Part shown: piece by piece, positions 1 to 64,000 of the stretch
Layout of the letters: the number at the start of each line of letters is the position of its first letter
How positions within the stretch are numbered: position 1 is the stretch's first letter
NCBI GenBank assembly: GCA_963759165.1
Contig: CAVWXK010000001.1
Location: 2,849,579-2,913,578, forward strand
Length of the DNA: 64,000 nucleotides
Direction: 5' to 3'
From: an uncultured Pseudomonadota bacterium
GTDB lineage: Bacteria > Desulfobacterota > Binatia > Binatales > Binataceae
Notes under the pieces: generated by a model
Seen by the model: the letters and a program-made list of their open reading frames with translations, nothing else
Database searches by the model: none
Told to the model about the DNA's origin: nothing
Translations under genes and position numbers: made by a program

Positions 1-974
1 AGGGCACGCTGCCTCCAAGTATCCCGACCACCTCGCGCCTGGTGCGAACGCTGGTCCATTCGGCCAGCATCGTGCGAATCTCGGGCGCGCGCTTCACACG
101 CTCGTCGTTGGTGGCGAAGTGTGGATCCGCCCCGAGCTGGGGCAATTCGATCTTGCGGCAGAGTTCCACCCAGTGATTGTCGGTCGGCGCGGCGATAACG
201 ACCCATCCGTCGCTGGTCGGCAACACCTCGTATGGGCACAGGAATGAAGTCACATTTCCTTCCGGAACCGGAATCTTGCCCTGAAGCGAGTACTGGTAAA
301 CGATACGCTCGCAGAGCGCCAGCACTCCGTCGTACATCGCGACGTCGACCATCTGGCCCTCGCCGGTGCGCTGGGCGTGCCACGCCGCAGCCAGGATGCC
401 CACCGCCAGCATCATCGCCGGCACGGTGTCGCCGATGCCGGGACCGGTCTTCATAGGCCGATCCGGCGCCGGCCCCGTGATGCTCATCAGCCCGCCCATC
501 GCCTGCACCACAAGATCATAGGCGGGACGATTCATGTGCTCGCTCGCGCCGGTCCTGGGATCGCCGAAGCCGCGGACACATCCGTAGACCAGACGGGGAT
601 TCACCTTCCGCAGCGATTCGTACGACAATCCCAGCCGGTCCATCACGCCGACGCGGAAGTTTTCGACTAATACGTCGGCATCTTTCACCAGGCGCATCAG
701 GATTTCGCGTCCCTCGGGAAGCCGGAAGTCGAGCGCGACGCCCTTCTTGCCGCGATTGATGCTCTGGAAATAGCCGCCCAGAACCCTGAGGCGATCATCC
801 GGCGCATACGGGCCGAAATCGCGGATCGGATCGCCGCCGAGCGGCTCGATTTTGAGCACGTCGGCGCCGAGATCGGCGAGCATCATGGTGCAGAACGGCC
901 CGGCGAGCATTCGGGTCAGATCGATCACCTTGAGACCGCTCAGCAGCGCCGGGAGATTTCGCGACGCCGCTCAT
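1..974 (-). CDS. CoA-transferase family III (CaiB/BaiF-like); C-terminus cut by window edge
   Basis: Reverse-strand ATG at 974..972 opens a frame encoding [56 protein letters not shown]..., a typical family III CoA-transferase N-terminus and core. The frame stays open to position 1. Its start overlaps the stop of the upstream MaoC gene as ATGA. Confidence 0.8.
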
Positions 975-1457
975 GCCTTCGCTTTATAGCTGCGCCGCTT
1001 CATCAGCACCCGCCGCTCAGCCTCGAAGACCACCTGATCGTTCTGGTTGATGCCCCAATGGCGAAACAGCACCTCTCCCGTATCCGGCCGCTCGCCGTCG
1101 CTCTTCTCCACGACCTCGCTGAAGGCATAGAGCGTATCGCCGTGGAGCACGGGCGTCTTGAAACGTACCTTGTTCAGAGCTCAGCTCGGCGAGCGCATTC
1201 TCGCCCGTATCCTGCATCGCGAGTCCGATCACCAGCGACGCCGTGACGCCGCCGAAGGTGATTCGATGCTTCAACGGCGTCGCGGCCATCTGATGCTCGT
1301 TGAAATGCGCCTGCGCGGTGTTCATCACCAGATTGGTGATCAGCACGTTATCGATCTCGCCCACGGTCTTGCCGCGGGCATGCCGGTAAACGTCGCCCAC
1401 CTTGAAATCCTCGAAGTAGTTGTCTTTTCCCGTCATCTCTTGTGCTTCGATAAACAT
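971..1457 (-). CDS. MaoC-like hotdog-fold enoyl-CoA hydratase/dehydratase, interrupted by an apparent 1-nt frameshift near 1175-1187
   Basis: ORF 1017..1457 gives an N-terminal hotdog sequence (…GGVTASLVIGLAMQDTGENALAEL) and then becomes nonsense. A second frame continues as LNKVRFKTPVLHGDTLYAFSEVVEKSDGERPDTGEVLFRHWGINQNDQVVFEAERRVLMKRRSYKAKA and stops at 971. Confidence 0.65.
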
Positions 1458-1515
1458 TTTCTCACCTATCGATTCTTCCGGTTTACGCTAGCTTCCTTTT
1501 GGCGACGCGGACCAC

Positions 1516-2670
1516 TCACTGGAGTCCCTCGAGCAGCCGGTCGGAAATGATGCGCAACTGAATCTCCGAGGTGCCCTCGAAGATTTTGGTCAGCCGCGCG
1601 TCGCGCCAGTAACGCTCGACGGCGAAGTCCTTGGTGTACCCGTAGCCGCCGTGGATCTGGAGCGCGGCGCTGGTCACCCGCTCGGCCATCTCGCTGGCGA
1701 ACCACTTGACCATCGAGCTTTCCTTCTCGCAGCGGCGCTTGGCGTCGGTCTCGGTCGCGACGAAGTACATCAGTTGGCGCGCGGCCTCGATCTCGGACGC
1801 CATCTCGGCGAGCTTGAACCGAATCGCCTGGAATTTTCCGATCGCGCGCCCGAACTGCACGCGCTCGCGAGCGTATTTGATCGCGTCTTCGAGTCCGCCA
1901 CGAGCAAGCCCGATCGCACGCGCCGCCGTGTGCACGCGGCCGACGTTGAGTCCGCTCATCGCGCTGTAGAACGCCTGGCCCTCCTGCCCGAGCAACGCGG
2001 ACGCCGGTAGGCGGAAATCTTCGAAATGCAACTCCCAGGTCTTCCAGCCGAAGTATCCGATCTTGCGGATGGGACTGCCGTTGATGCCGGGCGGCAGCTT
2101 GCCGCGCTCCTTGAGGATCAGGAACCGGCTGATCCCGATATGACGCCGGCGCGGATCGGGCGGCGGCTGCGTGCGGGCGAACAGGAGGATGAAATCGGCG
2201 CCGTCGGCGAACGTGCACCACATCTTCGATCCATTGATGACCCATTCGTCGCCGTCGCGGACGGCGCGGCAGGAGACGTTCGCTACGTCCGAGCCCGTTT
2301 CCGGTTCCGACAGCGCGAAGGCGCCGAGAAATTCTCCGCGCGCCATCCGCGGCAGATACTCGCGCTTTTGCTGGTCCGAGAAGCCGCCGCCGAGGCCGTT
2401 GCCGCGCGCGATGATGCTGGCGACGCTCATCCATGCCCGCGCCAGCTCCTCGCTCACCAAGGCGTACTCGAAGACGCCGAGCCCGAGGCCACCGTCTTCC
2501 TGAGGAATGAGAATCCCGTAGTATCCCAGGTCCGCCATTTTCTGGCGCAGCTTCATCGGGATGTCACCCTCGACCGGATCCAGCTCGTTGGCGATCGGAA
2601 GCACTTCCTTCATCGCGAACTCGCGCGCCGATTGCTGGATCATCTGCCGCTCATCGGTCATGTAGGTCAT
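1516..2670 (-). CDS. acyl-CoA dehydrogenase
   Basis: 384-aa ORF with ACAD N-, middle and C-terminal signatures (…GAFALSEPETGSDVANVSCRA…, …YFGWKTWELHFEDF…, …QIHGGYGYTKDFAVERYWRDARLTKIFEGTSEIQ). It overlaps the flanking genes by 4 nt on both sides. Confidence 0.9.
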   Translation of the reverse strand: MTYMTDERQMIQQSAREFAMKEVLPIANELDPVEGDIPMKLRQKMADLGYYGILIPQEDGGLGLGVFEYALVSEELARAWMSVASIIARGNGLGGGFSDQQKREYLPRMARGEFLGAFALSEPETGSDVANVSCRAVRDGDEWVINGSKMWCTFADGADFILLFARTQPPPDPRRRHIGISRFLILKERGKLPPGINGSPIRKIGYFGWKTWELHFEDFRLPASALLGQEGQAFYSAMSGLNVGRVHTAARAIGLARGGLEDAIKYARERVQFGRAIGKFQAIRFKLAEMASEIEAARQLMYFVATETDAKRRCEKESSMVKWFASEMAERVTSAALQIHGGYGYTKDFAVERYWRDARLTKIFEGTSEIQLRIISDRLLEGLQ

Positions 2671-3158
2671 TTGGCGGGACCTCGCTTGGTAACAAGGTTG
2701 GTGCGATGGAAATCTATGACCCGCTCGCCGCGATGGTTGAAGCCCTCGGTATGCCAGGTGACGATGCCGCTATCCGGGCGGCTCCCTGACTCGCGCTTAT
2801 CGACCACCTTGCTTCGGGCAAAAAGCGTATCGCCGGAATAGACAGGCTTCTCGAAAGTCAGATCGTCCACGCCCAGGAAGAGCCCACCGGCTTCGCTCAG
2901 GTCCTCGACCGACAGACCGAACACAGTCAGGAAGACCAGCATCGAATTGACCTTCACCCCGGGATGGCCGTGCGCCCGTGCGTACTCGTTGTTGAAGTAG
3001 AGCGGGTTGTAGCTGAGCGTCAGCGTGGTGAACAGGCTGTTGTCGCCCTCGTTGATGCTGCGGCCCCAATGATGCTGGAAAACATGGCCCAGCTCGAAGT
3101 CTTCGTAATGGTTCCCCTTCGGCCATTTCCTGGCTTTCGCGCGTAGCTCCTCAGTCAT
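2667..3158 (-). CDS. MaoC-like hotdog-fold dehydratase (second copy, probably a heteromeric partner of 971..1457)
   Basis: 163-aa ORF with a MaoC N-terminal motif (HYEDFELGHVFQHHWGRSINEGDNSLFTTLTLSYNPLYFN). It is translationally coupled to the ACAD gene through an ATGA overlap. Confidence 0.85.
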   Translation of the reverse strand: MTEELRAKARKWPKGNHYEDFELGHVFQHHWGRSINEGDNSLFTTLTLSYNPLYFNNEYARAHGHPGVKVNSMLVFLTVFGLSVEDLSEAGGLFLGVDDLTFEKPVYSGDTLFARSKVVDKRESGSRPDSGIVTWHTEGFNHRGERVIDFHRTNLVTKRGPAK

Positions 3159-3292
3159 GGTTGCCCTCCGTAATTGGCTGGTAAAAGGACTCGATCATTT
3201 ATCGACAAAAGTCCAGACGCGGCTTTTGCGTAGGGTCACGGTTTCGGCGATACAGGGTATTCAACCGACAGCACGGCCGAAGGGAGGAGCCT

Positions 3293-4096
3293 ATGAAATT
3301 CGAGGAATATCGGCATCTGGTCTTTGAGCGCCCTGGCGATGGCGTCCTGCTGATCACCATCAACCGTCCCGAGGCGCTTAACGCGGCCAACGCCCGGCTG
3401 CACTGGGAGTTTGGCCAGGTGTGGAAGGATGTCGGCGAAGATCCAGATACGCGCGTCGCGGTGATAACCGGCGCCGGCAAAGCGTTCTCCGCGGGCGGCG
3501 ATAACAGCATGATCGAGAATACCGCCGGCAGCTACGAGAAAATCGCCGCTTTATGGAAGGAAGCCAACGACATCGTTTACAACATGATGAATCTCGACAA
3601 GCCGATCATCTCGGCGATCAACGGTCCGGCGCTCGGCGGCGGGCTGGCGGTCGCCCTGATGGCCGATATCCCGATCGCCGCCGAATCGGCGCGAATCATC
3701 GATCCGCACGTGCGACTCGGAGTGGCGGCCGGCGACCACGCGGTAATCATCTGGCCGCTGCTGTGCGGGATGGCGAAGGCTAAATACTATCTGCTCACCG
3801 CGGACAGCATGGACGGAAAGGAGGCCGAACGGATCGGGTTGGTGAGCCTCTGCGTCCCGGCGGACCAGCTGATGGGCCGCGCGATGGAGATCGCGCACAA
3901 GCTCGGACGCGGGCCGCAGCACGCCTTGCGCTGGACCAAGCGTTCCTTGAACAACTGGCTGCGCATGGCGGGGCCGGCGTTCGATACCTCGCTCGCCTTC
4001 GAGATGCTCAATTTCTTCAGCGCCGACCTGAGCGAGGGGATACGGTCGATCATCGAAAAACGCCCCGCGATTTTTCCAAGCACGCAAACTCCTTGA
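3293..4096 (+). CDS. enoyl-CoA hydratase/isomerase (crotonase family)
   Basis: 267-aa ORF with crotonase motifs ([16 protein letters not shown]…, …[21 protein letters not shown]). The RBS GGGAGGAG lies 5 nt upstream of the ATG. Confidence 0.9.
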
Positions 4097-4260
4097 GAAC
4101 GCAAGAGACGCATCCGTTATTGGTTCTCTTGCGAGCCCGGATTAATCGAATTAATGTTCGCCGGTAACGTCAGGGGCCGGATTTCCTGAAACAACGTTTC
4201 GGACGAAGGTATTTCGCGGGGCGACCACCTGGTCAGCGAAGCAACAGCTAGAGAGCACAA

Positions 4261-6390
4261 ATGTCAGGAAGAGCAATAGTTTTGGGTATCGATGCCGGCG
4301 GGACGATGACCGACACCTTCATCGTCGATGAGACCGGAGAGTTCACGGTCGGCAAGGCCGCCACCACCCCGCACGACGAATCGGTCGGCTTTCTCGAATC
4401 CGCCGCGGATGCGGCATCCTACTGGAAAACCGATCACAGCTCGCTGTATCCCCAACTCGAAGTGGCGCTCTATTCCGGCACCACGATGCTTAACACGCTG
4501 CTCACGCGGCGCGGCAAGAAACTTGGGCTCGTCACCACCAGGGGCTTCGAGGATGACATCCTGATGGGACGCGGGATGCAGAGCTGGACCGGCTATTCTT
4601 ATTCGGACCGCATCCATGCCGTGACCCACGTGCATCCGGCGCCGCTGATGGAACGCCGCCACGTCTACGGCGTCACGGAACGCGTCGACATGTCCGGCGA
4701 CGCCGTCATTCCGCTGTATGAGCACGAGGTGAAGGCGGCGGCCGAAGGGCTGATCGCGGATGGCGTCGAGGCGATCGTCGTGCACTTCCTTTATTCGTAC
4801 CTCAATACGTCGCATGAGCAGCGCGCCGGGGAAATTATTGAAGAGTCTCTCGCCCGTGCGGGCCGAAAGATTCCGGTCTATCTGGGCAGCAGCCTCCGGC
4901 CCGTGATTCGCGAAAACTCGCGCTTGAACGCGGCGCTGATTGAGGCATTCGCCGTCGGCCCGGTTCGCGAGCAGTTGTACAAGGTTGAAGAGGCCGTGCA
5001 GACGCGCGGCTATCGCTACTCGCTGCAAACGCTGCTGGCTTACGGAGGCCTGTGCAACATCCGCTATCCGCGCCTGCACGAGACCCTGATTTCGGGGCCG
5101 GTCGGCGGCGTGATGGGCGCGAAGTACATCAGCGCGCTGACCGGGATGGAAAATATCATCGTGACCGATCTCGGCGGCACCAGCTTCGATATCGGCACGA
5201 TCACGCGCGGCTACGTGCCGGTCGACGCCGAGCCGGTGATGGCGCGCTTCAAGATGAATCTGCCGACGCTCGCGATGGAGAGTATCGGCGCGGGAGCGGG
5301 AAGTTACGTCACGGTCGATCCGGTCACCAAAAAAGTCCAGGTCGGCCCCTCCAGCGCGGGCTCCACGCCGGGACCGGTATGCTTCGACAAGGGCGGCAAG
5401 ATCGTAACTATCACCGATTGCGATCTGCTGCTCGGCTACCTCAACCCGGACTATTTTCTCGGCGGCAAGCAGAAGCTCAACAAGCAGCTTGCGCTCGACG
5501 CTCTCAAGGAGCAGGTCACCAATCTTATCGGCGTTGACGTTTACACCGGCGCCGAGGCGATCGTGCGGATGACTGAGCGCGAGGCCCGCGACGCGATCCG
5601 GGCGGTCGCCTCGGCGCGCGGGCTGGACACGACGCAGTATTATCTTTTCGGGTACGGCGGCGCCGGCCCGCTGCATGTGGCGGGTTACTCGGAGGGACTG
5701 GATTTCAAGGGTGTTCTGACCTTCCACTTCGCCGCCGCGTTTTCGGCTTTTGGCGCGACAACCGCCGACTACGAGCATCGCTACTCGCGCTCGGTGCCCC
5801 TGGCATTGCCGGCGGGATCCGATCCGAGCGCCAAGCTCGCGGTCGCCGAAGCCATCAACAAGACCTGGGAGGAGATGGAAAAGGCGGCGCGCGCCGAGAT
5901 GACAATGGAGATCGCGCGGGGCGAAAAGATCAAGTTCGCCCATCTCGCGATGATCCGTTACGGCGGACAACTGAGCGACCTCGAAGTGGTCTCGGCGCAG
6001 CCCCGATTACGCTCGGACCGTGATGTCGATCGGCTGATCGCGGACTGGGAGGAACTTTACTCCAAGATTAATTCGCGCGTGGCGCGCTACGAGCAGGCCG
6101 GCTACCAGATCTTCGAGCTGGGGCTGCTGGCCTCGGTCGGAAAGGTCAAACCGCGCATCGTCAAGCAGCGCAAGGTCGGCGCGAAGCCCGACAAGAAAGC
6201 GTCCAAGGGCACACGCAACATATTCTGGAAAGGCCGGTGGGCGCCCGCCTCGTTGTGGGAGATGGAGCTGCTGCGCCCCGGCAATCGCATCGACGGACCC
6301 GCGGTCATCGAGCACCCGGCCACCACCCTGGTCGTACCTCCAGGCAAGCGGGTCGAAATCGACGAATTCAATTTCTTCTGGCTAAAGTAA
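4261..6390 (+). CDS. hydantoinase/oxoprolinase family protein A; acetone-carboxylase beta-subunit-like
   Basis: 709-aa ORF whose N-terminus AIVLGIDAGGTMTDTFIVDETGEF matches Hydantoinase_A / acetone carboxylase AcxA. It is followed by B-type and gamma subunit genes. Confidence 0.85.
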   Translation: MSGRAIVLGIDAGGTMTDTFIVDETGEFTVGKAATTPHDESVGFLESAADAASYWKTDHSSLYPQLEVALYSGTTMLNTLLTRRGKKLGLVTTRGFEDDILMGRGMQSWTGYSYSDRIHAVTHVHPAPLMERRHVYGVTERVDMSGDAVIPLYEHEVKAAAEGLIADGVEAIVVHFLYSYLNTSHEQRAGEIIEESLARAGRKIPVYLGSSLRPVIRENSRLNAALIEAFAVGPVREQLYKVEEAVQTRGYRYSLQTLLAYGGLCNIRYPRLHETLISGPVGGVMGAKYISALTGMENIIVTDLGGTSFDIGTITRGYVPVDAEPVMARFKMNLPTLAMESIGAGAGSYVTVDPVTKKVQVGPSSAGSTPGPVCFDKGGKIVTITDCDLLLGYLNPDYFLGGKQKLNKQLALDALKEQVTNLIGVDVYTGAEAIVRMTEREARDAIRAVASARGLDTTQYYLFGYGGAGPLHVAGYSEGLDFKGVLTFHFAAAFSAFGATTADYEHRYSRSVPLALPAGSDPSAKLAVAEAINKTWEEMEKAARAEMTMEIARGEKIKFAHLAMIRYGGQLSDLEVVSAQPRLRSDRDVDRLIADWEELYSKINSRVARYEQAGYQIFELGLLASVGKVKPRIVKQRKVGAKPDKKASKGTRNIFWKGRWAPASLWEMELLRPGNRIDGPAVIEHPATTLVVPPGKRVEIDEFNFFWLK

Positions 6391-6409
6391 CGGCGGAGGC
6401 ACTGTATCG

Positions 6410-8640
6410 ATGAAAGCCGCAGTAAAACGCGTTGCGAAGGTTTCCCCAGGGCATCGAGGGAGCGGTCCCGGCGGGTTGACCCTGCTCGAAGCTCTTAAGC
6501 GCAACCGTGAATTGTTCGAGAAGACCGGCCACTATCACGGGATCAAAAATCTCAAGCTGAAGGCCGACAACTACCTGCGCTATGAAAGTCTTCATGCGCG
6601 CCTGCGTTCGGCGGTAGTCAACGCCCGCGAGATGTCGAAAAAGATCTCGGCCTCGCCGGGCGTGCGCGAAGTCGGCGAGTCGGTGGTCGCGCTTTATACG
6701 CCGGAAGGCGACAGCATCGCGCTCTCCACCGGCATCATGGTCCACGTGCATACGCTCAGCCGCTTCATCCAGTGGATGATCGAGCACGATTACGAGACCG
6801 ATCCGGGAATCGCCGCGGGCGACGTCTTCGCCAACAACGATCCTTTCATCTCCGACGTCCACCCGCCCGACCTGATGAACGTCGCGCCCATCTTTCACGA
6901 GGGCGAACTGATCGCCTGGGTCGGCACCGTCGCCCACGAACTCGAAATCGGCGGCGTGACCGGCGGCGCCAACCAATCGACGACGGCGGAGCGATACGGC
7001 CAGGGGCTGACCGTAAGCGCCGAGAAAGTCGCGGTCAACGATGTAATCCGCCGCGATTTCCTGGTGCGCGCCGAGATGAACCTGCGCACGCCGATTTATT
7101 ACATCCTGGATGAGAAGGCGATGGTCGCCGCCTGCATCGAGGTGCGCGAGAAGGTGCTCGAGATCGTCAACGAAAACGGCATCGATTATTTCAGGCAGGC
7201 GGTCCGCGACATCATCGAGGAAGGCCGCCGCGCCCACCTCGAGCGGATGAGATTGCTGACCGTGCCCGGCCGTTATCGTTCGGCGGCGTTTTGCGGCCAC
7301 GTCTTCGAAGGCAAGGTGGGCACATCGGGGCTCAGCAACAACTGCATCGTTCACATACCGCTCGACATGACCATCGACCGCGACGCCCTTATGACCATCG
7401 ATTACGAAGGCGTCGGACCCAAGATGTGGAATCCGTACAACTGTCCGCCGGCGGCGATGGACGGCGGTTTCTTCGTGACGCTCACGCAGTTCATCGATTT
7501 CGACGGCAAGGTCAACGACGGATGCTGGTACGCGACGAAAATGATCCTGCCGCCCGGCAGCTGGGCCAATCCGATGGATAACGCGACATCCACGTCGTCG
7601 GCGTGGGCGTCGTTGATGCCGGGCTTCGGCTCTCTGCAGCGGATGATCAGCCGCAGCTTTTACGCGCGCGGCTTCCGCGAAGAAATCTTCGTGGGCCAGG
7701 TCAACACTCCGATCATGGAAGGCGGCGGCATCAACCAGTACGGACAGCGCTTCGGCGCGCAGAACCTCGATGCGCCGCCGAGGGCAGCGGCGCGCGCGGC
7801 ATCATGGACGGCATCGATTGCGGCTACGTCGGATGGAATCCGGAATCCGACATGGGCAACGTCGAGGTCTGGGAGATGTCGATCCCGATTCTGTATCTGG
7901 GCCGGCGCATCTGGCGCGATTCGGGAGGCGCGGGCAAATACCGGGGCGGAGCGACGTTCAGCTCGCTCCTGATGATCCACAAGACGCCGCTTTACAACCT
8001 TGTCTCGACGATCCATTCCGACAAGCTGTTCGACAATCAGGGCATGTGCGGCGGCTATCCCGGCCCGACCGCGCGGTTCCAATATGTGGGCCGCAACAGC
8101 AACATTCGCGAGCTCATCGCGAATCAGGCGCCGCTGCCGCATGTCGAAGGCGACCCGCAATCGCCCGATATGGAGCGCCTGGTCAAGAGCGAATTCGAAA
8201 CCGTGGACGGCGTGTTCCTCGACCGTCCGCTCAGCGACGGCGACCTGTTCCAGTTCTTCTATAACACCGGCGGCGGATACGGCGATCCGATCGAGCGCGA
8301 TCCCGAAGGCGTGCGCGTCGACCTCGACAAAGGCATCCAGTCGGCCGAGCTTGTGGCCAAGGTGTACGGCGTAGTCGCCCGGTTCGATCCCGCGACCAGG
8401 TTGCATACCATCGACGCGGAAGCGACCCGCAAGACACGCGAGCAATGCCGTCGCGATCGTGCGGCGCGCGCGATGCCGGTAAAGGATTGGATGGCCGGAC
8501 AGCGCGATCGCCTGCTCAATCAGAATGTCGGCCGGGAAGTCAAAGATATGTACAACGATGTATTCAGATTTTCCGAACGATGGGGCAGCGAGTATCGCGA
8601 GTTCTGGAATCTTCCCGCCGATTTCACTTTCAAGGTCTGA
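6410..8640 (+). CDS. hydantoinase B / acetone-carboxylase alpha-subunit-like, interrupted by an apparent 1-nt indel near 7770-7785
   Basis: ORF 6410..7972 carries the Hydantoinase_B N-terminal two-thirds (…GINQYGQRFGAQNLDA). The -1 frame (ORF 7603..8640) continues as EGSGARGIMDGIDCGYVGWNPESDMGNVEVWEMSIPILYLGRRIWRDSGGAGKYRGG…. The switch lies in gatgcgccgccgagggc. Confidence 0.8.
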
Positions 8641-8657
8641 GGTTCAGGGAGCGTCTT

Positions 8658-9143
8658 ATGAATAGCTATCCCAAGGATGTGGTTCGGGATTTGATCGACG
8701 GCAAGCTGCCATGGCCGACGACCAAACAGATAATGAGCGACTTCAAGGATGCGGGCCGCTTCGAGACCTACCTTGAAATCATGCAGGAGCGCGTGCCGTG
8801 GAAGGAGCGCATCCTGTTGCCGATCGGCGAGCATCTTTACATCGTGCAGAAAGGGAAGGCCCGCATCGTCAAATGCGACTGCGGCCACGAGTTCGGCCCG
8901 TACACCGAGAACTGGAAGCTGTCGGCATTGATTTACGTCCGCGACAACGCGGAGAAGCTCGAAGAAATTTACCCCGGCCATCGCAAGTGCGATCCGAACT
9001 GGATGGAGATTCGCGAGTACTACTGCCCGGGATGCCATACGCAGCTCGAAACCGAAGCGGTAACGCCCGGCTATCCGATCGTGTTTGATTTTCTGCCGGA
9101 TCTGGAGGCCTTCTACCGCGACTGGCTGAAAAAGCCATTGTAG
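8658..9143 (+). CDS. acetone-carboxylase gamma-subunit-like small Cys-rich protein
   Basis: ATG at 8658 is preceded by AGGGAG. The 161-aa product (MNSYPKDVVRDLIDGKLPWPTT…CDCGHEFGPY…YYCPGCHTQLE) has a CxC…CxxC zinc motif and the length typical of AcxC. It lies immediately downstream of the A/B subunits. Confidence 0.75.
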   Translation: MNSYPKDVVRDLIDGKLPWPTTKQIMSDFKDAGRFETYLEIMQERVPWKERILLPIGEHLYIVQKGKARIVKCDCGHEFGPYTENWKLSALIYVRDNAEKLEEIYPGHRKCDPNWMEIREYYCPGCHTQLETEAVTPGYPIVFDFLPDLEAFYRDWLKKPL

Positions 9144-9275
9144 GCAGACTTCAAGCGCCTTAAGAACAGGCCGGCCGATGCGACTGGCCCAGTCCGCGCA
9201 ACCAAATTTGACTGAGATCTGCCCGCTTGCGAAAATCGGGGTGCTTTCACTCGCACTGAAGGGGGACTCACGAGT

Positions 9276-9632
9276 ATGCAAAACGAGATCTCGGCGGCCA
9301 TCGCAGCGCATTCCGTATGGAAGAGCAGGCTCCGGACGGCGATCGACAGCGGGAAGAGCGAATTTTCTCCTGCCGTCGTAGCGCAAGACAACCATTGTGA
9401 CTTCGGCAAGTGGTTGCATGATACGGCGGCAACGAGTCTCAAAAACTCTCCGCACTACGGCAAGTGCGAGGAACTCCATCGCCAGTTCCACGCCAGCGCA
9501 GCCAAAGTATTGTCCTTGGCGTTGAGCGGAAAGAAGGACGAGGCGCATCGGTCCATGGATCTGAACGGCGACTATGATGTCGCCTCGACAGCGCTGACCA
9601 AGGCGATGATGGACTGGAAAGCCGCGAAATAA
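9276..9632 (+). CDS. standalone chemoreceptor zinc-binding (CZB) domain protein
   Basis: 118-aa ORF containing the CZB ligand set: HSVW (H-xx-W), CDFGKWL (C-x-F-G-x-W) and HRQFH (H-xxx-H). GGGGGA lies 9 nt upstream of the ATG. Confidence 0.75.
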   Translation: MQNEISAAIAAHSVWKSRLRTAIDSGKSEFSPAVVAQDNHCDFGKWLHDTAATSLKNSPHYGKCEELHRQFHASAAKVLSLALSGKKDEAHRSMDLNGDYDVASTALTKAMMDWKAAK

Positions 9633-9671
9633 GATAGCCGCGGACCGTCTCGAAGGCGCGACGGATTCGCC

Positions 9672-9912
9672 TTATCCCCAAGGAACGCATAAGAGGCGGC
9701 GCGCTGGGCCGACTCGATGCTGCCCTCATGCACAAGACGGGAGATGCCTTGCGCCTTCACCTCGATCTCTAGCCGACGCATACGAACAAAGGGGAAAGCA
9801 CAAAATCATTACACCAAGGGACGGATTAGGCGCGGATGATGTTAGACGACCTGGGCTGATGTTTGCGGGGCGCCTGGCTGTAATCGCCGAAGGCGCGGTC
9901 GCGCTCGGCCGT
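9672..9912 (+). repeat. upstream copy (R1) of an imperfect ~240-bp direct repeat; a degenerate duplicate of the mazF 3' end plus the 3' end of the crotonase gene
   Basis: 9675-9771 differs at 5 positions from 10469-10565. 9829-9908 is identical to 10603-10680. The spacer between the two blocks differs between the copies. Confidence 0.8.
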
Positions 9913-9989
9913 CGCGATAAAGCGTCTGCCTGTACCTGGTACCGTCGCCGAGCATGAGCCTCGCACAGGCGCACCTTATTTGCTACCAT

Positions 9990-10016
9990 AGTTCTTACCA
10001 ATGGTAGGAACATGGT
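9990..10016 (+). promoter_or_regulatory. inverted repeat CTACCAT-N13-ATGGTAG immediately upstream of the antitoxin start; candidate autoregulatory operator
   Basis: ctaccatagttcttaccaatggtag ends 3 nt before the mazE-like ATG. Type II antitoxins commonly bind palindromes overlapping their own promoter. Confidence 0.35.
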
Positions 10017-10241
10017 ATGAGTGTGGCAAAACTTTCGGTTTCGCTTCCTGACTCGCTGGCCGGGTTCGTCGAAAACTATCGCAAAAAGCGCGGCTTGAAG
10101 AGCCGCTCCCAGGTCTTCGAGGAAGCGATCAAGCTGCTGAGAAGCCGGGAGTTGGAGGCCGCTTACCGGCAGGCGAGCGCGGAATACGATAAGGCATGGG
10201 ATAGCACTGTCTCGGACGGGCTGGCCGATGAGACGTGGTGA
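10017..10241 (+). CDS. ribbon-helix-helix antitoxin (ParD/CopG/MazE-like)
   Basis: 74-aa ORF MSVAKLSVSLPDSLAGFVENYRKKRGLKSRSQVFEEAIKLLRSRE… (RHH fold). It overlaps the toxin gene by 14 nt. Confidence 0.75.
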   Translation: MSVAKLSVSLPDSLAGFVENYRKKRGLKSRSQVFEEAIKLLRSRELEAAYRQASAEYDKAWDSTVSDGLADETW

Positions 10242-10563
10242 AATCTACTACGCGGATCTAAGCCCCACCGTCGGCTCCGAGATCAACAAACTCCGCCCGG
10301 TACTCATCGTCAGCAACGACGCGAACAACCGGGCGGCAACCACTGTAACCGTGCTTCCCATCACTTCCAACGTCAACAGGATTTATCCCTTCGAGGTCCA
10401 TCTGTCGTCCAAGGACAGCGGCCTACCAAAACCCTCGAAGGCGCAGGCGCAGCAAATCCGCACCATCTCCAAAGAACGCGTAAGAGGCGGCGCGCTGGGC
10501 CGACTCGATGCTGCCCTCATGCGCAAGACGGAAGATGCCTTGCGCCTTCACCTCGATCTTTAG
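10228..10563 (+). CDS. MazF/PemK family endoribonuclease toxin
   Basis: 111-aa ORF with PemK motifs (RGEIYYADLSPTVGSEINKLRPVLIVSND…VTVLPITS). Confidence 0.85.
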   Translation: MRRGEIYYADLSPTVGSEINKLRPVLIVSNDANNRAATTVTVLPITSNVNRIYPFEVHLSSKDSGLPKPSKAQAQQIRTISKERVRGGALGRLDAALMRKTEDALRLHLDL

Positions 10564-10682
10564 CCTATCGTTTTTTTTCTTTCGGAACCTCGCCCACTAA
10601 ACGCGGATGATGTTAGACGACCTGGGCTGATGTTTGCGGGGCGCCTGGCTGTAATCGCCGAAGGCGCGGTCGCGCTCGGCGA
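10467..10682 (+). repeat. downstream copy (R2) of the ~240-bp direct repeat (the native mazF 3' end, the intergenic spacer and the 3' end of the convergent crotonase gene)
   Basis: See R1. Together R1 and R2 bracket the antitoxin gene and the 5' two-thirds of the toxin gene. Confidence 0.8.
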
Positions 10683-11562
10683 CCATCGCAGACACGCCCT
10701 CGCGCTCGGCCATCTCGATGAAGCGGCGGGCATCGGGGGTGTTGCGCATCAGCCCGTCGAGGATCGGCCCGAGCGTCTGCGTCGAGGCGAGGCCCATGTT
10801 CTCGAACGCCTGGTTGACGACGAGCTTCATCGCCGCGAGCTGCGAGAGCGGAATCGATGCCAGCTCGCGCGCCGCCTGACGAACCTCGCTTTCGAGGCGC
10901 TCGAACGGCACCGCGATGTTGATCAGCCCGATCTCCGCAGCCTTTGCGCCGGAGAGCGGCTTGCCGGTCAGCGCGAACTGCTTGGCTCGCGTGAGCCCGA
11001 GGCGATAGAGCCACATCCCGGTCAGATAGCATCCCCACATTCGCGAGTAAGGCGTGCCGATTTGCGCGTCCTCGCTGGCGATCACCAGATCGGCGCACAG
11101 CGCCAAGTCGCTTCCGCCCCCGACGCACCATCCGTGGACCTGCGCGATGACCGGCTTGGGCGAGCGCCAGATGCTCATGAACTTCGGCACCGGCCCCAGG
11201 CTGGGCGCGGTAGCCATCACGAAGTCTTTGCCGGGATCCCACTTGCCGTCGGTGGTCAGCAGATCGTCCCAACGATGAAAGCCGCCACCGAAGTCGAACC
11301 CGGCGCAGAACGCGCGCCCGGCGCCGCGAAGCACGATTACCTTGACGTCACTATCGGCGACCGCGCGATGCACCGCGGCCTCGATCTCGTCTGGCATCGG
11401 CGGCACGATCGTATTCAGCCGGTCGGGGCGGTTGAGCGTGATCGTCGCGATCGCATCGTTGACCTCGTAGAGCAGCGTCTCGTATCGGACGCGGTTCGGC
11501 CTCGGAGTTTTCTTCAGGCTCTCGCTCCGAGCCTTTACCGGAATCCTCTTTCGAGTCTTCAT
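10597..11562 (-). CDS. enoyl-CoA hydratase/isomerase family protein
   Basis: Crotonase motifs (VIVLRGAGRAFCAGFDFGGG…, …VHGWCVGGGSDLALCADLVIASEDAQ). The start is placed at MKTRKRIP because AAGGAGG lies 7 nt upstream. The longer ORF to 11742 has no RBS. Confidence 0.85.
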   Translation of the reverse strand: MKTRKRIPVKARSESLKKTPRPNRVRYETLLYEVNDAIATITLNRPDRLNTIVPPMPDEIEAAVHRAVADSDVKVIVLRGAGRAFCAGFDFGGGFHRWDDLLTTDGKWDPGKDFVMATAPSLGPVPKFMSIWRSPKPVIAQVHGWCVGGGSDLALCADLVIASEDAQIGTPYSRMWGCYLTGMWLYRLGLTRAKQFALTGKPLSGAKAAEIGLINIAVPFERLESEVRQAARELASIPLSQLAAMKLVVNQAFENMGLASTQTLGPILDGLMRNTPDARRFIEMAEREGVSAMVAERDRAFGDYSQAPRKHQPRSSNIIRV

Positions 11563-11615
11563 GCGGAGCCTCCTTTGCGTTTTAGGCAGGAACGGGGGTG
11601 CAACGACGATGGCCG

Positions 11616-12431
11616 TCACTTCGCGAGGCTGGAGGCGCGGCACATTCCGTCGTCTGAGCCGCGCTCGTAGCGGTTCGGTTCCTTGTCGTCCCAGATTCCC
11701 TTGCGCGCCTCGAAGTATCCCCGCCAATGGCCAAGCCACCACTCCATCGCATCGACCCAGACGTAGTTGCGCTTCGCTTCAAGCAGTTTCTGCTTTCGCG
11801 GATCGGGATCGACGGAGAAGGATTCGCTGAATCTCCCATCGGACATGAGATACCAGTCGGTGCTCGCGGCGCCGCCGGCGTCCACTTCATTGGTGCGCGA
11901 TTCGTCCCAATAGGTCGCGCACTGCCAGTTGAGGTAACTCTGAACCGAGCAGTTATGAAGAAAACCGTCGAAGCCGCCGATAGTAGATCTGTACACCTGC
12001 TCACTCAGGACCGAGACCGAAAACGTCGTCGGATTGAGCGGTTTGTCGAGCTTGCCGCAGCACAGATTGCCGCGCGCCACCCTGCCCTTGCACTCGACCG
12101 GATAGAGCCGCACTTTGTGGGTCAGCGGCGAGGCGAAGTTGAACAGCAGATCGTTGAGATCGAAAAGCGCCCCGCAGATTAAGCAAAGGAGCGCGAACGA
12201 AGGCGCCCCGATCAGTGTGACCCAAGCCAGCCGATCGCGCGATCTCTTACGCAGAATCCGGAAAAGCAGAACCGCCAGCGCGGTGACAATCCAAAAAGCG
12301 GGAGCGATCGCTGCCTGAACGAGTACTTCCCCGAGCAACCCCAAAGCCGCGCCCTCCGTTTGTTGACGCCGCCGAATTTGCTGCCGCCGTCGCGCGATTT
12401 CGTCGTGGTATGAAAAACGCCCCCGTGGCAT
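11616..12431 (-). CDS. hypothetical membrane protein with two N-terminal TM helices and a Cys-rich extracytoplasmic domain
   Basis: 271-aa ORF. Hydrophobic segments ([35 protein letters not shown]) precede a domain with 8 Cys and many Trp. It lies in the same orientation immediately upstream of the crotonase. I did not recognise a family. Confidence 0.5.
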
Positions 12432-12600
12432 CCGGGATGGCGATATGGGAAATGCTCATTGTCGTCCTTATGTCCCTTGGCCTTGGGCGCGGTCAAGCGG
12501 ACGACGCCACGCGGGACATGGGGTTGTGGACACTTCGGGGCTCTTGATAGGGGTAAAGTGTAAGGATTTCCGGCCCTCTATCGAGGGAAGCGAGCGAAAA

Positions 12601-14664
12601 GTGAAACCGGGCGAGAACTTCTTCAATCTCTACAATCACGACTTCGCCCGTGTCGCCGTGGCGCTGCCCGCGCTTCGAGTGGCCGATCCTGCCTTTAACG
12701 CCGAGCAGACTATCGCGCTGATGCGCCAGGCGGCCGAGCAGAAGGCCGTCCTGGTCGTCTTCCCCGAACTCGGCCTTTCGGCCTACTCGTGCGAGGATCT
12801 CTTCCATCAGGGAGCGCTGCTTGATGCCTGCGAGAGCGCGCTTCACGCCGTGCTCGACGCGTCCGCGTCGTTGCCGCTCATCGCCGTGGTCGGCGTCCCG
12901 CTCAGGATCGACCATCTGCTTTACAACTGCGCCGTCGTGATGAATCGCGGGCGAATCCTCGGCGTGATTCCGAAAACGTACCTTCCCAACTATCGGGAAT
13001 TCTACGAAGCGCGCCAGTTTACGCCGGGAGACGTCGCGCTCCGCGATCAGATCGATCTTTGCGGCCAACGGGACATCCCGTTCGGCAGCCGATTGCTCTT
13101 TCAGGTCGAACAGCAGCCGCTGCTGAAGTTTCACGTCGAGATCTGTGAAGACCTGTGGGTACCGGTTCCGCCCTCCTCCCATGCCGCGCTCGCCGGCGCG
13201 ACCGTGCTGCTGAATCTCTCGGCATCGAATATCACGATCGGCAAGGCCGACTATCGGCATCGACTCGTCGCCGGCCAATCGGCGCGATGCCTCGCGGCTT
13301 ACCTTTACTCCGCCGCCGGACCGGGCGAATCCACGACCGACCTTGCCTGGGACGGCCACGCGCTGATCTACGAGGACGGCAATCCGTTGGCGGAATCGCG
13401 CCGCTTCAACTACGAGCCGCAACTGGTCTGCTCCGAAATCGATCTCGAACGGCTGGCGCTGGAACGGATGAGGCAGAACAGCTTCGGCCAGAGCGTGCGG
13501 CGCGAACAGGATGAACTGCGCAGGTTCCGCACCGTTCGATTCTCCGCCGAGATTCCGTGCGAGGGGCGGCTACTGCCCTCTCGACGCTACGAGCGGTTCC
13601 CCTACGTGCCTTCCGATCCTGGCAAGCGCGACGAACGATGCTCGGAGGTTTACGAAATTCAGGTCCAGGGACTGGCCAAGCGGCTCCAGTCGACGGGCAT
13701 CAAGCGGGTCGTTATCGGCGTTTCCGGCGGACTCGATTCGACGCACGCCCTGCTGGTCTGCGCGCAGGCGATGGACCGGCTCGGTTATCCGCGCGAGAAC
13801 GTGCTCGCCTACACGATGCCCGGATTCGCGACCAGCGAGCGCACGCTCCAGCAGGCGCGTCGCCTGATGCGGGCGGTAGGATGCCGCGCGCAGGAACTCG
13901 ACATCCGCCCGAGCTGCCTGCAGATGCTCAAAGATATCGGGCATCCGTACGGCGAGGGCAAAGAGGTCTACGACGTCACTTTCGAGAACGTGCAGGCGGG
14001 CGAGCGCACCAGCCATCTGTTCCGGCTCGCCAATCTGCGCGACGCGATCGTGGTCGGCACGGGAGATCTGAGCGAGCTGGCGCTGGGATGGTGCACCTAC
14101 GGCGTCGGCGATCACATGTCGCATTACAGCGTCAACGCCAGCGTGCCCAAGACCCTCATCCAGCACGTGATTCGATGGGTCGCGCAAACCGAGCGGTTGG
14201 GTAAGGAAGCGAGCGCGACGCTGCTCGAAATTCTGGCGACTCCGATCAGTCCAGAATTGGTGCCGAGCAGCGCGTCCGGCCCCGGGCCTTCCCAGGAGAG
14301 CGAAGCAGTGGTCGGACCGTACGAGCTACAGGACTTCAATCTTTACTATATTTTGCGGTTCGGATATCCGCCGACCAAGGTCGCGTTTCTCGAATACTGC
14401 GCCTGGCGCGATCGCCAACAGGGAGCGTGGCCCGATATTCCGGTGGATGAGCGCCGCCAGTACACGATCGCGGAGATCAAGCAGCATCTTCGGACGTTTC
14501 TTCATCGATTCTTCAAGCTGAGCCAATTCAAGCGAAGTTGCATCCCCAACGCTCCGAAGGTCGGGTCGGGGGGATCGCTGTCTCCGCGCGGCGATTATCG
14601 CGCACCGAGCGACAGCGAAGCCGAACCCTGGTTGCGCCAAGTCGAGCTAGTCCCGGACAAGTAG
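12601..14664 (+). CDS. nadE: glutamine-dependent NAD(+) synthetase (N-terminal CN-hydrolase domain plus C-terminal NAD-synthase domain)
   Basis: Nitrilase-type N-terminus ([19 protein letters not shown]…[17 protein letters not shown]) and NadE P-loop ([18 protein letters not shown]). GTG at 12601 fits typical N-termini better than the ATG at 12445. Confidence 0.9.
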
Positions 14665-14682
14665 AATCACCAGCCGCCAACC

Positions 14683-14712
14683 TTGACTGTAAATCTTGGT
14701 GACGCCTATAGT
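14683..14712 (+). promoter_or_regulatory. sigma70-type promoter: TTGACT - 18 nt - TATAGT
   Basis: Near-consensus -35 (14683-14688) and -10 (14707-14712) elements sit about 95 nt upstream of the nuoI-like gene. A tandem 10-bp repeat GCGGATTTCA x2 (14787-14806) abuts the ATG. Confidence 0.5.
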
Positions 14713-14825
14713 TGCCAATATAAGTCCAGTAATCGAGGCAACTCCCAGTAAGAGCGAGGTATTACCGGATTGCTCTGGCTAAACCGGCGGATTTCAGCGG
14801 ATTTCAAATGAAAAGACGAGAAGAA

Positions 14826-15512
14826 ATGACCCTTTCGGAGCGGATTTACCTGCCTGAAATCCTAAAGGGTCTGGTCGTCGTAAATTACCATTTCTTTCGT
14901 AACCTGGCTCTCCATATGGCTCATGCGATGGGCCTTGCCAAGGGGCGGCGGGCGTCGGCCACGACCCAGTATCCCGACGAGCGCAAACGCTACCCCGACG
15001 GTTACCGCGGCAGCCATCGGCTGACGCTTCGGCCCGATAATTCGGTGCGCTGCACCTCGTGTTTTTTGTGCGCTACGGCCTGCCCCGCGCAATGCATCTA
15101 TATCGAAGCCGGCGAGCATCCGGACCCCCATATCGAGAAGTATCCGGTGCGTTACGAAATCGACACGCTCCGATGCATCTATTGCGGGCTTTGCGTCGAG
15201 GCGTGCCCGTGCGACGCGATCCGGATGGACACCTACGTGCATCCGCGAATCTGGGGCTTCGATCGCAAGGATTTCGTCGAAACCAAGGAAATGCTGATGC
15301 ATCGCTCCGAGGTGCTCGCGACCAAGGGCCGCGAGGGAAACATGGAGGAGATGCTGGCGTGGTACAACGAGCAGGCAGCGCAGGTTTACAATCCGACGCG
15401 CCCCGAGCTCAAGACCTACAGCGAGCGCGGCGTGAAGCGACTGCGTCCGCAGGAAGTCTCCGGCCCAAAGGAACTCGAAGCGGTAAGCCTTCACAGCGAC
15501 CTTGGCGGGTGA
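14826..15512 (+). CDS. NuoI-like 2x[4Fe-4S] ferredoxin (NADH-quinone oxidoreductase subunit I family), orphan copy
   Basis: MTLSERIYLPEILKGL… N-terminus like NuoI. Two CxxCxxCxxxCP motifs (CTSCFLCATACP, CIYCGLCVEACP). Alternative start at 14808. No other nuo genes are nearby. Confidence 0.8.
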   Translation: MTLSERIYLPEILKGLVVVNYHFFRNLALHMAHAMGLAKGRRASATTQYPDERKRYPDGYRGSHRLTLRPDNSVRCTSCFLCATACPAQCIYIEAGEHPDPHIEKYPVRYEIDTLRCIYCGLCVEACPCDAIRMDTYVHPRIWGFDRKDFVETKEMLMHRSEVLATKGREGNMEEMLAWYNEQAAQVYNPTRPELKTYSERGVKRLRPQEVSGPKELEAVSLHSDLGG

Positions 15513-15516
15513 GTCG

Positions 15517-15765
15517 ATGACCCGCATCACGACCGGACTCACGGCATTCGCGCTGATCGGATTGTTCGTCGCGTACGGCAAGGGCGTCGGATTGCTTCAC
15601 GGAGGAAATCCGCTGGGCCACATGTATTGGGCAACCGGAGCGGTGCTGGCCGTGGCGCTGGCCAACTTCATCGCGATCGCGCATCTGTCGCGCAGCGAGC
15701 GGATGGTGCGGGAGTTGCGCGGCATCTGCGAGAAGCACGGCATTCCGCTCGACGACCTGGAATGA
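15517..15765 (+). CDS. small hypothetical membrane protein (2 TM)
   Basis: MTRITTGLTAFALIGLFVAYG… and GAVLAVALANFIAIA hydrophobic helices. It is tightly linked downstream of the nuoI-like gene. Confidence 0.45.
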   Translation: MTRITTGLTAFALIGLFVAYGKGVGLLHGGNPLGHMYWATGAVLAVALANFIAIAHLSRSERMVRELRGICEKHGIPLDDLE

Positions 15766-15879
15766 ATGAAATGCATACGGCTCTGAAAAAGGCGCGGCAC
15801 GCCGACGGCTGATGCGGTAGTGCCCGGTGGGAACTTCACCCCGGTGAGCGCGTTATATTTTTTGTAGAGGTACCAAACC

Positions 15880-17196
15880 ATGACCCAACTCGAGGCGGCA
15901 CGTAACGGGACGATAACCCGGCAGATGCGCGAAGTGGCGGAGGACGAGTGCCTCGCGCCGGAAGAGGTCCGCGATCTGGTCGCCGCCGGCGAGGTGGTGA
16001 TTCCGCACAATATCCATCACGAATTCCGCGCGATCGGAATCGGCAAGCGGCTGCGCACCAAGGTCAACGCCAATATCGGCGCGTCCAACTTCCATCAGTT
16101 TCTGTCCGAAGAAATCGAAAAGCTTTACACCTCGGTGCGCTTCGGCGCCGACTCGGTAATGGACCTTTCGACCGGAACCGACCTCGACCGTATCCGGGTC
16201 GAGCTGCTGTCACGATGCCCGGTCATTCTGGGCACGGTGCCGATCTACCACGTGGCTTCCGAAGGCTCGGCCATGCGCCTTGATGCCGAGTTTTTCTTCG
16301 AGGTAATCGAACGGCAGGCGCGCCAGGGCGTCGATTACATGACGCTGCACTGCGGCGTGACTCGCGAGACCGTAAAGCGGCTGCGCGGCCACGAGCGGAT
16401 CGAGGGAATCGTTTCGCGCGGCGGCGCGCTGATAGCCGCGTGGATCGAACGGACCGGCAAGGACAATCCGCTGTACGAAAACTTCGACCGGCTGTGCGAA
16501 ATCCTGCGCGAGCATGACGTCACGATCTCGCTGGGCGACGGGCTCAGGCCGGGCGCGACCGGCGACGCGACCGATCGCGGACAGATAGCCGAACTGCTGG
16601 TGCTGGGCGAATTGACCCAGCGCGCGCGCGAGCTCGGCGTTCAGGTGATGATCGAGGGCCCGGGCCACGTGCCGCTCGACCAGATCCAGGCCAACGTCCA
16701 GCTCGAAAAGCGAATCTGCGGCGGCGCGCCGTTTTACGTGCTGGGACCACTGACCTGCGACGTCGCGCCCGGCTACGATCATATTACAGGCGCGATCGGC
16801 GGAGCGATCGCCGCGGCGGCGGGTACCGATTTTCTCTGCTACGTAACTCCGGCAGAGCATTTGCGCCTGCCCGACGTCGACGACGTGCGCGAGGGCGTGA
16901 TCGCCACCCGTATCGCGGCCCATTCCGGCGATCTGGTCAAAGGCGTACGCGGCGCCAAGATGTGGAACGACCAGATGTCGCGCTATCGCAAGGCGCTCAA
17001 CTGGGAGGGCATGTACGCGCTGGCGATGGATCCCGACAAGGCCCGCCGCTACAAGGAAGAAAGCGAGGCCGCCGGCTCGAACGTCTGTACGATGTGCGGC
17101 TCGCTATGCTCGATCAACGTCGATAATGCCGCGATCAAATTCGTCAGGAAGCAGGTAATCGCCGACGCGGAGGCTGAGGCGCACGCGGCGGGCTGA
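15880..17196 (+). CDS. thiC: phosphomethylpyrimidine synthase ThiC
   Basis: 438-aa ORF with a ThiC radical-SAM C-terminal CTMCGSLCS cluster motif and conserved core. GAGG sits 8 nt upstream of the ATG. Confidence 0.95.
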   Translation: MTQLEAARNGTITRQMREVAEDECLAPEEVRDLVAAGEVVIPHNIHHEFRAIGIGKRLRTKVNANIGASNFHQFLSEEIEKLYTSVRFGADSVMDLSTGTDLDRIRVELLSRCPVILGTVPIYHVASEGSAMRLDAEFFFEVIERQARQGVDYMTLHCGVTRETVKRLRGHERIEGIVSRGGALIAAWIERTGKDNPLYENFDRLCEILREHDVTISLGDGLRPGATGDATDRGQIAELLVLGELTQRARELGVQVMIEGPGHVPLDQIQANVQLEKRICGGAPFYVLGPLTCDVAPGYDHITGAIGGAIAAAAGTDFLCYVTPAEHLRLPDVDDVREGVIATRIAAHSGDLVKGVRGAKMWNDQMSRYRKALNWEGMYALAMDPDKARRYKEESEAAGSNVCTMCGSLCSINVDNAAIKFVRKQVIADAEAEAHAAG

Positions 17197-17334
17197 ACAA
17201 TCGTCGATCGCCGACGCGGCGAAGAAGACAAAAATCACGCTGTTCGACCATCGGGCGAACGAAACGCCGCTCGATGATGTTTGCGGCTGAATCGTGGTTA
17301 AATTGAATCGAAGCTCCGCCGATTCACGGAGCGG

Positions 17335-18576
17335 GTGAAATATATGGCTAAAAGTTCGAAAAGTATCCTTGACGAGGCAAGAGCCGATATTAAGGAGATT
17401 ACTGTCGATGACGCGCGGCGGATGCTCGAAAAGCCCGGCACGGTAGTGATCGACGTACGCGAGGGCGAAGAGTGGCGCCAAGGGCATCTCCCGCAGGCGC
17501 TCGGAATCCCGCGCGGCTTCCTTGAGCTGCGAATCGAGGAAAAGGTCGCCGACCGCAAGACTCCGCTCATCATGCAGTGCGCCTCCGGCACGCGTTCGCT
17601 GCTGGCTGCCCGGACGCTGCGCGAGATGGGTTACGAGAATCTTTACAACCTGCAAGGCGGGTTCAACGCCTGGAAACAGGCGGGACTCCCCTGGATTGCC
17701 GATCGTCAGTTCAACTCCGACGAACTGCTGCGTTATTCGCGCCATTTCGTGATTCCCGAGGTCGGCGAGAAGGGTCAGGCCAAGCTGCTTGACGCCAAGG
17801 TGTTGCTGCTGGGCGCGGGCGCGCTCGGGTCGCCTTCGGGCCTGTATCTGGCCGCGGCGGGAGTCGGCACTATCGGCATCGTCGATTACGACGTCGTCGA
17901 CCTGTCCAATCTGCAGCGCCAGATTATCCATGCCAGCGATCGGGTCGGGATGCTCAAGACCGAGTCGGCGCAGAAGTCGATCGCGGCGCTCAATCCCGGC
18001 GTCAAGGTGAACCGTCACGAGGTGCGGCTCAGCTCCGAGAACGTGATGGACATCGTCAAGGAATACGATGTCGTCATCAATTGCAGCGACAACTTCCCGA
18101 CGCGCTATCTGATCAATGACGCCTGCGTATTTGCCGGCAAGCCGCTGGTCGACGGCGCGATTTTTCAGTTCGAAGGCAACGCCACGGTCTTTTATCCAAG
18201 CCGGGGAGGCCCCTGCTATCGATGCCTGTATCCGGAGCCGCCGCCGCCGGGGATGGCGCCGTCGTGCGCCGAGGCCGGCGTGCTGGGGGTGTTACCCGGA
18301 CTGATCGGATCGATCGAAGCGCTTGAGGCGATCAAGCTGATTCTGGGCGCGGGAAAGCCGCTGGTCGGCTCGATGGTGTACTTCGATACGCTTTCCGATC
18401 GCGATTTCGTGAGAGTGCTCAAGGTCAAGCGCGACCCCAACTGCCCGGTATGCAGCGACCATCCCACGCAGACGCGGCTTATCGATTACGAGGCGTTCTG
18501 CGGGCTGGGCGCCGCGCCCACGGCTTCGGCAGGCGCCGCCAACGGCCATCAGCCGGAAGAGCTGCGAGCAAAATAG
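17335..18576 (+). CDS. rhodanese-domain / ThiF-MoeB (E1-like) adenylyltransferase fusion, with the rhodanese N-terminal
   Basis: N-terminal rhodanese domain (active-site Cys in IMQCASGTRS). It is followed by the ThiF/MoeB nucleotide-binding motif (VLLLGAGALGS) and C-terminal CxxC…CPVC zinc motif. Confidence 0.9.
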   Translation: MKYMAKSSKSILDEARADIKEITVDDARRMLEKPGTVVIDVREGEEWRQGHLPQALGIPRGFLELRIEEKVADRKTPLIMQCASGTRSLLAARTLREMGYENLYNLQGGFNAWKQAGLPWIADRQFNSDELLRYSRHFVIPEVGEKGQAKLLDAKVLLLGAGALGSPSGLYLAAAGVGTIGIVDYDVVDLSNLQRQIIHASDRVGMLKTESAQKSIAALNPGVKVNRHEVRLSSENVMDIVKEYDVVINCSDNFPTRYLINDACVFAGKPLVDGAIFQFEGNATVFYPSRGGPCYRCLYPEPPPPGMAPSCAEAGVLGVLPGLIGSIEALEAIKLILGAGKPLVGSMVYFDTLSDRDFVRVLKVKRDPNCPVCSDHPTQTRLIDYEAFCGLGAAPTASAGAANGHQPEELRAK

Positions 18577-18662
18577 ATACGGTTGCAAAAACATCTACGG
18601 CGGGCACGGCGATGGCGTCCGCCGTCATCTGAAATGATTCGCCGCCTGGTGGCGCGACGACA

Positions 18663-19346
18663 ATGGCGTTAGGGCCTTTTTACGTGGCAGACAAATTGAC
18701 CGAAGACGCGCGAGTGCGGGGTACCGCGCTCCTGATGAGACATGGCGAGACGCCCTGGAACCGCGAGGGCCGGGTGATGGGACGCCAGCCGATCGAGCTC
18801 GACGAGGCCGGCCGAGCCCAGGTGGAGAGTTCGATACCGCTGGCCCGGATGCTCGAGCCGAACCTGATCATGACGAGCCCGCTCGCGCGTGCCCGTCAGT
18901 CAGCGGAGATTATTGCCGCCGGCCTCGGCGGTATCGAGATAATCGAAGAACCGCTAATCGAGGAAGTGCGTTACGGCAAGTGGGAAGGGATGACCTACCA
19001 TCAGCTGATTAACGACGAGAGCTTCCTCCAATACCGCAAGGCGCCGCTGGAAAGCGTCACGCCCGGCGGCGAAACCATCGGCCAGGTGCAGGCGCGAGGA
19101 GTCGAGGCGGTGACGCGCGCGCTTGGCGCGAACCACGGCCAACGGGTGTTGTTCGTCTCGCACGGCGACATTATCCGCACCGTGCTCTGCTACTTCATGA
19201 AACTGAACCTGGAGTATTTCCATCGTATCCGGGTGGATAACGCGTCCTTCTTCGGCATCCAGATCTCGGGCGATTTCGCGGAAATAAAATTCTCCAACCT
19301 ATTGCCCGATCCCGCGCGCGCGTTTTTGGCGCCGTTCAAGAAATAG
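18663..19346 (+). CDS. histidine phosphatase family protein (phosphoglycerate-mutase-like)
   Basis: LLMRHGETPWNREGRVMGRQ (RHG catalytic motif) and …VLFVSHGDIIR. Confidence 0.85.
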   Translation: MALGPFYVADKLTEDARVRGTALLMRHGETPWNREGRVMGRQPIELDEAGRAQVESSIPLARMLEPNLIMTSPLARARQSAEIIAAGLGGIEIIEEPLIEEVRYGKWEGMTYHQLINDESFLQYRKAPLESVTPGGETIGQVQARGVEAVTRALGANHGQRVLFVSHGDIIRTVLCYFMKLNLEYFHRIRVDNASFFGIQISGDFAEIKFSNLLPDPARAFLAPFKK

Positions 19347-19363
19347 CCGATTCAAAAGCGCGA

Positions 19364-19385
19364 ACCGCATCGGCGATTCGCACCG
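19364..19385. terminator. imperfect 9-bp hairpin between convergent genes (candidate bidirectional terminator)
   Basis: GCGAACCGC-ATCG-GCGATTCGC lies between the + gene ending at 19346 and the - gene ending at 19446. Confidence 0.3.
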
Positions 19386-19445
19386 TTTCCTGAGCAAGCC
19401 TGAATCCCGGGCGGCGTGGCATCTCGGCCTGAAACGCACGATTCC

Positions 19446-19802
19446 TTACTTCGCCGGGGAGATCTCCAAGCGAGGGTCATCGCTCGCGATGCACACGGCT
19501 CGCTTGTAGCGGATAGCGAAATATTTGTCGGCTTCGGATTTGGCCCGCAGCCAAGCCCCTATGGCGGCGCTGCAGCAACCCTTGCGATACGCTTCGCACT
19601 CGTCGGCTGACGCAAACGAATCCGCTTTCTGCCAGGTCGCAATCGGGGCTCCGTTGTAAGACACCACCGGAGGCAGCACCAGAAGCCATCGGGGGGCGGG
19701 AGGCTTGGTTACGGTGGCGCAGGCAGCAAAGCAGATCGCGATTACAGCCAGATTCCGCCGAATCGCGCCGCGGGTAGCAGGATTGGTCACTGACGCCATC
19801 AC
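19446..19802 (-). CDS. hypothetical lipoprotein
   Basis: 118-aa ORF. A signal peptide ending in the lipobox AICFAAC is followed by a small Cys-containing domain. Confidence 0.5.
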   Translation of the reverse strand: MMASVTNPATRGAIRRNLAVIAICFAACATVTKPPAPRWLLVLPPVVSYNGAPIATWQKADSFASADECEAYRKGCCSAAIGAWLRAKSEADKYFAIRYKRAVCIASDDPRLEISPAK

Positions 19803-19968
19803 GCCCTCCCTGCAGCCAGCTTAACAGTAGAGGTGAATGTTGTCCTGATTTTTCTCGGCGACGGGTCGCATCGGATAGCGCGATTGGCCGATGGCTTGAT
19901 GAGAATCGTTTCGGCTGCGCGACCGAAAACGCGGCCTCGCTGCCTCGCGTTGGGACGCCCGAAGCGCG

Positions 19969-21136
19969 CTAGCGCTCGGCGGATTCGGTACGTTCGCCGA
20001 CCGTCACGCCCTTGCGCACTCTGACCGTATCGTCGGGATGGCCGGGAACTTCGACACGCAGGTTGCGGTATCCACCGTGTTCGGGGTCGGGAGAGAGAAA
20101 GCCCACCGTGTACTGCTGGCGCAATTCCTGACTGATAGCCGCCGTAGCATTGCGCAGCGTCTCGCCATCGCCGACTTCACGGATGATGAAGGTCCGGGCG
20201 CCGGTCTCCTTCGACAACGTCGTGAGCGTTTCCGCATCGACGCGCTCGAGATCGCCGCCGCTGCCAAACACGAGGGGCCCGAGCGACATCGACATCCCGG
20301 ACGAAGAAGCGTTGGGGTCGCCGATACCGATCGAATAAACCAGCACCCCCATCCGCCGCGCCTGCGCTATGGCCTGGTTCAGCGATGAGTGGCTGGCGGT
20401 GTCCATCCCGTCGGTCACCACCAGAATCGCTTTCTTGTCGTAACGCCCGCGCTGAACCATCAACATGCCGTCGAGGATGACGTCGTAAAGCGCCGTGCGG
20501 CCGTATGCGTGCAGCAGGCCCAGCCGGCTCATCACCAGGGAGTGGTCGCTGGTGAACGGCTGAAGCAGAAAGGGGCGATCGGAAAACGCGAACAGAAAGA
20601 CATCGTCGCGTTCGTTCAGGTCTCGCAGAAACTGCGCGATCGCGGCTCGCGCCTGCTGAATCTTGGGCTGCATGCTGCCGGAAGTATCGACAAGGATGCC
20701 GACTGATACGGGGGTATTAAGGTCCTGACGCAGGAACTCTACCGGACGCTCCTTGCCGTTGACGTAAACATGGAAGTCGTTCTTGTTCAGCCCGGCGACA
20801 TAGCCGCCGCTGGGGTTGGTCACGGTAACCGTGACCTGCGTATAGCCGAGTTGGCTGCGAAGCTGACGCGACGGAATATCGAGCTCCTGCCCCGGCTGAG
20901 GAACAAGCTCCGGAACCGGCTGCGGCTCGACCTCCTGGCGGCGGGTGGCGGGGAGCTTCGAGCACCGAGCCCCCTGATTGTTGGCGGCCGGGGGCAAGCA
21001 GCTTGGGGCTCTCCTCGCCGCCCTGCTGGGCGATCGCTACGCCGCCGCCCGGCAACGCCGGCATCATAGCGATCACCGCCATAAAGGCGACCATGGCCGC
21101 CGTCGCCAATCCCTTACGGGCGTTAAACGCCATCAT
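19969..21136 (-). CDS. secreted von Willebrand factor A (VWA) domain protein; the signal-peptide exon and VWA body are in different frames (apparent 1-nt indel near 20985-21000)
   Basis: ORF 19969..20997 has the MIDAS motif (ILVDTSGSM…, …VVTDGMDT) but no signal peptide and an atypical TTG start. ORF 20717..21136 begins MMAFNARKGLATAAMVAFMAVIAMMPALP (signal peptide) and then turns into Arg/Ala-rich nonsense. The frames meet at a C5 homopolymer (cttgcccccggcc). Confidence 0.7.
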
Positions 21137-21310
21137 GGTTCAATATTCCTACTTGCGGGATACGGGGGCAAGGAGGGTGTTCTTGGCTTGCCGGCGCTTC
21201 CTGCCTCCGTTTCAATGTCGGACAGCGATTCCTCATTGTAATTTAACGTCGGATAATCCAAACATATTTGCCTTGCAGGCTGCCGTATCGACTTTCAACA
21301 GGGAGAAGCG

Positions 21311-22516
21311 ATGAAATTTGGAAGCTTCCTGGCTCCGTTCCATCCGGTTGGAGAAAATCCGACGCTGGCTCTGGAACGCGATCTCCAGTTGATTGAATGG
21401 CTCGACCAACTCGGCTTTGACGATGTTTTCGTAGGCGAACATCATTCCAGCGGATGGGAGATCATACCCTCGCCTGAAATCTTTATGGCCGTCGCGGCCG
21501 GCCGCACCAGGCGGATTATGCTCGGCTCGGGGGTGGTCAGCGTCCCCTATCATAATCCCCTCCATATCGCCGCGCGCTTCGCGTTGCTCGATCATCTCAC
21601 GCACGGCCGCGTCATTTTAGGATGCGGACCGGGGGCGCTGGCGGCCGACGCGCATATCCAGGGAATCGACACGACCACGCAGCGCGACCGGCTGATCGAA
21701 GGGATGAAGGCGATCATGCGGCTCTTCACCGAAGAGGGCGGCATCACGATCGACGGCTCCTGGTTCACGCTGCGCGACGCCCATCTGCAATTGAAGCCGT
21801 TTCAGAAGCCGCACATGCCGATATACGTCGCGAACACCTTTTCGCCGTCAGGGATGGTGGCGGCGGGCCAGCTCGGATGCGGGGTTCTGTCGATCACCAC
21901 CTTTGTCCCCGGCGGAGCCGACAATCTCAAGGAGCGCTGGGCCATCGCCGAGGAGGCGGCCGCCGAGAACGGCAAAACCGTGGATCGCCGGAACTGGCGG
22001 CTGGTCTTTCCGGTGCATCTGGCGGAATCGAAGGCCGAGGCGATGAACGACGTGCGCGACGGCGCCAACGCCTGGATTCACAGCTACCTGATCGACACCC
22101 TGGGCCAGCGCGTGATTTTCGAGGACTATCCCGGTCAGCCGCGCAAGGAAATAACCATCGACCGTTGGGCCGGACGCGGCGGCGCGATCATCGGCACCCC
22201 CGACGACGCGATCGCGCGCATCCGGGAATTGCAGGAGGCGACCGGAGGCTTCGGCGGCATGCTGATCCTGGCCAACGATTGGGCGACGCGCGAAAAGACG
22301 CTGCACTCGTACGAGCTTTGGGCTCGTCACGTGGCGCCGCAATTTCAGGGAGCGCTGGAACCGATTACGTACTCGAACCGATGGGCGAAGGACAACCAGA
22401 AAACGCTGGTCGAGAAAGGGATGGCGGGCGTGGTGAAGGCGATCGGCGATTATGCCGACAAGAAGGCGGCGCGGCGCCAGACGGCGGGAAAGACTTCTCC
22501 CGGTCCCAAGCGATAA
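21311..22516 (+). CDS. LLM-class flavin-dependent oxidoreductase (luciferase-like monooxygenase)
   Basis: 401-aa ORF with luciferase-like TIM-barrel motifs (FDDVFVGEHHSSGWE, …RVILGCGPGA). GGGAGAAG RBS. Confidence 0.9.
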   Translation: MKFGSFLAPFHPVGENPTLALERDLQLIEWLDQLGFDDVFVGEHHSSGWEIIPSPEIFMAVAAGRTRRIMLGSGVVSVPYHNPLHIAARFALLDHLTHGRVILGCGPGALAADAHIQGIDTTTQRDRLIEGMKAIMRLFTEEGGITIDGSWFTLRDAHLQLKPFQKPHMPIYVANTFSPSGMVAAGQLGCGVLSITTFVPGGADNLKERWAIAEEAAAENGKTVDRRNWRLVFPVHLAESKAEAMNDVRDGANAWIHSYLIDTLGQRVIFEDYPGQPRKEITIDRWAGRGGAIIGTPDDAIARIRELQEATGGFGGMLILANDWATREKTLHSYELWARHVAPQFQGALEPITYSNRWAKDNQKTLVEKGMAGVVKAIGDYADKKAARRQTAGKTSPGPKR

Positions 22517-22670
22517 CAGGTGGACTGGAGCGAATCCTCCGGCCCCAGACGCGACGTAACCTGAAGAACCCGGTGGTTCCGCGGCACCGCTGCGCCGCGG
22601 GATGGAATCAGGCTCCGCGCTGCGTTACGCTAGGCGGGTAATCGTAGGGAGAGAGTCGGGGAGACGAACA

Positions 22671-23048
22671 ATGAGATTGTTAAAAGCTTGCGGCTTTTTG
22701 CTCGTCGCAGGATTTGCGGTATTGGCGCTCGCACGAACCGGATTCGCAAAAGACAAGATGTCAACCATAACCGGTTCGGTTCGTGACACCGGATGCTTCG
22801 TGCTCCACAAGATGAGCGGCGAAGACCATCGGGAATGCGCGCTGGCTTGCGCCAACAAGGGCACTCCGCTCGGCATCGAAGCCGACGACGGCAATTATTA
22901 TATCGCGTTATCTCCGGGGCACCCGATGGCCTCCGCGAATTCGTTGCTCTCAAAGTACGCCGAGCAGAAGGTCAAAGTGACCGGCGTTCTCGGCGAGGCC
23001 AAGGGTCAACACGTAATCGCGGTCAGCAAGGTCGAAGCGGCCCACTGA
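22671..23048 (+). CDS. small secreted hypothetical protein
   Basis: MRLLKACGFLLVAGFAVLALA signal peptide. GGGGAG lies 7 nt upstream. The mature domain contains Cys-x8-C-x3-C. Confidence 0.5.
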   Translation: MRLLKACGFLLVAGFAVLALARTGFAKDKMSTITGSVRDTGCFVLHKMSGEDHRECALACANKGTPLGIEADDGNYYIALSPGHPMASANSLLSKYAEQKVKVTGVLGEAKGQHVIAVSKVEAAH

Positions 23049-23125
23049 TACTCCGGCGAATTTACGGGTCGAACCCGTCGTCGTCAGCCTCTGGCAACGA
23101 CAGCTCGAGCAAAACCGGCATCAGC

Positions 23126-23737
23126 TTGAAAGGCATTGCAACTTTTCCCGGCACAACCGGGCGGCGCATTTGGCTGTTCGCGGCTCTGATAGCCGCGCTG
23201 CTCGGCGGGTGCCGCACTTCGGCCGAGGGTGATCGTACGGCTTCAAGCGGCGACCAGGCCCCCGCATCCGCAGCGATTGCGGCGATTGATGGTGTCGATG
23301 CCGCCAAGCGCGAGGCCGCCGGACCTCTGGAACTCACGCTCAAGGATTTGACGGGAAAGCCGGTCAGCCTGAAGGATTGGCGCGGACATCCGGTGATCAT
23401 CAACTTCTGGGCCACCTGGTGCGGGCCGTGCCGCAAGGAAATGCCGGAGCTCAACGAGATCTATCGCCGCTATCGGAGCAAGGGACTGATGGTGCTCGGT
23501 GTATCGCTGGACGCCGTTCAAGGCGACGGGATCGAGGCGGTCCAACCCTTCATCAAGGATTTTAAGATTCTCTACCCGATCGCGATGGCAGACGAGGCGT
23601 TGGTGGAAAAACTCGCGCTTGAAGCCGTCCCTACCGCCCTGCTGGTCGGCCGCGACGGCCGCTTGCTTGCGCGAATCGAAGGCGCGGGAGATCTGGACGA
23701 ACTGACCAAGGCCGCCGAGGATCTGCTCAAGCGGTAG
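23126..23737 (+). CDS. TlpA-like thiol:disulfide oxidoreductase (thioredoxin fold), lipoprotein
   Basis: WCGPC active site (INFWATWCGPCRKEMPEL). N-terminal signal with RRIWLF and lipobox LLGGC. The start is uncertain; the first in-frame TTG at 23126 was chosen. Confidence 0.75.
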   Translation: MKGIATFPGTTGRRIWLFAALIAALLGGCRTSAEGDRTASSGDQAPASAAIAAIDGVDAAKREAAGPLELTLKDLTGKPVSLKDWRGHPVIINFWATWCGPCRKEMPELNEIYRRYRSKGLMVLGVSLDAVQGDGIEAVQPFIKDFKILYPIAMADEALVEKLALEAVPTALLVGRDGRLLARIEGAGDLDELTKAAEDLLKR

Positions 23738-23834
23738 AGCACGGTGCCGCAGGGTTTCCAAGCGCAATCAGGGCGCCAGGCCGTGCCCGCGCCATGTGGA
23801 TTTGGCCTCGCGCGGCGAGTTAAGATGTACGACA

Positions 23835-24080
23835 ATGGATCCCGAAGAGCTTAAGCTCAAAATTGAACAGGCGCTTCCCGGCGCTCAGGTCGAGGTAAAG
23901 GATTTCACCGGCGGCGGCGACCATTTCGAGGCTCTGGTCATCAGTCCAGAGTTTGAAGGGCGGTCGCTGGTCGAGCGCCATCAGATAGTCTACCGCGCCC
24001 TGGGTGACGCGATGCGCGCGCAGGTGCATGCGCTCAGTCTCAAGACTTTGACGCCTTCCCAGTTTCAGGAACGGAGGTAA
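23835..24080 (+). CDS. BolA family protein
   Basis: 81-aa product MDPEELKLKIEQALPGAQVEVKDFTGGGDHFEALVISPEFEGRSLVERHQIVY… (BolA fold). It is paired with the monothiol glutaredoxin gene. Confidence 0.85.
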   Translation: MDPEELKLKIEQALPGAQVEVKDFTGGGDHFEALVISPEFEGRSLVERHQIVYRALGDAMRAQVHALSLKTLTPSQFQERR

Positions 24081-24088
24081 TTTTCGCG

Positions 24089-24403
24089 ATGGCAGATATA
24101 ACGGAGCGGATCGAATCCGCGATCGCCGGCAATAAAGTCATGATCTTCATGAAGGGCACGCGCAGTTTTCCGCAGTGCGGCTTTTCCGCGGCCACGGTGC
24201 AGATTTTCGAACAGCTCGGAGTGCCGTTCGAGACCGCCGACGTGCTGAGCGATCCCGAGTTGCGCGACGCCGTCAAACGCTACAGCAACTGGCCGACGAT
24301 CCCGCAGGTTTACATCAACCGCAAGTTCGTCGGCGGATGCGACATCGTGCGCGAGCTGCACGAGAGCGGCGAACTCGCTACGCTGGTAAAAGCGGCAAGC
24401 TAG
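24089..24403 (+). CDS. grxD: monothiol glutaredoxin (Grx4/GrxD, CGFS type)
   Basis: VMIFMKGTRSFPQCGFSAATVQIF… with the CGFS active site. Confidence 0.9.
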   Translation: MADITERIESAIAGNKVMIFMKGTRSFPQCGFSAATVQIFEQLGVPFETADVLSDPELRDAVKRYSNWPTIPQVYINRKFVGGCDIVRELHESGELATLVKAAS

Positions 24404-24467
24404 AAACGCCCTTCGCGCCGATAATCCGCAAGCGCTTCGTGACGCCAACGCCGGCGCGACACGCGTA

Positions 24468-24487
24468 CATAGTACCGGACGCGGGAG
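24468..24487. terminator. perfect palindrome GCGGGAGGC-TA-GCCTCCCGC between convergent grxD and GT4 genes (candidate bidirectional terminator)
   Basis: 9-bp GC-rich arms lie 65 nt after the grxD stop and 1 nt after the GT4 stop. There is no obvious U-tract. Confidence 0.4.
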
Positions 24488-24488
24488 G

Positions 24489-25652
24489 CTAGCCTCCCGC
24501 GACCCTCTGATATTGCCCGAACCGGCGTCGCTCGATCGCGGCGCCGGTCACTTCGGCGTAAAGCTCAAGCGTCCGCGACGCCATTACCTCGACGCTGAAC
24601 TCCTCGCTGACCCGCCGTCGCGCGGCCTGCCCATATGCGATTCGCCGCTTCGGATCGTCAAGCAGGGCGTTAATCGCCGCCGCCAGCGCCTGCTGATTCG
24701 CGGGTGGAACGGTAAGGCCGGTTATCCGGTCCAGGGAAACGAAAGGCACTCCCGACGCCAGACTGGTGTTCACCACCGGTTTGCCGCAGGTCATCGCTTC
24801 CAACTGAACGATGCCGAACGCCTCGCTCCGGGCAACGGACGGCAGTACGAACAGATCCGAGGCATGGTAATACGGGACCACGTCCGGTATCTCGCCGAGA
24901 AAAAACACCCGATCGCGCACACCGCAGACCTCGGCCTCGCGCTCAAGGCTCGCACGCAGCGGCCCCTCCCCCACAATGAGCAGATTAGCTTCAACGGACT
25001 GCATTGCCCGGATGAGGTAGTCCAGGCCCTTGTAGTAGACCAGCCTGCCGACGCTAATCACGATCCGCAGGCCGAATTCCCTGCGGATCCTTGCCACCGC
25101 CGCCTGGTCATAGCGGCGGAATTGCCCGACCGGGATGCCGTGCGGGATGATTCTGCATCGGTCGCGATAGTCCGCGAGAATCGGCGAACTGTCAATATAG
25201 TTGCGGGACATCGCGATAATCATCGCGCAGCGGTCCAGTATCCGCCGCAGAAGCGGCGCGAAGAGTCCGCCCAGCACTCTCTGCCTGATGACGTCGCTGT
25301 GATAAGTGACGACCAACGGTGCCGGATTATCACTCATCAACCAGGCAAGCACGGCTAACGGATTCGGCAAATGTATGTGAACGATGTCGGCCCGCGTGTT
25401 TCGTATCTCGTGAACCAATCCCGGGCAAATCGGTGCCGAGGCGAAACTGACCGGCGTGCCCACGCGGGTTACGTTTACTCCGTCGATGGCGGCTTCCTCA
25501 CGCCATCGGCGATCGTTGGCGACAACCACCTTGACGTCGAGATACTTCCGCAACTCTCCGCACAGCGTCTGAAGGTGAGTCTCCATACCGCCGACGTGCG
25601 GCGGGTAATACTTGCCGACCTGAAGAACCGTGAATAGACCGTTAGCGACCAT
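24489..25652 (-). CDS. glycosyltransferase family 4
   Basis: 387-aa ORF with a GT4 N-domain (VGKYYPPHVGGMETHLQTL) and C-terminal E-x7-E region (FVLPSVARSEAFGIVQLEAMTCGKPVV). Confidence 0.85.
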   Translation of the reverse strand: MVANGLFTVLQVGKYYPPHVGGMETHLQTLCGELRKYLDVKVVVANDRRWREEAAIDGVNVTRVGTPVSFASAPICPGLVHEIRNTRADIVHIHLPNPLAVLAWLMSDNPAPLVVTYHSDVIRQRVLGGLFAPLLRRILDRCAMIIAMSRNYIDSSPILADYRDRCRIIPHGIPVGQFRRYDQAAVARIRREFGLRIVISVGRLVYYKGLDYLIRAMQSVEANLLIVGEGPLRASLEREAEVCGVRDRVFFLGEIPDVVPYYHASDLFVLPSVARSEAFGIVQLEAMTCGKPVVNTSLASGVPFVSLDRITGLTVPPANQQALAAAINALLDDPKRRIAYGQAARRRVSEEFSVEVMASRTLELYAEVTGAAIERRRFGQYQRVAGG

Positions 25653-25691
25653 CGGCCACCCCCCTTTGGTAACGATCGTCGTTGGCGAAGC

Positions 25692-26874
25692 CTATTGAAG
25701 AACGGAAACGCTGCTAGCCTGAGGGCATAACATCTCCTCGTAGACCCGAACGGTTTTGCGAGTGTACTCGCCCCAGCCGAACCTGCCTGCCCACACCAGC
25801 GCGTCCGAGCGGCGTTCATCCCATCGCCGCGGCCAGTTTCGCCGCTGGCGCAGCAAGCCGGCGACTGTTTCAGTCCATGCGGAGATGTCGGTCGCGGGAC
25901 AGTAGGTGGCCGCCTTTCCGCCGGCTTCCCGCAAAGCGGGAAGATCGCTGGCGACCACCGGAGTGCCGCAGGCCATGGCCTCGATCACCGGCAATCCGAA
26001 TCCTTCGCGCTCGGAAGGCAGCATCACCAGCGCCGCTCTTCTGTAGATCGCCGCAAGCACCGACCGCTCCACAAAGGGCAACTGCAGAATGGAACGGCCA
26101 AGATCCAGTTCCGCGATGAGTCGGCGCTGATCGGCGCTGAACGGGCCGCCGATCCGGACCAACCGCACACTGTGGAATCCCCTGCGTACCGCGGCGGTTA
26201 CGCGCAGCAGGGTATCGATTCGTTTTCGCGCGATCGTGCTCCCGACGTGGAGAATATCGATCGAATCGCCTGGAGGGCCCAGCAGGCGCGAAGCTTCGGC
26301 GTCGGCCGGCGGATCGGGGTCTGGCGAGCAGGCGGGATGCACGCCATAAGGAATCAACACGATGCGCTCGGGTGGAATCAGTCCGTGCGCCAGAATTTGC
26401 TCGCGCGTCGCGACACTCGCGCAACTCACGCGGGCGGCCTGACGAAATCCGTCGAGGATTCGCCTTGCCATCGACCTGAACAGCCTGGAACGGGGTTCGC
26501 GCTCCGGATCGAGGAGGCAACGAAACGTATCGAGGTCGTGGCAGGTCACCATGGTCCGCTCGGCTGGAAGATGATTCACCAGTTGGGCGTAACTGTGATC
26601 GAGGATGTGATACAGGTCGAATTCCCGCTTTCTCCTCGCCAAATATCGCGGGTAGTCCCAGAAATCGGTTGAGCAAACGGTCCGCAGAGTAAGCACCCCA
26701 TCTCCCGCTAAACCTTGGAAGGCGACTCAGCCGCCACACCATACGCGGACGCACGCGTGTGACCTGAACCGCGGATCGATAGTCCGCGCATAGATTGTCC
26801 AACACCATGTCCGCGATCAGGTCCATGCTCGGCCAATTCTCCTCGGCAACGTCACAGAGTAATGCGAGGCGCAT
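25692..26874 (-). CDS. glycosyltransferase family 4, interrupted by an apparent +1 indel in a T-run near 26660-26666
   Basis: The N-terminus sits in ORF 25870..26874 (MRLALLCDVAEENWPSMDLIADMVLDNL…ADRLLNRF). The body sits in ORF 25692..26696 (WDYPRYLARRKREFDLYHILDHSYAQL…). The junction is aaccgatttctgggac; one T fewer would read NRFWDYPRYL. Confidence 0.7.
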
Positions 26875-26912
26875 GGGTCTGAGCGGTTCGCGAAACGCGC
26901 GTTACACGAACG

Positions 26913-28148
26913 TCAAAGGCCGCTGTTCGCGGCGGCCCGATCGTTCAGCAGTTCGTTAATGAAATCCGTGGCGCGGGCGACTTGCCGGTCACGGTCGAAT
27001 TCCCGCATCTTGCACAGCGCGGCGCGGCGCTTTGCCATGAGTTCGCGCGCGTCGACGCGGGCAATCAGCTCTGCCAGCGCGTCTAGGTAGCGCTCGTCCC
27101 ACGGCGCGCCACCCGGCAGGCGCCACAGCCAACCCTCGTCCAAATCGTACGCCAGCGGAATCCGTCCCGTCACCACGGGCAATCCGGCAGCCAGATACTC
27201 GCTGAGTTTGGTCGTATAGCGAAAACTGCCGACGCGATCCACGCTCTGCGGCAGACTGGCTATATCCATTGCGGCCAGGTAGTGGGGTACCTGATCAAGC
27301 GGTACTGTCCCGGTGAAAATAATCCTTGTTCCCGAATCATCCGCCGCCAGTCGCTCGAGGCGCGCCCGACCGTCACCTTCTCCAATTATCAGGGCATATA
27401 CGTTGGCGCGATCGCAGCGGCGCAGGGCTTCGACCAGCTCCAGCCCGTAGCAGTAGCCGACACTTTTGGTCCAGATCAGCGTGCCGACGACGCCGACAAC
27501 CAGGCCCTCTGCCGGGATCGCGAGTTTTTCGCGTATACGATCACGGCTGCGCGCCAGCGTGCCGGAAGCGTACTCAAACGGCGCCCATCCCGGAGCGGTC
27601 ATGGCGCGCGGCGATCCGAAGCCGAGCGCGCGGCCGGTAAGGTACGGCGTGCGGCCGATGAATCCTGACGCGGCACGGCACAGCAGCCGTTCATAGAGCG
27701 AAAACATGGGCGCCAATAAAGGCCATCGCATGGCCACGAACGGGCCGACCGCATCGCCGCTGCTTATCACGTAACGAGCGCCAAACAGCAGGCGCCCGAG
27801 CAATAGCGCCGCGCCACCGGCGATTCCGGAGCCCTCCATCACGATCAGATCGTGATCGCGACGCCGAATCGCGTCCAGGAGCCCGAGAAAGGTCCGCATT
27901 TTTGCGCGGCGGTCGAAAGGGAAAATATCGACGTGGAAATTCCCGAGCAGCCCCCGCAAGTGGGTCTCCTCAACCCCGCCCGCGCCCGGAGTGGCGAATG
28001 CCAACAGTCTGAAAGGTTTTTGGGTCCCGTACCGGCGCGTATTAGTCGAGATTCCGCCTTTTGCCGCTGGCTGGCCGTCCGGATTTTCGGGTGCGCAACT
28101 CTCGCGGTGTATGCCCGAGCCCAAAGCGAATTTTGTCGACAATCGCAC
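26913..28148 (-). CDS. glycosyltransferase family 4
   Basis: GT4 C-terminal domain (…IIGEGDGRARLERLAADDSGTRIIFTGTVPLDQVPHYLAAMDIASLPQ…). The N-terminal start is uncertain. Confidence 0.8.
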   Translation of the reverse strand: MRLSTKFALGSGIHRESCAPENPDGQPAAKGGISTNTRRYGTQKPFRLLAFATPGAGGVEETHLRGLLGNFHVDIFPFDRRAKMRTFLGLLDAIRRRDHDLIVMEGSGIAGGAALLLGRLLFGARYVISSGDAVGPFVAMRWPLLAPMFSLYERLLCRAASGFIGRTPYLTGRALGFGSPRAMTAPGWAPFEYASGTLARSRDRIREKLAIPAEGLVVGVVGTLIWTKSVGYCYGLELVEALRRCDRANVYALIIGEGDGRARLERLAADDSGTRIIFTGTVPLDQVPHYLAAMDIASLPQSVDRVGSFRYTTKLSEYLAAGLPVVTGRIPLAYDLDEGWLWRLPGGAPWDERYLDALAELIARVDARELMAKRRAALCKMREFDRDRQVARATDFINELLNDRAAANSGL

Positions 28149-28155
28149 CGGTCAG

Positions 28156-29136
28156 TCATTCGCCGCGGACGGCTCGCCCGTATCGAAGCCGGGAACCGGT
28201 GCACCAACCGTCTATATGGTACTGCCATGTCCTCATCAGAATCCGGAGTTCGCGACGCGCCATCCCATAGCGTTTTATCGCCACCAGGCAACCCACCAGA
28301 CCGGGCGTGTTCACGGCCCCGAAGATCAGGAGATACGCAAGCCTGAGCTTACGTAAGGGCCGCGCGGTGTGCTTCCCCAGTATCAGCGCTTCGTTAAAGG
28401 CCGCGTTGTACACCTTTTGCTGAAGGTCGCCATCCCGACCCGAGGCGTAGACGGTATTCGAAGGATAGTGGCGGACAACATTCGCGAAATCGAACAGTAC
28501 CTTATACCCATTTGCCTTGACCTGAAGGCAGGCGTCCGCCTCGAAGCCCTGCCAGTAAGGCTTCAGCGCGTTTTCAAAGCGATCGAATGCGTGCCGCCGG
28601 ATGCTCATGTTAAAGCCCGCGAGGTGGTCGACCTCCAGCGGGGACTTTAACCGCCACTCGGGCGGATGGTCATACAGATTTCCGAAACTTCTTCCGTACC
28701 ACGTCGTGCGCCCGATCGGCGTCGCAGCCCGCTTCGGAAAACCGCGCCCCCCATCGTAGTTGTCAGCCGGTCCGCCGACGGCTCCTGTCGCCGGATCGGC
28801 GTACTGCTCTATATGGCGATTGAGCCATTCCGGGAAAGCCACGGCGTCATCGTCGATCAACATGACGATTTCCCCGTTTGAGTTCAGCAGTGCGAGGTTT
28901 TCCGCCGGCACGATCCCGAGACAGGGGCTATGGAGGATTCGAAGTTCGAAGGGGAACTGATTCCGCAGTTGCCGGGCCGCCTGCTCCGTGCCAACGTCGT
29001 CTCCCTGCCAGACGACGACAACCTCGTCGGGAGCTCTGGTTTGCGACGCCAAGGCTTCCAGACATCGGGCGAGCTTCTCGGGGCGGCGAAATGAGGGGAC
29101 CAGCACGCTCGTCGTGAGATGGCCTGACCGCATTAC
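28156..29136 (-). CDS. glycosyltransferase family 2
   Basis: TSVLVPSFRRPEKLARCLEALASQT… and IVMLIDDDAVAFPEWL (GT2 DxD region). The start is set at MRSGHLTT because GAGGCGG lies 9 nt upstream. The upstream part of the long ORF is Arg-rich. Confidence 0.8.
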   Translation of the reverse strand, partial: VMRSGHLTTSVLVPSFRRPEKLARCLEALASQTRAPDEVVVVWQGDDVGTEQAARQLRNQFPFELRILHSPCLGIVPAENLALLNSNGEIVMLIDDDAVAFPEWLNRHIEQYADPATGAVGGPADNYDGGRGFPKRAATPIGRTTWYGRSFGNLYDHPPEWRLKSPLEVDHLAGFNMSIRRHAFDRFENALKPYWQGFEADACLQVKANGYKVLFDFANVVRHYPSNTVYASGRDGDLQQKVYNAAFNEALILGKHTARPLRKLRLAYLLIFGAVNTPGLVGCLVAIKRYGMARRELRILMRTWQYHIDGWCTGSRLRYGRAVRGE

Positions 29137-29146
29137 AAAGACCGCC

Positions 29147-30667
29147 TCAGCCTGGTGTGGGGCTGAGCGAAAGCCGAATTCGTTGACGCCAGAGCGTCTT
29201 TTCGTCCTCGCGGAGTATGAACAGCCAGCTCGCGGCCGCAAAACACAGCCCCAGAACGGCAATTTCCGTCCCGAGCGCGATCCATCCCGACGGAGGATAC
29301 GCGCGCGCGACCGCCTCCGTCGCGATCGCATACGGAAGCGCCGTTGAAAGCGGAACCGCCGCCGCCATCGCCAGTTCGCGACGGCTGGTTCCGAACAGCC
29401 GACGCAGGAGCAGCGGCAGATACCACATGCTCACCGCCAGGAACGCGATCAGCGTGCCGAGCAGCGGACCGATCATCCCGAACCATCTGGTAAGCAGTAT
29501 ACTGCAGATGAAATTGATAACCGTTTGGACGACCATCGCGCTCGTCATCTCGCCGATCTGGCCGGTACCGCTGACGCACCATCCCCAAAGCGAGAAAACG
29601 GCAAGCATAATCGCGTTGACCGAGGCGATTATGGTGAGGGACTCTCCTCCATAACGGGCTGGACCGACCCATAGCGTCATGAAACGACGATTGTGGACGG
29701 AAAGCGGGACCAGACACGCGACTCCCAGGAGCGTTACCAGTGCGGTAAGTTCAAGCAGCCGCTGATTAAAGGTTGTCAGTTCGTCGCGCGAGTACAGCTC
29801 CGCCAGCGCCGCCCAACTGGCGTTGCCGATTCCCTGCAGTTCGCGTTGTGCGAGCGTCGCCAGCCGCTGGGTCAAAAAGAACGGCACCACCATCGCGGGA
29901 CCCAGGAATCCCGCGACGATAATGTTGTCGGTAAGCAGACTGACGCGGCCGCAGACATTGAAAACGAGCGTCGGCCAGTTCAGATTCCAAAGGCCGCGCC
30001 ACGCCGCGGCGGCGGGTGCCCGCGCGATCGAGATCGCGAAAATGTCGGGACAATCGCGAACGGTTTGCGCCATCACGGCGAACCTGAATGCCACTCCCGC
30101 GATCACGACGGCGAGGCATTGCCCCGTGATACCCCATCCCACCCGTGCCAGCATCAACGCCAGGCCGGTGATCAGCAGCGATTGAAGCACGAGCAGAGCG
30201 TTTATGCGGTATCCTCTTTGGCGAGCCTCGGCCAGCGCCCGAAATGGCGACAGCGGCACGAACGCGATACCGAGCAGGAGAACGATGCAGCCGCGACGCA
30301 AATCGGGCGCGTTGGCCGCACTCACCGGCACCAGCCGGGTGATAGCCGAGGCGAGGCAAACTCCGCCGATAAGCATAATCGCCCCGGCGCTCAGATAGGC
30401 TCTCAGAGCGGCAGCAAGAGTCTGCCGGATAGCCTGGATGTCGTTTCGGCCGATCGGTTTGGCCAGCAGAGCCAGCAAAGCACCGCTCAATCCCAACTCG
30501 AACAGCGAGAGATATCCGCACCAGTCGAGCGCTACGCGAAAGGCACCGAATTTTTCCTCGCCGAGCCAACGCAACAGGAACGGCGTCGCGAGCAGTCCGG
30601 TGATGACCGTGACGGCGGCAAACGCCTCTCCGGTAAGAAAGGTCAGTATCGAGCGCCTGGTACGCAA
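29147..30667 (-). CDS. Wzx-type polysaccharide flippase (MOP/PST family)
   Basis: 506-aa polytopic membrane protein with about 12-14 predicted TM segments and a typical PST N-terminus (FRVALDWCGYLSLFELGLSGAL). Confidence 0.8.
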   Translation of the reverse strand: MRTRRSILTFLTGEAFAAVTVITGLLATPFLLRWLGEEKFGAFRVALDWCGYLSLFELGLSGALLALLAKPIGRNDIQAIRQTLAAALRAYLSAGAIMLIGGVCLASAITRLVPVSAANAPDLRRGCIVLLLGIAFVPLSPFRALAEARQRGYRINALLVLQSLLITGLALMLARVGWGITGQCLAVVIAGVAFRFAVMAQTVRDCPDIFAISIARAPAAAAWRGLWNLNWPTLVFNVCGRVSLLTDNIIVAGFLGPAMVVPFFLTQRLATLAQRELQGIGNASWAALAELYSRDELTTFNQRLLELTALVTLLGVACLVPLSVHNRRFMTLWVGPARYGGESLTIIASVNAIMLAVFSLWGWCVSGTGQIGEMTSAMVVQTVINFICSILLTRWFGMIGPLLGTLIAFLAVSMWYLPLLLRRLFGTSRRELAMAAAVPLSTALPYAIATEAVARAYPPSGWIALGTEIAVLGLCFAAASWLFILREDEKTLWRQRIRLSLSPTPG

Positions 30668-30675
30668 TCGCGAAA

Positions 30676-31890
30676 CTACGATAGGTAATCTGTCGGCGAA
30701 GCCGCGGGCCCGGCCGCTGTCGGACGCTCACGAACCAAACATCTGTAGATTTCCAGGGTTCGCTCGGCGGTCGTCTTCCAGGTGAAGCGCTGCGCCAGCC
30801 CGCGAATAATGTTGCCGAGAGTCTGTCGATCTCCGGCCGCCAGCGTGTCCAATATCGCGCGTTTCGCCGCCTGATGGTCTCTGGGATCGACCAGTCGGGC
30901 CGCCACCCCGGTAATCTCACGCGCCGCGCCCCAGGCGCTCGCGACCACCGGGACGCCGCGCGCCATCGCTTCCAGGACTGGAAGACAAAATGTCTCGCGC
31001 CACGAGAGCGTCACAAACAACTCGGCGTCGTCGTAGAGATCGGTCAGCTCTTCGCCGAGATTTACGAGAAAGACAACCTCGCGGCCGGGCCGCAACCCAA
31101 GACGGATCGCGTGCGCGGGTATCGCGTCGGGCAATCCCTTGCTCCCCACGGCAACCAGCGAAAGTTCCGGCATCGCCGCGCGCACCATCGCGAACGTCTC
31201 CAGCAGGCCGTCGACGTTTTTGTGCGCTTCGTAGCCGCCGACAAAGAGCAGGTACGGCCTGCGAATGCCGAGACGATTCAAGGTGGCGGCTCGGACCGCC
31301 GCGTCGGCGGGGGGCCTCCGAAACTGCTCGTGAACCGCCAATGGAATCGCGGTCACCCGATTGGGCGGCAGACCGAGGAACCGGATGATCTCGTCGCGGC
31401 TGAAGCGCGACGGACATACGATGTGGTTCGCGCGAGCAACCTGAGCCCTCCAATAGCCGAACGCGGGACTCCTGTAATCGGACCTTGGATCGTAACCGAG
31501 GTAATCGCGCACGCGGCCGGGCAAATGTCTTGTCTCGACAAGATGACCGTAGCTGAGCGCGGTCAGGCTGTGAATCGTGAGAACCACCGGACAGCGCGCG
31601 GCCAGCGGCACTCCGTGTTCGGCTGGAGCGTGGAACAGATCGAACCTGCCGCGTCCAAGCGCGAGGGGCACGGCGACTTGCTCCCAATGCAGGCCGCCGC
31701 GATCATTCAAGCCGATCACCTCGCAACCGAGATCCCCGATGTGTTTGCTTTCGAGTGGCTGCCTGGCGCGATGAAACAGAGTTACCGCGATTCCCTGTCG
31801 GACCAGTTCCTTGACCAGTCCAACCGTATAGCGATCCCATCCGCGCAATACGGGCGAGGCGAGCGAACGAGCGTCAACCGCTACACGCAT
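30676..31890 (-). CDS. glycosyltransferase family 4
   Basis: MRVAVDARSL… start. GT4 C-domain (LLFVGGYEAHKNVDGLLETFA… EAMARGVPVVAS). Confidence 0.85.
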   Translation of the reverse strand: MRVAVDARSLASPVLRGWDRYTVGLVKELVRQGIAVTLFHRARQPLESKHIGDLGCEVIGLNDRGGLHWEQVAVPLALGRGRFDLFHAPAEHGVPLAARCPVVLTIHSLTALSYGHLVETRHLPGRVRDYLGYDPRSDYRSPAFGYWRAQVARANHIVCPSRFSRDEIIRFLGLPPNRVTAIPLAVHEQFRRPPADAAVRAATLNRLGIRRPYLLFVGGYEAHKNVDGLLETFAMVRAAMPELSLVAVGSKGLPDAIPAHAIRLGLRPGREVVFLVNLGEELTDLYDDAELFVTLSWRETFCLPVLEAMARGVPVVASAWGAAREITGVAARLVDPRDHQAAKRAILDTLAAGDRQTLGNIIRGLAQRFTWKTTAERTLEIYRCLVRERPTAAGPAASPTDYLS

Positions 31891-33106
31891 AGCGTTCGAT
31901 GGCACTCCCTTCCGGCGGCAATGGCGCCGGGACCACCCCAACCCCGGCGCCGGTTTCTTTAGAGGTAATCCGACTGGATAATAAGTGACCCACTCCGATG
32001 AGTGGGCGCTCGATCAGGTAGTAACTCGCGGCCGCAACCACGAACACGCACACAATATTGATCGGAAATGCCTGGAGCATTCCCATCGGCAGCGGACGCG
32101 GTTCCTGGCTACGGACGAGAAACAACTGCTGCCATACGTAGAGGCTGTAGGAGATCCGGCCGATCCAGCACATCGGCCGCGACTCCAGGAACCTGCCCAC
32201 AAGGCCGGTTGATCTCAAGACCGTTCCGGCCAGAACTAACGGCACCAGCATCGCCTCCCAGAGCATCGCCAGCGGCGGATGGTACGCAACGCAGCAGACC
32301 AGCGCGCCGAGCAGCATCGCCCATGTCGCCAACGTCATGCGGCTGGTCAGGAACGCTCGCCCGCCAGGCGAATCGAGCATCAACGCGATCCAGCATCCCC
32401 AGAGCAGCGCGTCCAAACGAGCGTCGGTGCGGATGTAGCAGTCGGCTCCGACCAGATGAGAGAGCCATTGTTCGCGGAAATCGAGCACCCGCCATGCCGA
32501 CACCGACAGCGCCAATATCACCGCGGCCCATCGCGCGCGGCGCGAACCGAAGAGCACCAGAAGACCCGGCCAGATGAGGTAGAAATGTTCCTCGACCGCC
32601 AAAGACCAGAAGTGGCCGAGATACCAACCGCCTTCGCGTGCGGCGATATAATTTCTGAAGAACAGCAGACTGCTCAGCCATTCCCATCGATGCACCGTCA
32701 GCACGCCCCCATAGCCCAGCAGGCCGACGATTATGAGGTAGGTTAGATAGGGCGGCAGTATCCGAAAGACGCGGCGAATATAGAAACCCGCAAGGCTGAT
32801 TTCGCCATCGCGCCGCCGCTCCTGGAGAAGCCGCGCGCAAATGAGAAAGCCACTGAGACCGAAAAAGATATCTACGCCGAACGCGCCATATCGGGTGAGG
32901 CCGTACGTAGTACGATTCGGATACGGACCGCCGTTATTAAAGAGAGCATCGGAGCCATGACAGATCAGGACGCCGAGAATAGCGATCGCGCGCCAGCCGT
33001 CGAGGGTTGGGAGGTAGCCGGAGGCCGTTGGATTACAACTCGCAGGAACCGGAACAATCCCGGCGGGCGATTCACAACCGAGCGAACGTGCCTGTGACAG
33101 TTTCAC
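31874..33106 (-). CDS. acyltransferase family 3 (OafA-like O-acyltransferase) membrane protein
   Basis: YLPTLDGWRAIAILGVLICH… start region. Multiple TM helices typical of Acyl_transf_3. Proposed GTG start overlaps the upstream GT4 stop as GTGA. Confidence 0.75.
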   Translation of the reverse strand: MKLSQARSLGCESPAGIVPVPASCNPTASGYLPTLDGWRAIAILGVLICHGSDALFNNGGPYPNRTTYGLTRYGAFGVDIFFGLSGFLICARLLQERRRDGEISLAGFYIRRVFRILPPYLTYLIIVGLLGYGGVLTVHRWEWLSSLLFFRNYIAAREGGWYLGHFWSLAVEEHFYLIWPGLLVLFGSRRARWAAVILALSVSAWRVLDFREQWLSHLVGADCYIRTDARLDALLWGCWIALMLDSPGGRAFLTSRMTLATWAMLLGALVCCVAYHPPLAMLWEAMLVPLVLAGTVLRSTGLVGRFLESRPMCWIGRISYSLYVWQQLFLVRSQEPRPLPMGMLQAFPINIVCVFVVAAASYYLIERPLIGVGHLLSSRITSKETGAGVGVVPAPLPPEGSAIERYACSG

Positions 33107-34323
33107 GAAGTTGCTTCGGTGCAAACCACCGAGCCGGGCGAGTCCGGATGCCGTGCGAGAAGAGCGGCGTAGCAGCGTTCGACCGCGTCGAGGGCGGTTT
33201 GCGGATTGCAGTATCGTTCGACCAGTTGCCGTGCCGCGCTGCGTTGTCGTTCCTGCCTGGCGCGATCGCCGAGCAGACAAACGGCACGCTCGATGAGACC
33301 GCTGTCATCTTCGGAAAGTCCCACGTGGACACCGTCGTGCGCGGGGATTCCCTCGACGCCGTCGGAGGTCGTCACTACCGGAACGCCATAGGCGAAGGCT
33401 TCGAGTACTTTGACCTTCATGCCGCTCCCGCGCTCGGGGGCATAGAGCAAGACGCCGGTGCGCTCGAAGTAGGACCGCGTATCGGAAACGTTTTCCAGCA
33501 CCTCAAGGTCGGATCCGCCCAGATAATCCTTGAGCGCCGCGCGCGCCTCCCATCCGACGATTTGAAGCTTCGCGTCAGGGACGCGTTGCTTGATCGCGGG
33601 CCAGAGTCGCGTTAACAGGCGCACCGCGGCCGAGCGGGAGGGATACCAGCCCATCGAGCCGATCATGCCGATGACAGGCTCCGAGGGCCTGCGCTCCGGC
33701 GGAACAAACGGATACAGCGCCAGGTCAAGCCCTATCGGAACGACGTGAATTGACGCGTTCGGCGCGATGGCTCGCACCGCATCTTTGAGCCGCGGCGTCA
33801 GGGTCACAAGCATAGGATAGCTTCGCAGCAGAAGACGTTCGGTTCTTCGCTGAAGCGTTCGGCGAAGCCTGTCGCGCAATCCTCGCGCCGATTGCGCCGA
33901 CTGGTCGATGTCATAGAGGTTGTGGCAGTTGAGCAAAACGTTGCGCGCTTTCTTGCCGTCGCCCAACCATCCGGCCCAGGTTTCTTCCAGATGCAGCACA
34001 TCAAAACCGCGCGCGAGTTCGGCTCCAAGCTCGCGCCGCATGAATCGACTGAACATATATGAGTAGGGTCGGCGCAGCGTTTCCCATTTCGCGCGCAGGC
34101 CACCGCGCTTCGGATGCGGGTAGCATCGCAGGTCGTAACGAGGCCAAGGGAACAGCGCCTTGGCCGCCTCGATAGCCTGCAGCCTGCTCGACGCGGCGAA
34201 AGCGGTGACGCGATGGCCGCGTTCGGCCAGTCCCTTGAGCAGAACGTACGACCAGCGCGTCGCGGCATGGCCGAAGGGCAGCGGAGGCTCGGTCGTTACC
34301 AGAATCACGCGCAAAGGTTTCAT
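33103..34323 (-). CDS. glycosyltransferase family 4
   Basis: MKPLRVILVTTEPPLPFGHAATRWSYVLLKGLAERGHRVTAFA… and C-terminal domain (VIGMIGSMGWYPSRS… EAFAYGVPVVTT). Confidence 0.85.
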   Translation of the reverse strand: MKPLRVILVTTEPPLPFGHAATRWSYVLLKGLAERGHRVTAFAASSRLQAIEAAKALFPWPRYDLRCYPHPKRGGLRAKWETLRRPYSYMFSRFMRRELGAELARGFDVLHLEETWAGWLGDGKKARNVLLNCHNLYDIDQSAQSARGLRDRLRRTLQRRTERLLLRSYPMLVTLTPRLKDAVRAIAPNASIHVVPIGLDLALYPFVPPERRPSEPVIGMIGSMGWYPSRSAAVRLLTRLWPAIKQRVPDAKLQIVGWEARAALKDYLGGSDLEVLENVSDTRSYFERTGVLLYAPERGSGMKVKVLEAFAYGVPVVTTSDGVEGIPAHDGVHVGLSEDDSGLIERAVCLLGDRARQERQRSAARQLVERYCNPQTALDAVERCYAALLARHPDSPGSVVCTEATS

Positions 34324-34327
34324 CACA

Positions 34328-35467
34328 TCATGCCGCCGTTTCGATGATCGCGACGATTTGCTCCGCCATCCGATTCCACGTGTGCGCGCGAAGCGTCCGC
34401 GACAATGGCGCCACCGCGTCGCGATAGCCATCGATCGATTCGCGCCAGGCGCGAAGGCGTGCGGCCAGCTCGGCAGGCCGGCAGGCATCCGGTATCAACA
34501 GGTCGTGCAGTTCGACGGGATAATGCTCGGCGACGCCCGCACTCCGGGTCACGAACGCCGGCAATCCTCGACAAAGCGCTTCCTGGGCAGCGCGTCCGTA
34601 AGCCTCATAATGCGCGGGGGCTACAAGAGCGTCACACGCCGCCAACACATCGGGCACATCGTCGCGAAAGCCGATGAACCGGATTCGCGAATCGAGGCCG
34701 GCTTCGGCGCCGCGCATTTTCCAGTAAGGAAGTTCACTTCCGGCGCCGATCACCGCCAAATCGGCATCCCATCGGAGATCCGCACATAGTATTTGCCATG
34801 CGGTAAAAAGCGTGGCGAAACCTTTGCGGCGATCACCAGGCGCGCCGACGAACGCGACGCACGGCCTGTTCCGGGGCCACGCCAGCGCCGCGCGAGCGGC
34901 GGCGCGATCTTCGGCGGTCACGGGACGGAACGTGTCGGCATCGACGCCGTAATAGACGAGATGAACGCGGATGCCGGGCAATCCGAGCCTGTCAATCGCG
35001 TCCTGCCGGGTGCGATTGGAGTTAGCGATCGCGATCCGCGCCCGTCGCAGCGCGGCCCGTTCTGCGGCCATGAAAAGGCGATGACTGAGCCATCCTTTCA
35101 AGCGGCCCGATACACGCTGTTCCGTTTGCGGCCGGTAAGCGGCATGAACGTAATGCAGCCAGTTGGCGTCGCCCCATCGGCAATTGCCGCCGTTCACCAC
35201 GACTCGCCCGCCGGCGCCGGCGATCCTTCGCGCCCATCAACGTCCTGCCCGATCAAGCAGCGGCTCGGCCAGGATGTAGGAGTCGGCGGGCTTTGGGACG
35301 CGGTGAAAGGTCACGTTGCTTCGAACGGCGAGGTCTTGCGCGACTCGCGTAGCAACCAGATGCACCCGATTGCCGGTATCGGCCAGATAGCTCGCAAGAG
35401 CATGGTTGGCGGCGTCCATACCGCCGGTCTTGACGAAATCTCCCGCTACCAGCAGGTAGGGCTTCAC
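34328..35467 (-). CDS. glycosyltransferase family 4 interrupted by an in-frame TGA at 35237..35239
   Basis: ORF 35237..35467 (MKPYLLVAGDFVKTGGMDAANHALASYLADTGNRVHLVATR…LLDRAGR*) and ORF 34328..35200 (…VVNGGNCRWGDANWLHYVHAAY…) are in the same frame. They are separated only by a TGA and the 12 codons WARRIAGAGGRV. Confidence 0.7.
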
Positions 35468-36852
35468 GATCGGAGCAGCCGCAACCGGTTGGGATAACGG
35501 ACGGTTTGAGATGCGGCGGTCCAGAGAAGCGTGTTGAGCAACCAGAACTCCAGTCCGCCCTGTCCGATGAACACCGGGTAAGCGAAGGTGTTGGCAAAAA
35601 CTCCGGTGTCATAGCCGCACAGCATCGCGGCCCATAGCCATAAGTCGCCGGAGTCGCGGCTCAAAGCGATTTTCAAAGTAGCCCGGACGGTCACCGCGAG
35701 AGCGGCGACATATGCCACGATCAACGGCAGACCGCCGTCCAGAAGCCATCCGGTCCACTGAATCTCGACCCAGATAGCGGGACTGTCCGGATTTGCGCGA
35801 TCACCGAAATAGTGATTTGTCATCCCCCAGCGTCCAAGGCCCGCGCCAAGTGGGTACCGCGGTAAAAGGTCCTGAATGGTTTCGGTCAGAAAGCGACCGC
35901 GCTTTTTCAGGTAGACATCGCCGGGGCTTTGTCTGAAAGCTTCCACTCGTGACAACGCATCGTTTCCGCCGACCGAGGCGGCCCAATAGAAGCTGCCCAG
36001 GACCACTGTCGCGATCAGCACCGCCATCATGATCGATTTCACTTTCTGGCCGCGCCACATCAGCATCGCCGCGAATGCCAGTTCCGATATTACGAGTACC
36101 GCCAGGATCGAGCGGACCTGACACAGATATACGCAGACCATCCCGACGCTCATGCTCGCCGCGCACGCCAGCCGCATCCAGACCCGACGCTCGCCCAGGA
36201 ACAGTCCCGTCCCGAGCAGCACGGCGTAAAGACCGGCGACCGCCGCGCCGCCCGGAACGTCGGTCAAGCCCATCGGACGGAAGATCCAGCGGCCGTCAGC
36301 CGCCGCGAAATGAAGATCTCTCACATAGGCATCGCCTACGGCGGCCACCACCGACGAGAGGTTGGGCTCGAGGCGTCCGGGAAAATAGAACTGCAACACC
36401 CCGACCAAGGCGCTAACGCTTTCGAACGTCCAGATGATCAGAATCGCGCGCCGCAACGTCACGCTATCGATTGAAGAGCGCGGCACCCAGAACAGCGGCG
36501 CAACGATAGCCAGATACAGAGCGACCTGCGCGAATCCCGACACCCATCCGTTGGTCCCCGGATGAAAGATTCCCAGCCCGACGATTAACAGCGCCAGGAC
36601 GGCCCATCTGCCGGCGGGATGAGATCGGCCGCGGGGTGGCACGATCGCCAACAGCATCAGGCTGGCCGCGAACGCGGCGATGCGCACGACGACGCGCACC
36701 CCGTTGAGCGCGGTAAACGCCAAAGCAAGTTGACAGGCGATCTCGAACAGCAGGAACGCCTCGATTACGAAGCCCGCCCGCGTCCTCGGCAACTTCGGGC
36801 GCGCGATCAGGGCCGCGTGCCGGTACGAGACTTGCCCCACTGCGGCCATCAC
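35464..36852 (-). CDS. O-antigen polymerase / ligase-like (Wzy family) polytopic membrane protein
   Basis: 462-aa ORF with about 10 or more hydrophobic helices and a central periplasmic loop, typical of Wzy/WaaL-family proteins. Confidence 0.65.
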   Translation of the reverse strand: MMAAVGQVSYRHAALIARPKLPRTRAGFVIEAFLLFEIACQLALAFTALNGVRVVVRIAAFAASLMLLAIVPPRGRSHPAGRWAVLALLIVGLGIFHPGTNGWVSGFAQVALYLAIVAPLFWVPRSSIDSVTLRRAILIIWTFESVSALVGVLQFYFPGRLEPNLSSVVAAVGDAYVRDLHFAAADGRWIFRPMGLTDVPGGAAVAGLYAVLLGTGLFLGERRVWMRLACAASMSVGMVCVYLCQVRSILAVLVISELAFAAMLMWRGQKVKSIMMAVLIATVVLGSFYWAASVGGNDALSRVEAFRQSPGDVYLKKRGRFLTETIQDLLPRYPLGAGLGRWGMTNHYFGDRANPDSPAIWVEIQWTGWLLDGGLPLIVAYVAALAVTVRATLKIALSRDSGDLWLWAAMLCGYDTGVFANTFAYPVFIGQGGLEFWLLNTLLWTAASQTVRYPNRLRLLRS

Positions 36853-36924
36853 ACCGGCACCTTAGCCGCTGTCATCGGCGTTGTGGCGGCAATCGATGGA
36901 TTGTGGTCCGCCGTCATCGCCAGG

Positions 36925-38121
36925 TCACCGGCGTGCGTCGTGAACAACTCGATTGAACAACTCATCGAGGCGGCCCATCTGCGTCGCGGAGTCACAAAGC
37001 TTGCGTGCGCGCATCGGCCCGGCCGCTCCGAGGCTGGTGCGGAGCCCGCGATCAGCGATTAGCCGTCGCAGCGACGTTGCGAGCGCACGTGCATCGCCGG
37101 GCGGCACCAGAATCCCGCAGGATTCGTCGACTATTTCCTTCGCGCCGCCGAACGCGGCGGTGACTACCGGCAGTCCGGCCATCAGCGCCTCGACGAAAGT
37201 GATGCCGAACGGCTCGGGACGGAGGTTCGGCTGGCAATGGATATCGGCAGCGGCCAGAAGTCGCGGGACGTCGGATCGTTCGCCCAGAAAGCGGACCCGC
37301 GATGCGATACCCAATCGGGCGGCCTGCTGTTTGAGATCCTCAAGGTAGCGGAGTTCGTGAGGCCGCTGATCGCCACCAATCTGCCACGACACCCAATCGG
37401 GAATCTCGTTGAGGAGGCTTAGCGCCTCCAGGTGCAACGAATGTCCCTTCCACCATTCCATGCGACTGATTTGGACGATAACGACGGCATCCTCAGGCGT
37501 GTCCAACTCCCCGCGGAGCGACGCGCGATCGACCGTCGAGTACTGTGACTTCGCGAGCGCGACCGGATGGTGAATCATTTCGGCGGGCACATTCGGAAAG
37601 ACGTTGATCAGCTTGCCTGCCGTGTACTCGCTGCAGCACAGCGCCAGGTCGGGCGGAGTGAGCGCGGCCCAATGTTCGAGCCAGTGTCGGCCGCTGATCG
37701 CGTCATGCAACCAGAAAACCAGCGGCAGACCGGCCAGACGCACCACCGGCCCGAATATCGCCTGCGACCATGGAGAATGACAGACGACCAAATCGAAGCG
37801 GGTGCGCCGCAAGAGCTCGCCCAAGCGACGGCGGGCCCGCCAGACGGTAAACGGCCGGCGCACCCGAACCTTGCCGATCAGATGAATCGGTGCGGATGCG
37901 GCGGTAAGCTCCGCGCTCAGGCGCCCTTCGAAGCAGAGGGCGAAATGCGATTCCATCGACGGACACAAATCGCGGCTCCGCGCGAGCGTCGCAAGCAGCA
38001 TCTCGACGCCGCCATACAGGTTTCCGCTGTAGCAGTGCAGAGCGCGTGTCAATTCGATGCCGAAGCGAGGGTCTGGTATATCGGGATGAGATCGTGAGCC
38101 AAGCGCGCGCGATCGAAACAA
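36925..38121 (-). CDS. glycosyltransferase family 4
   Basis: …LHCYSGNLYGGVEMLLATL… N-domain and C-domain (FLGERSDVPRLLAAADIHCQPNLRPEPFGITFVEALMAGLPVV). The true start is probably internal, near 38000-38040. Confidence 0.8.
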   Translation of the reverse strand: MFRSRALGSRSHPDIPDPRFGIELTRALHCYSGNLYGGVEMLLATLARSRDLCPSMESHFALCFEGRLSAELTAASAPIHLIGKVRVRRPFTVWRARRRLGELLRRTRFDLVVCHSPWSQAIFGPVVRLAGLPLVFWLHDAISGRHWLEHWAALTPPDLALCCSEYTAGKLINVFPNVPAEMIHHPVALAKSQYSTVDRASLRGELDTPEDAVVIVQISRMEWWKGHSLHLEALSLLNEIPDWVSWQIGGDQRPHELRYLEDLKQQAARLGIASRVRFLGERSDVPRLLAAADIHCQPNLRPEPFGITFVEALMAGLPVVTAAFGGAKEIVDESCGILVPPGDARALATSLRRLIADRGLRTSLGAAGPMRARKLCDSATQMGRLDELFNRVVHDARR

Positions 38122-39284
38122 CGCTCGGCGGCGTTTCTCCCCGCTCTTCCCAGGTCGGCACGCAGTTTCGGATTATTGGCGAGGATGGCGATACGCTCGG
38201 CCAGAGCCGCGGCGTCACCGGGCTCGTAAAGCAGCGCGTCGATATCCGCCGCGATCGGCTCCGTGGCTCCCGCCGCCCGGCTCGCGATCACCGCACGTCC
38301 GCATGCCATGGCCTCGCCAATCACCCGGCCGAAAGGCTCGGGCTGCGTGCTGGCGTGCACCACGATATCCAACGCCCGCATCGCCGCCGCGGGATGGTCG
38401 ACAAAATCGACGAACCCTACTTTGCCGGCGATGCAAAGCCTGGCCGCCAGGCCGCGCAGTCCGACAAGAGAACACTCACTGCCTTCGGTATCGTAAAGCG
38501 CGCCGCCGATTACGTAGCCGCGAATCGGCAGGTTCGGCGGCAGCAGGGACAGCGCCCGCAGGAAAACTTCGTGCCCCTTCCAGCGCGCCATCGTGGCCAG
38601 CAATCCCACCCGCACGACGCCGGAATCCGCCGGCCGCATCCGCGCCGACGTATCGAGGTTCAGCACCGGTCCTGATGGCGAAAACTCCCGCAGATCGATC
38701 GCGTCATGGATCGGATAGACCTTCAACCGGCCGGCGCAAACCGATCTCACATCGTCAGCAACGCGCTGCGAGTTGGTCACCGCCGCGGCGCACCACAGAG
38801 CGTGACGTCTCAGCAACCGCGCCATGACCGGCCGCGAAACGACATGATCGCGAATGTGCCAGAGCACCGGTACTCCGCGCTGTCGTGCCCACAACCCGAG
38901 GACGTGCATTTTGAAGCCGTTGGTATGCAAAAGATCGGGCGCGGCGTCGCGCAAGGCTCGAAACAGCCGAACCGTGTAGGGAACGACCGTCGTCGCGGCC
39001 GACGAGCATCGGCGCAAAAACGCCATACGCCCGACGCCATTACCCGCCGGCCCGCCGGCTCCGGCGTCGCCCAGGCGGGCCAAAGATTCCGGAAACGGCA
39101 CCAAGGTCGAGTCGACCCCAAGCGCAGCCGCCCTGAACGCCAGAGGACCATCGCCGGCCGTGATTAGGTGCAGAAACCAATCCGGTCGGGCCGCGCGCAG
39201 ACTGGCCAGAAGGTCGAGCAGGCTCCTCTCGGCACCGCCCAGTTGTCCGGAGGGACTGAGGTATACGATTCTCACAACACCCAA
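38049..39284 (-). CDS. glycosyltransferase family 4
   Basis: VRIVYLSPSGQLGGAERSLLDL… and EPFGRVIGEAMACGRAVIAS. Confidence 0.8.
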   Translation of the reverse strand: MGVVRIVYLSPSGQLGGAERSLLDLLASLRAARPDWFLHLITAGDGPLAFRAAALGVDSTLVPFPESLARLGDAGAGGPAGNGVGRMAFLRRCSSAATTVVPYTVRLFRALRDAAPDLLHTNGFKMHVLGLWARQRGVPVLWHIRDHVVSRPVMARLLRRHALWCAAAVTNSQRVADDVRSVCAGRLKVYPIHDAIDLREFSPSGPVLNLDTSARMRPADSGVVRVGLLATMARWKGHEVFLRALSLLPPNLPIRGYVIGGALYDTEGSECSLVGLRGLAARLCIAGKVGFVDFVDHPAAAMRALDIVVHASTQPEPFGRVIGEAMACGRAVIASRAAGATEPIAADIDALLYEPGDAAALAERIAILANNPKLRADLGRAGRNAAERCFDRARLAHDLIPIYQTLASASN

Positions 39285-39364
39285 CGTCGATGCCGCGACG
39301 CATGATCGCGCGGCAGTGGATTATTACGTCGAGGCGACCTTACCGAGTCCGCCGGAAGGTAAAG

Positions 39365-42184
39365 TTACGCGCCGCGAGCGGCGGCAATCAGTTTTCGCTG
39401 AAACTCTTCGTATTGCTTGCGAAAGACCGTGTTGTGCGGGTCCAATTCCAGGGCACGTACGTATGCTTTCCCGGCCGCGAAGTACTGATACCTTCCTTCC
39501 TCCGCGCGGCCGAGGTTGTAAAAGACGTTGGCTGATCGCGGATTGAGATCCGCGGCTCTGCGAATAGTCAGAACCGCCCGATCGAAGTCGTTCTGCGCCA
39601 GGTACAGCAGCCCCAGACGGATTTCAGCCTCACCCGATGACGGCTTAAGCAGGAGCGCCCGATTGAGCGCGGCTTCGGCCGCTTTCACATCGCCGACCTT
39701 CCGCGCCGCTTCCGCCAAAGAAAGAGACAACACGAAAGGATCGGCACCGTTGTCGATTCCTTCCATGATGACGGCCTCCGCGGAACGCAGGTCTCTTCGC
39801 GGAGCGAAAATCGCGATGGCGAGATACTGGTACGGTTCCGGATCGTCAGGCGCGACCCGCGCTGCCCGGCGAAACAGCGCTTCTGCCTGATTCTCCTCTT
39901 GTCCTCGTAGATACGATTGCCCGGCTTCGAGCAGATACCGCGCTCGCGTCGCGATGTCGGGTTCTTCTGAGGCGGCATGCTCGTAGAGTTTGCCTAGATC
40001 GGAAAAGCGCGCGAGGCCCGCGTAGAACTTGCTCAGCCCGTCAATCGCGCCTCCGTAGCCGCAACGCCTGGCCTGGATCAAGCCTGCTTCGATGGCGTTC
40101 CGTTCATCCGGCGATAACCACGCGACCGACCTCTGATCGAGATAGGCGTGCGTACAAGTGGAGGGCGACAGAAATACCGAGGTAGTCAATTCCCGCAGTC
40201 CGTCCCGTTCCCGTCGCTCTCGAAGAAGTAAGCGCGCGTACGCGTCTCGGGCGAACGGATTGTTGGGATCGAGCCACAGCGCGATCCGAAGCTCGTCGCG
40301 ACGCGCCGCGTGCGCCGTCGCGTCGTCGATAAAGTTGATCAGCGACAGGTGCGCGAACGCGCACGCCGGATGCGATCGCACCAGGCTTTGAGCATCGGCG
40401 AGCGATTCCGGCTCCCTTGTATTGTACGAAAAAGGGACCTTTTCCTGCTTCAAAGCGATCACCGCAAGCGCAGTCGCGATCGCGGCCATACTGGCGGCGG
40501 CGAAACGCCCCCGTAGGAAATCTCCCGACGCGGAACGTTTCTGCCCCCCTTTCGCCGCCAGACGACCGCCCAGCGCCATGAACAAAGTGAACAGCAACGC
40601 GTTGGCCGGGATCTGCAGACTGAAATCGACTGACTCGTGCACGGCCATCGCGCCCACAGCCGAGACCAGGGCCGCCATAATCGGGAGCCGGTCAGGCGGC
40701 AGCGTTTTGATAACGCGACAGATTCGCAATCCGTGCTGAAAGCAGAGCCAGGTGAAAATCGCGAAGCCGACGACACCCACTTCAGCGACTAATTGCAAAT
40801 AATCGTTATGCGCCTGGACAAAGTAGCCTGATTGCCAGGGTGGTCTTCGATAATGGGCGAACAACTCCCGCCAGCATCCGAGGCCGACTCCCCAGAGCGG
40901 GAAATCGCGAATCATTCCCGTGGAGTCCTGCCAGACCGAAACCCTTTCAGTGAGACTCGTCTGGCTAACCAACGTTTCCTGAAGCCGGGCGTCGATTCTG
41001 GTTCTGCCCACGGAACCGACAAGAAACAGCGCGAGAGTCGCGACGGCGACAAAGCCGATCGTATAAACGGCCCGTGCTCGTGGCCTGATGGGCCGGGATA
41101 AAAGGGACGTTACCGTATGCGGCGAACTCCGCAGAATTCGCACAAGGATGAGAATCGCCACCGATGCGGCGAGCCAGCCGCCCCGGGAGAGACTGAGGAG
41201 CAACGCGGAACCGATAACGATCGCCGCGAGGCCACAAAAAACGCGAAGGTCCGCGGCACGATCGTCCGGCGCGATAAACGTCCGACAGAGCGCGCCAGCA
41301 GTCGCGAGCGGCAGGACCATCGTGAGATAGTTGGCGAGATGGTCGGGATTCACGAACGGCCCGCCCGCGTGCGGCATATCCACACGCGGCGTCCCCCAAT
41401 CATAGGGAACGAAGAACCATAGAATCTTTCCGTTCCACCACGCGTGCTGAATGAGAGCGATCGCCGCGACCACGAGTCCGCTCGCGATAACCGCGCACAT
41501 GACGGCGCGGCAGAATCTCCGCTCGGCGTCATCCTTTGGCGAGGGATCGAACGGATAGGCAAACACCATGAGAAAGAATCCGGCGTAAGCCAGCAACTTA
41601 AGCGCCGCCGTTCGCGTCAATGAAGGCGCGATCGCAAGCGGTCGCCAGCGCGCAGCGGCGATGCGCTTCAACGCGCTTTCGTTCACGTTCCGCTCCGCTC
41701 CGCCGTCGGTGTAAGCTTCTGCCTGGAATGGCACTGACGCTCCCCGCTTCACCTCATCAATCGTTGGAAGGAACGCCGGCAAACGCTTTCGGATACCCGC
41801 CGGCGTCCCAGGAGGCGACTGTTCCAACCCGATGCGCTCCGGCCATCCGGGCAGACTTCTGGCATACAGCCCGTAGGTTGAAGGAGAGAGCACTCGCAAA
41901 ACCGACGGCGGCAGCGGGATCAGCTGAAACAACACCACGGCGATGAACAGCACGAGCGGGCCCGATGCAGGCGGTCGCGCTTTCCAATCGCGGCACAACA
42001 TAAGTTTGACCATCCAGATGCCCACCAACAGAAAGATGGCGGCTTCGACGAGGCAGAACGCCCAGGGATGGACCGAGCCGAACGGCAACGGGGTCAACGC
42101 ACAGAGGCAAACGCCGCCCGCAACGACCGCGCGATCGCAACATCGCGATATCGCTTCGGCGTAATCGTGACGCTCGCGCGGCAT
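39365..42184 (-). CDS. O-antigen ligase-domain (Wzy_C) membrane protein fused to C-terminal TPR repeats
   Basis: 939-aa ORF. The N-terminal ~550 aa are polytopic with a Wzy_C-like region. The C-terminal ~350 aa are TPR-like repeats (…AYARLLLRE…, …LLKPSSGEAEIRLGLLYLAQNDFDRAV…, ANVFYNLGRAEE…). Confidence 0.75.
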   Translation of the reverse strand: MPRERHDYAEAISRCCDRAVVAGGVCLCALTPLPFGSVHPWAFCLVEAAIFLLVGIWMVKLMLCRDWKARPPASGPLVLFIAVVLFQLIPLPPSVLRVLSPSTYGLYARSLPGWPERIGLEQSPPGTPAGIRKRLPAFLPTIDEVKRGASVPFQAEAYTDGGAERNVNESALKRIAAARWRPLAIAPSLTRTAALKLLAYAGFFLMVFAYPFDPSPKDDAERRFCRAVMCAVIASGLVVAAIALIQHAWWNGKILWFFVPYDWGTPRVDMPHAGGPFVNPDHLANYLTMVLPLATAGALCRTFIAPDDRAADLRVFCGLAAIVIGSALLLSLSRGGWLAASVAILILVRILRSSPHTVTSLLSRPIRPRARAVYTIGFVAVATLALFLVGSVGRTRIDARLQETLVSQTSLTERVSVWQDSTGMIRDFPLWGVGLGCWRELFAHYRRPPWQSGYFVQAHNDYLQLVAEVGVVGFAIFTWLCFQHGLRICRVIKTLPPDRLPIMAALVSAVGAMAVHESVDFSLQIPANALLFTLFMALGGRLAAKGGQKRSASGDFLRGRFAAASMAAIATALAVIALKQEKVPFSYNTREPESLADAQSLVRSHPACAFAHLSLINFIDDATAHAARRDELRIALWLDPNNPFARDAYARLLLRERRERDGLRELTTSVFLSPSTCTHAYLDQRSVAWLSPDERNAIEAGLIQARRCGYGGAIDGLSKFYAGLARFSDLGKLYEHAASEEPDIATRARYLLEAGQSYLRGQEENQAEALFRRAARVAPDDPEPYQYLAIAIFAPRRDLRSAEAVIMEGIDNGADPFVLSLSLAEAARKVGDVKAAEAALNRALLLKPSSGEAEIRLGLLYLAQNDFDRAVLTIRRAADLNPRSANVFYNLGRAEEGRYQYFAAGKAYVRALELDPHNTVFRKQYEEFQRKLIAAARGA

Positions 42185-42244
42185 CAGTCGTGTTTCCGGT
42201 GTGAGAACATGGCTACGATGGCCGACAGGGTCGGCCTGGAAGTC

Positions 42245-44572
42245 TCAGGCTTGCTGTGCTTCAACGTCCAACGGGTGAGTGTCGCGATATCGGCCGTAGT
42301 AATAGCCGTAGTGATTATAACAGGCGAGGTCGGGGCTTCGGAGATCGACCTGGTTCAGCAGCACGCCGAAGATCTTCGCCCGGGCATGATCAAGGCGCGA
42401 ACAGGCCGCTTTGACCGCCTGTTTTGGAGTGCGATGGCCGTTAACAACCAACACCACGCCGTCAACCATCGTCGATACCAAAAGCGCGTCGCTCACCGGC
42501 ATCACCGGGCTGCAATCGATCAACACGTGATCGAAATGCTGGTTCAGGTAGGCGAGCGTTTCCCGCATCTGTCTGGATCCCAGCAGTTCGGTTGAGTTCG
42601 GCGGCCTCGATCCGGCGCTGATCAGGGAGAGGTTGTTCACACCGGTCGGTTGAATCACCTCTTCAATCCATCTTTGGCCGATGAGCACCTCCGTCAGGCC
42701 CGGATGACCGGCCAGACGCAGCAGCTTGTGACAACGAGGACGCCGCAAGTCGGCGTCGATCACGCACACTCTCACTCCAAGCCGCGCGAAGGCCACGGCG
42801 GCATTAAGCGTGGTGATGGTCTTGCCCTCGGAATCGGTCGCGCTTGTGAAGAGAATCGCCTTGGGCGGGCCGGCGGCACGGGAGAGAAGGATGGCGGTGC
42901 GGAGCGCGCGATACGCTTCGGTCGCCACCGGCGAACTATCTGTGAGCAGTATCGGCTGGTTGACGCGCCCGGCGTGCCCATTGGCTGTCGCGCGATCGCC
43001 GGACAGATTCCGCGCCACCGCAGACCCGTTGCTCGATGCCGCGAACCTGGGCACGATTCCCAGGCTTGGAAGCCTCAAGTAGCGTTCCACCTCTTCGGGA
43101 TTTTTGAGCGTGTTGTCGAAATACTCCAGCAGCAAGGCCACAACGATGCCGGCGCCAAGTCCTACAAGCAGGCTTACAAGGAGGCTTTGAGCCTTGCGCG
43201 GCGACGACGGATTCGGCGGCGGCTCGGCCCGGTCGATTATCGAGACATTGGAGACGCGCACCGCCGTGGACACGCCCATCTCCTTGATGCGCTGGAGCAC
43301 GCTGTCGTAGAGCTGCCGATTGGTATCGACTTCGCGCTCGAGAATCGCATACTCCGCGGAGGCATCCTTCAAGCCCAGGGCGAGCCGCTGCTGCTCCTTG
43401 AGCTTCTCATGAAATTCGTTTTCCTTGGTGGCGGCCGCAAGGTAAGCGGATTGAATCCCACCGACGACTCTTTCGACTTCGCGCGCGAGGCGATCGCGGT
43501 TCTCCTCGATCTGCGCTTCGAGCTGGACCAGCGGCGGGTAATTCGATTTGAACTGCCGCGACAGGCTGGCGTATTGGGTTTCGAGCTGGATTAAATTCTG
43601 TTTGAGACTTTGAATCAGCGTGCTGTTGACGACTTCCGGAATGTAGTCGTAGCTGCGCTCGCGAATGAGCTTGACTTCGGCCTGGAGCGCGATTCGGTCG
43701 GCCTCGGCGTCGGTCAATTCCTTGTTCAAATCGCTCAGCCGGTCGACCACGATATTTTCCCTGCCGCTGAGCGAGATGATGCCCTTGTCGCGGCGGTAAT
43801 TGTTCAAAGCGGCTTCCGACTTCTCGACCCGCTCCTTCAATTCCACCAGCTTCTCGTCCAGGAATCGCTGGGCTTCGCCGCTCGCGTCGGCGTAAAGGCC
43901 GAGCCCCTCGCGGATATAAGCCATGCCGTGGGCATTGGCGATGCGGGCCGCAAGCTGGGGGTCGGCGGCGCTGTACGCGATTTTTACCAGGCGAGTACCC
44001 TGAACCGGAGTCACATCGAGACGGCTCAAATAGGAGTCGATCGAGCCGGCTTCGACCTTCGCCGTCGCGCTCCCCGCAGGTCTCCCGCCCTCGTCGAACG
44101 CCGCCATCGCTCGCCGCATCGCGTCGGCGATTCCAGCCCAGACGCCCGCGATAAGTCCGCTTTCGCTTTTGGCTCCGGCGAAGGAGCCGTCAGCGTCGAG
44201 GCCCTCCCGCCGGATCACCGTGGCGGCGAGGCTTCGGCTTTTTAATATTCCATACTGGGTCCTGTAGTAGGCATCCGCTTCGTCGGTCTCGGTCAACAAG
44301 TCATTGATGGCGAGCACTTTCGGAAAGTTGCGCTCGACGAGAATCGTGCTCTGCGCGGTATAGATCGGAGTCATCGTAAATACTCGCAGCGTGGTAACGA
44401 CAACGACCGCGGCCGCGATGCCGGCAATCAGCGACAGATGCTTTCTTATCGCTCGCCAGTAACCCCACAGAGGAGGAGCCTCTTCCGCCACGCCATCGGA
44501 ACCGATGAGTTCGAGACCGTTGTCGAGCGAAGCCGCGTTGCGCCGGATAAAATAAATTGAGGGTTCTTGCAT
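42245..44572 (-). CDS. polysaccharide co-polymerase / tyrosine autokinase (Wzc/EpsB family)
   Basis: N-terminal TM plus GumC/Wzz periplasmic coiled-coil domain. C-terminal BY-kinase with Walker A (SATDSEGKTITTLNAA), VIDADLRRP, and a Tyr-rich tail (YNHYGYYYGRY). Confidence 0.85.
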   Translation of the reverse strand: MQEPSIYFIRRNAASLDNGLELIGSDGVAEEAPPLWGYWRAIRKHLSLIAGIAAAVVVVTTLRVFTMTPIYTAQSTILVERNFPKVLAINDLLTETDEADAYYRTQYGILKSRSLAATVIRREGLDADGSFAGAKSESGLIAGVWAGIADAMRRAMAAFDEGGRPAGSATAKVEAGSIDSYLSRLDVTPVQGTRLVKIAYSAADPQLAARIANAHGMAYIREGLGLYADASGEAQRFLDEKLVELKERVEKSEAALNNYRRDKGIISLSGRENIVVDRLSDLNKELTDAEADRIALQAEVKLIRERSYDYIPEVVNSTLIQSLKQNLIQLETQYASLSRQFKSNYPPLVQLEAQIEENRDRLAREVERVVGGIQSAYLAAATKENEFHEKLKEQQRLALGLKDASAEYAILEREVDTNRQLYDSVLQRIKEMGVSTAVRVSNVSIIDRAEPPPNPSSPRKAQSLLVSLLVGLGAGIVVALLLEYFDNTLKNPEEVERYLRLPSLGIVPRFAASSNGSAVARNLSGDRATANGHAGRVNQPILLTDSSPVATEAYRALRTAILLSRAAGPPKAILFTSATDSEGKTITTLNAAVAFARLGVRVCVIDADLRRPRCHKLLRLAGHPGLTEVLIGQRWIEEVIQPTGVNNLSLISAGSRPPNSTELLGSRQMRETLAYLNQHFDHVLIDCSPVMPVSDALLVSTMVDGVVLVVNGHRTPKQAVKAACSRLDHARAKIFGVLLNQVDLRSPDLACYNHYGYYYGRYRDTHPLDVEAQQA

Positions 44573-44586
44573 GATAGCGCGACCCC

Positions 44587-45765
44587 TTACGGCGCCATCG
44601 GAACGCCCGCGCCGATACCGAAGCGGTTGAATACCGTATAGAAGAAGTATGGGACTATGCTCAGAGTGGAGTAGGTGACGACGATTATGTCATCCTGCTG
44701 CACCTCGAGATCGGGCTTTTGCCGGTTGACGATCTCGTCCAGGTCGCTTTCCAGGATAATTTTCTCGCCGCTCTTGCCGCTGCGAATGATGGCCACTGAT
44801 TTGGTATTGGCGGCGAACAGCGTCCCACCCGCCGCGGCCACCGCGCCGAGCACGGTGAGACCGGGCGTTATCCGTATCGCGCCCGGATTGTGTACCCATC
44901 CCTCGACCATCACGCTGCCGCCGCCCGGAACCACGAGCACGTCGCCCGGCCGGACCGGCAGATTGAGGTAGTTCTCTCTCCCGTCGCCGCCGCGATCGAT
45001 ATCGCCCAACGGGATGACGATCGGCGCCAGGCTGCCTTGTCGATGGGGGGCGATTTCTCCGTCGCCGCCGCGGCGTGGTGCGGCGCGAACGACATCTTCG
45101 CCGCCGACACGCTCCTTGTAGTTCGCACGCAGGACGGCGCCGCTTGCGGCCGCGACTTCATTGGCCGGCTCGGCGGGAATCAGGACGATCCGTTCGGCGG
45201 CATCCTCCCGCAATCCTCCCGCGAGAGTGAGCATGTCGAGTATGGTGTCGGTACCGCCGGTCAGACTGAAGTGGCCGGGCCGGTCTACGGCGCCCAGGAC
45301 CGCAACCTGCCGGCTTCGATACTCTTTGACGAAGACCTCGACCTGCGGACTGTACATGTAATTTTTGAGCTGCCGGCCGAGTTCTTCTCTCACCCCGGCT
45401 TCGCTCAGTCCGACGACAGGCACGACCCCGATCAGCGGCAGCGCGATGGTATTGTCGCCCGAGACCCGCACCGTGCGGTCCCTGAGTTCCTCGATGGCCG
45501 GAACCGATATTTGCAGAACATCTCCGGGTCCGACCGGATAATCGGAAAAATGTGGACCGCGGGTGCGACCCCGCCAAAGCGCAGCGAGCCGCTGGCGCTC
45601 ATCGGCGTCCTGCGCTTCCCAACCGATTGCGGCGGGATCGGGTGTGTTCGCCGCAACGATTGGATTTGATTTCGCTTGCGGCCTTGCGGCCGGTCCCGAT
45701 AGCGCGCACCCGCCTGGAACCAGCGACAACGACAGGAATCCAATAAGAAAGAGGCTGCGTACCAT
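44587..45765 (-). CDS. polysaccharide export outer-membrane protein (Wza family; Poly_export plus SLBB domains)
   Basis: Lipoprotein signal MVRSLFLIGFLSLSLVPGGC. PGDVLQISV… motif and repeated SLBB-type segments. Confidence 0.8.
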   Translation of the reverse strand: MVRSLFLIGFLSLSLVPGGCALSGPAARPQAKSNPIVAANTPDPAAIGWEAQDADERQRLAALWRGRTRGPHFSDYPVGPGDVLQISVPAIEELRDRTVRVSGDNTIALPLIGVVPVVGLSEAGVREELGRQLKNYMYSPQVEVFVKEYRSRQVAVLGAVDRPGHFSLTGGTDTILDMLTLAGGLREDAAERIVLIPAEPANEVAAASGAVLRANYKERVGGEDVVRAAPRRGGDGEIAPHRQGSLAPIVIPLGDIDRGGDGRENYLNLPVRPGDVLVVPGGGSVMVEGWVHNPGAIRITPGLTVLGAVAAAGGTLFAANTKSVAIIRSGKSGEKIILESDLDEIVNRQKPDLEVQQDDIIVVTYSTLSIVPYFFYTVFNRFGIGAGVPMAP

Positions 45766-45784
45766 GGCTGCCGGCGATCCCACG

Positions 45785-46303
45785 TCACATCGAGGGGCTT
45801 GGCGGCGAGATGTAGCGCGGACCCGAACCGAAGCCGCCGCCTGCCGCGAAGCCGCTTACCGCTCCCGCGGCACCGACCCCATCCACGATGAGTCCGAACG
45901 CATCCGGAACGACCGACGCATGTCCGCCGGGAAGTCCTCCGGCGATGCCCGGTGCGCCAATCGCGGACGCCTCCGCTGTTCGCGACAGTCTCCAATTGAT
46001 CGTCATGCCCTCTTTACCCACGAAGGCCACTGCGGTCCCTGGCTGAAAGGGGGTCCCTGCAGGATCCAAAGCGAAGTCGTGGGTCGCCGGTTCGAGATTC
46101 GTGATGCGATAATCGCCCGCGGAGTTGGTGATCGCCTTGCCGGCAACCTTGCCGGTTGGGCTTAGCGCCGCGATCTCGATCCCTTTGACGCGATTCCCCT
46201 CCGGGTCCAGAGCCGTTCCGACGACGTCGGCGCCAAGCACCGCCGAAGCCGCGCTTGCCCAAAGGAGCGCCGCCAGGATGAGCGCAACCGATCGCCTAAC
46301 CAT
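45785..46303 (-). CDS. secreted protein with a carboxypeptidase-regulatory-like (CarboxypepD_reg) beta-sandwich domain
   Basis: Signal peptide MVRRSVALILAALLWASAASA. …GTALDPEGNRVKGIEIAALSPTGKVAGKAITNSAGDYRI… is typical of CarboxypepD_reg. Gly-rich tail. Confidence 0.5.
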   Translation of the reverse strand: MVRRSVALILAALLWASAASAVLGADVVGTALDPEGNRVKGIEIAALSPTGKVAGKAITNSAGDYRITNLEPATHDFALDPAGTPFQPGTAVAFVGKEGMTINWRLSRTAEASAIGAPGIAGGLPGGHASVVPDAFGLIVDGVGAAGAVSGFAAGGGFGSGPRYISPPSPSM

Positions 46304-46664
46304 CGCATCCCTCCTCGCCGGTTTAGCGGCACGCAAACAGGCGTCCGCCATCCCGCGCCAAGCGGATCCGGCCATCGGTGAACGACGCCCCCCTCCTTCG
46401 CCACCAAAGCCGGTCCAGGCAGACGAACCGCTTCGACCACAAGACCAAACCCAACAATGTTCCTAAGGGACCCCCCCTTTGGAGCGCGATAGCAAGCTAT
46501 CGCATATCCGCGCATACCAAAATTGTCAGCGCTGTGCAAGCGCAATCGCAACTCGCGATATTCGACCTCACGCCGCGAAGCTCATCAGAAGCTTAACGAA
46601 AGCGCGACGGCGGGCGCGTCACGCCGCGTCGCAACAATAATTATCGACAGCACGTCAAAGCGGA

Positions 46665-47384
46665 TTACTGGTATTTTCCGCGCAAAAATCGCCAACGCAT
46701 GACGATCAGATCCAGAAACATCCGTGCCGAGTCGCGCACGAAGCGCACTTTGGTGTCCGGATTGTTGTCCCAGCGCACCGGGACTTCGATGACTTTTCCG
46801 CCGCCGCGTGTGATGAGCAGAAGCAATTCGGGATCGAAACCAAAATCTTGAACCCGCTGAAGATCAAAGGCGCGGCACGTGGTGTCGTGCCGAAAGAGCT
46901 TGAACCCGCATTGCGTGTCGTGGATCTTGAGTCCGGTAAAAAGGCGCACGAGGACATTGAAAAAGCGACCGGCGAAGTCACGCAACAATGGCTGGCGAAC
47001 TCCGACTAGCTCCCGCCGCAGCGCTCGTGAGCCGATGGCGGCATCGGCGCCGGAGGATTCGAGCGCGGCCTGCAGCCGGTCAGCTTCTTCGATCGGCACC
47101 GAGAGATCGGCATCGCTCATGAGAATGAACCGGCCGCGCGCCTCTGTCGCTCCCTGTCGCACGGCGAAACCCTTGCCATGGTTGCGATCATTGTGCAGCA
47201 GGCGGACTTCGGGAAAAGCGGCCACAACCTCGAACGTGCCGTCGTTGGAGCCGTCGTCGACGACGATCACCTCTACTGAAAAGGACTTCGAGTTGCTGTA
47301 CCGCCGCAGCTTCTCGAGAGTGCTTTCGATTCGCAGCGCCTCGTTGTATGCCGGGATCACGATACTCAAGTAAGGTTCAACCAT
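46665..47384 (-). CDS. GT2 polyprenyl-phosphate glycosyltransferase (DPM1/GtrB/ArnC-like)
   Basis: LSIVIPAYNE… start, VIVVDDGSNDGT, SDADLS (DxD). 239 aa. Confidence 0.85.
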   Translation of the reverse strand: MVEPYLSIVIPAYNEALRIESTLEKLRRYSNSKSFSVEVIVVDDGSNDGTFEVVAAFPEVRLLHNDRNHGKGFAVRQGATEARGRFILMSDADLSVPIEEADRLQAALESSGADAAIGSRALRRELVGVRQPLLRDFAGRFFNVLVRLFTGLKIHDTQCGFKLFRHDTTCRAFDLQRVQDFGFDPELLLLITRGGGKVIEVPVRWDNNPDTKVRFVRDSARMFLDLIVMRWRFLRGKYQ

Positions 47385-47605
47385 GCGACGAAGCCATAAC
47401 CCATGACGACCAGTAGACGCGACGACGACCAGCGTTTGCTACGCGAGCTTCCCGGTCTTCTGCCGCTGACCGTCGCGCTCGCGTTCAATATCATACTGCT
47501 CGGGCCGGAGACCACGATCGAGCGCGTCACGGTTAACGGCGGCTGGCTCTGTTTTCAACCCGCCAGTTGCAATAATAACCAGCAACGATCGCGGGAGGAT
47601 CCGCA

Positions 47606-48271
47606 ATGAGCTTTTTTGCGGCAGAGTGCTGGGAATCGATCGCGCCGATATACGGCGCGATTCTGCGCCATCCGTTTATAAGAGGACTGGCCGACGGATC
47701 GCTCTCGCGCGAGAGCTTCAAGTTCTATGTCATCCAGGACGCGCTCTACCTGCGCGAATTCGCGCGGGCGCTCTCGATCGCGGCCGCGCGGGCGCCGCGC
47801 GATGAGTGGATCATCATGTTCAACGAACACGCGGCCGGCGCGCTCAAGGTCGAGCGCGTGCTTCACGAGACGTTCTTCAAGGAGTTCGGGCTCGCGCCGG
47901 AGCAGGTCGCTGCCACGCCGCTCGCACCGACCAATCTCGCCTACACGACTTATCTCCTGGCGGCCGCGTACGGCGCGCCGTTTCACGAGGCGATCGCGGC
48001 GCTGCTCCCCTGCTACTGGATTTACTGGGAGGTGGGAAAGGAACTGGAACGCTCCGGCTCGCCCGATGCGCTCTATGAGCGATGGATCGGAACCTACGCG
48101 TCAAAGGAATTCGGTGGCCTGGTAAGCGCGGTGATCGAGGCGACCAATCAGACCGCCGAGCGACTTCGCGATGAGGAACGCGAGGCGATGCGCCGGCGCT
48201 TCATCGCGACCAGCCGCTACGAGTGGATGTTCTGGGAGATGGGGCATCGGCGCGAGCAGTGGCCGGTCTAG
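47606..48271 (+). CDS. tenA: TenA/THI-4 family thiaminase II (aminopyrimidine aminohydrolase)
   Basis: 221-aa ORF with HPFIRGLADGSL, YVIQDALYL and CYWIYWEVGK motifs. GGGAGGA lies 7 nt upstream. Confidence 0.85.
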   Translation: MSFFAAECWESIAPIYGAILRHPFIRGLADGSLSRESFKFYVIQDALYLREFARALSIAAARAPRDEWIIMFNEHAAGALKVERVLHETFFKEFGLAPEQVAATPLAPTNLAYTTYLLAAAYGAPFHEAIAALLPCYWIYWEVGKELERSGSPDALYERWIGTYASKEFGGLVSAVIEATNQTAERLRDEEREAMRRRFIATSRYEWMFWEMGHRREQWPV

Positions 48272-48332
48272 CGGCGGCGCGCTTGTCCGGACGCTGAATG
48301 CTCTGCCAAGATAGGCGCAGGCCGCCAACGGT

Positions 48333-48370
48333 GCCGAGGTGGCGAAACGGCAGACGCAGAGGACCCAAAA
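48333..48370 (+). pseudogene. 5' portion of a split tRNA-Leu(CAA) gene (acceptor 5' strand, D arm, anticodon-stem 5' strand and anticodon loop only)
   Basis: GCCGAGG-UG-GCG-AAACGGCAGA-CGC-A-GAGGA-CCCAAAA. The complementary 3' strands (UCCUC…CCUCGGC-A-CCA) are found 10.9 kb downstream at 59301-59348. The following 85 nt (48371-48454) is non-tRNA sequence. Confidence 0.6.
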
Positions 48371-48454
48371 AGAAGACCGCCCGGAAGGCTACCGACCAAG
48401 CTGACATTACATTCGGCTGCCCTATGTGATAGAAAACTCTTGGTAACCAGCCGC

Positions 48455-48784
48455 GCGGGAGTGGCGGAACGGCAGACGCAGTGGACTCAGACCAAACTTG
48501 AGTGCTCGCCGGGAAACCGGCGATGCAGAACTGCTCAAATTCGGGGAAACCTGTGAAATGGCAATCCCGAGCCAAGCCTGGAGCAGCGCTCCGGGAAGGT
48601 GTAGAGACTAGACGGGCAGCACCTAACCCGCGAACCACGTTCGCGGTACGGTGAAGGGATAGTCCAGACCCCAAACCTCAACGGGACGCCCTTGGCGCTT
48701 CCAGCGAGGACGGCGAAAGCCGTAGAGGCAAGAAAATCCACCGAGCTCACGCTCGTGAGGGTTCAAGTCCCTCCTCCCGCACCA
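48455..48784 (+). tRNA. tRNA-Leu(CAA) interrupted by a 244-nt group I intron after C34; 3' CCA encoded
   Basis: Exon 1 (48455-48488) GCGGGAG-UG-GCGG-AACGGCAGA-CGC-A-GUGGA-CUC. Exon 2 (48733-48784) AAAA-UCCAC-CGAGCUCACGCUCGU-GAGGG-UUCAAGU-CCCUC-CUCCCGC-A-CCA. All stems pair perfectly. The long variable arm, A73 and anticodon C-A-A indicate a class-II Leu tRNA. The 3' exon is very similar to plastid/cyanobacterial trnL 3' exons. Confidence 0.85.
48489..48732 (+). ncRNA. group I intron (cyanobacterial/plastid tRNA-Leu type, IC3-like), no ORF
   Basis: It contains …CAAUCCCGAGCCAAGCC… and …GGAAGGUGUAGAGACUAGACGGGCAGCACCUAACC…. These match, nearly base for base, the P3-P4 and P7/P3'/P8 core strings I recall from the Anabaena/plastid tRNA-Leu(UAA) intron. 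P1 is formed by exon ACUC and intron AG pairing with CUUGAGU. Terminal G at 48732. Confidence 0.8.
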
Positions 48785-48897
48785 CTCTTCCTCACTGTCT
48801 CTTGAGCCGGGAAACCACGAGGCGCCATGTTTCCGCCGTGGCGACAGGGGATCACAGGCTCTGCGATAAATTGGCTGGGTTTTCGGGTTGCAGCCTC

Positions 48898-49512
48898 TTA
48901 TTTTGTTGGAACCTTGGCCGGCGGTGTGGCCCAGACGATATGTCCGGCGGTCGCGATGTCGATATCGACCTGCTTTGCGACCGTGAAGAAAAGAATGCTC
49001 GGATCTTCCAAGCCCCACTCGACATACGGCAGCGAAAAATGAGAAGTGGCAATCAGGCTGTCTCCGCTCAGACGGCCCTGAACCTCCAGGTTGATTTGGT
49101 GCCCGGTCCCGTGAAGTGTCAGAACTCCCAGCAGGTTTGCGTGAAACTGACCGTCAATCTCTAGCTGACCGGTAACGCGCTTAGGCGTGAATTTGATCTC
49201 CGGGTACTTGTGAACTTCGAGTATACTGTCCTTCATCCGGTCATCACGCGCGGATAAGCCGCTGTCACCGCTCGCGGCGACAATGACGACTGAGCCGCTG
49301 GCTTGACCAGTAGCTGGATCGGCCTCGATGATTCCCCGTTCAAGCTTGAAAGTACCGTGCGTGGTATGAAAATCGCCGGGCAAGCGAAACTCGATCAGTG
49401 TCTTTGACGGCTCGAGTTCCAGCGTTGCGGAGCGCAATTCCGCCGCCGCGGCTTGATGCCCGAAGGCGGCCACGGTGAGCAAGAATACAAGCGCACGAAT
49501 GCTAAATGACAT
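48898..49512 (-). CDS. YceI-like periplasmic polyisoprenoid-binding protein
   Basis: Signal peptide MSFSIRALVFLLTVAAFGHQAAA. YceI-like beta-barrel sequence (…HGTFKLERGIIEADPATGQASGSVVI…, FHANLLGVLTLHGTGHQINL). Confidence 0.85.
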   Translation of the reverse strand: MSFSIRALVFLLTVAAFGHQAAAAELRSATLELEPSKTLIEFRLPGDFHTTHGTFKLERGIIEADPATGQASGSVVIVAASGDSGLSARDDRMKDSILEVHKYPEIKFTPKRVTGQLEIDGQFHANLLGVLTLHGTGHQINLEVQGRLSGDSLIATSHFSLPYVEWGLEDPSILFFTVAKQVDIDIATAGHIVWATPPAKVPTK

Positions 49513-50881
49513 TTATGACGCGGCGCGCCATGCCCAGAGCTTCGGTCCAGAATCCGGTCGAGGCATGCATCAACTCCACGATCGCCTCCATTGCGTCAAC
49601 GAACTCATCCAACTGCGATTCGTTTATCACCAACGCGGGCGCGACCTTGAGCACCATGAAGTTGTTCCCGCAGATTTGACTGTATATCGCCTTGTCGCGG
49701 AACAGCCGCATCACCAGCACCTGCCCGAACATCGCCGGATGAATTCTCGAGAACGCTTCGAACAGAATTCTGAGGCGAAACTTTTTGGGAGGGCGAAACT
49801 CGATGGCGGACATCATGCCGAGGCCGCGGATGTCCTTAATCATCTGATAGCGCGAAAGCCGCGCGGCCAGCTTTTCGCGCAGGTAGCGGCCCAACCGCTC
49901 GCCGCGCTCACCCAGGTTGCCGTCCGCGAGCACGTCCATCGTGGCGAGGCCGGCGCGCATCGACAGGCTGTTCTCGCTATAAGTCGATGTGTGAATAATC
50001 GAACGTTTGAACGAGGTATAGACGGAACTATAAACCGCATCCGACATCAGCACCGCCCCTGACGGAACCAGGCCGCCGCTCATCGCCTTGGCAAGGATCA
50101 CCATGTCGGGCTCGACCCTGAAGTGATGCGCGGCGAGGAACGGTCCCGTGCGATACATGCCGGTCTGCACCTCGTCGAGCACGAACAGCGTGCCATGCCG
50201 CCGGCATAGTGACTGCGCTTGTTCCAGGTAATTTGGCGGTGGAATCAAAACTCCCGCTTCGGCCTGAATCGGTTCTACTACGAACGCGGCAAACTTTCGG
50301 GACGACAACTGCCTATCCAATTGCCCAATATCGCCGAATGGAACTGCCTGTGTCCCGGGAAGCAGTGGGCCGAACTCCGCGGTCCAGAAAGGATTGTCCA
50401 TCAGGGACAGCGCGCCGCAGGTGAGTCCATGAAAGCCGCCGCCCGCGTACAGGATCCCGGGCCGCTTGGTGTGGGCGCGGGCAAACTTGATTGCGGCTTC
50501 GACGCCTTCGCTTCCGGAACTGCAGAAGAACACTTTCGACAATCTTCCGCCGGCCTGCGTGCATAGCCGCTCAGCCAGCTCGCCGGCCAATTCCGGCACG
50601 TGGCCTTGCAGCATCGCCGGTCCGTTGCGGTCGAGCTCGGCTTTGAGGGCGCGGACGACGCCCGGATGATTGTGCCCGATGTTATGAACGCAGTAGCCGG
50701 AATTGAAATCCAGAATCCGCCGCCCATTATCGGTGAGAAGTTCTGAACCGAGACAGCTCGCGTAATGCACATTCATCCCGAGAACATCGAGCAGCCGCAC
50801 CCACTGCGGATTGACGTACTGTGCGTACAGCGGCTGCCGCGCGGATGAGTCTTTCGCTTCTGACAGTGGGTTCATAACCAT
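49502..50881 (-). CDS. class III pyridoxal-phosphate-dependent aminotransferase
   Basis: 459-aa ORF with …FFCSSGSEGVEAAIKFAR…, VLDEVQTGMYRTGPF, and the Lys of ILAKAMSGG. It overlaps yceI by 11 nt. Confidence 0.85.
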   Translation of the reverse strand: MVMNPLSEAKDSSARQPLYAQYVNPQWVRLLDVLGMNVHYASCLGSELLTDNGRRILDFNSGYCVHNIGHNHPGVVRALKAELDRNGPAMLQGHVPELAGELAERLCTQAGGRLSKVFFCSSGSEGVEAAIKFARAHTKRPGILYAGGGFHGLTCGALSLMDNPFWTAEFGPLLPGTQAVPFGDIGQLDRQLSSRKFAAFVVEPIQAEAGVLIPPPNYLEQAQSLCRRHGTLFVLDEVQTGMYRTGPFLAAHHFRVEPDMVILAKAMSGGLVPSGAVLMSDAVYSSVYTSFKRSIIHTSTYSENSLSMRAGLATMDVLADGNLGERGERLGRYLREKLAARLSRYQMIKDIRGLGMMSAIEFRPPKKFRLRILFEAFSRIHPAMFGQVLVMRLFRDKAIYSQICGNNFMVLKVAPALVINESQLDEFVDAMEAIVELMHASTGFWTEALGMARRVINVI

Positions 50882-50896
50882 CTCATTCGCTAGCAG

Positions 50897-50924
50897 GCTG
50901 CTGAAAAAGGCTTTTCAGCAGCCC
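50897..50924. promoter_or_regulatory. perfect 12-bp inverted repeat GGCTGCTGAAAA-AGGC-TTTTCAGCAGCC just upstream of the aminotransferase start
   Basis: The palindrome lies 16 nt 5' of the aminotransferase ATG on the minus strand, and about 135 nt 3' of the upstream haem-lipoprotein gene. Confidence 0.35.
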
Positions 50925-51059
50925 GCTACCCCCTCTGTAGTCTCCCCCGGTGGGAGAGAACTCGAGGAAAGAAGCCAGTTTTATCGCAGGGTGCTCGCAA
51001 CCGCTTCCGACACATAAAGGTTTTTCCGCACCCTGCTAGGATTTATTTTGCGGCGTGAT

Positions 51060-51512
51060 TCAATGTGCGGGCACGGCGGGCCGAGAGGCCCAGTTCAGGA
51101 GCGCCTGCTTTTGGTCACTGTTCAGGCGCGCCGAGTGATCGAGCAACGTGTAATCTCCCGGCGGCATCGAGCCGGCGCGCACAGACTTTTCGATATTCTT
51201 CAACGCATCCGTTTTTGTCTGCGCGTCGTAAGTCTGCCAGTCGGAAAAATTCAGCGCCCGGCGCGCGGAGTTGGCGGCCATGTAGGTCGGCGAGACGGCC
51301 GCATACCACGGTGCGCCGCCCCGGGTCGAATGGCACTGGTAACACGATCGCTGGACGATCGCGTTCACTTGCGGGTCCGCACTGACCGCGTTCGCGGAAT
51401 TCGGAGCTGCCGTCTCGGGCGTGGTTGTCTCCTGAGAGCTTGAACAACCCGCGACAAAAAGAGCCATACCAACCAGCCACGCGATCGGAAATAATCGAAT
51501 CTTCATCATCAT
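51060..51512 (-). CDS. haem-binding-domain lipoprotein with a single CxxCH motif
   Basis: Lipoprotein signal MMMKIRLFPIAWLVGMALFVAGC. The mature part contains QRSCYQCHSTRGG (CxxCH) and SVRAGSMPPGDY, typical of the small haem-binding-domain family. The upstream part of the long ORF is not credible coding. Confidence 0.7.
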   Translation of the reverse strand: MMMKIRLFPIAWLVGMALFVAGCSSSQETTTPETAAPNSANAVSADPQVNAIVQRSCYQCHSTRGGAPWYAAVSPTYMAANSARRALNFSDWQTYDAQTKTDALKNIEKSVRAGSMPPGDYTLLDHSARLNSDQKQALLNWASRPAVPAH

Positions 51513-51517
51513 GCCTT

Positions 51518-52693
51518 TTAGTCGTCGAGGCTCACGAAGCGGATGAGTCCCGCGGCGAGGAAAATGATCCCGATGCCGACCGTTGCCGCTAATGGCCGCA
51601 ATGCCGCGGAGGGCGGTTGGCTGCGAATCATCAGATCGTTGAACGCCTGCATGGTCCACGTCGTCGGCATCCAGCGGGCGAGTTCGCGCATCCATCCCGG
51701 CTCAAAGTCCAGCGGCCACCAGCATCCACCGATCGCCGCCATCGCCATGCTGACGGTTACGCCCAGCGGCATCACCGAATCGTGAGCGCGCGAAATCGAT
51801 GCGACCACCAGCCCCAACGCGGCGGCGGCGAAAGAGATTCCGACCGTCGGTATGAGCAACGCGAGAGGATTGCGTCCAAAAGTGATTCCGAACAGTGCCC
51901 ATCCGACCGCGAACAGCAACACCATTTGGGCGATACCGACGATGCTACGCGCGAATAGTTTTCCGAGCAGGAGTCCGGTAACCGGAGCACCACTGACCTG
52001 AAGGCGCTTGAGGGTCCCCCAATCGCGCTCATCGAAGAGCGTCAGCGCAATTCCCAGCATCATGCCAATCAGAAGAAACGTGATGCCGAATCCGGGGACG
52101 TACTGATCGAAGGCGTTTACAGTCACCGCTTCGCCCTCGATGGCGGGTTGTTCGACGAATCCGAGATCGCCGGGGAGCGTGAGCGCCGGCGACGCCACGA
52201 AGGATTCGATTTGCGCTTGCGCCGCCGCCCGCGCTTGCTCGGTGAGTCTTCGGCACAATTCGTCAATCCGAAGTTCGAGCGCGTTTACCTCGACTCGCCT
52301 GACGGGATCGACGAACAGAAACAGCCGAGGCTGGCGGCCCGCGGCGACCGCGGCGCTGGTTCCCGCGGGAATCACCATCGCGATGGGCGTCCGGTCGCGC
52401 TGGCTCACGAGGCGCCGCGCTTCATCGGCGTCGTTGAGCATTTCCAAAGTGAGGTTGCGATCGTGGTGCAGTGCTTGAATTATTCCGTCGGAGACCTGTC
52501 CATGATCGAGGTTGACCACGGGCAGTCGAAAGGAATTCGCGGCACCGCCGTACAGACTGACGAGCGAATATCCCGCGACCGTGATGATCACGACCGGCGC
52601 GAACAGAAGCATGAACAGCACAATCGGATCCTTGACCAGGAGCCGAGCCTCGTTGTGCGCGGTGAGCCATATCGCGCGAAGCATTGCCGACAC
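51518..52693 (-). CDS. ABC-2 type transporter permease
   Basis: 391-aa ORF with N-terminal TM, a large extracytoplasmic loop, and a C-terminal bundle of 5 TM helices (ABC2_membrane_3-like). Confidence 0.85.
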   Translation of the reverse strand: MSAMLRAIWLTAHNEARLLVKDPIVLFMLLFAPVVIITVAGYSLVSLYGGAANSFRLPVVNLDHGQVSDGIIQALHHDRNLTLEMLNDADEARRLVSQRDRTPIAMVIPAGTSAAVAAGRQPRLFLFVDPVRRVEVNALELRIDELCRRLTEQARAAAQAQIESFVASPALTLPGDLGFVEQPAIEGEAVTVNAFDQYVPGFGITFLLIGMMLGIALTLFDERDWGTLKRLQVSGAPVTGLLLGKLFARSIVGIAQMVLLFAVGWALFGITFGRNPLALLIPTVGISFAAAALGLVVASISRAHDSVMPLGVTVSMAMAAIGGCWWPLDFEPGWMRELARWMPTTWTMQAFNDLMIRSQPPSAALRPLAATVGIGIIFLAAGLIRFVSLDD

Positions 52694-52695
52694 GC

Positions 52696-53652
52696 TCAGA
52701 GCACCTGGTCGCGCAGTGCGTGGCCGGTCAGCGCGATGAACGCGTCAGACAGATTCGGACTATGCAGGTTGAAGTCGATGACATTTACGTCCAGTGTGCG
52801 AAGCCCGTGCAGCACCTCGGCGACCTGGCTGAGACTGGTCATCTCGAGAGTTGCCTGGCCTTCGACGAGGGTCCCGCCTATCTCGCGCACGCCGGCAAGT
52901 CCGCCGAAACGCCCTTGCGGCAAATTCCCGCGATAGGTCAGCTCGATGCGAGGCCGGCCGCCGCCGAGTGAAATCACCTTTTCGAGGCTGCCCTCGGCGA
53001 CTAGTTTGCCGCTATCGATCAGCAGCACGCGATCGCAAATGCGTTCCGCCTCCTCCATGTAATGGGTGCTGTAGATTATCGCCGAGCCGTTATCCGCGTA
53101 GCGTCGAATACGCGTCAATATCTGTTCGCGCGATTGGAGATCGACGCCGACGGTCGGTTCGTCCAGCAGCAGCACACGAGGACGATGAACAACTCCGCAA
53201 GCGAGGTTGAGGAGGCGCTTCATCCCGCCGGAAAACCCATGCATCGGATCGTCGGCGCGCCGGCTGAGACCCACCTCCTCGAGCACCCGCTTGCAGCGCT
53301 CCTTCGCGTCGTCCCGCGAGAGTCCTTGCATTCGGGCGAAATGCCATACGTTTTGTGCGGCGCTCAGCGCCGGGTAGAGCGCGAGCGATTGTGGCACCAG
53401 CCCAAGCATGCGTCCCAGCCCGCGCCGGTCGGTGTTTGGCGGCTTGCCATCGATCAGAACACGACCGCTATCAGGTCGCAGCAGAGTGGCGAGGATGGAG
53501 AGCGTCGTGGTCTTGCCCGCGCCGTTTGGTCCCAGCAACCCGGCAATCTCACCGGGCCTCACCGCGAGGCTGACCCTGTCGAGCGCGAGACGAATACCGT
53601 AGCTCTTGGATATCTCGATCGCCTCGAGGATTGGCGCGTCAGCCGGACTCAT
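52696..53652 (-). CDS. ABC transporter ATP-binding protein
   Basis: Walker A GLLGPNGAGKTT, signature FSGGMKRRLNL-like (FSGGMKRLLNLA), and Walker B LLLDEPT. Confidence 0.9.
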   Translation of the reverse strand: MSPADAPILEAIEISKSYGIRLALDRVSLAVRPGEIAGLLGPNGAGKTTTLSILATLLRPDSGRVLIDGKPPNTDRRGLGRMLGLVPQSLALYPALSAAQNVWHFARMQGLSRDDAKERCKRVLEEVGLSRRADDPMHGFSGGMKRLLNLACGVVHRPRVLLLDEPTVGVDLQSREQILTRIRRYADNGSAIIYSTHYMEEAERICDRVLLIDSGKLVAEGSLEKVISLGGGRPRIELTYRGNLPQGRFGGLAGVREIGGTLVEGQATLEMTSLSQVAEVLHGLRTLDVNVIDFNLHSPNLSDAFIALTGHALRDQVL

Positions 53653-53659
53653 CTTGCGC

Positions 53660-54813
53660 TCACGCCGCCGTCACCATCATTCGCATTGCGCCACCCATCA
53701 GGGCCGAGAATGCCCGCGGATGTCGCATCAGCAAGTTGATTATTGTCCGCCGAGCGCGAGGATGGCGCGCGACCATCAACAGGCCGCTGGTGATAAACCA
53801 GTAGCCGCGATAGAACCGGCGCACCTCGCGTTCGTAAGGCTGCATACTCTCCTGCGTAGCGCCGCGCTTTAGAATTTCAGGGAGATGCTTGCCGAGCATC
53901 AACGCCGAGTTGAACGCGATCGACAGTCCCTCGCCGGAGATTGAATCCAGGAATCCCCCAGCGTCGCCGACCAGTACCATGCGATTGGCGTTGCGACGAG
54001 TCACAGCGTGCTCCATCGGCCCGGCTCCTTTAATCGTTGAAATCGCCGGGGCGATCCCAAGCCGCGCCCGCAGGGCCGGAAAACAGCGCATCAGCACCGA
54101 TATTTCCGGCTGCTCGATGACTCCATCTTCCCAGACGAAATTGATTCCGACGCTTTCGTCGGAGACCGGAGTCACCACAGCTTCGCCCTTGTCGTCCACG
54201 TAAACTTCGACGAAGTCGGTCCAGGGGCGAATCTGGTAATGCTGGCGCAGCGCGAAGCGGCGATGGGCGCACGGAACCGGGTCGAGGCCCGATGCCTTTC
54301 GGAGCGACGAGTGAAGCCCGTCTGCCGCGACGACCAGCCTGCCGAATAATTCGCCCTCGGTCGTGTACACCACCGCTTCGCTCGAGGTCGCCTTGTAGCC
54401 ATTGACCGAGCATCGATGGCGCAATACGGCCCCCAGTTCCTCCGCGCGGCGCGCCAGCGCCTCGACCAGTACCGTGCGCCTGATGCCCATCCCGTGGGAG
54501 GGCAGGCGCGCTTCCGCAGCGGAACCGTTTTCCTGGATGAAGCGAATTCCGGCGAATGGATAAAGACGTCGTGCGATCGAAACGATCGGCGATCTCCAAG
54601 GCGCTCGAGGGCCTTCACGCCCGGCGGCAGCACGCCTTCGCCGCAAGCCTTGTCCAGCGGGAAATCGCGACGCTCGACGACTACGACGGAGAGGCCCTGT
54701 TCCGCCGCGACGATTGCGACGGCGAGCCCCGCCGGTCCACCGCCGACTACGACGAGATCCCATATCGCGCGCGCGGGCGCTGATACATAGCTGGCGGCCG
54801 GCGTGCTAGCCAT
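53660..54813 (-). CDS. FAD-dependent oxidoreductase (geranylgeranyl-reductase / flavin-monooxygenase-like), interrupted by an apparent 1-nt indel near 54575-54600
   Basis: The N-terminus sits in ORF 54172..54813 (DLVVVGGGPAGLAVAIVAAEQGLSVVVVERRDFPLDKACGEGVLPPGVKALERLG), a Rossmann GxGxxG. The body sits in ORF 53660..54763 (…IARRLYPFAGIRFIQENGSAAEARLPSHGMGIRRTVL… GDAGGFLDSISGEGLSIAF). The frames switch inside a gatcg x3 repeat. Confidence 0.75.
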
Positions 54814-54819
54814 TTAGCA

Positions 54820-55917
54820 TCACCATCGCAGCAGAACCAACTCGCCGCAGAAACCGGGACCCATCGAGAGCAGCACCCCGTAGTCTCCTGGACGAGCGAC
54901 GTTCGCCTCCAGAAAGTCGGCCGCCACGAACAGCACCGACGCGGATGACAAATTTCCGATCGACGCGAGCGATTTCCAGGATCGCTGGAGACTGCATCGT
55001 GGTACTTCGAGCGCCGCCTCCATCGCCTGCAGCACTTTCGGTCCGCCGGTGTGAGCGATCCAATGCTTGATGTCGCGGCGCGAAAGCCCGTGCTCGTCGA
55101 GGAACGAATCCGCTCCCTGGCGCAGTTTATTTCGCACGAGGTCCGGAACGCCCGCCGACAGCACGATCTCGAAGCCGCTGTCCCCGATGTGCCAGCCCAT
55201 CATTTGCTCGGTGTCGTGAAAGAACATCGATCGCGACGCGACGATCCTCGGCAAGCGCGGCGCGCGGTCCTTCGCTCCGCCGCTTACAATCGCCGCCGCG
55301 GCCCCGTCCGCAAAAAGACCCGATGCGATTACGTTGGCAACCGACTGATCCTTCAACTGGAGCGTAAGCGAGCAGAGTTCTACTGAAACAAGAAGTGCCG
55401 TATGGCTTGGAAAAGCACGCAGGTAGTCCGCTGCTCGGGCCAACCCCGCTGCTCCGCCGACGCAACCGAGCCCGAAGATGGGAGTCCGCTTGATGTCCGC
55501 TCGCATCGACAGTCGATTCACGAGTTTGGCGTCGATGCTGGGCGACGCGATGCCCGTCACGGTAGTGAAAAAAATGTGGTCAACATCCGTCGGCGACAGT
55601 CCTGCTTGCGAAAGCGCCGATAAGGCCGCTTGTTCGCCGAGATCGGTCGCGCGTTCGATCCACTTATCGTTCGTCTTCGAGAATGAATCGAGGGCGCGGT
55701 AATCCTCCATCGGGAGCGCTAGATGGCGTCCGCGAACGCCGACCGAACGATGGATCCGCTCGAAGCGGGCGCGGCCTTCGTCGCTGCCGTCCCATTCCTT
55801 CCAAAGCGCCGCGGAAATCACTTCCTGCGGATAGTAGTTTTCCGGTAGAGCGCGGCCGATCGATCGCAATAGCGGGTGGTTCGTGGCTGATGGCTCATTC
55901 CTTGCCGTGTTGTGCAT
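54820..55917 (-). CDS. type III polyketide synthase (chalcone/stilbene synthase family)
   Basis: …LLRSIGRALPENYYPQEVISAAL… N-terminus. Active-site Cys in IFGLGCVGGAAGL. C-terminal GDYGVLLSMGPGFCGELVLLRW. The start is taken at MHNTAR (365 aa) and could be 26 codons earlier. Confidence 0.85.
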   Translation of the reverse strand: MHNTARNEPSATNHPLLRSIGRALPENYYPQEVISAALWKEWDGSDEGRARFERIHRSVGVRGRHLALPMEDYRALDSFSKTNDKWIERATDLGEQAALSALSQAGLSPTDVDHIFFTTVTGIASPSIDAKLVNRLSMRADIKRTPIFGLGCVGGAAGLARAADYLRAFPSHTALLVSVELCSLTLQLKDQSVANVIASGLFADGAAAAIVSGGAKDRAPRLPRIVASRSMFFHDTEQMMGWHIGDSGFEIVLSAGVPDLVRNKLRQGADSFLDEHGLSRRDIKHWIAHTGGPKVLQAMEAALEVPRCSLQRSWKSLASIGNLSSASVLFVAADFLEANVARPGDYGVLLSMGPGFCGELVLLRW

Positions 55918-56357
55918 GTTAACCGGGATTTCGCGCTTCCAGACCGTCGGTGTTCTGAGCCGGCAGCCTCGGTAGAGGTTTAGAGCACGATTCATGTCGT
56001 CCGCGTGTCGAGGTGATGTTCTTTGTGTGCTGCAAGGCAGCAGCGACAGGCGCACGTTCCTAGCAAACCGCCTGCCATCCGTTTACGCTGATATCAACGG
56101 CCAATCGCTAGGCTTCTCGTCGCTGCATCTCTACGACGACATGGGTTGTCCAAAAATTCGAACGCAAAAAAAGGTTCGTGTACAAACTTTTGAACGAAAT
56201 GAGATAGGCCTTACGGAATTTGGGTCATCGTCAAAAGGATTTCATTAAAGATGGCGGCATCGCGTTTGCTCATGGGGCCGTCTCCTCCGGAGACGGACAG
56301 GTGGCGATTGTTGCCACCGCTCGATTCGTTCGGACGGTTGACCGACTCTGACCAAAA

Positions 56358-57699
56358 ATGACCGAGCATAAACCGAGCGATAGTCTCTGGGCGATTAGCT
56401 CCCTTACAAGCGCGATGGGCAATGGCGCCGCCGAATTCGCGGTGGACGACCAGGAATCCTTTCGCCGGCAGGAATTCGTCTTCGCTTCTCTGAATCTTTT
56501 GCTGATTGGTGCACTGTTGGCGCTGCAAGCGATCTCGAAGTTCGTCCGTGGCAAACCTTCCGCGTCGGTTATCATCGTCCTGGCGGTGGGTTTGAGCGTA
56601 CAGGCGGCTCACCTAATCTGGCTGCGCAAGAGGAACGCGACAATTTCCCGGAGAACACGACGGTTCCTCACTTTCTGGTCTCTCGGCTTCAACTCGATAC
56701 TGGCGTTGGCGCTCACCTCGTTGACCATCAGAGGAGACACTGCGTACTACGCCCTGATGCTTCTTCCGATACTCGAAGCGGCTTTCAGGCTCGGCCTTGG
56801 CGCCACGATTGCGGTGGTTGTACTGGCGGACTTCATCAGCTTCATGGGCGCCTATGGCCTGAAATTCGGCGAGTACATCGAAGCCGGCGCGATGTCGGTA
56901 ATCTACAGCGTGATGGGGGTGCTGGTGTGGCTGCTGGTCAACAATCTACGCACTCGCGAGGCCAAATTCGTGCACAATCTCGAGGAACTCGAACGTACCC
57001 GCCAGCAATTGCTCTCTGAAGAGAAGCTTGCCGCAATCGGCCGATTGTCCAGAGCGATCGCGCACGAAATCCGAAATCCCGTTGCGATGATTTCCAGCTC
57101 GTTGGCAACCGCTATCCGGCCGGGTCAGAACAAAACAGAACGAGAAGAAATGTTCTCGATAGCGGCAAAGGAAGCCGTGCGTCTCGAACGGCTGACCAGC
57201 TGACTTCCTGGTTTACGCGCGTCCGCGTCCCGTGCAGATCGCGCGGGCAAACCTCGCCGACACTCTGAACTACGTCGCTACTCTCGCTCGCGCGCACGCG
57301 GCCAATGAAGGTGTAGCGATCGATGTCGCTGTCGACAGCAAGCTTGAGGGGGAGTTCGATGCGAACCAGATGCATCAGGCGCTCCTGAACCTGGTGCTCA
57401 ACGCAATCGACGCATGTCATCGAGGGGATGTGGTTAAGCTCGACGCGCAGATGAACGGAAACGGCACCATCCGAATCGACGTAGTCGACCCGGCTGGTCC
57501 GATTCCCGCGGAAGTCGTGGCGCGTATTTTCGAGCCGCTGTTTACCACCAAGCGGGGCGGCAACGGACTCGGTCTCGCGATCGCGCGCAACATCGCGCGC
57601 GCGCATGGCAGCGACATCGTGCTGAGATTCAACGAAACGCGGCGGGTATGCTTTTCCATCGAGATACTGGCGCACTTCCCGAGCCAATCCCTCAAATAG
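56358..57699 (+). CDS. sensor histidine kinase (membrane, HisKA plus HATPase_c), interrupted by a +1 T insertion at about 57200 that creates a TGA
   Basis: ORF 56358..57203 holds the TM region plus H-box (RLSRAIAHEIRNPVAMI) and ends …RLERLTS*. The next frame continues PADFLVYARPRPVQIARANLADTLNYV… into the HATPase_c domain (ORF 57232..57699; N-box LLNLVLNAIDA, G-boxes GGNGLGLAIARNIARAHG). The sequence agcTgac has one base more than the expected agc-gac. Confidence 0.8.
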
Positions 57700-57709
57700 G
57701 GGCCACACC

Positions 57710-59116
57710 ATGGGCAAGATACTCATTGTGGATGACGAACCGCACTTGCGGCGGATACTCATCTCCAATCTGAAGCAGGAGCATCACGAGGTAGTCGAGG
57801 CTGCCGGTGTCAACGATGCGCGAGGCGCGCTTGCCGAGCACACATTCGATGCCGTCATAACTGACCAGAAGATGGCCGATGGCGAAGGATTGGACGTCCT
57901 GGCCGCGGCGCGGGAAGCTGATCCGAATCTGTCCGTGCTTTTTCTGACCGCGTTTGCGACCATTGAACTCGCGGTGGAAAGCATGCGCCGCGGCGCATTC
58001 GATTTCATCACCAAGCCCTTCGTTCCTGAAGTCTTGCTGGCGTCGGCCACCCGCGCTATGGAGCACACGCGGCTTGTGCGTGAGAACGCCAGGCTCCGCG
58101 ACACGGTGGTGCGCCTTGAAGGCTCCTCGGAGCTCTCAGGGCGCAGCCTGGCGATTCGCCAACTCCGCGAAAAAATCGCGCGCGTCGCGCCGACCAACGC
58201 CACCGTCCTGATCACCGGGGAAACGGGGACCGGCAAGGAGCTGGTCGCCCGCGCGATTCATCGCAACAGCCTGCGTGCCGGGAAGACGCTGGTCGCCGTC
58301 AATTGTGCTGCGTTTACCGAAACGCTTCTGGAAAGCGAGCTGTTCGGACACGAGCGGGGAGCTTTCACCGGCGCCGATCGCGCGCGCGAGGGAGTCTTCG
58401 AGGCCGCGCACGAAGGTACGCTTTTTCTCGACGAGGCCGCCGAAATGTCGCTGCAGGCGCAGGCCAAGCTGCTGCGGGTGTTGACGGACGGGCTGATTAC
58501 CCGGCTCGGATCGACCAAGCCCCGGCACACCGATGTGCGGCTGCTGGTCGCGACCAACAGGGATTTGAAGCGTCGCGTGGAAGAGGGCCGCTTTCGCGAG
58601 GACCTCTACTACCGGCTGGCGGTGGTTCCTCTCACGGTTCCCGCTCTGCGCGATCATCGCGAGGACATACCCGAGCTTTGCGCCCTGTTCCTGGCGCAGG
58701 CTGTGCGCGACCTGAACACGCCGCCGCGCAGAATCAGCGCCGAAGCGCTTGGCACGCTCCTCAGCTACGATTTTCCCGGGAATATCCGCGAACTTCGCAA
58801 CCTCATCGAGCGCGCATGCATTCTCTCAGCCGAGGAGGAAATCACCCAGGAGAACTTTCCGGTGTCAACGCCTCGCAGCGCAAACGGCCTTGCGGCCCGC
58901 AGTTCCGCCGAACTCACCACCGACCAGCTTGCCGAGATGATGCCCGAGACACACAACCTGCGAGAGTTTCTCGCTTCGCTGGAAAAAGCGGTGATTCAGC
59001 GCGCGCTGAAGATAACCGATGGTGCGCAGGCGGAAGTCGCGCGCCGGCTAGGAATGTCGCGAAGCGATCTTTCATACAAGCTCGGCAAACACCGCATCAA
59101 GAGCGCGGCGAACTAA
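57710..59116 (+). CDS. sigma54-dependent response regulator (REC plus AAA+ sigma54-activator plus Fis-type HTH; NtrC family)
   Basis: Phospho-acceptor Asp in the DAVITDQKM context. Walker A GETGTGKE, GAFTGA sigma54-contact motif, and C-terminal HTH (QAEVARRLGMSRSDLSYKL). Confidence 0.9.
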   Translation: MGKILIVDDEPHLRRILISNLKQEHHEVVEAAGVNDARGALAEHTFDAVITDQKMADGEGLDVLAAAREADPNLSVLFLTAFATIELAVESMRRGAFDFITKPFVPEVLLASATRAMEHTRLVRENARLRDTVVRLEGSSELSGRSLAIRQLREKIARVAPTNATVLITGETGTGKELVARAIHRNSLRAGKTLVAVNCAAFTETLLESELFGHERGAFTGADRAREGVFEAAHEGTLFLDEAAEMSLQAQAKLLRVLTDGLITRLGSTKPRHTDVRLLVATNRDLKRRVEEGRFREDLYYRLAVVPLTVPALRDHREDIPELCALFLAQAVRDLNTPPRRISAEALGTLLSYDFPGNIRELRNLIERACILSAEEEITQENFPVSTPRSANGLAARSSAELTTDQLAEMMPETHNLREFLASLEKAVIQRALKITDGAQAEVARRLGMSRSDLSYKLGKHRIKSAAN

Positions 59117-59217
59117 CCCCGTAATCCGGCAAGGGCTTGCACATCCGTCACAGCCAGCGCGAACCCCGCTCCCGCTAGCTGCTCGGCCACGCCCTTAAGA
59201 TGATCCGGAAAGCCTTC

Positions 59218-59289
59218 AAAACTTACACATAAACTTACACAGTCTCACAGCGATGAAGATGAAAGCTCAATTCTTTCAAGGAGTTATGA
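59218..59289 (+). repeat. AT-rich (about 35% GC) segment with three direct AAACTTA(C/T)A motifs abutting the tRNA 3' fragment; candidate integrase arm-type sites
   Basis: aaaacttacacat-aaacttacacag … aataaacttatagg. This is the lowest-GC stretch in the window and sits exactly at the island/tRNA-fragment junction. A related AAAACTC / TTACA motif occurs in the left arm (48403-48432). Confidence 0.4.
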
Positions 59290-59348
59290 ATAAACTTATA
59301 GGACTCAAAATCCTCCGTGCGCAAGCACATGCGGGTTCAAGTCCCGCC
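59290..59348 (+). pseudogene. 3' portion of the split tRNA-Leu(CAA) gene (anticodon-stem remnant, loop, variable arm, T arm, acceptor 3' strand, CCA)
   Basis: AGGA-CUCAAAA-UCCUC-CGUGCGCAAGCACAU-GCGGG-UUCAAGU-CCCGC-CCUCGGC-A-CCA. UCCUC and CCUCGGC are exact complements of GAGGA and GCCGAGG in the 5' fragment at 48333-48370. Confidence 0.65.
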
Positions 59349-59415
59349 CTCGGCACCAGAACATCCTCACCCGAGCAGGCGGGGGATTCAGAGAAGCGCG
59401 CCCTTCAGCCGGCCA

Positions 59416-60743
<1,328 letters not shown>

Positions 60744-60751
<8 letters not shown>

Positions 60752-62028
60752 GCGCTTCTTTCCTCAGCGGAATATCGACGATGAACCTGCTGCCATGACC
60801 GGGTTCACTCTCCACGAAGATGCGGCCCTCGTGAGCCTCGACGATTTCCTTGGCGATGTAAAGTCCGAGCCCGGCCGATCCCGCGCGGGCCGGATTGTCG
60901 GGAAATTGCGCGTAAGGCTCGAAAATCCTGCCGAGCAGCTCGCGGGCGATTCCGGGGCCGGTATCGGACACGACAATGCGCGCCGTGCCGTCGCGGCGGC
61001 TGAGTTCCACGGCGATTCGGCCGCGCTCGGGAGTGTAACGCAGCGCGTTGCCGACCAGGTTGGTAACTACCCACGGCAGCTTGATCGGATCGCCCCAGAT
61101 CGGGATTGGGCGATCCGCGACCGTCAGCTCGAAGCGGATGCCCTTGTCCGCGGCCTGCATCGCGAGCGGGCGGCAGACTTCTTCGAGCACGGCGGCGAGC
61201 ATAATCGGGCGGCGCTCGACGCTGATGCGGGCGGCGCTTGAACGCGAGGCGTCGAGCAAATCGTTGGCAATGGCCTGGAGACGACTGAACGTCCTCGCGC
61301 AATGAGGCGAGAATTTCCCGCCGGTGGGGATTCGACTCGGCGGACATCGACTCGGCCAGCAGCTCGGAGGCGATGGTAAGTGAGGTCAGCGGCGTCTTGA
61401 GTTCGTGCGAGAGCGTGCCGATCAGATTGGTGCGGGCGCGCTCCTGATCCCGAACAAAAGTGACGTCCTGGAGCAGCACGATGGTGCCGAGCGGCTCGGT
61501 GCCGGCGGCGCCGGACTGCGCGAGAGCGTCTCCATCGTTGTGCGCCGAATGCGGACCTGTCCACGGTAATCGGCGCGCGAGATAAGTATGATCGCGACCG
61601 CGGATGAAGACCTTGAACTCGGTCGGCGCGCCGTCGCCGCCGCGATCGCGCTCGAACGCGGCCGTCAGCCGCATCACGTGAGGATTGTGCCCGGCGAGTT
61701 GCTCCAGCGAGCTTCCGAGCACGCCGTCGGGCTCAAGCCCAAGGATCGCGCGAGCGACTTCATTGATATGGACGATGGCCCCGGTGCGGTCGAGCACGAT
61801 GAGGCCGTCTTCGATACTCTCGATGATAGCCGCGGTCTTGGAACGCTCGCGATCAAGCTCGGCAACGCGCGTGCTGTAGCCCGCCTGCATCCGTGCTACC
61901 ATCGTGCGTGAAAGCGCGTAGCTAAAAACGGCCAGCATCACCGCGCTCATCAGGAGCAGCAGCATTGACTCAGCGCGCTCCGTCAAAGATGAGCGCTGGA
62001 TAACAAACGCGTCGAGCGCCGCCGTCAT
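60744..62028 (-). CDS. sensor histidine kinase (TM, PAS-like, HisKA, HATPase_c), interrupted by an apparent +1 T insertion near 61285
   Basis: ORF 60805..62028 gives the N-terminal sensor plus H-box ([13 protein letters not shown]) up to …LREDVQ, then turns into nonsense. ORF 60744..61259 in the adjacent frame continues …[36 protein letters not shown]… through the N/G boxes ([13 protein letters not shown]; DTGPGIA; [19 protein letters not shown]). Confidence 0.8.
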
Positions 62029-62182
62029 CAGGACGAGAATCAGAATCTTCAGCCGGATGTGGCCGCATCCGGCTAAAGAACGGCCACTCCGGGCGGCTTG
62101 ACCTGCCTGCGGCGGCCGATGGGTAAGACATAGCGCATTGTACCGTCGCCGGCGGCGGGCAAATCAAGACGGAGGTTCCCCA

Positions 62183-62201
62183 CTTTGCAAAATGCAAAGT
62201 C
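62183..62201. promoter_or_regulatory. perfect palindrome ACTTTGCA-AAA-TGCAAAGT about 80 nt upstream of the candidate sigma54 promoter; candidate enhancer (UAS) for the adjacent NtrC-type regulator
   Basis: 8-bp arms with a 3-nt centre, located in the divergent intergenic region between the kinase operon and the transporter gene. Confidence 0.35.
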
Positions 62202-62281
62202 GGGAATCTCGAACTTCGTTGCCGAATGCAGTCCGGCCGCTACTGGAACCCGCAAATGCTGGAATTTTTTCATTGGCGCAG

Positions 62282-62297
62282 GCTTTGCGTCAGGATA
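62282..62297 (+). promoter_or_regulatory. candidate sigma54 (-24/-12) promoter TGGCGC-AGGCT-TTGCG driving the APC transporter gene
   Basis: The GG and GC dinucleotides are spaced exactly as in the TGGCAC-N5-TTGCA consensus. It lies about 75 nt upstream of the transporter ORF. Two sigma54-dependent activators are encoded within 3 kb. Confidence 0.45.
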
Positions 62298-62372
62298 GCG
62301 GTTTAAGCGTTACCAGCTCATTCGTTTCGCAAGAGGAAGCTTCGTTTGGCAGTAGCCACTAACCCCCCCCAA

Positions 62373-64000
62373 TTGGCGTCAGCGGCGCCGAGTTCTCCAG
62401 CAGCCAGCGGCAGGCAAACCAGGGTCATCGTGGTCACCTCCGCGATGCTGACCTTTATCTCGTTCTGGCGGGTCTCGGCGATCGTGCTATGCGACCTCGC
62501 GTCGACGGCCTACTACATCGGCGGCATCGTCGAGCAGGCGGTCGGGCCAGCGGCGCCGTACTTCATCTTTGCGGTGATGCTGTTCTCGTACGCGGTGCGG
62601 GCGGTCTACGTCGAGTCGTGCTCGATGTTCACGCGGGGCGGCGTATATCGGGTGGTCAAGGAAGCGATGGGCGGCACGCTGGCCAAGCTTTCGGTTTCCG
62701 CCCTGATGTTCGACTACGTTCTGACCGGGCCGATAAGCGGGGTGTCGGCGGGACAGTATCTCGCCGGCCTGATCAACGAGACCCTGAAGCAGGCGCATAT
62801 TCCGGTGGCGCTGCCGCCGGATTTCGCCGCGGCGATATTCGCGATCGCGATTACGTTTTACTTCTGGCACCAGAACATCATGGGGATCGAGGAATCGAGC
62901 GGCAAAGCGATGCGCATCATGCAGATCACCACCGTGATGGCGGTGATCACCATCGTCTGGTGCAGCGTGACGCTCTACACCCGCGGCTTTCATCTTCCGC
63001 CCTTTGTGCCCAAGTTCACGGATACCTCCCTGGGCTGGCTGAAGCATCTGCCGGCGGCACGCACCTTCGGCCTCCTGGGCATCATGATCGCGTTCGGTCA
63101 TTCGATTCTGGCGATGTCGGGCGAGGAATCGCTGGCCCAGGTCAACCGCGAAATCGAGGCGCCCAAGCTCAAGAATCTGCTCCGCGCGGGCTTCGTGATC
63201 TTCATCTACAGCATGCTGCTGACCTCGCTGATCTCTTTCTTCGCGGTGATGATCATCCCGGACAGCGTGCGGATGGCCCATTACAGCGACAACCTGATTG
63301 GCGGCCTGGCGATGTTCGTGGTTGGGCCGCTGTGGCTCAGACTCGCGTTTCGAGCGTTCGTGGTATTCGTCGGCTTCCTGATCCTGGCGGGCGCGGTGAA
63401 CACCGCGATCGTGGGCTCCAACGGTGTGCTCAACCGGGTGGCCGAAGACGGCGTGCTGCTCGACTGGTTCCGCCATCCGCATCCCCGTTACGGCACCTCG
63501 CATCGGATCATCAACATGGTCGCGATTCTGCAGATCGCCACCATCGTGCTCTCGCGCGGCGACATGTACGTGCTCGGCGAGGCCTACGCCTTCGGGGTCG
63601 TGTGGAGCTTCGTATTCAAGAGCTTGTCGGTGCTGGTGCTGCGCTATCGCAATCGCAGCCATCGGGCGTGGCGCGTACCGTTTAATCTCCCGTGGCCTAA
63701 AATCGGCGGAGTCGAATTCCCGGTGGGACTGGCACTGATCTTTTTGGTGCTGTTCGCGACCGCGATGGTCAATCTGTTCACCAAGCAGGTGGCGACGATT
63801 TCCGGCCTCGCCTTCACGCTGGTGCTGTTTGGCGTGTTCGAGATCTCGGAACGAATGAACAGCGGCGTCAAGCATGCTTACGGCGAGGAACTCGAAAAAT
63901 TCAACCTTGAAGTGGTCGAGGATGAAAGCACCATTAGCCCGGCGACTCTGGGATTGAACGGGCATGGAAAGAAGCTAATCGCGATCCGCGATCCCAATAA
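62373..64000 (+). CDS. APC-superfamily amino acid/polyamine transporter (3' end beyond window)
   Basis: The frame is open from 62307 to the window end and is not in the ORF table because it has no stop. It encodes …IGGIVEQAVGPAAPYFIFAVMLFSYAVRAVYVESCSMFTRGGVYRVVKEAMGG… and at least 11 further TM helices. The start may be TTG at 62373, GTG at 62430, or ATG at 62445. Confidence 0.8.
   Translation, partial: MASAAPSSPAASGRQTRVIVVTSAMLTFISFWRVSAIVLCDLASTAYYIGGIVEQAVGPAAPYFIFAVMLFSYAVRAVYVESCSMFTRGGVYRVVKEAMGGTLAKLSVSALMFDYVLTGPISGVSAGQYLAGLINETLKQAHIPVALPPDFAAAIFAIAITFYFWHQNIMGIEESSGKAMRIMQITTVMAVITIVWCSVTLYTRGFHLPPFVPKFTDTSLGWLKHLPAARTFGLLGIMIAFGHSILAMSGEESLAQVNREIEAPKLKNLLRAGFVIFIYSMLLTSLISFFAVMIIPDSVRMAHYSDNLIGGLAMFVVGPLWLRLAFRAFVVFVGFLILAGAVNTAIVGSNGVLNRVAEDGVLLDWFRHPHPRYGTSHRIINMVAILQIATIVLSRGDMYVLGEAYAFGVVWSFVFKSLSVLVLRYRNRSHRAWRVPFNLPWPKIGGVEFPVGLALIFLVLFATAMVNLFTKQVATISGLAFTLVLFGVFEISERMNSGVKHAYGEELEKFNLEVVEDESTISPATLGLNGHGKKLIAIRDPN

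Follow-up and report, generated by a model that had tools for sequence, protein, structure and literature searches.

Frame-disrupting lesions in an uncultured soil Binataceae contig: probable long-read consensus errors, partly at candidate methylation motifs

Disrupted genes in the window

The window, meaning the whole 64-kb stretch of DNA that was analyzed, lies on a 3,269,263-bp contig of an uncultured soil Binataceae bacterium and is therefore probably part of a long-read assembly. Ten of its approximately 54 genes carried lesions, 11 of them firm and one probable. These were nine +1 insertions, one -1 deletion, one CGA>TGA nonsense change and one probable +10-nt frame break. The lesion rate was approximately 1 per 5.3 kb (about 12 in 64 kb), with only one or two lesions in each affected gene. 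The disrupted genes and their lesions were as follows.

2-975, minus strand: CoA-transferase III gene, running off the window; +1 insertion at 944, at about codon 10
971-1457, minus strand: MaoC/mesaconyl-CoA-hydratase-like hotdog gene; +1 insertion at 1181 compared to relative L090
6410-8640, plus strand: acetone-carboxylase-like alpha (hydantoinase B) gene; 1 base missing at 7770/7771
19969-21136, minus strand: VWA-domain gene; +1 insertion at 20956
25692-26874, minus strand: GT4 glycosyltransferase gene; +1 insertion at 26661 (G on the plus strand)
34328-35467, minus strand: GT4 gene; in-frame TGA at 35237-35239
53660-54813, minus strand: FAD-dependent oxidoreductase gene; two +1 insertions at 54561-54562 and 54594-54595 compared to 6 relatives
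56358-57699, plus strand: histidine kinase gene; +1 insertion at 57199-57201, creating TGA
59416-60751, minus strand: AlgB-like sigma54 response regulator gene; +1 insertion at 59889-59890
60744-62131, minus strand: KinB-like histidine kinase gene; +1 insertion at 61288
62063-62086, minus strand: tentative second frame break in the KinB-like gene; net +10 nt compared to relatives

The evidence at each site was a nucleotide alignment to relatives, a Pfam profile across the break and restoration of the ORF by one base. Gene calling on GC3 only was too noisy and was replaced by a self-trained codon-usage frame scan. The firm lesions were absent from all relatives covering each site, and the ORFs of the relatives were uninterrupted there. 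Single-base repair regained a full-length ORF of homologue size in all eight genes tried. Pfam profiles and coding potential ran on past the breaks on both sides, in agreement with the original prediction that the disrupted genes show no other decay. No IS elements, larger deletions or elevated decay were seen when the window was compared to its relatives. No further uncompensated frameshifting indels were found in the coding parts covered by close relatives (1-9.1, 15.7-28.0, 29.4-37.9, and 49.6-62.3 kb), and a Pfam check gave no extra split genes at 14808/15502, 48201-49512, 45785/46162, or 9276-10563. Exact look-up of the ten repaired proteins gave no match, which is uninformative since gene callers pick other starts, as for the first GT4 gene, called as 377 aa and not 393 aa in contig L102. 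None of the disrupted genes was obviously essential.

The ATG of the CoA-transferase III gene, at 975, overlaps the upstream stop codon. A 10-residue peptide is encoded in one frame and LSGLKVIDL, at position 1 of the CoA_transf_3 profile, in the next. At 944 the window reads GCTCAGCAGCGCC compared to GCTGAG-AGCGCC in L090, and the lesion overlaps a GCTNAGC site at 938-944. The lesion at 1181 in the MaoC-like gene lies inside another GCTNAGC site at 1179-1185. Here the MC_hydratase profile was matched in two successive frames, at profile positions 222-299 and 294-352 respectively, and repair gave a 161-aa ORF. The acetone-carboxylase-like alpha gene reads CTCGA-TGC at its lesion compared to CTCGA[G/A]TGC in 7 relatives, with CTCGAG present in 4 of the 7. 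The Hydantoinase_B profile was matched at 5-329 and then at 380-519. The repaired protein was 743 aa, equal to homologues P0410 and P0412. In the VWA-domain gene the window has GGGGAGCTTCGAG and L081 has GGGGAG-TTCGAG; the repaired protein was 388 aa and that of L081 389 aa. If the true sequence at 20956 is GAGCTCGAGC, as is possible, the extra base falls within CT[T]CGAG.

At 26661 the first GT4 gene reads CCCAGAAATC compared to CCCA-AAATC in five relatives (L081-L085) and a same-strain contig. On the coding strand the extra base is a C interrupting TTTT. The repaired protein was 393 aa, equal to P0002. At the in-frame TGA of the second GT4 gene the relatives encode CGA (Arg), with TCG in L086 and L087. 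The closest homologues all have R at this position and are 379 aa, the size of the read-through product. The coding-strand change is GACGT[C>T]GA, at the last base of a GACGTC palindrome.

The two insertions in the FAD-dependent oxidoreductase gene are 34 nt apart and one does not compensate the other. The first is located 4 nt from GACGTC at 54565 and the second 9 nt from CTCGAG at 54604. The FAD_binding_3 profile was matched at 4-76 and then at 101-341, and removal of both insertions gave a protein of 383 aa. The histidine kinase gene at 56358-57699 reads ACCAGCTGAC compared to ACCA-CCGAC, with 10 relatives compared; HisKA is followed by HATPase_c across the break and the repaired protein was 446 aa. 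The lesion in the AlgB-like regulator gene was seen against L088 and L089 and abuts CTCGAG at 59891. The Sigma54_activat profile was matched at 7-147 and then at 144-167, and the repaired protein of 444 aa was equal to P0241. In the KinB-like gene the window has G[A]ACGTC at 61288 where relatives have GACGTC, with HisKA followed by HATPase_c across the break. A second frame break in this gene is probable at 62063-62086, where the net +10 nt creates a perfect 9-bp inverted repeat. A 461-aa ORF starting from the conserved ATG at 62131 was obtained once 61288 and any one base in 62055-62099 were deleted.

The nine disrupted genes of the original prediction were all confirmed by alignment to relatives (the orthologue comparison that it had proposed), Pfam continuity and ORF restoration. 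Its count of nine disruptions, or approximately 1 per 7 kb, was too low, and its statement that all other genes are intact did not hold for the CoA-transferase III gene, which it had not listed. Breaks placed at about 1175-1187 (MaoC-like gene) and about 59886 (sigma54 regulator), the in-frame TGA at 35237-35239 and an extra base making TGA at about 57200 were borne out. A break was also present in the acetone-carboxylase-like gene, predicted at about 7770-7785, as a deletion and not an extra base. The VWA-domain gene is disrupted, not in a C5 run at 20985-21000 but approximately 30-45 nt away. The extra base predicted at 26660-26666 exists and is not an added T in a T-run. The single lesion expected at 54575-54600 proved to be two, and the kinase break given as about 61285 stood while the probable second break in that gene had been missed.

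Motif clustering and lesion spectrum

Six or seven of the 11 firm lesions fall in GACGTC or CTCGAG or no more than 9 nt from one of them. Repair restored a motif at 35239, 61288, and 7771. The lesions at 59890, 54561, and 54595 are 1-9 nt from a perfect motif, and 20956 is a possible case. Association of at least four of the nine insertion lesions with a motif gave P = 2.7e-5, and that of the single substitution p = 0.005. The two motifs were picked after the SNP discordances between the window and Logan contigs had been seen, and these SNPs are separate from the lesions. Three of them occupy precisely the motif position of the substitution lesion. GCTNAGC was proposed from the lesions themselves and is a tentative third motif. 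AGCT, CAGCTG or GAGCTC had been suggested as a common motif by 1181, 20956, and 57200 and was dropped for the SNP-derived GACGTC and CTCGAG. No motif was present at 26661, at 57200 or at the 10-nt event. No homopolymer of 4 or more bases was found at the lesion sites, and no cognate methyltransferase gene was found in the window.

In a survey of every AACGTC and GACGTT site of the window, most were conserved in relatives and substitution errors at the motif are therefore not pervasive; the only exceptions are 35239 and perhaps 21245 and 26848. The spectrum comprised nine or ten insertions compared to one deletion. The usual mutation bias of bacteria is toward deletions, the opposite of this excess. 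Purine/pyrimidine ambiguity arises at RACG/CGTY close to methylation sites in R10.4.1 assemblies (Lohde et al. 2024, PMC11610573), which also contain C>T and G>A errors caused by modified bases (Liu et al. 2024, PMC11610603). The TGA change GACGT[C>T] fits the published RACG/CGTY pattern (PMC11610573).

Independent assembly and sister MAGs

The same strain is present in the Logan k-mer assembly of run ERR10755942, with 99.8-100% identity to the window. Contig L102 of this assembly, 99.8% identical, is without the insertion at 26661 and its GT4 gene was called as an intact gene of 377 aa. Of the 12 lesions, 26661 alone is in direct conflict with an independent same-strain assembly. With 7 SNPs relative to the window, L102 could derive from a co-occurring strain. 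The TGA at 35237-35239 is present in both assemblies, since the T is found in Logan contig L101 too, and very recent inactivation at individual sites is for this reason formally conceivable. In L101 two nucleotides are missing from a (TC)n run; this deletion, peculiar to L101, would break up a Wza-like gene, which the window carries intact. The reads of ERR10755942 are therefore noisy and, like the size of the window's contig, point to long reads. Nine SNPs were found between the window and the Logan contigs. Four were in GACGT[C/T], [G/A]ACGTC or CT[C/T]GAG and five were non-motif. Logan contig ends did not coincide with motifs, except for one end 14 nt past the TGA.

Sister MAGs L002 and L003 are Nanopore-only and were produced using Flye and one round of Medaka (PMC12313526). 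Unique +1 insertions were present in coding sequences of both, and one of these had an identical sequence context (GAGC[T]CAGCT). No unique +1 coding insertions were found in the Illumina MAGs L001, L005, and L006. The source paper of the sister MAGs describes Nanopore-associated error signs in the lower-coverage MAGs and mentions indel polishing (PMC12313526).

Origin of the lesions and consequences for annotation

The lesions are very probably artefacts and not biological pseudogenes, and in the organism itself all ten genes are most likely uninterrupted. We infer that all of the lesions are errors from their existence and uniqueness, their repair, the absence of one from an independent assembly and the motif enrichment. 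They would be uncorrected consensus errors in a long-read MAG, the platform most likely being Oxford Nanopore without short-read polishing. Uncorrected indel errors in the assembly were also the reading preferred in the original prediction, and the Logan contig, the motif clustering, the insertion bias and the sister MAGs support it. Most of the errors appear to be non-random, in or beside GACGTC and CTCGAG and possibly GCTNAGC. GACGTC and CTCGAG resemble restriction-modification methylation motifs. If they are methylated, the modified bases would distort the pore signal and cause systematic basecaller and consensus mistakes at and near the motifs. Methylation at these two motifs is a fairly likely driver of the lesions.

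Genuine and very recent pseudogenes, with about 18% of the genes of the region just inactivated, are highly unlikely. The TGA shared by two assemblies of the run would fit such inactivation, as would the lack of any obviously essential gene among those disrupted, and the contig without the 26661 insertion could with its 7 SNPs represent another strain. Against this, each gene has one or two lesions with no IS elements or larger deletions and an intact coding signal, and the insertion bias of 9-10:1 runs counter to the excess of deletions known from bacteria. The lesions gather at two palindromes at which the two assemblies of the run also differ from each other, the FAD-dependent oxidoreductase gene has two non-compensating insertions 34 nt apart, and the same kind of unique insertion occurs in the sister Nanopore MAGs. 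A fresh pseudogene fraction of 18% would be unprecedented for a free-living soil bacterium, and we know of no such case. A related reading takes the methylated restriction-modification palindromes GACGTC and CTCGAG as mutational hotspots, with real changes in an actively polymorphic population that is losing genes at these sites and of which the window and the Logan contigs would be samples. Deamination of methylcytosine would then give GACGT[C>T], including CGA>TGA, and error-prone repair at restricted sites would give the indels. This was judged very improbable.

Generic noise from low-coverage long reads, or a collapsed strain mixture, with a motif link that is due to chance or post hoc, is a doubtful explanation which nevertheless carries some weight. 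It would accommodate 26661, 57200, and the 10-nt event, which have no motif, and the selection of the motifs after data inspection. Outside the motifs, the Logan contigs contain 5 SNPs and a 2-nt deletion in a repeat, and lower-coverage sister MAGs show Nanopore-associated error signs (PMC12313526). However, P is about 3e-5 for the insertions with motifs derived from separate SNPs, the substitution lesion shares its exact motif position with three of those SNPs, and the pattern equals the RACG/CGTY signature (PMC11610573). Programmed recoding, whether by ribosomal frameshifting, transcriptional slippage or TGA read as selenocysteine or a reassigned codon, has a negligible probability. The downstream frame is open and protein-like after every break, which speaks for recoding, but no break is conserved and the ORFs of relatives are uninterrupted at all sites. 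The contexts differ, with no shared slippery motif and no homopolymer runs. Where the window has the in-frame TGA, homologues encode Arg and neither Cys nor Sec, and TGA is the regular stop codon of 15 out of 34 intact genes of the window.

Under the consensus-error reading the biological weight of the broken genes is small, and the annotation warning holds. About 18% of the window's genes are split or shortened when the contig is annotated from its ORFs. Such mis-splitting had been predicted and was seen in the stored fragments of 520 aa and 222 aa from the one 743-aa acetone-carboxylase-like protein. Genes of an acetone-carboxylase-like operon, exopolysaccharide glycosyltransferases and two-component systems are affected. 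Gene splitting of this kind skews pseudogene counts, the clustering of proteins and inferences on metabolism for the lineage. GACGTC and CTCGAG, perhaps with GCTNAGC, are probable methylation motifs of this uncultured bacterium. The error pattern marks likely methylation motifs and motif-aware re-polishing should therefore mend most of the lesions.

The lesions were compared to known systems. Programmed +1/-1 frameshifting is known in prfB, dnaX, and IS3-family transposases, and TGA recoding is also known. In these cases, as in the window, the frame continues in an adjacent frame or after a single stop; the window breaks differ in that they are not conserved, lack a slippery or stimulatory element and affect ten unrelated genes. 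Mycobacterium leprae and Sodalis have pseudogene-rich genomes in reductive evolution, with many genes carrying frameshifts or premature stops. The window is similar in the large fraction of genes with such lesions, but it is without genes that accumulate several lesions with age, IS expansion, large deletions or a deletion bias, its conserved coding signal persists, and its lesions are motif-tied. Frameshifted genes from indel errors in long-read assemblies and MAGs are reportedly addressed by Sereika et al. 2022. The window resembles such split genes in its single-base indels in conserved ORFs at approximately 1 per 5 kb, with no other decay, on a megabase soil-metagenome contig. Classically such errors are bases lost from long homopolymers, whereas insertions dominate in the window and its lesions are all outside homopolymers of 4 or more bases. 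The methylation errors of Nanopore R10.4.1 data (PMC11610573, PMC11610603) are alike in having transitions at [R]ACG / CGT[Y] in GACGTC, C>T and G>A changes, strain-specific palindromes and same-run assemblies that disagree. They differ in that the published errors are mainly substitutions and those of the window mostly 1-nt insertions, with methylation and platform both presumed in the present case.

Relatives of the window and frame breaks in its genes

The window had a G+C content of 62%. Its nearest relatives in a species-representative genome collection were Candidatus Binataceae and Candidatus Binatus MAGs, and the intact response regulator at 57710-59116 shared up to 94% amino-acid identity with relatives. 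Of ten intact window proteins looked up exactly, eight were present in the public collection, each on one contig of 3,269,263 bp (NCBI and ENA). So large a contig from an uncultured soil bacterium points to assembly from long reads. Microflora Danica (MFD) long-read MAGs made up many of the nearest relatives. These were built from Nanopore reads only, using Guppy super-accurate, Flye meta and one round of Medaka 1.8.0, with no short-read polishing (PMC12313526). DNA of relatives was obtained for every lesion site. The comparison loci covered window positions 49.6-59.1 kb (L001-L009 and L080), 15.7-31.6 kb (L081-L085), 30.9-37.9 kb (L086 and L087), 59.4-63.5 kb (L088 and L089) and 1-10.5 kb (L090-L096). 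The locus of Illumina MAG palsa_1089 (L079) had unique 2-nt deletions at 6831 and 7621, in the kinase/regulator region, when set against 10-11 relatives.

Nine genes had been listed as disrupted in the original prediction, at about one per 7 kb. A self-trained codon-usage scan showed a same-strand change of frame without a gap at eight of the nine sites; the signal near 26.6 kb was weak. Pfam profiles ran on across the breaks from one frame into the next. This was seen for MC_hydratase (222-299, then 294-352), Hydantoinase_B (5-329, then 380-519), FAD_binding_3 (4-76, then 101-341) and Sigma54_activat (7-147, then 144-167), and in both kinases HisKA was followed by HATPase_c. In alignments to the fetched loci the relatives were uninterrupted at all listed sites and the window differed by one base each time.

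Lesions at the listed genes, relative to the homologous DNA of relatives
1181, MaoC-like (MC_hydratase) gene, +1 insertion
7770/7771, acetone-carboxylase alpha gene, -1 deletion
20956, VWA gene, +1 insertion
26661, family-4 glycosyltransferase (GT4) gene, +1 insertion
35239, GT4 gene, plus-strand G>A, giving CGA>TGA in the gene
54561 and 54595, FAD oxidoreductase gene, two +1 insertions
57199-57201, histidine kinase gene, +1 insertion
about 59890, AlgB-like sigma54 regulator gene, +1 insertion
61288, KinB-like kinase gene, +1 insertion

Editing these bases gave ORFs of 161, 743, 388, 393, 379, 383, 446 and 444 aa, in agreement with known homologue lengths of 743, 389, 393, 379 and 444 aa. The disruption of all nine genes was thus borne out by alignment, Pfam continuity and the ORFs regained on repair, and several details were revised. 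The VWA lesion had been placed in a C5 run at 20985-21000 and lies at 20956. The change in the acetone-carboxylase alpha gene is a deletion. The FAD oxidoreductase is broken as stated, by two insertions 34 nt apart rather than one. The base added to the GT4 gene at 26661 is a coding-strand C breaking up TTTT and not an extra T.

A tenth broken gene, absent from that list, was the CoA-transferase III gene at 2-975. A +1 insertion at 944 cuts its ATG and first ten codons off the rest of the gene. The KinB-like kinase (60744-62131) probably has a second frame break close to its N-terminus, at about 62063-62086 on the minus strand. Here the window had a net gain of 10 nt over L088 and L089, two related loci, which forms a perfect 9-bp inverted repeat, AGCCGGATG-CGGCCA-CATCCGGCT, and takes the gene out of frame some 16 codons in. 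Possible origins are a templated mutation at a quasi-palindrome, an artefact of assembly and natural variation of the N-terminus. With both breaks repaired, the kinase ORF would be about 461 aa long. No further uncompensated frameshifting indels were seen in coding sequence covered by close relatives, and other ORF pairs that looked suspicious gave no more splits when checked with Pfam. The earlier count of nine genes therefore becomes 10, with about 12 lesions at a rate of roughly one every 5.3 kb.

The remaining gene content included the following.

Other features of the window
4261-9143, acetone-carboxylase-like operon: hydantoinase A (709 aa), hydantoinase B alpha (743 aa after repair) and a 161-aa gamma subunit
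9276-9632, CZB zinc-binding domain protein, after the operon
10228-10563, PemK/MazF toxin gene, after the CZB protein
24489-46375, minus strand, large exopolysaccharide locus
Within 53660-56055, type III polyketide synthase, chalcone/stilbene synthase-like, 411 aa, directly upstream of the FAD-dependent oxidoreductase

The exopolysaccharide locus encoded at least five family-4 glycosyltransferases, a 939-aa Wzy_C and TPR protein, a 775-aa Wzz/GNVR tyrosine-kinase-like protein and a Wza-like exporter. The polyketide synthase and FAD oxidoreductase may be a small biosynthetic pair for alkylresorcinol- or pyrone-type products.

A second assembly of the strain and the motifs at the lesions

The key result on the question of artefact came from run ERR10755942, whose Logan k-mer assemblies include the same strain. 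Contig L100 matched window 21112-23431 at 100% identity, and 7 SNPs set L102 apart from 23405-27266. Of contig L101 (12.8 kb), the stored 10.2 kb matched 35223-45469 with 2 SNPs. The extra base at 26661 was missing from L102, where the GT4 gene is intact and was called as 377 aa from an internal Met. The TGA at 35239 was also carried by L101. In this contig a (TC)n run was 2 nt shorter (window 44979-44980), a deletion that would split the Wza-like gene at 44587-45783 (Poly_export and SLBB), intact in the window. Indel errors thus occur in the independent assembly too. The reads of ERR10755942 are therefore error-prone, as expected of long reads.

Eight of the nine SNPs between the window and the Logan contigs were transitions, and four fell within the palindromes GACGTC and CTCGAG. 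The window had GACGTC where Logan had GACGTT (25295 and 25538) or AACGTC (38804), and CTCGAG where Logan had CTTGAG (36369). At 24733 CCAGG in the window was CCGGG in Logan, a Dcm-like context; the other non-motif SNPs were at 26846, 26982, 27150 and 27194. The two motifs were taken from the SNPs and then tested on the lesions. On the coding strand the TGA lesion reads GACGT[C>T]GA, the same motif position as in three of the SNPs. Lesion 61288 turns the GACGTC of relatives into G[A]ACGTC, the deletion at 7771 falls within CTCGA[G], and CTCGAG adjoins 59890. Insertion 54561 is 4 nt from GACGTC and 54595 is 9 nt from CTCGAG. The insertion at 20956 may read as CT[T]CGAG.

The window contains 20 GACGTC and 25 CTCGAG sites, and 1.7% of its positions lie within 9 nt of either. 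The probability of at least four of nine insertion lesions being motif-associated by chance was 2.7e-5, for motifs chosen after viewing the data. The chance that repair of a random transition yields a motif was 0.005. The left-end lesions 944 (site 938-944) and 1181 (site 1179-1185) each overlapped one of the window's 21 GCTNAGC sites. L003, a sister Nanopore MAG, had a unique +1 T with identical flanks, GAGC[T]CAGCT, at position 2152 in an unrelated locus. GCTNAGC is tentatively a third error-prone and perhaps methylated palindrome, derived from the lesions themselves. At 21245 and 26848 the window had AACGTC where a close relative had GACGTC. These may be additional motif-linked substitution errors that break no frame.

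Origin of the lesions

The lesions comprised nine to ten insertions, one deletion and one transition, and none fell in a run of at least four identical bases. Deletions are favoured among natural bacterial indels. No other decay was seen in the disrupted genes. In the 21-kb loci of close relatives one unique uncompensated +1 insertion was found in Nanopore MAG L002 (9170) and at least three in L003 (875, 2152 and 9091), with L002:9170 and L003:9091 both inside the histidine-kinase gene. No such insertions were found in Illumina MAGs L001, L005 and L006 over the same loci. This suggests that sister MFD Nanopore MAGs share the frameshift problem of the window.

Motif-linked errors in the Nanopore consensus are the most likely origin of the lesions, with no biological feature behind them. 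Assembly error had been the preferred original interpretation, and it was supported and sharpened. Genuine recent pseudogenisation is possible at individual sites, above all at the TGA and the 10-nt change, but as a whole it fits poorly with lesions that cluster at motifs, are mostly insertions and come with no further decay. Programmed frameshifting or recoding was excluded: the breaks were conserved in no relative, slippery motifs were absent, the residue at the TGA position is Arg in homologues, and 15 of 34 intact genes end in TGA. A weaker form of consensus error would be generic noise from low coverage, unconnected with methylation. It draws on the two or three lesions without a motif and on the picking of motifs after inspection of the data, and was considered unlikely. 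Split gene calls from the window are already present in public protein collections.

With regard to motif-linked consensus error, C>T and G>A errors caused by base modification remain in R10.4.1-only assemblies if the error fraction exceeds 50% (Liu et al. 2024, PMC11610603). Such a fraction would explain why the T at 35239 is found in the MAG as well as in the k-mer assembly. Insertions beside motifs, as in the window, are less well documented in the known methylation error mode; we infer that the window indels are linked to methylation. From the pattern of errors, GACGTC and CTCGAG can be proposed as motifs that the organism probably methylates. Lohde et al. (2024) described purine/pyrimidine ambiguities near methylation sites in R10.4.1 assemblies, with the motif RACG/CGTY (PMC11610573). 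This motif is an exact match to the [G/A]ACG...CGT[C/T] of the window within GACGTC.

What the first reader, a model, noticed from the sequence alone, without database searches (positions are those of the whole stretch)
9672..10682. Toxin-antitoxin module bracketed by a ~240-bp imperfect direct repeat of its own 3' flank
**What the sequence shows**
- Copy R2 (10467-10682) covers the last ~95 bp of the MazF/PemK gene, a short spacer, and the last ~80 bp of the convergent crotonase gene.
- Copy R1 (9672-9912) repeats the same two blocks upstream of the antitoxin gene, with a different spacer.
- Block 1 is 95% identical between copies. Block 2 is 100% identical.
- R1 contains a dead mazF tail and a dead crotonase tail. 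The crotonase tail even keeps the stop-codon context.

**Inference**
- This is the footprint of cassette gain or replacement by recombination. One route is integration of a circular mazEF-containing molecule through the shared flank. Another is replacement of an older TA allele whose 3' end survives as R1.
- It is not a simple tandem duplication.
Basis: seen in the sequence. Interest (0 to 1): 0.55.

Follow-up and report, generated by a model that had tools for sequence, protein, structure and literature searches.

The report
Dead duplicate of mazF–crotonase junction
A working toxin–antitoxin gene pair is preceded by a roughly 280-base dead copy of its own downstream end, left by a local DNA rearrangement at a spot that is reshuffled in many related bacteria; it is a real but fairly ordinary scar, not a sign that the gene pair was newly acquired.

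Summary
The repeat is real. R1 (about 9647-9927) is a dead copy of the junction between the 3' end of mazF and the 3' end of the convergent crotonase gene. The live junction, R2, lies at about 10431-10728. A 79-nt block is 100% identical and a roughly 90-nt mazF block is about 96% identical. It is the only long repeat in the 64 kb.

Comparison with uncultured Binataceae relatives changes the interpretation.
- mazEF sits beside the same crotonase in relatives that are 92-94% identical.
- Its synonymous-site divergence matches that of the flanking genes, so the module is inherited, not newly gained.
- None of about 30 related contigs carries R1.
- The stretch between the acetone-carboxylase gamma gene (AcxG) and the crotonase occurs in at least six other arrangements. 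In one of them higBA replaces mazF.
- R1 keeps the ancestral intergenic spacer. The live spacer has no detectable relative.
- R1 is a mosaic: its cores share seven derived bases with R2, while its edges are about 27% diverged and carry in-frame deletions.

Best reading: an older local duplication relic whose cores were later homogenised by gene conversion. Re-installation of mazEF by recombination within the same population cannot be excluded. No recombinase gene lies nearby. Interest is modest.

The parts
8658..9143 (+). Acetone carboxylase gamma-subunit gene (AcxG); the conserved left anchor of the variable locus
   Evidence: Pfam PF08882, E 1.4e-44. It is 94.6% nt identical in L083 and 84% in L094/L101.
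9144..9275 (+). Intergenic region upstream of the CZB gene. The first ~33 nt resemble the AcxG-mazE intergenic region of relatives that have no insert. 9202-9274 is the conserved CZB leader, with a promoter-like site at 9208-9236.
   Evidence: blastn to L097/L100, 78%; alignment; sequences; promoter scan.
9276..9632 (+). Small CZB (chemoreceptor zinc-binding) domain gene. It is unique to this lineage at this position.
   Evidence: Pfam PF13682, E 7.5e-15. The next-closest protein in 5.8 billion sequences is only 71% identical.
9647..9772 (+). R1a, the dead mazF tail (codons ~68-111, no start codon). The left edge 9647-9689 is 74% identical to the live gene and has lost one GGCGCA unit. The core 9690-9772 is ~96% identical.
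   Evidence: tblastn 9650-9769, E 1e-15; alignments; difference counts.
9773..9825 (.). R1 spacer, the ancestral-type mazF-crotonase intergenic spacer
   Evidence: Significant local alignment to the L083 spacer (score 37 against a shuffle mean of 12; 0 of 1000 shuffles reach it). R1 9673-9909 is collinear with L083 over 237 nt at 87.8%. It is also found in L116/L118.
9826..9927 (-). R1b, the dead crotonase 3' end. It has a TAA stop at 9826-9828, a 100%-identical core at 9831-9909, then diverged codons reading RRFIAT (9910-9927) after a 30-nt in-frame deletion between two TCGCGCTCGGC motifs.
   Evidence: tblastn aligns RRFIATAE----------RDRAFGDY to several crotonase homologues with a 10-residue gap.
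9928..10016 (+). About 18 nt of unassigned filler, followed by the conserved mazEF promoter/operator region (from ~9946), including the palindrome TTGCTACCAT...ATGGTAGGAA at 9980-10010
   Evidence: blastn to L083, L094, L113 and L117 covers only window ~9951-10013. The palindrome is conserved in L083 and L094.
10017..10241 (+). mazE-like ribbon-helix-helix antitoxin gene (live)
   Evidence: Pfam PF01402, E 5e-6. Relatives are 91-95% identical at the protein level.
10228..10563 (+). mazF/pemK toxin gene (live). It overlaps mazE by 14 nt. Its last ~130 nt form the R2a copy.
   Evidence: Pfam PF02452, E 1.7e-31, matching the full length of the profile. There are 1219 homologues at E<=1e-20; among the listed hits that carry a source name, the names are Binataceae or Binatus.
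10564..10596 (.). R2 spacer: T-rich, and unrelated to the spacers of R1, L081 and L083
   Evidence: No significant local alignment (574-933 of 1000 shuffles score at least as high). It has no other copy in the window or in any fetched locus.
10597..11562 (-). Crotonase (enoyl-CoA hydratase/isomerase family) gene (live). Its last ~130 nt (10597-10728) form the R2b copy.
   Evidence: Pfam PF00378, E 2.8e-39. 547 homologous stretches align through to residues 319-321.

Best explanation
R1 is a non-functional relic of a local duplication of the mazF-spacer-crotonase junction. It arose within this organism's own lineage, at a chromosomal site that is structurally unstable across Binataceae.

**Proposed history**
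1. Either the unit [mazEF promoter - mazE - mazF - spacer - last ~130 nt of crotonase] was duplicated in tandem and the upstream copy then lost its promoter, mazE and the first two thirds of mazF. Or a ~280-nt copy of the downstream junction was inserted in one step between the CZB gene and the mazEF promoter by template switching.
2. The relic then decayed at its outer edges.
3. Its two homologous cores were kept or made nearly identical to the live copy by gene conversion. The conversion was bounded by the non-homologous spacer and by the ends of homology.
4. The spacer at the live junction was later remodelled, so only R1 preserves the ancestral spacer.

**Shown:** the anatomy; the absence of R1 from relatives; vertical inheritance of mazEF; the ancestral nature of R1's spacer; the mosaic identity pattern.

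**Inferred:** the order of events, and gene conversion as the cause of the mosaic.

**Possible consequence:** R1 has no evident function of its own. Its main effect is that mazEF is now bracketed by 79-90-nt direct repeats. RecA-mediated recombination between them could delete mazEF cleanly, or release it as a ~0.77-0.79-kb circle, while leaving an intact crotonase gene.
For: **The repeat and the relics are real.**

**mazEF is native to this position.**
- mazEF lies convergent with the crotonase in L081/L082 and in L083, L085-L090.
- Four-fold-site divergence is the same for mazF, crotonase and AcxG.

**R1 is specific to this lineage.**
- It is absent from L083-L092, where the SIMPL-domain gene directly abuts the mazEF promoter.
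- It is absent from L113-L115 and L118, and from L094-L099, where AcxG abuts the promoter.
- It is absent from L117.

**R1 is a collinear copy of the ancestral junction.**
- It aligns to L083 over 237 nt at 87.8%.
- Its spacer is homologous to the L083 spacer; 0 of 1000 shuffles score as high.

**The R1 and R2 cores are sisters.**
- They share 7 derived bases against L081, L083, L117 and L118.
- Only 3 changes are private to R1 and 2 are private to R2.

**R1 is a mosaic.**
- The left edge has 11 differences in 42 nt plus a 6-nt deletion. By hand count, the right edge has 5 in 18 nt plus a 30-nt deletion.
- The 166-nt cores have 3-4 differences (Fisher test run on 3; the recount in the same call gives 4); Fisher p = 1.6e-6.

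**The surroundings are ordinary chromosome.** All ten ORFs scanned between 1.5 and 19.3 kb match metabolic or housekeeping families, with no integrase or transposase family among them. The window has no tRNA call.

**The locus is a hotspot.** At least 7 arrangements exist between AcxG and what lies downstream, including higBA replacing mazF in L117.
Against: - No genome closer than about 94% nt identity was found, so the intermediate states (a full tandem duplicate, or CZB next to the promoter without R1) are not observed.
- Gene conversion must be invoked twice, once on each side of the spacer. Alternatively it happened once, before the live spacer changed.
- The edges are short (60 nt in all), so their apparent age is imprecise: 27% divergence, with a rough 16-40% range that I estimated by hand, not from a tool call.
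- The ~18 nt at 9928-9945 are of unknown origin, as is the whole live spacer.
- Read-level support for the assembly could not be checked. Consensus polishing of a metagenome assembly could in principle mimic homogenised cores.
Confidence: 0.55

Rival explanations
1. Re-installation of mazEF by recombination within the population; this is the first reader's model, narrowed. An ancestor had already lost most of mazEF, leaving CZB - dead mazF tail - ancestral spacer - crotonase. A mazEF-bearing fragment or ~0.8-kb circle from a close relative, carrying its own spacer and a piece of the crotonase 3' end, then integrated. The route was a single crossover in the shared crotonase tail (Campbell-type) or homology-facilitated illegitimate recombination. 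That event duplicated the tail.
For: - The topology is exactly what a single crossover in the 79-nt block would give.
- The two junctions differ in spacer, last codon and stop codon, as expected for two alleles.
- R1 carries the ancestral state at 9689 where the live gene is derived.
- In L117 a toxin-antitoxin (TA) gene at this very locus was demonstrably replaced by another module, leaving a truncated mazE.
Against: - The live mazEF shows the same divergence from relatives as its flanks, and the R1 and R2 cores share 7 derived bases. Any donor would therefore have to be a near-clone of the recipient.
- The model does not by itself explain why R1's edges are about 27% diverged while its cores are 97-100% identical.
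- No 'empty' recipient allele and no circle were found.
Confidence: 0.27
2. mazEF is a site-specific mobile cassette, like an integrative element that restores the 3' end of its target gene, or like an integron cassette. On this view the 79-nt repeats are its attachment sites.
For: - Perfect 79-nt direct repeats bracket a ~0.7-kb segment that holds only mazEF, and one repeat is the 3' end of a gene. That is the classic attL/attR picture (own knowledge).
- The mechanism by which TA modules move is reported as unknown (PMC7167474).
Against: - No recombinase gene appears among the ten ORFs scanned between 1.5 and 19.3 kb.
- The repeat unit also includes a mazF tail, which is part of the supposed cargo itself.
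- Relatives carry mazEF at this site without any flanking repeat.
- The repeat occurs nowhere else in the window or in 120 fetched loci, apart from the orthologous crotonase ends.
- Block 2 is ordinary conserved coding sequence, and the repeat finder reports no hairpin-forming inverted repeat within R1 or R2 that would resemble an attC site.
Confidence: 0.04
3. Assembly or polishing artefact. Two strain haplotypes of the same junction were strung together in the metagenome-assembled chromosome, or R1's cores were over-corrected toward R2.
For: - The source is a 3.27-Mb contig whose relatives in these collections are all metagenome-derived.
- The window contains at least one single-base frameshift in a conserved gene, near 7771. 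This hints at residual consensus errors.
Against: - R1 is not a copy of any haplotype seen elsewhere. It has its own truncation points, two in-frame deletions, private substitutions and a novel junction to the mazEF promoter region.
- A mis-join at a shared repeat would continue into the rest of the crotonase gene, not into the mazE promoter.
- The identical stretch is only 79 nt.
Confidence: 0.06

Closest known systems
Plastic chromosomal toxin-antitoxin insertion loci and decaying TA modules in Escherichia coli and Salmonella (the relA-mazG and folA-apaH sites; ccdO157 decay), as reviewed in PMC7167474
   Same: - A fixed chromosomal site between housekeeping genes holds different TA modules or other inserts in different lineages.
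- Some copies are truncated relics. Here these are the dead mazF tail in the window and the truncated mazE beside higBA in L117.
   Different: - The relic here is not just a decayed module. It is a duplicated piece that also contains the 3' end of the neighbouring crotonase gene.
- The organisms are uncultured Binataceae, known only from metagenomes.
attL/attR duplication of a gene's 3' end by integrative elements such as prophages and genomic islands in tRNA or tmRNA genes (own knowledge)
   Same: An identical direct repeat, one copy of which is the functional 3' end of a gene, brackets an accessory segment.
   Different: - There is no integrase.
- The repeat also covers part of the cargo (the mazF tail).
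- Relatives carry the cargo without the repeat.
- The upstream copy is decayed at both edges.
Homology-facilitated illegitimate recombination and Campbell-type single-crossover integration (own knowledge: de Vries and Wackernagel 2002, for naturally transformable bacteria)
   Same: The topology fits one homologous anchor, either the crotonase tail or the acetone-carboxylase side, plus one novel non-homologous junction at 9928-9945.
   Different: - Nothing indicates foreign DNA: donor and recipient would be the same lineage.
- The process was not observed, and the organism's transformability is unknown.
Concerted evolution of short duplicated segments by gene conversion (general phenomenon, own knowledge)
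   Same: Identity is high in the middle of the duplicated segments and collapses toward their ends. The copies share derived substitutions.
   Different: - Conversion is inferred from about 280 nt in a single genome.
- The non-homologous spacer splits the tract in two.

Membership tests
Type II toxin-antitoxin module, PemK/MazF toxin with ribbon-helix-helix antitoxin (the live module at 10017-10563) | The toxin matches the PemK/MazF family over its full length | tested here: met
   PF02452, E 1.7e-31, profile positions 1-108 of 109
Type II toxin-antitoxin module, PemK/MazF toxin with ribbon-helix-helix antitoxin (the live module at 10017-10563) | A small DNA-binding antitoxin gene lies immediately upstream, overlapping or abutting the toxin gene | tested here: met
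   A 74-aa RHH_1 protein (PF01402, E 5e-6) whose gene overlaps mazF by 14 nt
Type II toxin-antitoxin module, PemK/MazF toxin with ribbon-helix-helix antitoxin (the live module at 10017-10563) | An operator-like palindrome in the promoter region, for autoregulation | tested here: met
   A 10-nt inverted repeat at 9980-10010, conserved in L083 and L094. Binding itself was not tested.
Type II toxin-antitoxin module, PemK/MazF toxin with ribbon-helix-helix antitoxin (the live module at 10017-10563) | The toxin is toxic and is neutralised by the antitoxin | not testable with these tools
   Requires expression experiments
Gene relic or pseudogene fragment (R1) | Homology to only part of a gene, with no start codon and the essential N-terminal part missing | tested here: met
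   - Only mazF residues 72-111 and crotonase residues ~279-321 (minus 10) are present.
- An in-frame TAG lies at 9635-9637, upstream of the mazF fragment.
Integrative element with att direct repeats | A site-specific recombinase encoded in or next to the bracketed segment | tested here: not met
   The bracketed segment holds only mazEF. The ten ORFs scanned between 1.5 and 19.3 kb are metabolic or housekeeping.
Integrative element with att direct repeats | Relatives show an empty site with a single repeat copy and no cargo | tested here: not met
   Relatives have a single junction but still carry mazEF.
Integron gene cassette | An attC recombination site (imperfect inverted repeat) at the cassette boundary, with an intI integrase nearby | tested here: not met
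   - The repeat is conserved crotonase and mazF coding sequence.
- The repeat finder reports no hairpin-forming inverted repeat within R1 or R2; its only inverted pairs are 71%-complementary arms 325 and 1116 nt apart, reaching into the crotonase gene.
- No integrase was found.
Tandem duplication | Two head-to-tail copies of one unit, joined by a single novel junction | tested here: inconclusive
   - A novel junction between the crotonase relic and the mazEF promoter region exists at 9928-9945.
- Copy spacing is 771/791 nt.
- Only ~280 nt of the upstream unit remain, so a further deletion or a different one-step mechanism is required.
Gene conversion between direct repeats | Mosaic identity (homogenised core, diverged edges) plus derived states shared by the copies | tested here: met
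   Fisher p = 1.6e-6 for edges against cores, and 7 shared derived bases. This is a pattern consistent with conversion; the process itself was not observed.

The most novel reading that the evidence does not exclude
The repeat-bracketed mazEF may be a recombinase-free mobile unit. RecA recombination between the 79-90-nt flanking repeats would release a ~0.77-0.79-kb circle containing the promoter, mazE, mazF, the spacer and a crotonase tail. That circle could re-enter any related chromosome by a single crossover in the crotonase 3' end, rebuilding exactly the structure seen here. Toxin addiction would penalise cells that lose the module. This would be a concrete mechanism for how chromosomal toxin-antitoxin modules move and persist, which a 2020 review calls unelucidated (PMC7167474).
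Probability: 0.07. Interest if true: 0.6.

Novelty: new member of a known kind. Interest (0 to 1): 0.27.

Why it matters
The finding gives a clean, dated example of how a chromosomal toxin-antitoxin locus is remodelled without any mobile-element machinery. It shows a duplicated junction, partial loss, and probable gene conversion, at a site that relatives have rearranged in at least six other ways; one of those swaps mazF for higBA.

For people who study TA evolution it is a useful case of locus plasticity in an uncultured lineage (Binataceae). It also shows a configuration in which a TA module is primed for precise deletion or excision by its own flanking repeats.

It does not reveal a new kind of element or mechanism.

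Tried and rejected
- **Exact-protein look-ups.** Look-ups of the window's own MazF and crotonase found nothing on record, although identical proteins P0001 and P0241 exist on a 3.27-Mb contig. The source genome's own flanks could therefore not be re-fetched.
- **Genome-collection scan with the crotonase.** It returned 80 loci at 83% aa identity or less, mostly Solirubrobacterales and Binatia. None has mazEF, CZB or AcxG nearby, so they were uninformative for synteny.
- **R2 spacer as a deletion derivative of the 217-nt L081 spacer.** I first thought this was the case, but the alignment is not better than shuffles, so I rejected the idea.
- **Extending the crotonase relic at the DNA level.** Local DNA alignment past 9909 was not significant. 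The extension is supported only at the protein level, through the 10-residue-gap alignments.
- **Structured RNA or terminator in R1.** There is no Rfam hit in 9000-10800 at E<=1. The hairpin at ~9640-9670 is not more stable than shuffled sequence (z = -0.37). There are no terminator-like sites on the + strand.
- **Paralogous loci.** L093, L119 and L120 are mazEF paralogues in unrelated contexts.
- **Possible target-site duplication.** A candidate ~11-14-nt duplication flanks the whole 9174-9945 insert (AAGAACAGGCC at 9163-9173 and GAGCATGAGCC at 9950-9960). The two copies are too diverged to call.
- **Literature.** Searches found no described case of this exact structure.

Full report
**1.

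The window carries these genes on the + strand:
- an acetone-carboxylase gamma-subunit gene (AcxG, 8658-9143);
- a small CZB-domain gene (9276-9632);
- a ribbon-helix-helix antitoxin gene (mazE-like, 10017-10241);
- a PemK/MazF toxin gene (10228-10563).

A convergent crotonase-family gene lies at 10597-11562 on the - strand.

The repeat finder and a pairwise alignment confirm two repeat blocks upstream of mazE:
- 9831-9909 equals 10602-10680 at 79/79.
- 9683-9774 matches 10474-10565 at 95.7%.

Probes from each block hit exactly twice in the window, against zero expected. This is the only long repeat in the 64 kb. tblastn reads the upstream copy, R1, as MazF residues 72-111 (E 1e-15) and crotonase residues 294-321 (E 6e-12).

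**2. R1 is larger and more structured than described**

On the left, homology to mazF continues to about 9647, just 15 nt after the CZB stop codon. This stretch has 11 differences in 42 nt and has lost one unit of a GGCGCA-GGCGCA tandem. The changes break residues that are invariant or nearly so in 120 family members (SKAQAQQIRTISKER).

On the right, the minus-strand reading of R1 is ...GRRFIATAERDRAFGDYSQ... The live protein reads ...DARRFIEMAEREGVSAMVAERDRAFGDYSQ... tblastn independently aligns R1 to several crotonase homologues with a 10-residue gap. The gap corresponds to a 30-nt deletion between two copies of TCGCGCTCGGC (10669-10680 and 10699-10710).

R1 is therefore about 9647-9927. Both of its outer edges are about 27% diverged and carry in-frame deletions. 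The inner cores differ from the live copy, R2, at only 3-4 of 166 positions (Fisher p = 1.6e-6, run on 3).

The dead crotonase tail ends ...IIRA with TAA. The live one ends ...IIRV with TAG.

**3. Relatives**

The organism belongs to the uncultured Binataceae. Its own MazF and CZB proteins are on record only once, on a 3.27-Mb contig.

Contigs found through close MazE and MazF relatives give the comparison set. A metagenome scan with the CZB protein added more. Two distance classes matter:
- L081/L082, L083-L092 and L117 are 92-95% identical to the window in AcxG, mazE, mazF, the crotonase and the gene beyond it. They are 94-97% identical to one another.
- L113-L116, L118 and L094-L100 are more distant, at 80-91%.

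The arrangements are:

| Loci | Arrangement |
|---|---|
| L083-L092 | AcxG - SIMPL-domain gene - mazEF - 52-nt spacer - crotonase |
| L117 | AcxG - SIMPL - mazE truncated to 71 codons - higBA on the opposite strand - crotonase (mazF replaced by another TA module) |
| L113-L116, L118 | AcxG - 104 nt - mazEF - the same ancestral spacer - a different gene |
| L081/L082 | mazEF - 217-nt spacer with an extra insert - crotonase |
| L094-L100 | AcxG - mazEF - CZB - CZB - other genes |
| L101 | AcxG - CZB - CZB, with no mazEF |

None of these contigs contains R1.

**4. What this says about origin**

- **mazEF is not a recent gain.** The mazEF-crotonase adjacency is shared with the closest relatives. 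Four-fold-site divergence of mazF (17.5-20%) equals that of the crotonase (14-20%) and AcxG (15-19%).
- **R1 is a collinear copy of the ancestral junction.** R1 9673-9909 aligns to L083 as one 237-nt block at 87.8%, spacer included. R1's spacer is significantly homologous to the L083 spacer (0 of 1000 shuffles). The live R2 spacer matches nothing: not R1, L081 or L083, nor anything else in the window or the fetched loci.
- **The R1 and R2 cores are sisters.** They share 3 derived bases in the mazF tail (9700, 9704, 9742) and 4 in the crotonase tail (9844, 9849, 9851, 9862), against L081, L083, L117 and L118. Three changes are private to R1 and two are private to R2. One of the R2-private changes is at 9689, where R1 keeps the ancestral base, so R1 is not a copy of today's R2.
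- **No mobile-element machinery is nearby.** The ten ORFs scanned between 1.5 and 19.3 kb are metabolic or housekeeping: acyl-CoA dehydrogenase, MaoC, a second crotonase, hydantoinase A and B-type acetone-carboxylase subunits, NAD synthase, ThiC and ThiF. No integrase or transposase family is among them, and ARAGORN calls no tRNA.

**5. Most likely history (inferred)**

A local duplication placed a second copy of the mazF-spacer-crotonase-3' junction between the CZB gene and the mazEF promoter. Two routes are possible:
- a tandem duplication of the ~0.79-kb unit, followed by loss of the upstream promoter, mazE and the 5' part of mazF;
- a one-step templated insertion.

The relic's outer edges decayed. 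Its two cores, each bounded by non-homology, stayed or became nearly identical to the live copy, most simply by gene conversion. The live spacer and the last crotonase codon changed later.

I put this at about 0.55.

In it, a chromosome that had already lost most of mazEF regained it through a single crossover or homology-facilitated illegitimate recombination in the crotonase tail. It predicts the same topology and fits the two different spacers. However, it needs a near-clonal donor and does not explain the edge-versus-core contrast. L117 shows that TA replacement does happen at this site.

A site-specific cassette (about 0.04) and an assembly artefact (about 0.06) are unlikely, for the reasons given under the rival explanations.

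**6. Function**

R1 shows no sign of function:
- It has no intact ORF.
- It has no Rfam match.
- The hairpin at about 9640-9670 is no more stable than shuffled sequence.

Its one mechanistic consequence follows from the anatomy. mazEF is bracketed by perfect direct repeats, so homologous recombination could remove it precisely, or release it as a small circle, while leaving an intact crotonase gene. Whether toxin addiction opposes that loss is untested.

**7. Comparison with known systems, and verdict**

This matches the known plasticity and decay of chromosomal TA loci. The review PMC7167474 notes that TA insertion sites accommodate different elements and that the integration mechanism is unknown. 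The topology resembles att duplication or Campbell integration, but the defining features of those systems (a recombinase, and an empty site without cargo) were tested and not met.

I classify the finding as a new example of a known kind of scar. It has modest interest (0.27), raised slightly by the well-resolved hotspot and by the conversion-like mosaic.

Noticed in passing
window 48325-48685: A group I intron-like sequence lies at 48398-48685 (Rfam RF00028, 45 bits against a gathering score of 50, E 7.8e-10). It overlaps and continues from a tRNA-Leu-like 5' half at 48447-48489. A second, 79%-identical copy of that tRNA 5' half lies 122 nt upstream at 48325-48367. ARAGORN calls no tRNA in the window. 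This may be an intron-split tRNA gene with a duplicated 5' fragment.
   Followed up: partly
window ~7771 (ORFs 6410-7972 and 7603-8640): The hydantoinase-B-type acetone-carboxylase subunit gene is split into two overlapping ORFs by a single missing base relative to L083 (ACCTCGA-TGCGCC against ACCTCGAGTGCGCC). It is either a real frameshift or a consensus error in the assembly.
   Followed up: partly
L117 3563-4660 (GCA_036705545.1): At the orthologous locus of a relative, mazF has been replaced by an oppositely oriented higB/HTH-antitoxin pair. This leaves a mazE truncated to 71 codons and a few bases of the mazF start. It is a direct example of TA turnover at this site.
   Followed up: partly
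L081 448-664, L082 449-665: In this relative the mazF-crotonase spacer is 217 nt. It keeps the ancestral first ~45 nt, then carries an extra ~165-nt insert rich in inverted repeats, possibly a small mobile element. The fold is not significantly more stable than shuffles (z = -1.0).
   Followed up: partly
L100 320-1130; L101 5506-6354: More distant Binataceae carry two tandem CZB-domain genes downstream of AcxG or mazEF. The window has a single CZB gene, whose nearest relative is only 71% identical.
   Followed up: no
L116 ~600-683, L118 ~765-870: In these relatives the ancestral spacer after mazF is followed not by the crotonase but by a different minus-strand gene. The breakpoint lies exactly where the crotonase stop codon sits in L083.
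   Followed up: no
window 9163-9173 and 9950-9960: Both borders of the 9174-9945 segment (CZB plus R1) resemble the same stretch, AAGGATGGGCC, of the uninterrupted AcxG-mazE intergenic region of L113/L118. This could be an old, diverged target duplication, but it is too weak to call.
   Followed up: partly
window 11616-12431 (-): A 271-aa ORF beyond the crotonase gene, adjacent to its 5' end, has no Pfam match. It is conserved at ~91% nt identity in L081 and L083.
   Followed up: no

Follow-up and report, generated by a model that had tools for sequence, protein, structure and literature searches.

In tRNA-dependent lysogeny, shown experimentally for actinobacteriophages in 2024, a phage integrates without rebuilding the tRNA gene that it enters, and the loss is offset by a cognate tRNA borne by the element (PMC10865867). 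The cases described by Guerrero-Bustamante & Hatfull (2024) are the phages Fionnbharth, Cain, LeBron and Gaia, and also the prophage Lj965 (PMC10865867). Phages with 8-17-bp cores leave the tRNA unrebuilt and carry the cognate tRNA, while close relatives with 40-50-bp cores rebuild it; Gaia, with an 8-bp core, targets a tRNA-Leu-CAA gene (PMC10865867).

Here we describe a non-phage locus with the same logic. In the window (the whole 64-kb stretch of DNA that was analysed), a leucine tRNA gene of the host is cut by a block that carries an intron-containing copy of the same tRNA, with neither virus genes nor an integrase found in it. As in tRNA-dependent lysogeny, the attB lies in a host tRNA gene, the substitute has the same isotype and anticodon, and relatives with long cores rebuild the target. 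The common core is short in both systems (about 8-17 bp in the phages, 11 bp in the island), and therefore the tRNA is not rebuilt. Unlike the phages, the island has no integrase, its cargo is metabolic and regulatory and of native type, and its substitute tRNA contains a group I intron. Also in contrast to them, reliance of the host on the substitute is here a presumed one. The sequence-only reading had considered a split target with its own replacement tRNA unusual. It is not unprecedented (PMC10865867), but up to now only phages, and only some of them, have been shown to use this strategy, and the island is a non-phage, immobilised case. With Islander-type islands (PMC4383910) it shares the tRNA target, the 3' fragment displaced to one end, the anticodon-loop sublocation and the hot spot; unlike them, it has no integrase and its sequence does not regenerate the target. 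Like CIMEs and decayed ICEs or IMEs (ICEberg 2.0, PMC6323972), it has attL/attR-type junctions, no integration or transfer genes, and one end homologous to the ends of relaxase-carrying elements. However, CIMEs keep two intact, target-rebuilding att sites, while the left site of the island consists of the 11-bp core only.

The 5' part of the resident tRNA-Leu(CAA), GCCGAGGTGGCGAAACGGCAGACGCAGAGGACCCAAAA, lies at 48333-48370 on the plus strand, as the sequence-only reading had it, and forms the attL-type junction; it runs from the acceptor 5' strand through the D arm and the 5' strand of the anticodon stem to the 7-nt loop. The attR-type junction is the 3' part (AGGACTCAAAATCCTCC...CCCTCGGCACCA), on the same strand; after the right 11-bp core it has the displaced 3' elements, namely the 3' strand of the anticodon stem, the variable and T arms, the 3' strand of the acceptor stem, A73 and CCA. 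The 3' part had also been recognised, but at 59290-59348, 10 nt to the left of its correct place at 59300-59358. In the unedited window no tRNA was called by ARAGORN or Rfam, neither part being a tRNA alone. Joining both parts in silico, a check proposed earlier, gave with either version of the loop a complete 86-nt tRNA-Leu(CAA): its four stems and its long variable arm are present, as are A73 and the CCA end. The 5' half has retained its conserved upstream region (48277-48332, plus strand, GGCGGCGCGCTTGTC...TCTGCCAAGATAG), near-invariant in the alignment with three relatives (L196, L007 and L001). This block is the probable promoter of the resident gene; a strict sigma-70 scan made no call within it.

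In five contigs from relatives (L196, L007, L001, L002 and L004) an intact, uninterrupted tRNA directly follows the TenA gene, and two of them, L196 and L007, continue to a sigma-54 regulator on the far side of the tRNA. The empty site that the sequence-only reading had suggested looking for was thus found, twice with both flanks. In the window, the TenA/thiaminase II gene (47606-48271, plus strand; Pfam TENA_THI-4, E 5e-45) shows 88-90% DNA identity to L001-L007 and L196, where it is a conserved neighbour of the tRNA. On the right, the sigma-54 response regulator (59416-60751, minus strand; Pfam) is likewise a conserved neighbour in relatives, with 92% DNA identity to L196 12053-14666 and L007 3238-3654; a single frameshift near 59890 splits it into two ORFs. 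The synteny of L196 with the window covers 38748-48277 (87-91% identity) and 59416-62034 (92%), which makes some 10 kb left of the insertion and 2.6 kb right of it. The breakpoints of the alignments with relatives fall exactly on the core, and the identity of the 5' part to their intact tRNA ends after ...CAAAA. The displaced 3' part is 96.6% identical to the corresponding part in L196 and L007, the two differences being a compensatory pair in the variable arm. Since relatives have an intact tRNA between TenA and the regulator, we can conclude that the window bears a 10,940-bp insertion.

The insertion is bounded, in the anticodon loop, by the core AGGAC(C/T)CAAAA, of which the 64 kb hold only two copies: the left one at 48360-48370 (AGGACCCAAAA), with a C in place of the expected U33, and the right one at 59300-59310 (AGGACTCAAAA), which differs from it by one base. 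The order is tRNA 5' part, core and island at the left junction, and island, core and tRNA 3' part at the right one. These data bear out the direct repeat noted earlier at the breaks and, together with the empty sites, the footprint of an insertion with its crossover in the anticodon loop. An 84-bp spacer (48371-48454, plus strand) separates the left core from the tRNA gene that the island brings along. By local alignment with the tRNA 3' half it scored no better than shuffles, with no remnant of a rebuilt half, and it had no match in any of the loci compared. The target has stayed split, as the earlier reading held, with no rebuilt copy at the left junction.

We lean towards an explanation in which this island was inserted at the anticodon-loop core without rebuilding its target, brought a substitute tRNA (here tRNA B) and is now immobilised. 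In the ancestral state, the resident tRNA-Leu(CAA) stood between the TenA gene and the sigma-54 regulator, and the 10,940-bp block was inserted into its anticodon loop. By the look of the junctions, this took place through site-specific recombination of the tyrosine-recombinase type over AGGACYCAAAA, with a hypothetical enzyme. The resident gene was presumably left inactive because the island side of the core has no copy of the tRNA 3' half, and tRNA B, separately promoted and 84 bp inside the left junction, would supply the lost function. In our view the island is most likely a stripped-down, CIME-like derivative, inserted or trimmed with the recombinase acting in trans and now fixed; rather than an autonomous element, it is one that was immobilised or hitch-hiked. 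In favour of this explanation, the anticodon loop of this tRNA is an integration hot spot in Binatia genomes: of 118 loci, about 30 are 3' parts displaced behind unrelated DNA, in at least 4-5 sequence families, and eight of the tRNA-Leu loci, some of them from other phyla, have integrase homologues nearby. One difficulty is the odd reconstructed attP, TTATAGGA-CYCAAAA-AGAAGACC, which has no inverted repeat right of the overlap and whose core copies are one base apart.

tRNA B is a complete tRNA-Leu(CAA) at 48455-48784 on the plus strand. Using ARAGORN -i, we recovered exon 1 (48455-48488), ending with C34, a 244-nt intron (48489-48732) between anticodon positions 34 and 35, and exon 2 (48733-48784, AAAAUCCAC...CUCCCGCACCA), in agreement with the intact, intron-containing gene recognised earlier. 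With the intron removed in silico, the tRNA folds into an 86-nt cloverleaf; 16 of its 86 positions are unlike those of the resident tRNA, mostly through compensatory changes in the stems. The intron is a group I intron, IC3-like and of the 'Leu.3Cg' type, and matches Rfam Intron_gpI with 45 bits (E 3e-10), under the gathering score of 50. In the MFE fold, its P1 is ACUCA/UGAGU, with a C-1:G pair replacing U.G, and omega-G stands at the intron end. Its identity to the intron-containing tRNA-Leu(UAA) found on plasmids of Bradyrhizobium is 78.5%; the introns there share the guide sequence TTGAGT but carry U-1. Mobile DNA does carry intron-containing tRNA-Leu genes, as seen on a conjugative plasmid of Bradyrhizobium and on over 1,200 plasmids of enterobacteria. 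Introns with C-1 (C:G in P1) have already been described as the class 'Leu.3Cg', with 72 published cases, all assigned to Proteobacteria (bioRxiv 10.1101/2020.01.27.920355). The intron of tRNA B shares with them the 34/35 site, the IC3-type core, the omega-G end and C-1:G in P1; unlike them, it occurs in a Binatia-type genome, within an inserted island and beside a disrupted intron-less paralogue. Regarding function, tRNA B presumably replaces the split resident gene. Two points weigh against this part of the preferred explanation. The C-1:G intron is only putatively active in self-splicing. Besides, wobble decoding usually lets tRNA-Leu(UAA) read UUG; the cell may then simply do without the resident gene, and the substitute would perhaps be unneeded.

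The right end of the island carries a P-arm-like module of about 100 bp (59197-59299, plus strand), with tandem AAACTTACACA repeats at 59219-59241, a 59-nt AT-rich spacer and a third repeat, AAACTTATA, at 59292-59300, which abuts the core. The iterated AAACTTA(C/T)A motifs of this AT-rich end had been noticed before; the window contains only three exact copies of AAACTTAYA, at 59219, 59231 and 59292. In 61 metagenome contigs the pattern ACATAAACTTACACA-N59-GGACTYAAAATCC recurs, each time with a tRNA-Leu 3' part behind it and the 59-nt distance to the core kept; just upstream, about 46 of these contigs have a TrwC-type relaxase gene or a fragment of one. The module of the window is 73-78% identical to those of L126 and L137. 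Judging from these loci, the module marks an ICE/IME family that targets tRNA-Leu. All other members seen have a long tRNA-derived core, and one of them (L174), with an intact tRNA-Leu plus the displaced 3' part, indicates that a canonical member rebuilds the tRNA.

Queries limited to a P4-like integrase and a TrwC relaxase, and so not extending to serine recombinases or transposases, found no homologue within the island or elsewhere across the 64-kb window. A Pfam domain scan of the ORFs in 42-64 kb found no integrase, relaxase, transfer or phage gene in the island. The earlier statement that island and window have no integrase or recombinase thus holds for the P4-like type over 64 kb and for Pfam domains in 42-64 kb. 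This result counts against our explanation, whose recombinase is hypothetical, and the long cores of the other family members favour secondary loss at the left junction. Hence, one could argue that a full-size ICE or IME integrated in the usual way, with a rebuilt tRNA, and then decayed by deletion of the 3' half, the integrase and the transfer genes, possibly through the integrase acting at a secondary site, so that the scar keeps a passenger tRNA and the cluster. We regard this as possible though unlikely. The relaxase that precedes the module in most loci has clearly been lost from the island, and therefore deletions did occur; the asymmetric attP and the one-base difference between cores also fit, as do the short remnants lacking an integrase, common in Binatia, that have an intact tRNA on one side and a displaced 3' part on the other (L063, L083 and L113). 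However, the deletion endpoint must hit the loop/stem boundary exactly, and the spacer has no remnant of the 3' half. Non-rebuilding elements carry just such a cognate tRNA as the one found 84 bp from the core, with the same anticodon, which decay could explain only as a coincidence. Selection would also oppose loss of the sole rebuilt copy, unless its function was already covered by tRNA B or by tRNA-Leu(UAA) wobble.

The cargo is a cluster of nine genes, here termed S, on both strands (48898-59116). Pfam identified, on the minus strand, YceI (48898-49512), a class-III aminotransferase (49502-50881), a haem-binding protein (51060-51695), an ABC-2 permease (51518-52693), an ABC ATPase (52696-53652), an FAD oxidoreductase (53660-54763) and a type III PKS/alkylresorcinol synthase (54820-56055), and, on the plus strand, a histidine kinase with one frameshift (56358-57699) and the cluster's own sigma-54 response regulator (57710-59116). 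This matches the cargo list of the sequence-only reading (PKS, flavoprotein, ABC exporter and so on). The comparison of composition that it had suggested was run and gave no difference: the island is indistinguishable from its flanks and the rest of the window, so the cargo is native-type and not foreign. Cluster S is common to many Binatia chromosomes in varying contexts, with 80-93% protein identity, and is found in most Binatia contigs examined (80-88% DNA identity, different flanks, no att sites except in L126); in L128 and L129 it adjoins MlaA, which we term the ancestral locus. The cargo is a chromosomal cluster typical of the lineage, which is not what incoming mobile DNA usually brings, and this too speaks against the preferred explanation.

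These features raise the option of a chromosomal rearrangement with no mobile element, in which a resident cluster and an adjacent tRNA-Leu moved via dispersed tRNA-Leu/att fragments, for example as a circle excised between att-like sites and then reinserted, or through capture by aberrant ICE excision. We consider it improbable. The native composition, the wide occurrence and the variable flanks of the cluster favour it, and L126 adds a decayed copy of the right-end module, with a tRNA-Leu(UAA) 3' remnant, on the opposite (YceI) side of the cluster; this arrangement is a circular permutation of that of the window, for which our simple model fails to account. Dispersed tRNA-Leu 3' parts are also abundant in Binatia genomes. 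On the other hand, the cluster has no second att-like site beside it in L126, L128, L129, L191-L195 or L197-L199, and the origin of tRNA B is left unaccounted for, as it is absent from all relatives' copies of the cluster. A rearrangement still requires a site-specific recombinase at the same core and is therefore a variant of the explanation that we prefer.

Both junctions could also be chimeric joins of a long-read metagenome assembly, and comparison with intact orthologues reveals three single-base frameshifts within 6 kb, as is typical of error-prone long reads. This is very improbable: two misjoins would have to arise independently in the same 11 bp of one tRNA gene, duplicate it and leave both flanks collinear with L196; the right junction is built in the canonical way seen at 61 independent att junctions; and indel errors cannot make 11-kb insertions. 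As for a functional split tRNA, with halves transcribed apart and joined in trans as in Nanoarchaeum or trans-spliced by intron halves, the undecayed, perfectly complementary halves and the conserved region upstream of the 5' half speak for it, yet its chance is negligible, since the 5'-half tail and the 3'-half leader are not complementary (-8.8 kcal/mol; shuffles, -8.6 +/- 2.7), no intron fragment was found adjoining either half, the loop copy of the 5' half has C33, relatives have an uninterrupted gene and bacteria are not known to possess the archaeal splicing endonuclease.

Disrupted tRNA genes of archaea offer a last comparison. In Caldiarchaeum, a tRNA-Thr 5' fragment lies beside an intron-containing copy (PMC3293823). 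As in such cases, our 5' fragment is just upstream of a complete intron-containing isoacceptor gene and mobile DNA is implicated; unlike them, the host is a bacterium, the intron is of the putatively self-splicing group I type and not protein-spliced, and the fragments show no sign of being used. According to an idea of Randau and Soll, as cited in PMC4390854, introns or splits shield tRNA genes from integration. In a similar way, the intron at 34/35 of tRNA B breaks, in the DNA, the attachment sequence used by anticodon-loop integrases.

The 5' part of a class-II tRNA lies at 48333-48370, exactly where the sequence-only reading had placed it. The 3' part is also present, at 59300-59358 and not at 59290-59348, the earlier coordinates being 10 nt too low. 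When both parts were joined in silico they gave the predicted tRNA-Leu(CAA), 86 nt long, in which every stem pairs, the variable arm measures 15 nt and both A73 and CCA are present, and the core AGGAC(C/T)CAAAA does occur exactly twice in the 64 kb, once per break. No tRNA was reported in the unedited window by ARAGORN or by Rfam at gathering thresholds, and neither the left nor the right junction contains a functional tRNA according to these tools, the two sharing just the 11-bp core with one mismatch. We then looked for the empty site in contigs of relatives, labelled Candidatus Binataceae or Binatus and fetched through close homologues of the left-flank TenA protein, and the expected uninterrupted tRNA was found in L196, L007, L001, L002 and L004. 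The 19.5-kb contig L196 (GCA_040960765.1) is collinear with 38748-48277 (87-91% identity) and with 59416-62034 (92%), has an intact tRNA and contains no counterpart of 48371-59299. L007 presents, in this order, TenA, an intact tRNA-Leu(CAA), a small ORF and the same sigma-54 regulator as the right flank of the window, and in L001, L002 and L004 the intact tRNA comes directly after TenA. Alignments to the relatives stop precisely at the core, within the anticodon loop, and the conserved block upstream of the tRNA gene still precedes the 5' part. The window, from a Binatia-like organism and a contig of 3.27 Mb, holds an insertion of 10,940 bp (counting one core copy) into a host tRNA gene, with the attachment site in the anticodon loop.

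Regarding the right end of the island, the repeats noticed at 59197-59299 comprise two tandem copies of AAACTTACACA, a 59-nt AT-rich spacer and a third copy, AAACTTATA, abutting the core; exact copies in the window are confined to this module. A metagenome scan with the pattern ACATAAACTTACACA-N50-70-GGACTYAAAATCC returned 61 contigs, all of them with a spacing of around 59 nt followed by the 3' part of a tRNA-Leu (UAA or CAA), and in about 46 of the 61 loci a TrwC-type relaxase is encoded, whole or as a 3' fragment, just upstream of the module (Pfam PF08751, E 1e-79). Besides, the module is found in two further loci, L126 and L137. Given the fixed spacing, the tRNA-Leu 3' part and, mostly, the relaxase, the module is a conserved terminus, shared by a family of elements, conjugative or mobilisable, that target the tRNA-Leu anticodon stem-loop. 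The family definition (TTACACATAAACTTACACA, 59 nt, an anticodon-stem/loop core and a tRNA-Leu 3' part) fits 59219-59358. The window shares with the family the module, the core and the tRNA-Leu 3' part, but lacks the long core and the relaxase: the sigma-54 regulator gene stops 80 bp before the module, with no relaxase in between. A decayed member of the family, L174, is canonical: besides the displaced 3' part it has an uninterrupted tRNA-Leu, which lies upstream of the module at a distance of 3 kb. We also considered an integrase tail at 59119-59232 (PDHLKGVAEQL on the minus strand; LLGH...KTYT and a stop on the plus strand), for which tblastn against plasmids gave chance matches only. Among the 61 loci, the reading frame that terminates in the motif is 2-80 codons long, usually 7-8, and the reading as an integrase gene was rejected; the motif is a DNA site and not a gene end.

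The left junction has the sequence GGACYCAAAAAGAAGACCGCC: after the core comes an 84-bp spacer and then a complete tRNA-Leu(CAA) gene, here called tRNA B. The spacer aligned to the tRNA 3' half no better than shuffled sequences did, and a decayed rebuilt 3' half was discarded. Neither the left junction nor tRNA B was found elsewhere in around 1.4 Mb of fetched loci, among the matches listed, and viral contigs scanned for the end-module and for the intron gave no match. Two related loci deserve mention. On the minus strand of L126 (ERZ25039538 contig_6420, 17030-17190), a decayed end-module and a broken tRNA-Leu(UAA) 3' part abut the YceI end of the cargo cluster, an order that is a circular permutation of the arrangement in the window and that we find puzzling. 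On the reverse strand of L185 (Ga0207933_1017834, ~1340-1642), a same-family end-module and tRNA-Leu(UAA) 3' part are followed, 190 nt downstream, by an IC3 group I intron core around 85% identical to that of the window (Rfam, 41 bits), with no recognisable tRNA exons around the core.

Among at least 118 loci from Binatia genomes (L008-L125), around 30 are displaced 3' parts, each preceded by unrelated DNA that shares just (G)GACTC and AAAA with the tRNA; at least four to five families of upstream sequence could be told apart among the matches listed. Several contigs present an intact tRNA together with a displaced copy, and in L063, L083 and L113 short integrase-less remnants lie between them. 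Integrase homologues are found near at least eight tRNA-Leu loci, some of them from other phyla. These loci show tRNA-Leu(CAA) to be an integration hot spot in Binatia.

The proposed intron-containing tRNA-Leu(CAA) at 48455-48784 was recovered by ARAGORN with introns allowed, with a 244-nt intron after position 34. Spliced in silico, tRNA B is an 86-nt RNA with a cloverleaf fold; 16 positions distinguish it from the resident tRNA, mostly through compensatory changes in the stems. The Rfam model Intron_gpI scores its intron at 45 bits (E 3e-10), the curated gathering score being 50 and the tRNA-intron cut-offs of Williams 18-20 bits, and the intron core is near-identical to that of a Bradyrhizobium tRNA-Leu intron. 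The intron sits between anticodon positions 34 and 35: exon 1 ends in GGACUC, the intron in GCAAG, and exon 2 starts with AAAAUCC. P1 is formed by ACUCA and UGAGU, the 5' splice site follows C34, with C-1 paired to G, and the omega position is a G. With these features the intron would belong to the Leu.3Cg class and, like the class as a whole, may self-splice to release a mature tRNA. This class comprises 72 cases, all assigned to Proteobacteria, and a C-1:G pair inactivates the Tetrahymena intron (Williams, bioRxiv 10.1101/2020.01.27.920355).

In annotated collections, the nearest relatives of tRNA B come from Bradyrhizobium conjugative plasmids: they are tRNA-Leu(UAA) genes (78.5% identical) whose introns have the same guide sequence, but with U-1. 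One of them, on plasmid CP094621.1 (L201, 6001-6291), is of the classical U-1 type with a 204-nt intron and sits around 2 kb from trb transfer genes. On plasmid LC257589.1 (L200, 6001-6298), the immediate neighbour of the tmrB-aac(3)-IId resistance module is a tRNA-Leu(UAA)-like gene that lacks annotation and contains a group I intron (Rfam, 36.6 bits). Its identity to tRNA B is around 72% across exon 1 and most of the intron, and genes of this type are present in 1274 plasmid records from Escherichia, Klebsiella, Salmonella and Acinetobacter. With copies on Bradyrhizobium conjugative plasmids and more than 1,200 on enterobacterial ones, intron-containing tRNA-Leu genes evidently travel on mobile DNA. 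An unannotated stretch of Gordonia phage Daredevil (NC_048021.1, 41897-42115) is 69% identical to positions 16-222 of tRNA B, mostly intron; Daredevil is among the phages reported as not rebuilding their target tRNA.

To identify the cargo, we scanned the ORFs in 42-64 kb for Pfam domains. The functions first read from the sequence were borne out: YceI, a class-III aminotransferase, a haem-binding protein, an ABC-2 permease and ATPase, an FAD oxidoreductase, a type III PKS, and the regulatory pair of a histidine kinase and a sigma-54 regulator. All ORFs of the island were assigned, no space is left for another gene, and none of them is a phage gene. The reported lack of an integrase in the island also held, every ORF belonging to another family and a P4-like integrase query finding no match in the 64-kb window. 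Searches of the whole window by tblastn and phmmer with P4-like integrase and TrwC relaxase queries gave no match.

In view of what is established about att sites in anticodon loops, and of PMC4383910, the anatomy of the junctions points to integration by a tyrosine recombinase with its overlap in the 7-nt anticodon loop. A crossover of this type would have taken place within the anticodon loop of the resident tRNA-Leu(CAA); as the island side of the core carries no tRNA 3' half, the resident gene would have been destroyed, and tRNA B, 84 bp away, would be its obvious cognate substitute. Since tRNA-Leu(UAA) normally reads UUG by wobble, the resident gene may even be dispensable. The island has no recombinase, transfer or phage genes and is best regarded as a CIME-like derivative. 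We consider it somewhat probable that this derivative arose by integration at a short core, which did not rebuild the tRNA, of an element that brought its own cognate tRNA.

The closest parallel is tRNA-dependent lysogeny, in which cores are of 8-17 bp, the tRNA is not rebuilt and lysogeny requires a phage-borne cognate tRNA, as in Gaia at tRNA-Leu-CAA, while sister phages with 40-50-bp cores rebuild the target tRNA (PMC10865867). The island resembles these phages in its site in a host tRNA gene, its short core (11 bp) and its cognate tRNA-Leu(CAA), and the long-core relatives that rebuild the tRNA closely parallel the members of the end-module family. In contrast, the island is not a temperate phage, has no tyrosine integrase, and has a replacement tRNA interrupted by a group I intron of the Leu.3Cg type. 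As in a classical tRNA-gene island, a displaced 3' fragment (59300-59358) lies at the other end, but the target is not regenerated, the DNA after the 5' part being unrelated, and there is no terminal integrase. The island also agrees with the definition of a CIME (PMC6323972) in being bounded by attL and attR without integration and conjugation genes, although on the left the att site is reduced to the 11-bp core. The sequence-only reading was largely right, except that the arrangement is not unprecedented, given the phage precedent, and that the island is not a self-sufficient mobile element, given the lack of mobility genes. What is new here is the short-core, non-rebuilding arrangement in a non-phage, integrase-less island with a Leu.3Cg intron in the replacement tRNA.

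One could argue that the element integrated canonically and that deletions later removed its integrase and transfer genes together with the half that had been rebuilt. We rank this as the main rival and hold it to be possible, if on balance unlikely: it fits the long core of every other member of the family, but the deletion would have had to stop exactly at the loop boundary, and a cognate tRNA nearby would be a coincidence.

The cargo itself is native and not foreign, judging from homology and composition. Homologues of the PKS at 80-93% identity are plentiful in Binatia, and the whole cluster is present on other contigs at 80-88% DNA identity, where it lies beside other genes (MlaA, PGA_cap, Fpg, or a tRNA-Ala and an integrase). 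Neither the tetranucleotide correlation (r = 0.975) nor the GC content (60.2% vs 62.0%) of the island falls outside the range seen elsewhere in the window. A native cluster could also have been relocated through recombination among dispersed att fragments, an explanation to which we assign little probability. A search of the window for an ancestral site that the cluster had vacated gave only a match to a paralogous CoA-transferase. The island sigma-54 regulator is not a duplicate of the flanking one (43% identity only), and the Poly_export synteny between the window and L126 was dismissed as a sign of inversion, these proteins being 41% identical only and the loci paralogous. In another Binatia contig, L191/L192 (819-2177), the regulator end of the cluster adjoins a tRNA-Ala(GGC) and a P4-like integrase (Arm-DNA-bind_3 and Phage_integrase), with no displaced tRNA-Ala fragment within 17 kb; a tRNA-Ala-bounded island around the cluster in L191 was discarded for lack of that fragment. 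The cluster also varies in content: in L128 (9015-10004), L129 and L191-L193 the kinase and the PKS are separated by an FA_desaturase_2 gene, which is cleanly missing from the window (55932/55933), L126 and L194.

Single frameshifts at 57200, 59890 and 61228-61283 break three genes into two ORFs each, namely the histidine kinase of the island and, in the flank, the sigma-54 regulator and the kinase. On either side of each break, these genes keep high identity to intact orthologues (L126, L196), and the three frameshifts in 6 kb look like long-read indel errors rather than pseudogenes. The C/T difference between the core copies could be a sequencing error as well. Hence, the window may come from an error-prone long-read assembly, but indel errors do not make an 11-kb insertion, and we regard an assembly artefact as very improbable. 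A functional split gene, of the Nanoarchaeum type or trans-spliced, is hardly credible, as the duplex between the 5'-half trailer and the 3'-half leader (-8.8 kcal/mol) is no stronger than in shuffles (-8.6 +/- 2.7) and neither half has an intron fragment.

Introns may protect tRNA genes from integration, an idea associated with Randau and Soll. In a bolder reading, which we find rather doubtful, the island would be a non-phage element that destroys the host tRNA-Leu(CAA) and persists because it supplies the only remaining copy, shielded by its intron: as the intron interrupts the attachment core in the DNA, the replacement gene would be immune to the numerous anticodon-loop integrases acting on this tRNA in Binatia. 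If true, the island would bring that idea to bacteria, with a self-splicing intron as the shield, and Leu.3Cg introns with a C-1:G pair would have to splice in vivo. The locus, where an intron-less tRNA gene hit by integration sits beside an intron-interrupted paralogue, has the configuration that a test of the intron shield requires. tRNA B is also a natural test case for the function of C-1:G group I introns, as the cell may depend on its splicing. If the substitution is real, the strategy of disrupting a tRNA and bringing one's own would reach from actinobacteriophages to integrase-less islands of an uncultured phylum, and conserved chromosomal clusters could be moved by the att machinery of conjugative elements. 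Regarding annotation, standard tRNA finders give no tRNA-Leu(CAA) in this region, and inferences on completeness and codon usage for such genomes would be wrong.

Finally, the flanks differ from those of the relatives at two places. The tRNA and the sigma-54 regulator are separated by 57 bp in the window (59359-59415) and by around 1 kb in L196 (11008-12052) and L007 (2184-3237), where the gap encodes an ORF of 178-184 aa with a signal-peptide-like start. In the glycosyltransferase region at 46580-47540, L196 carries different genes.
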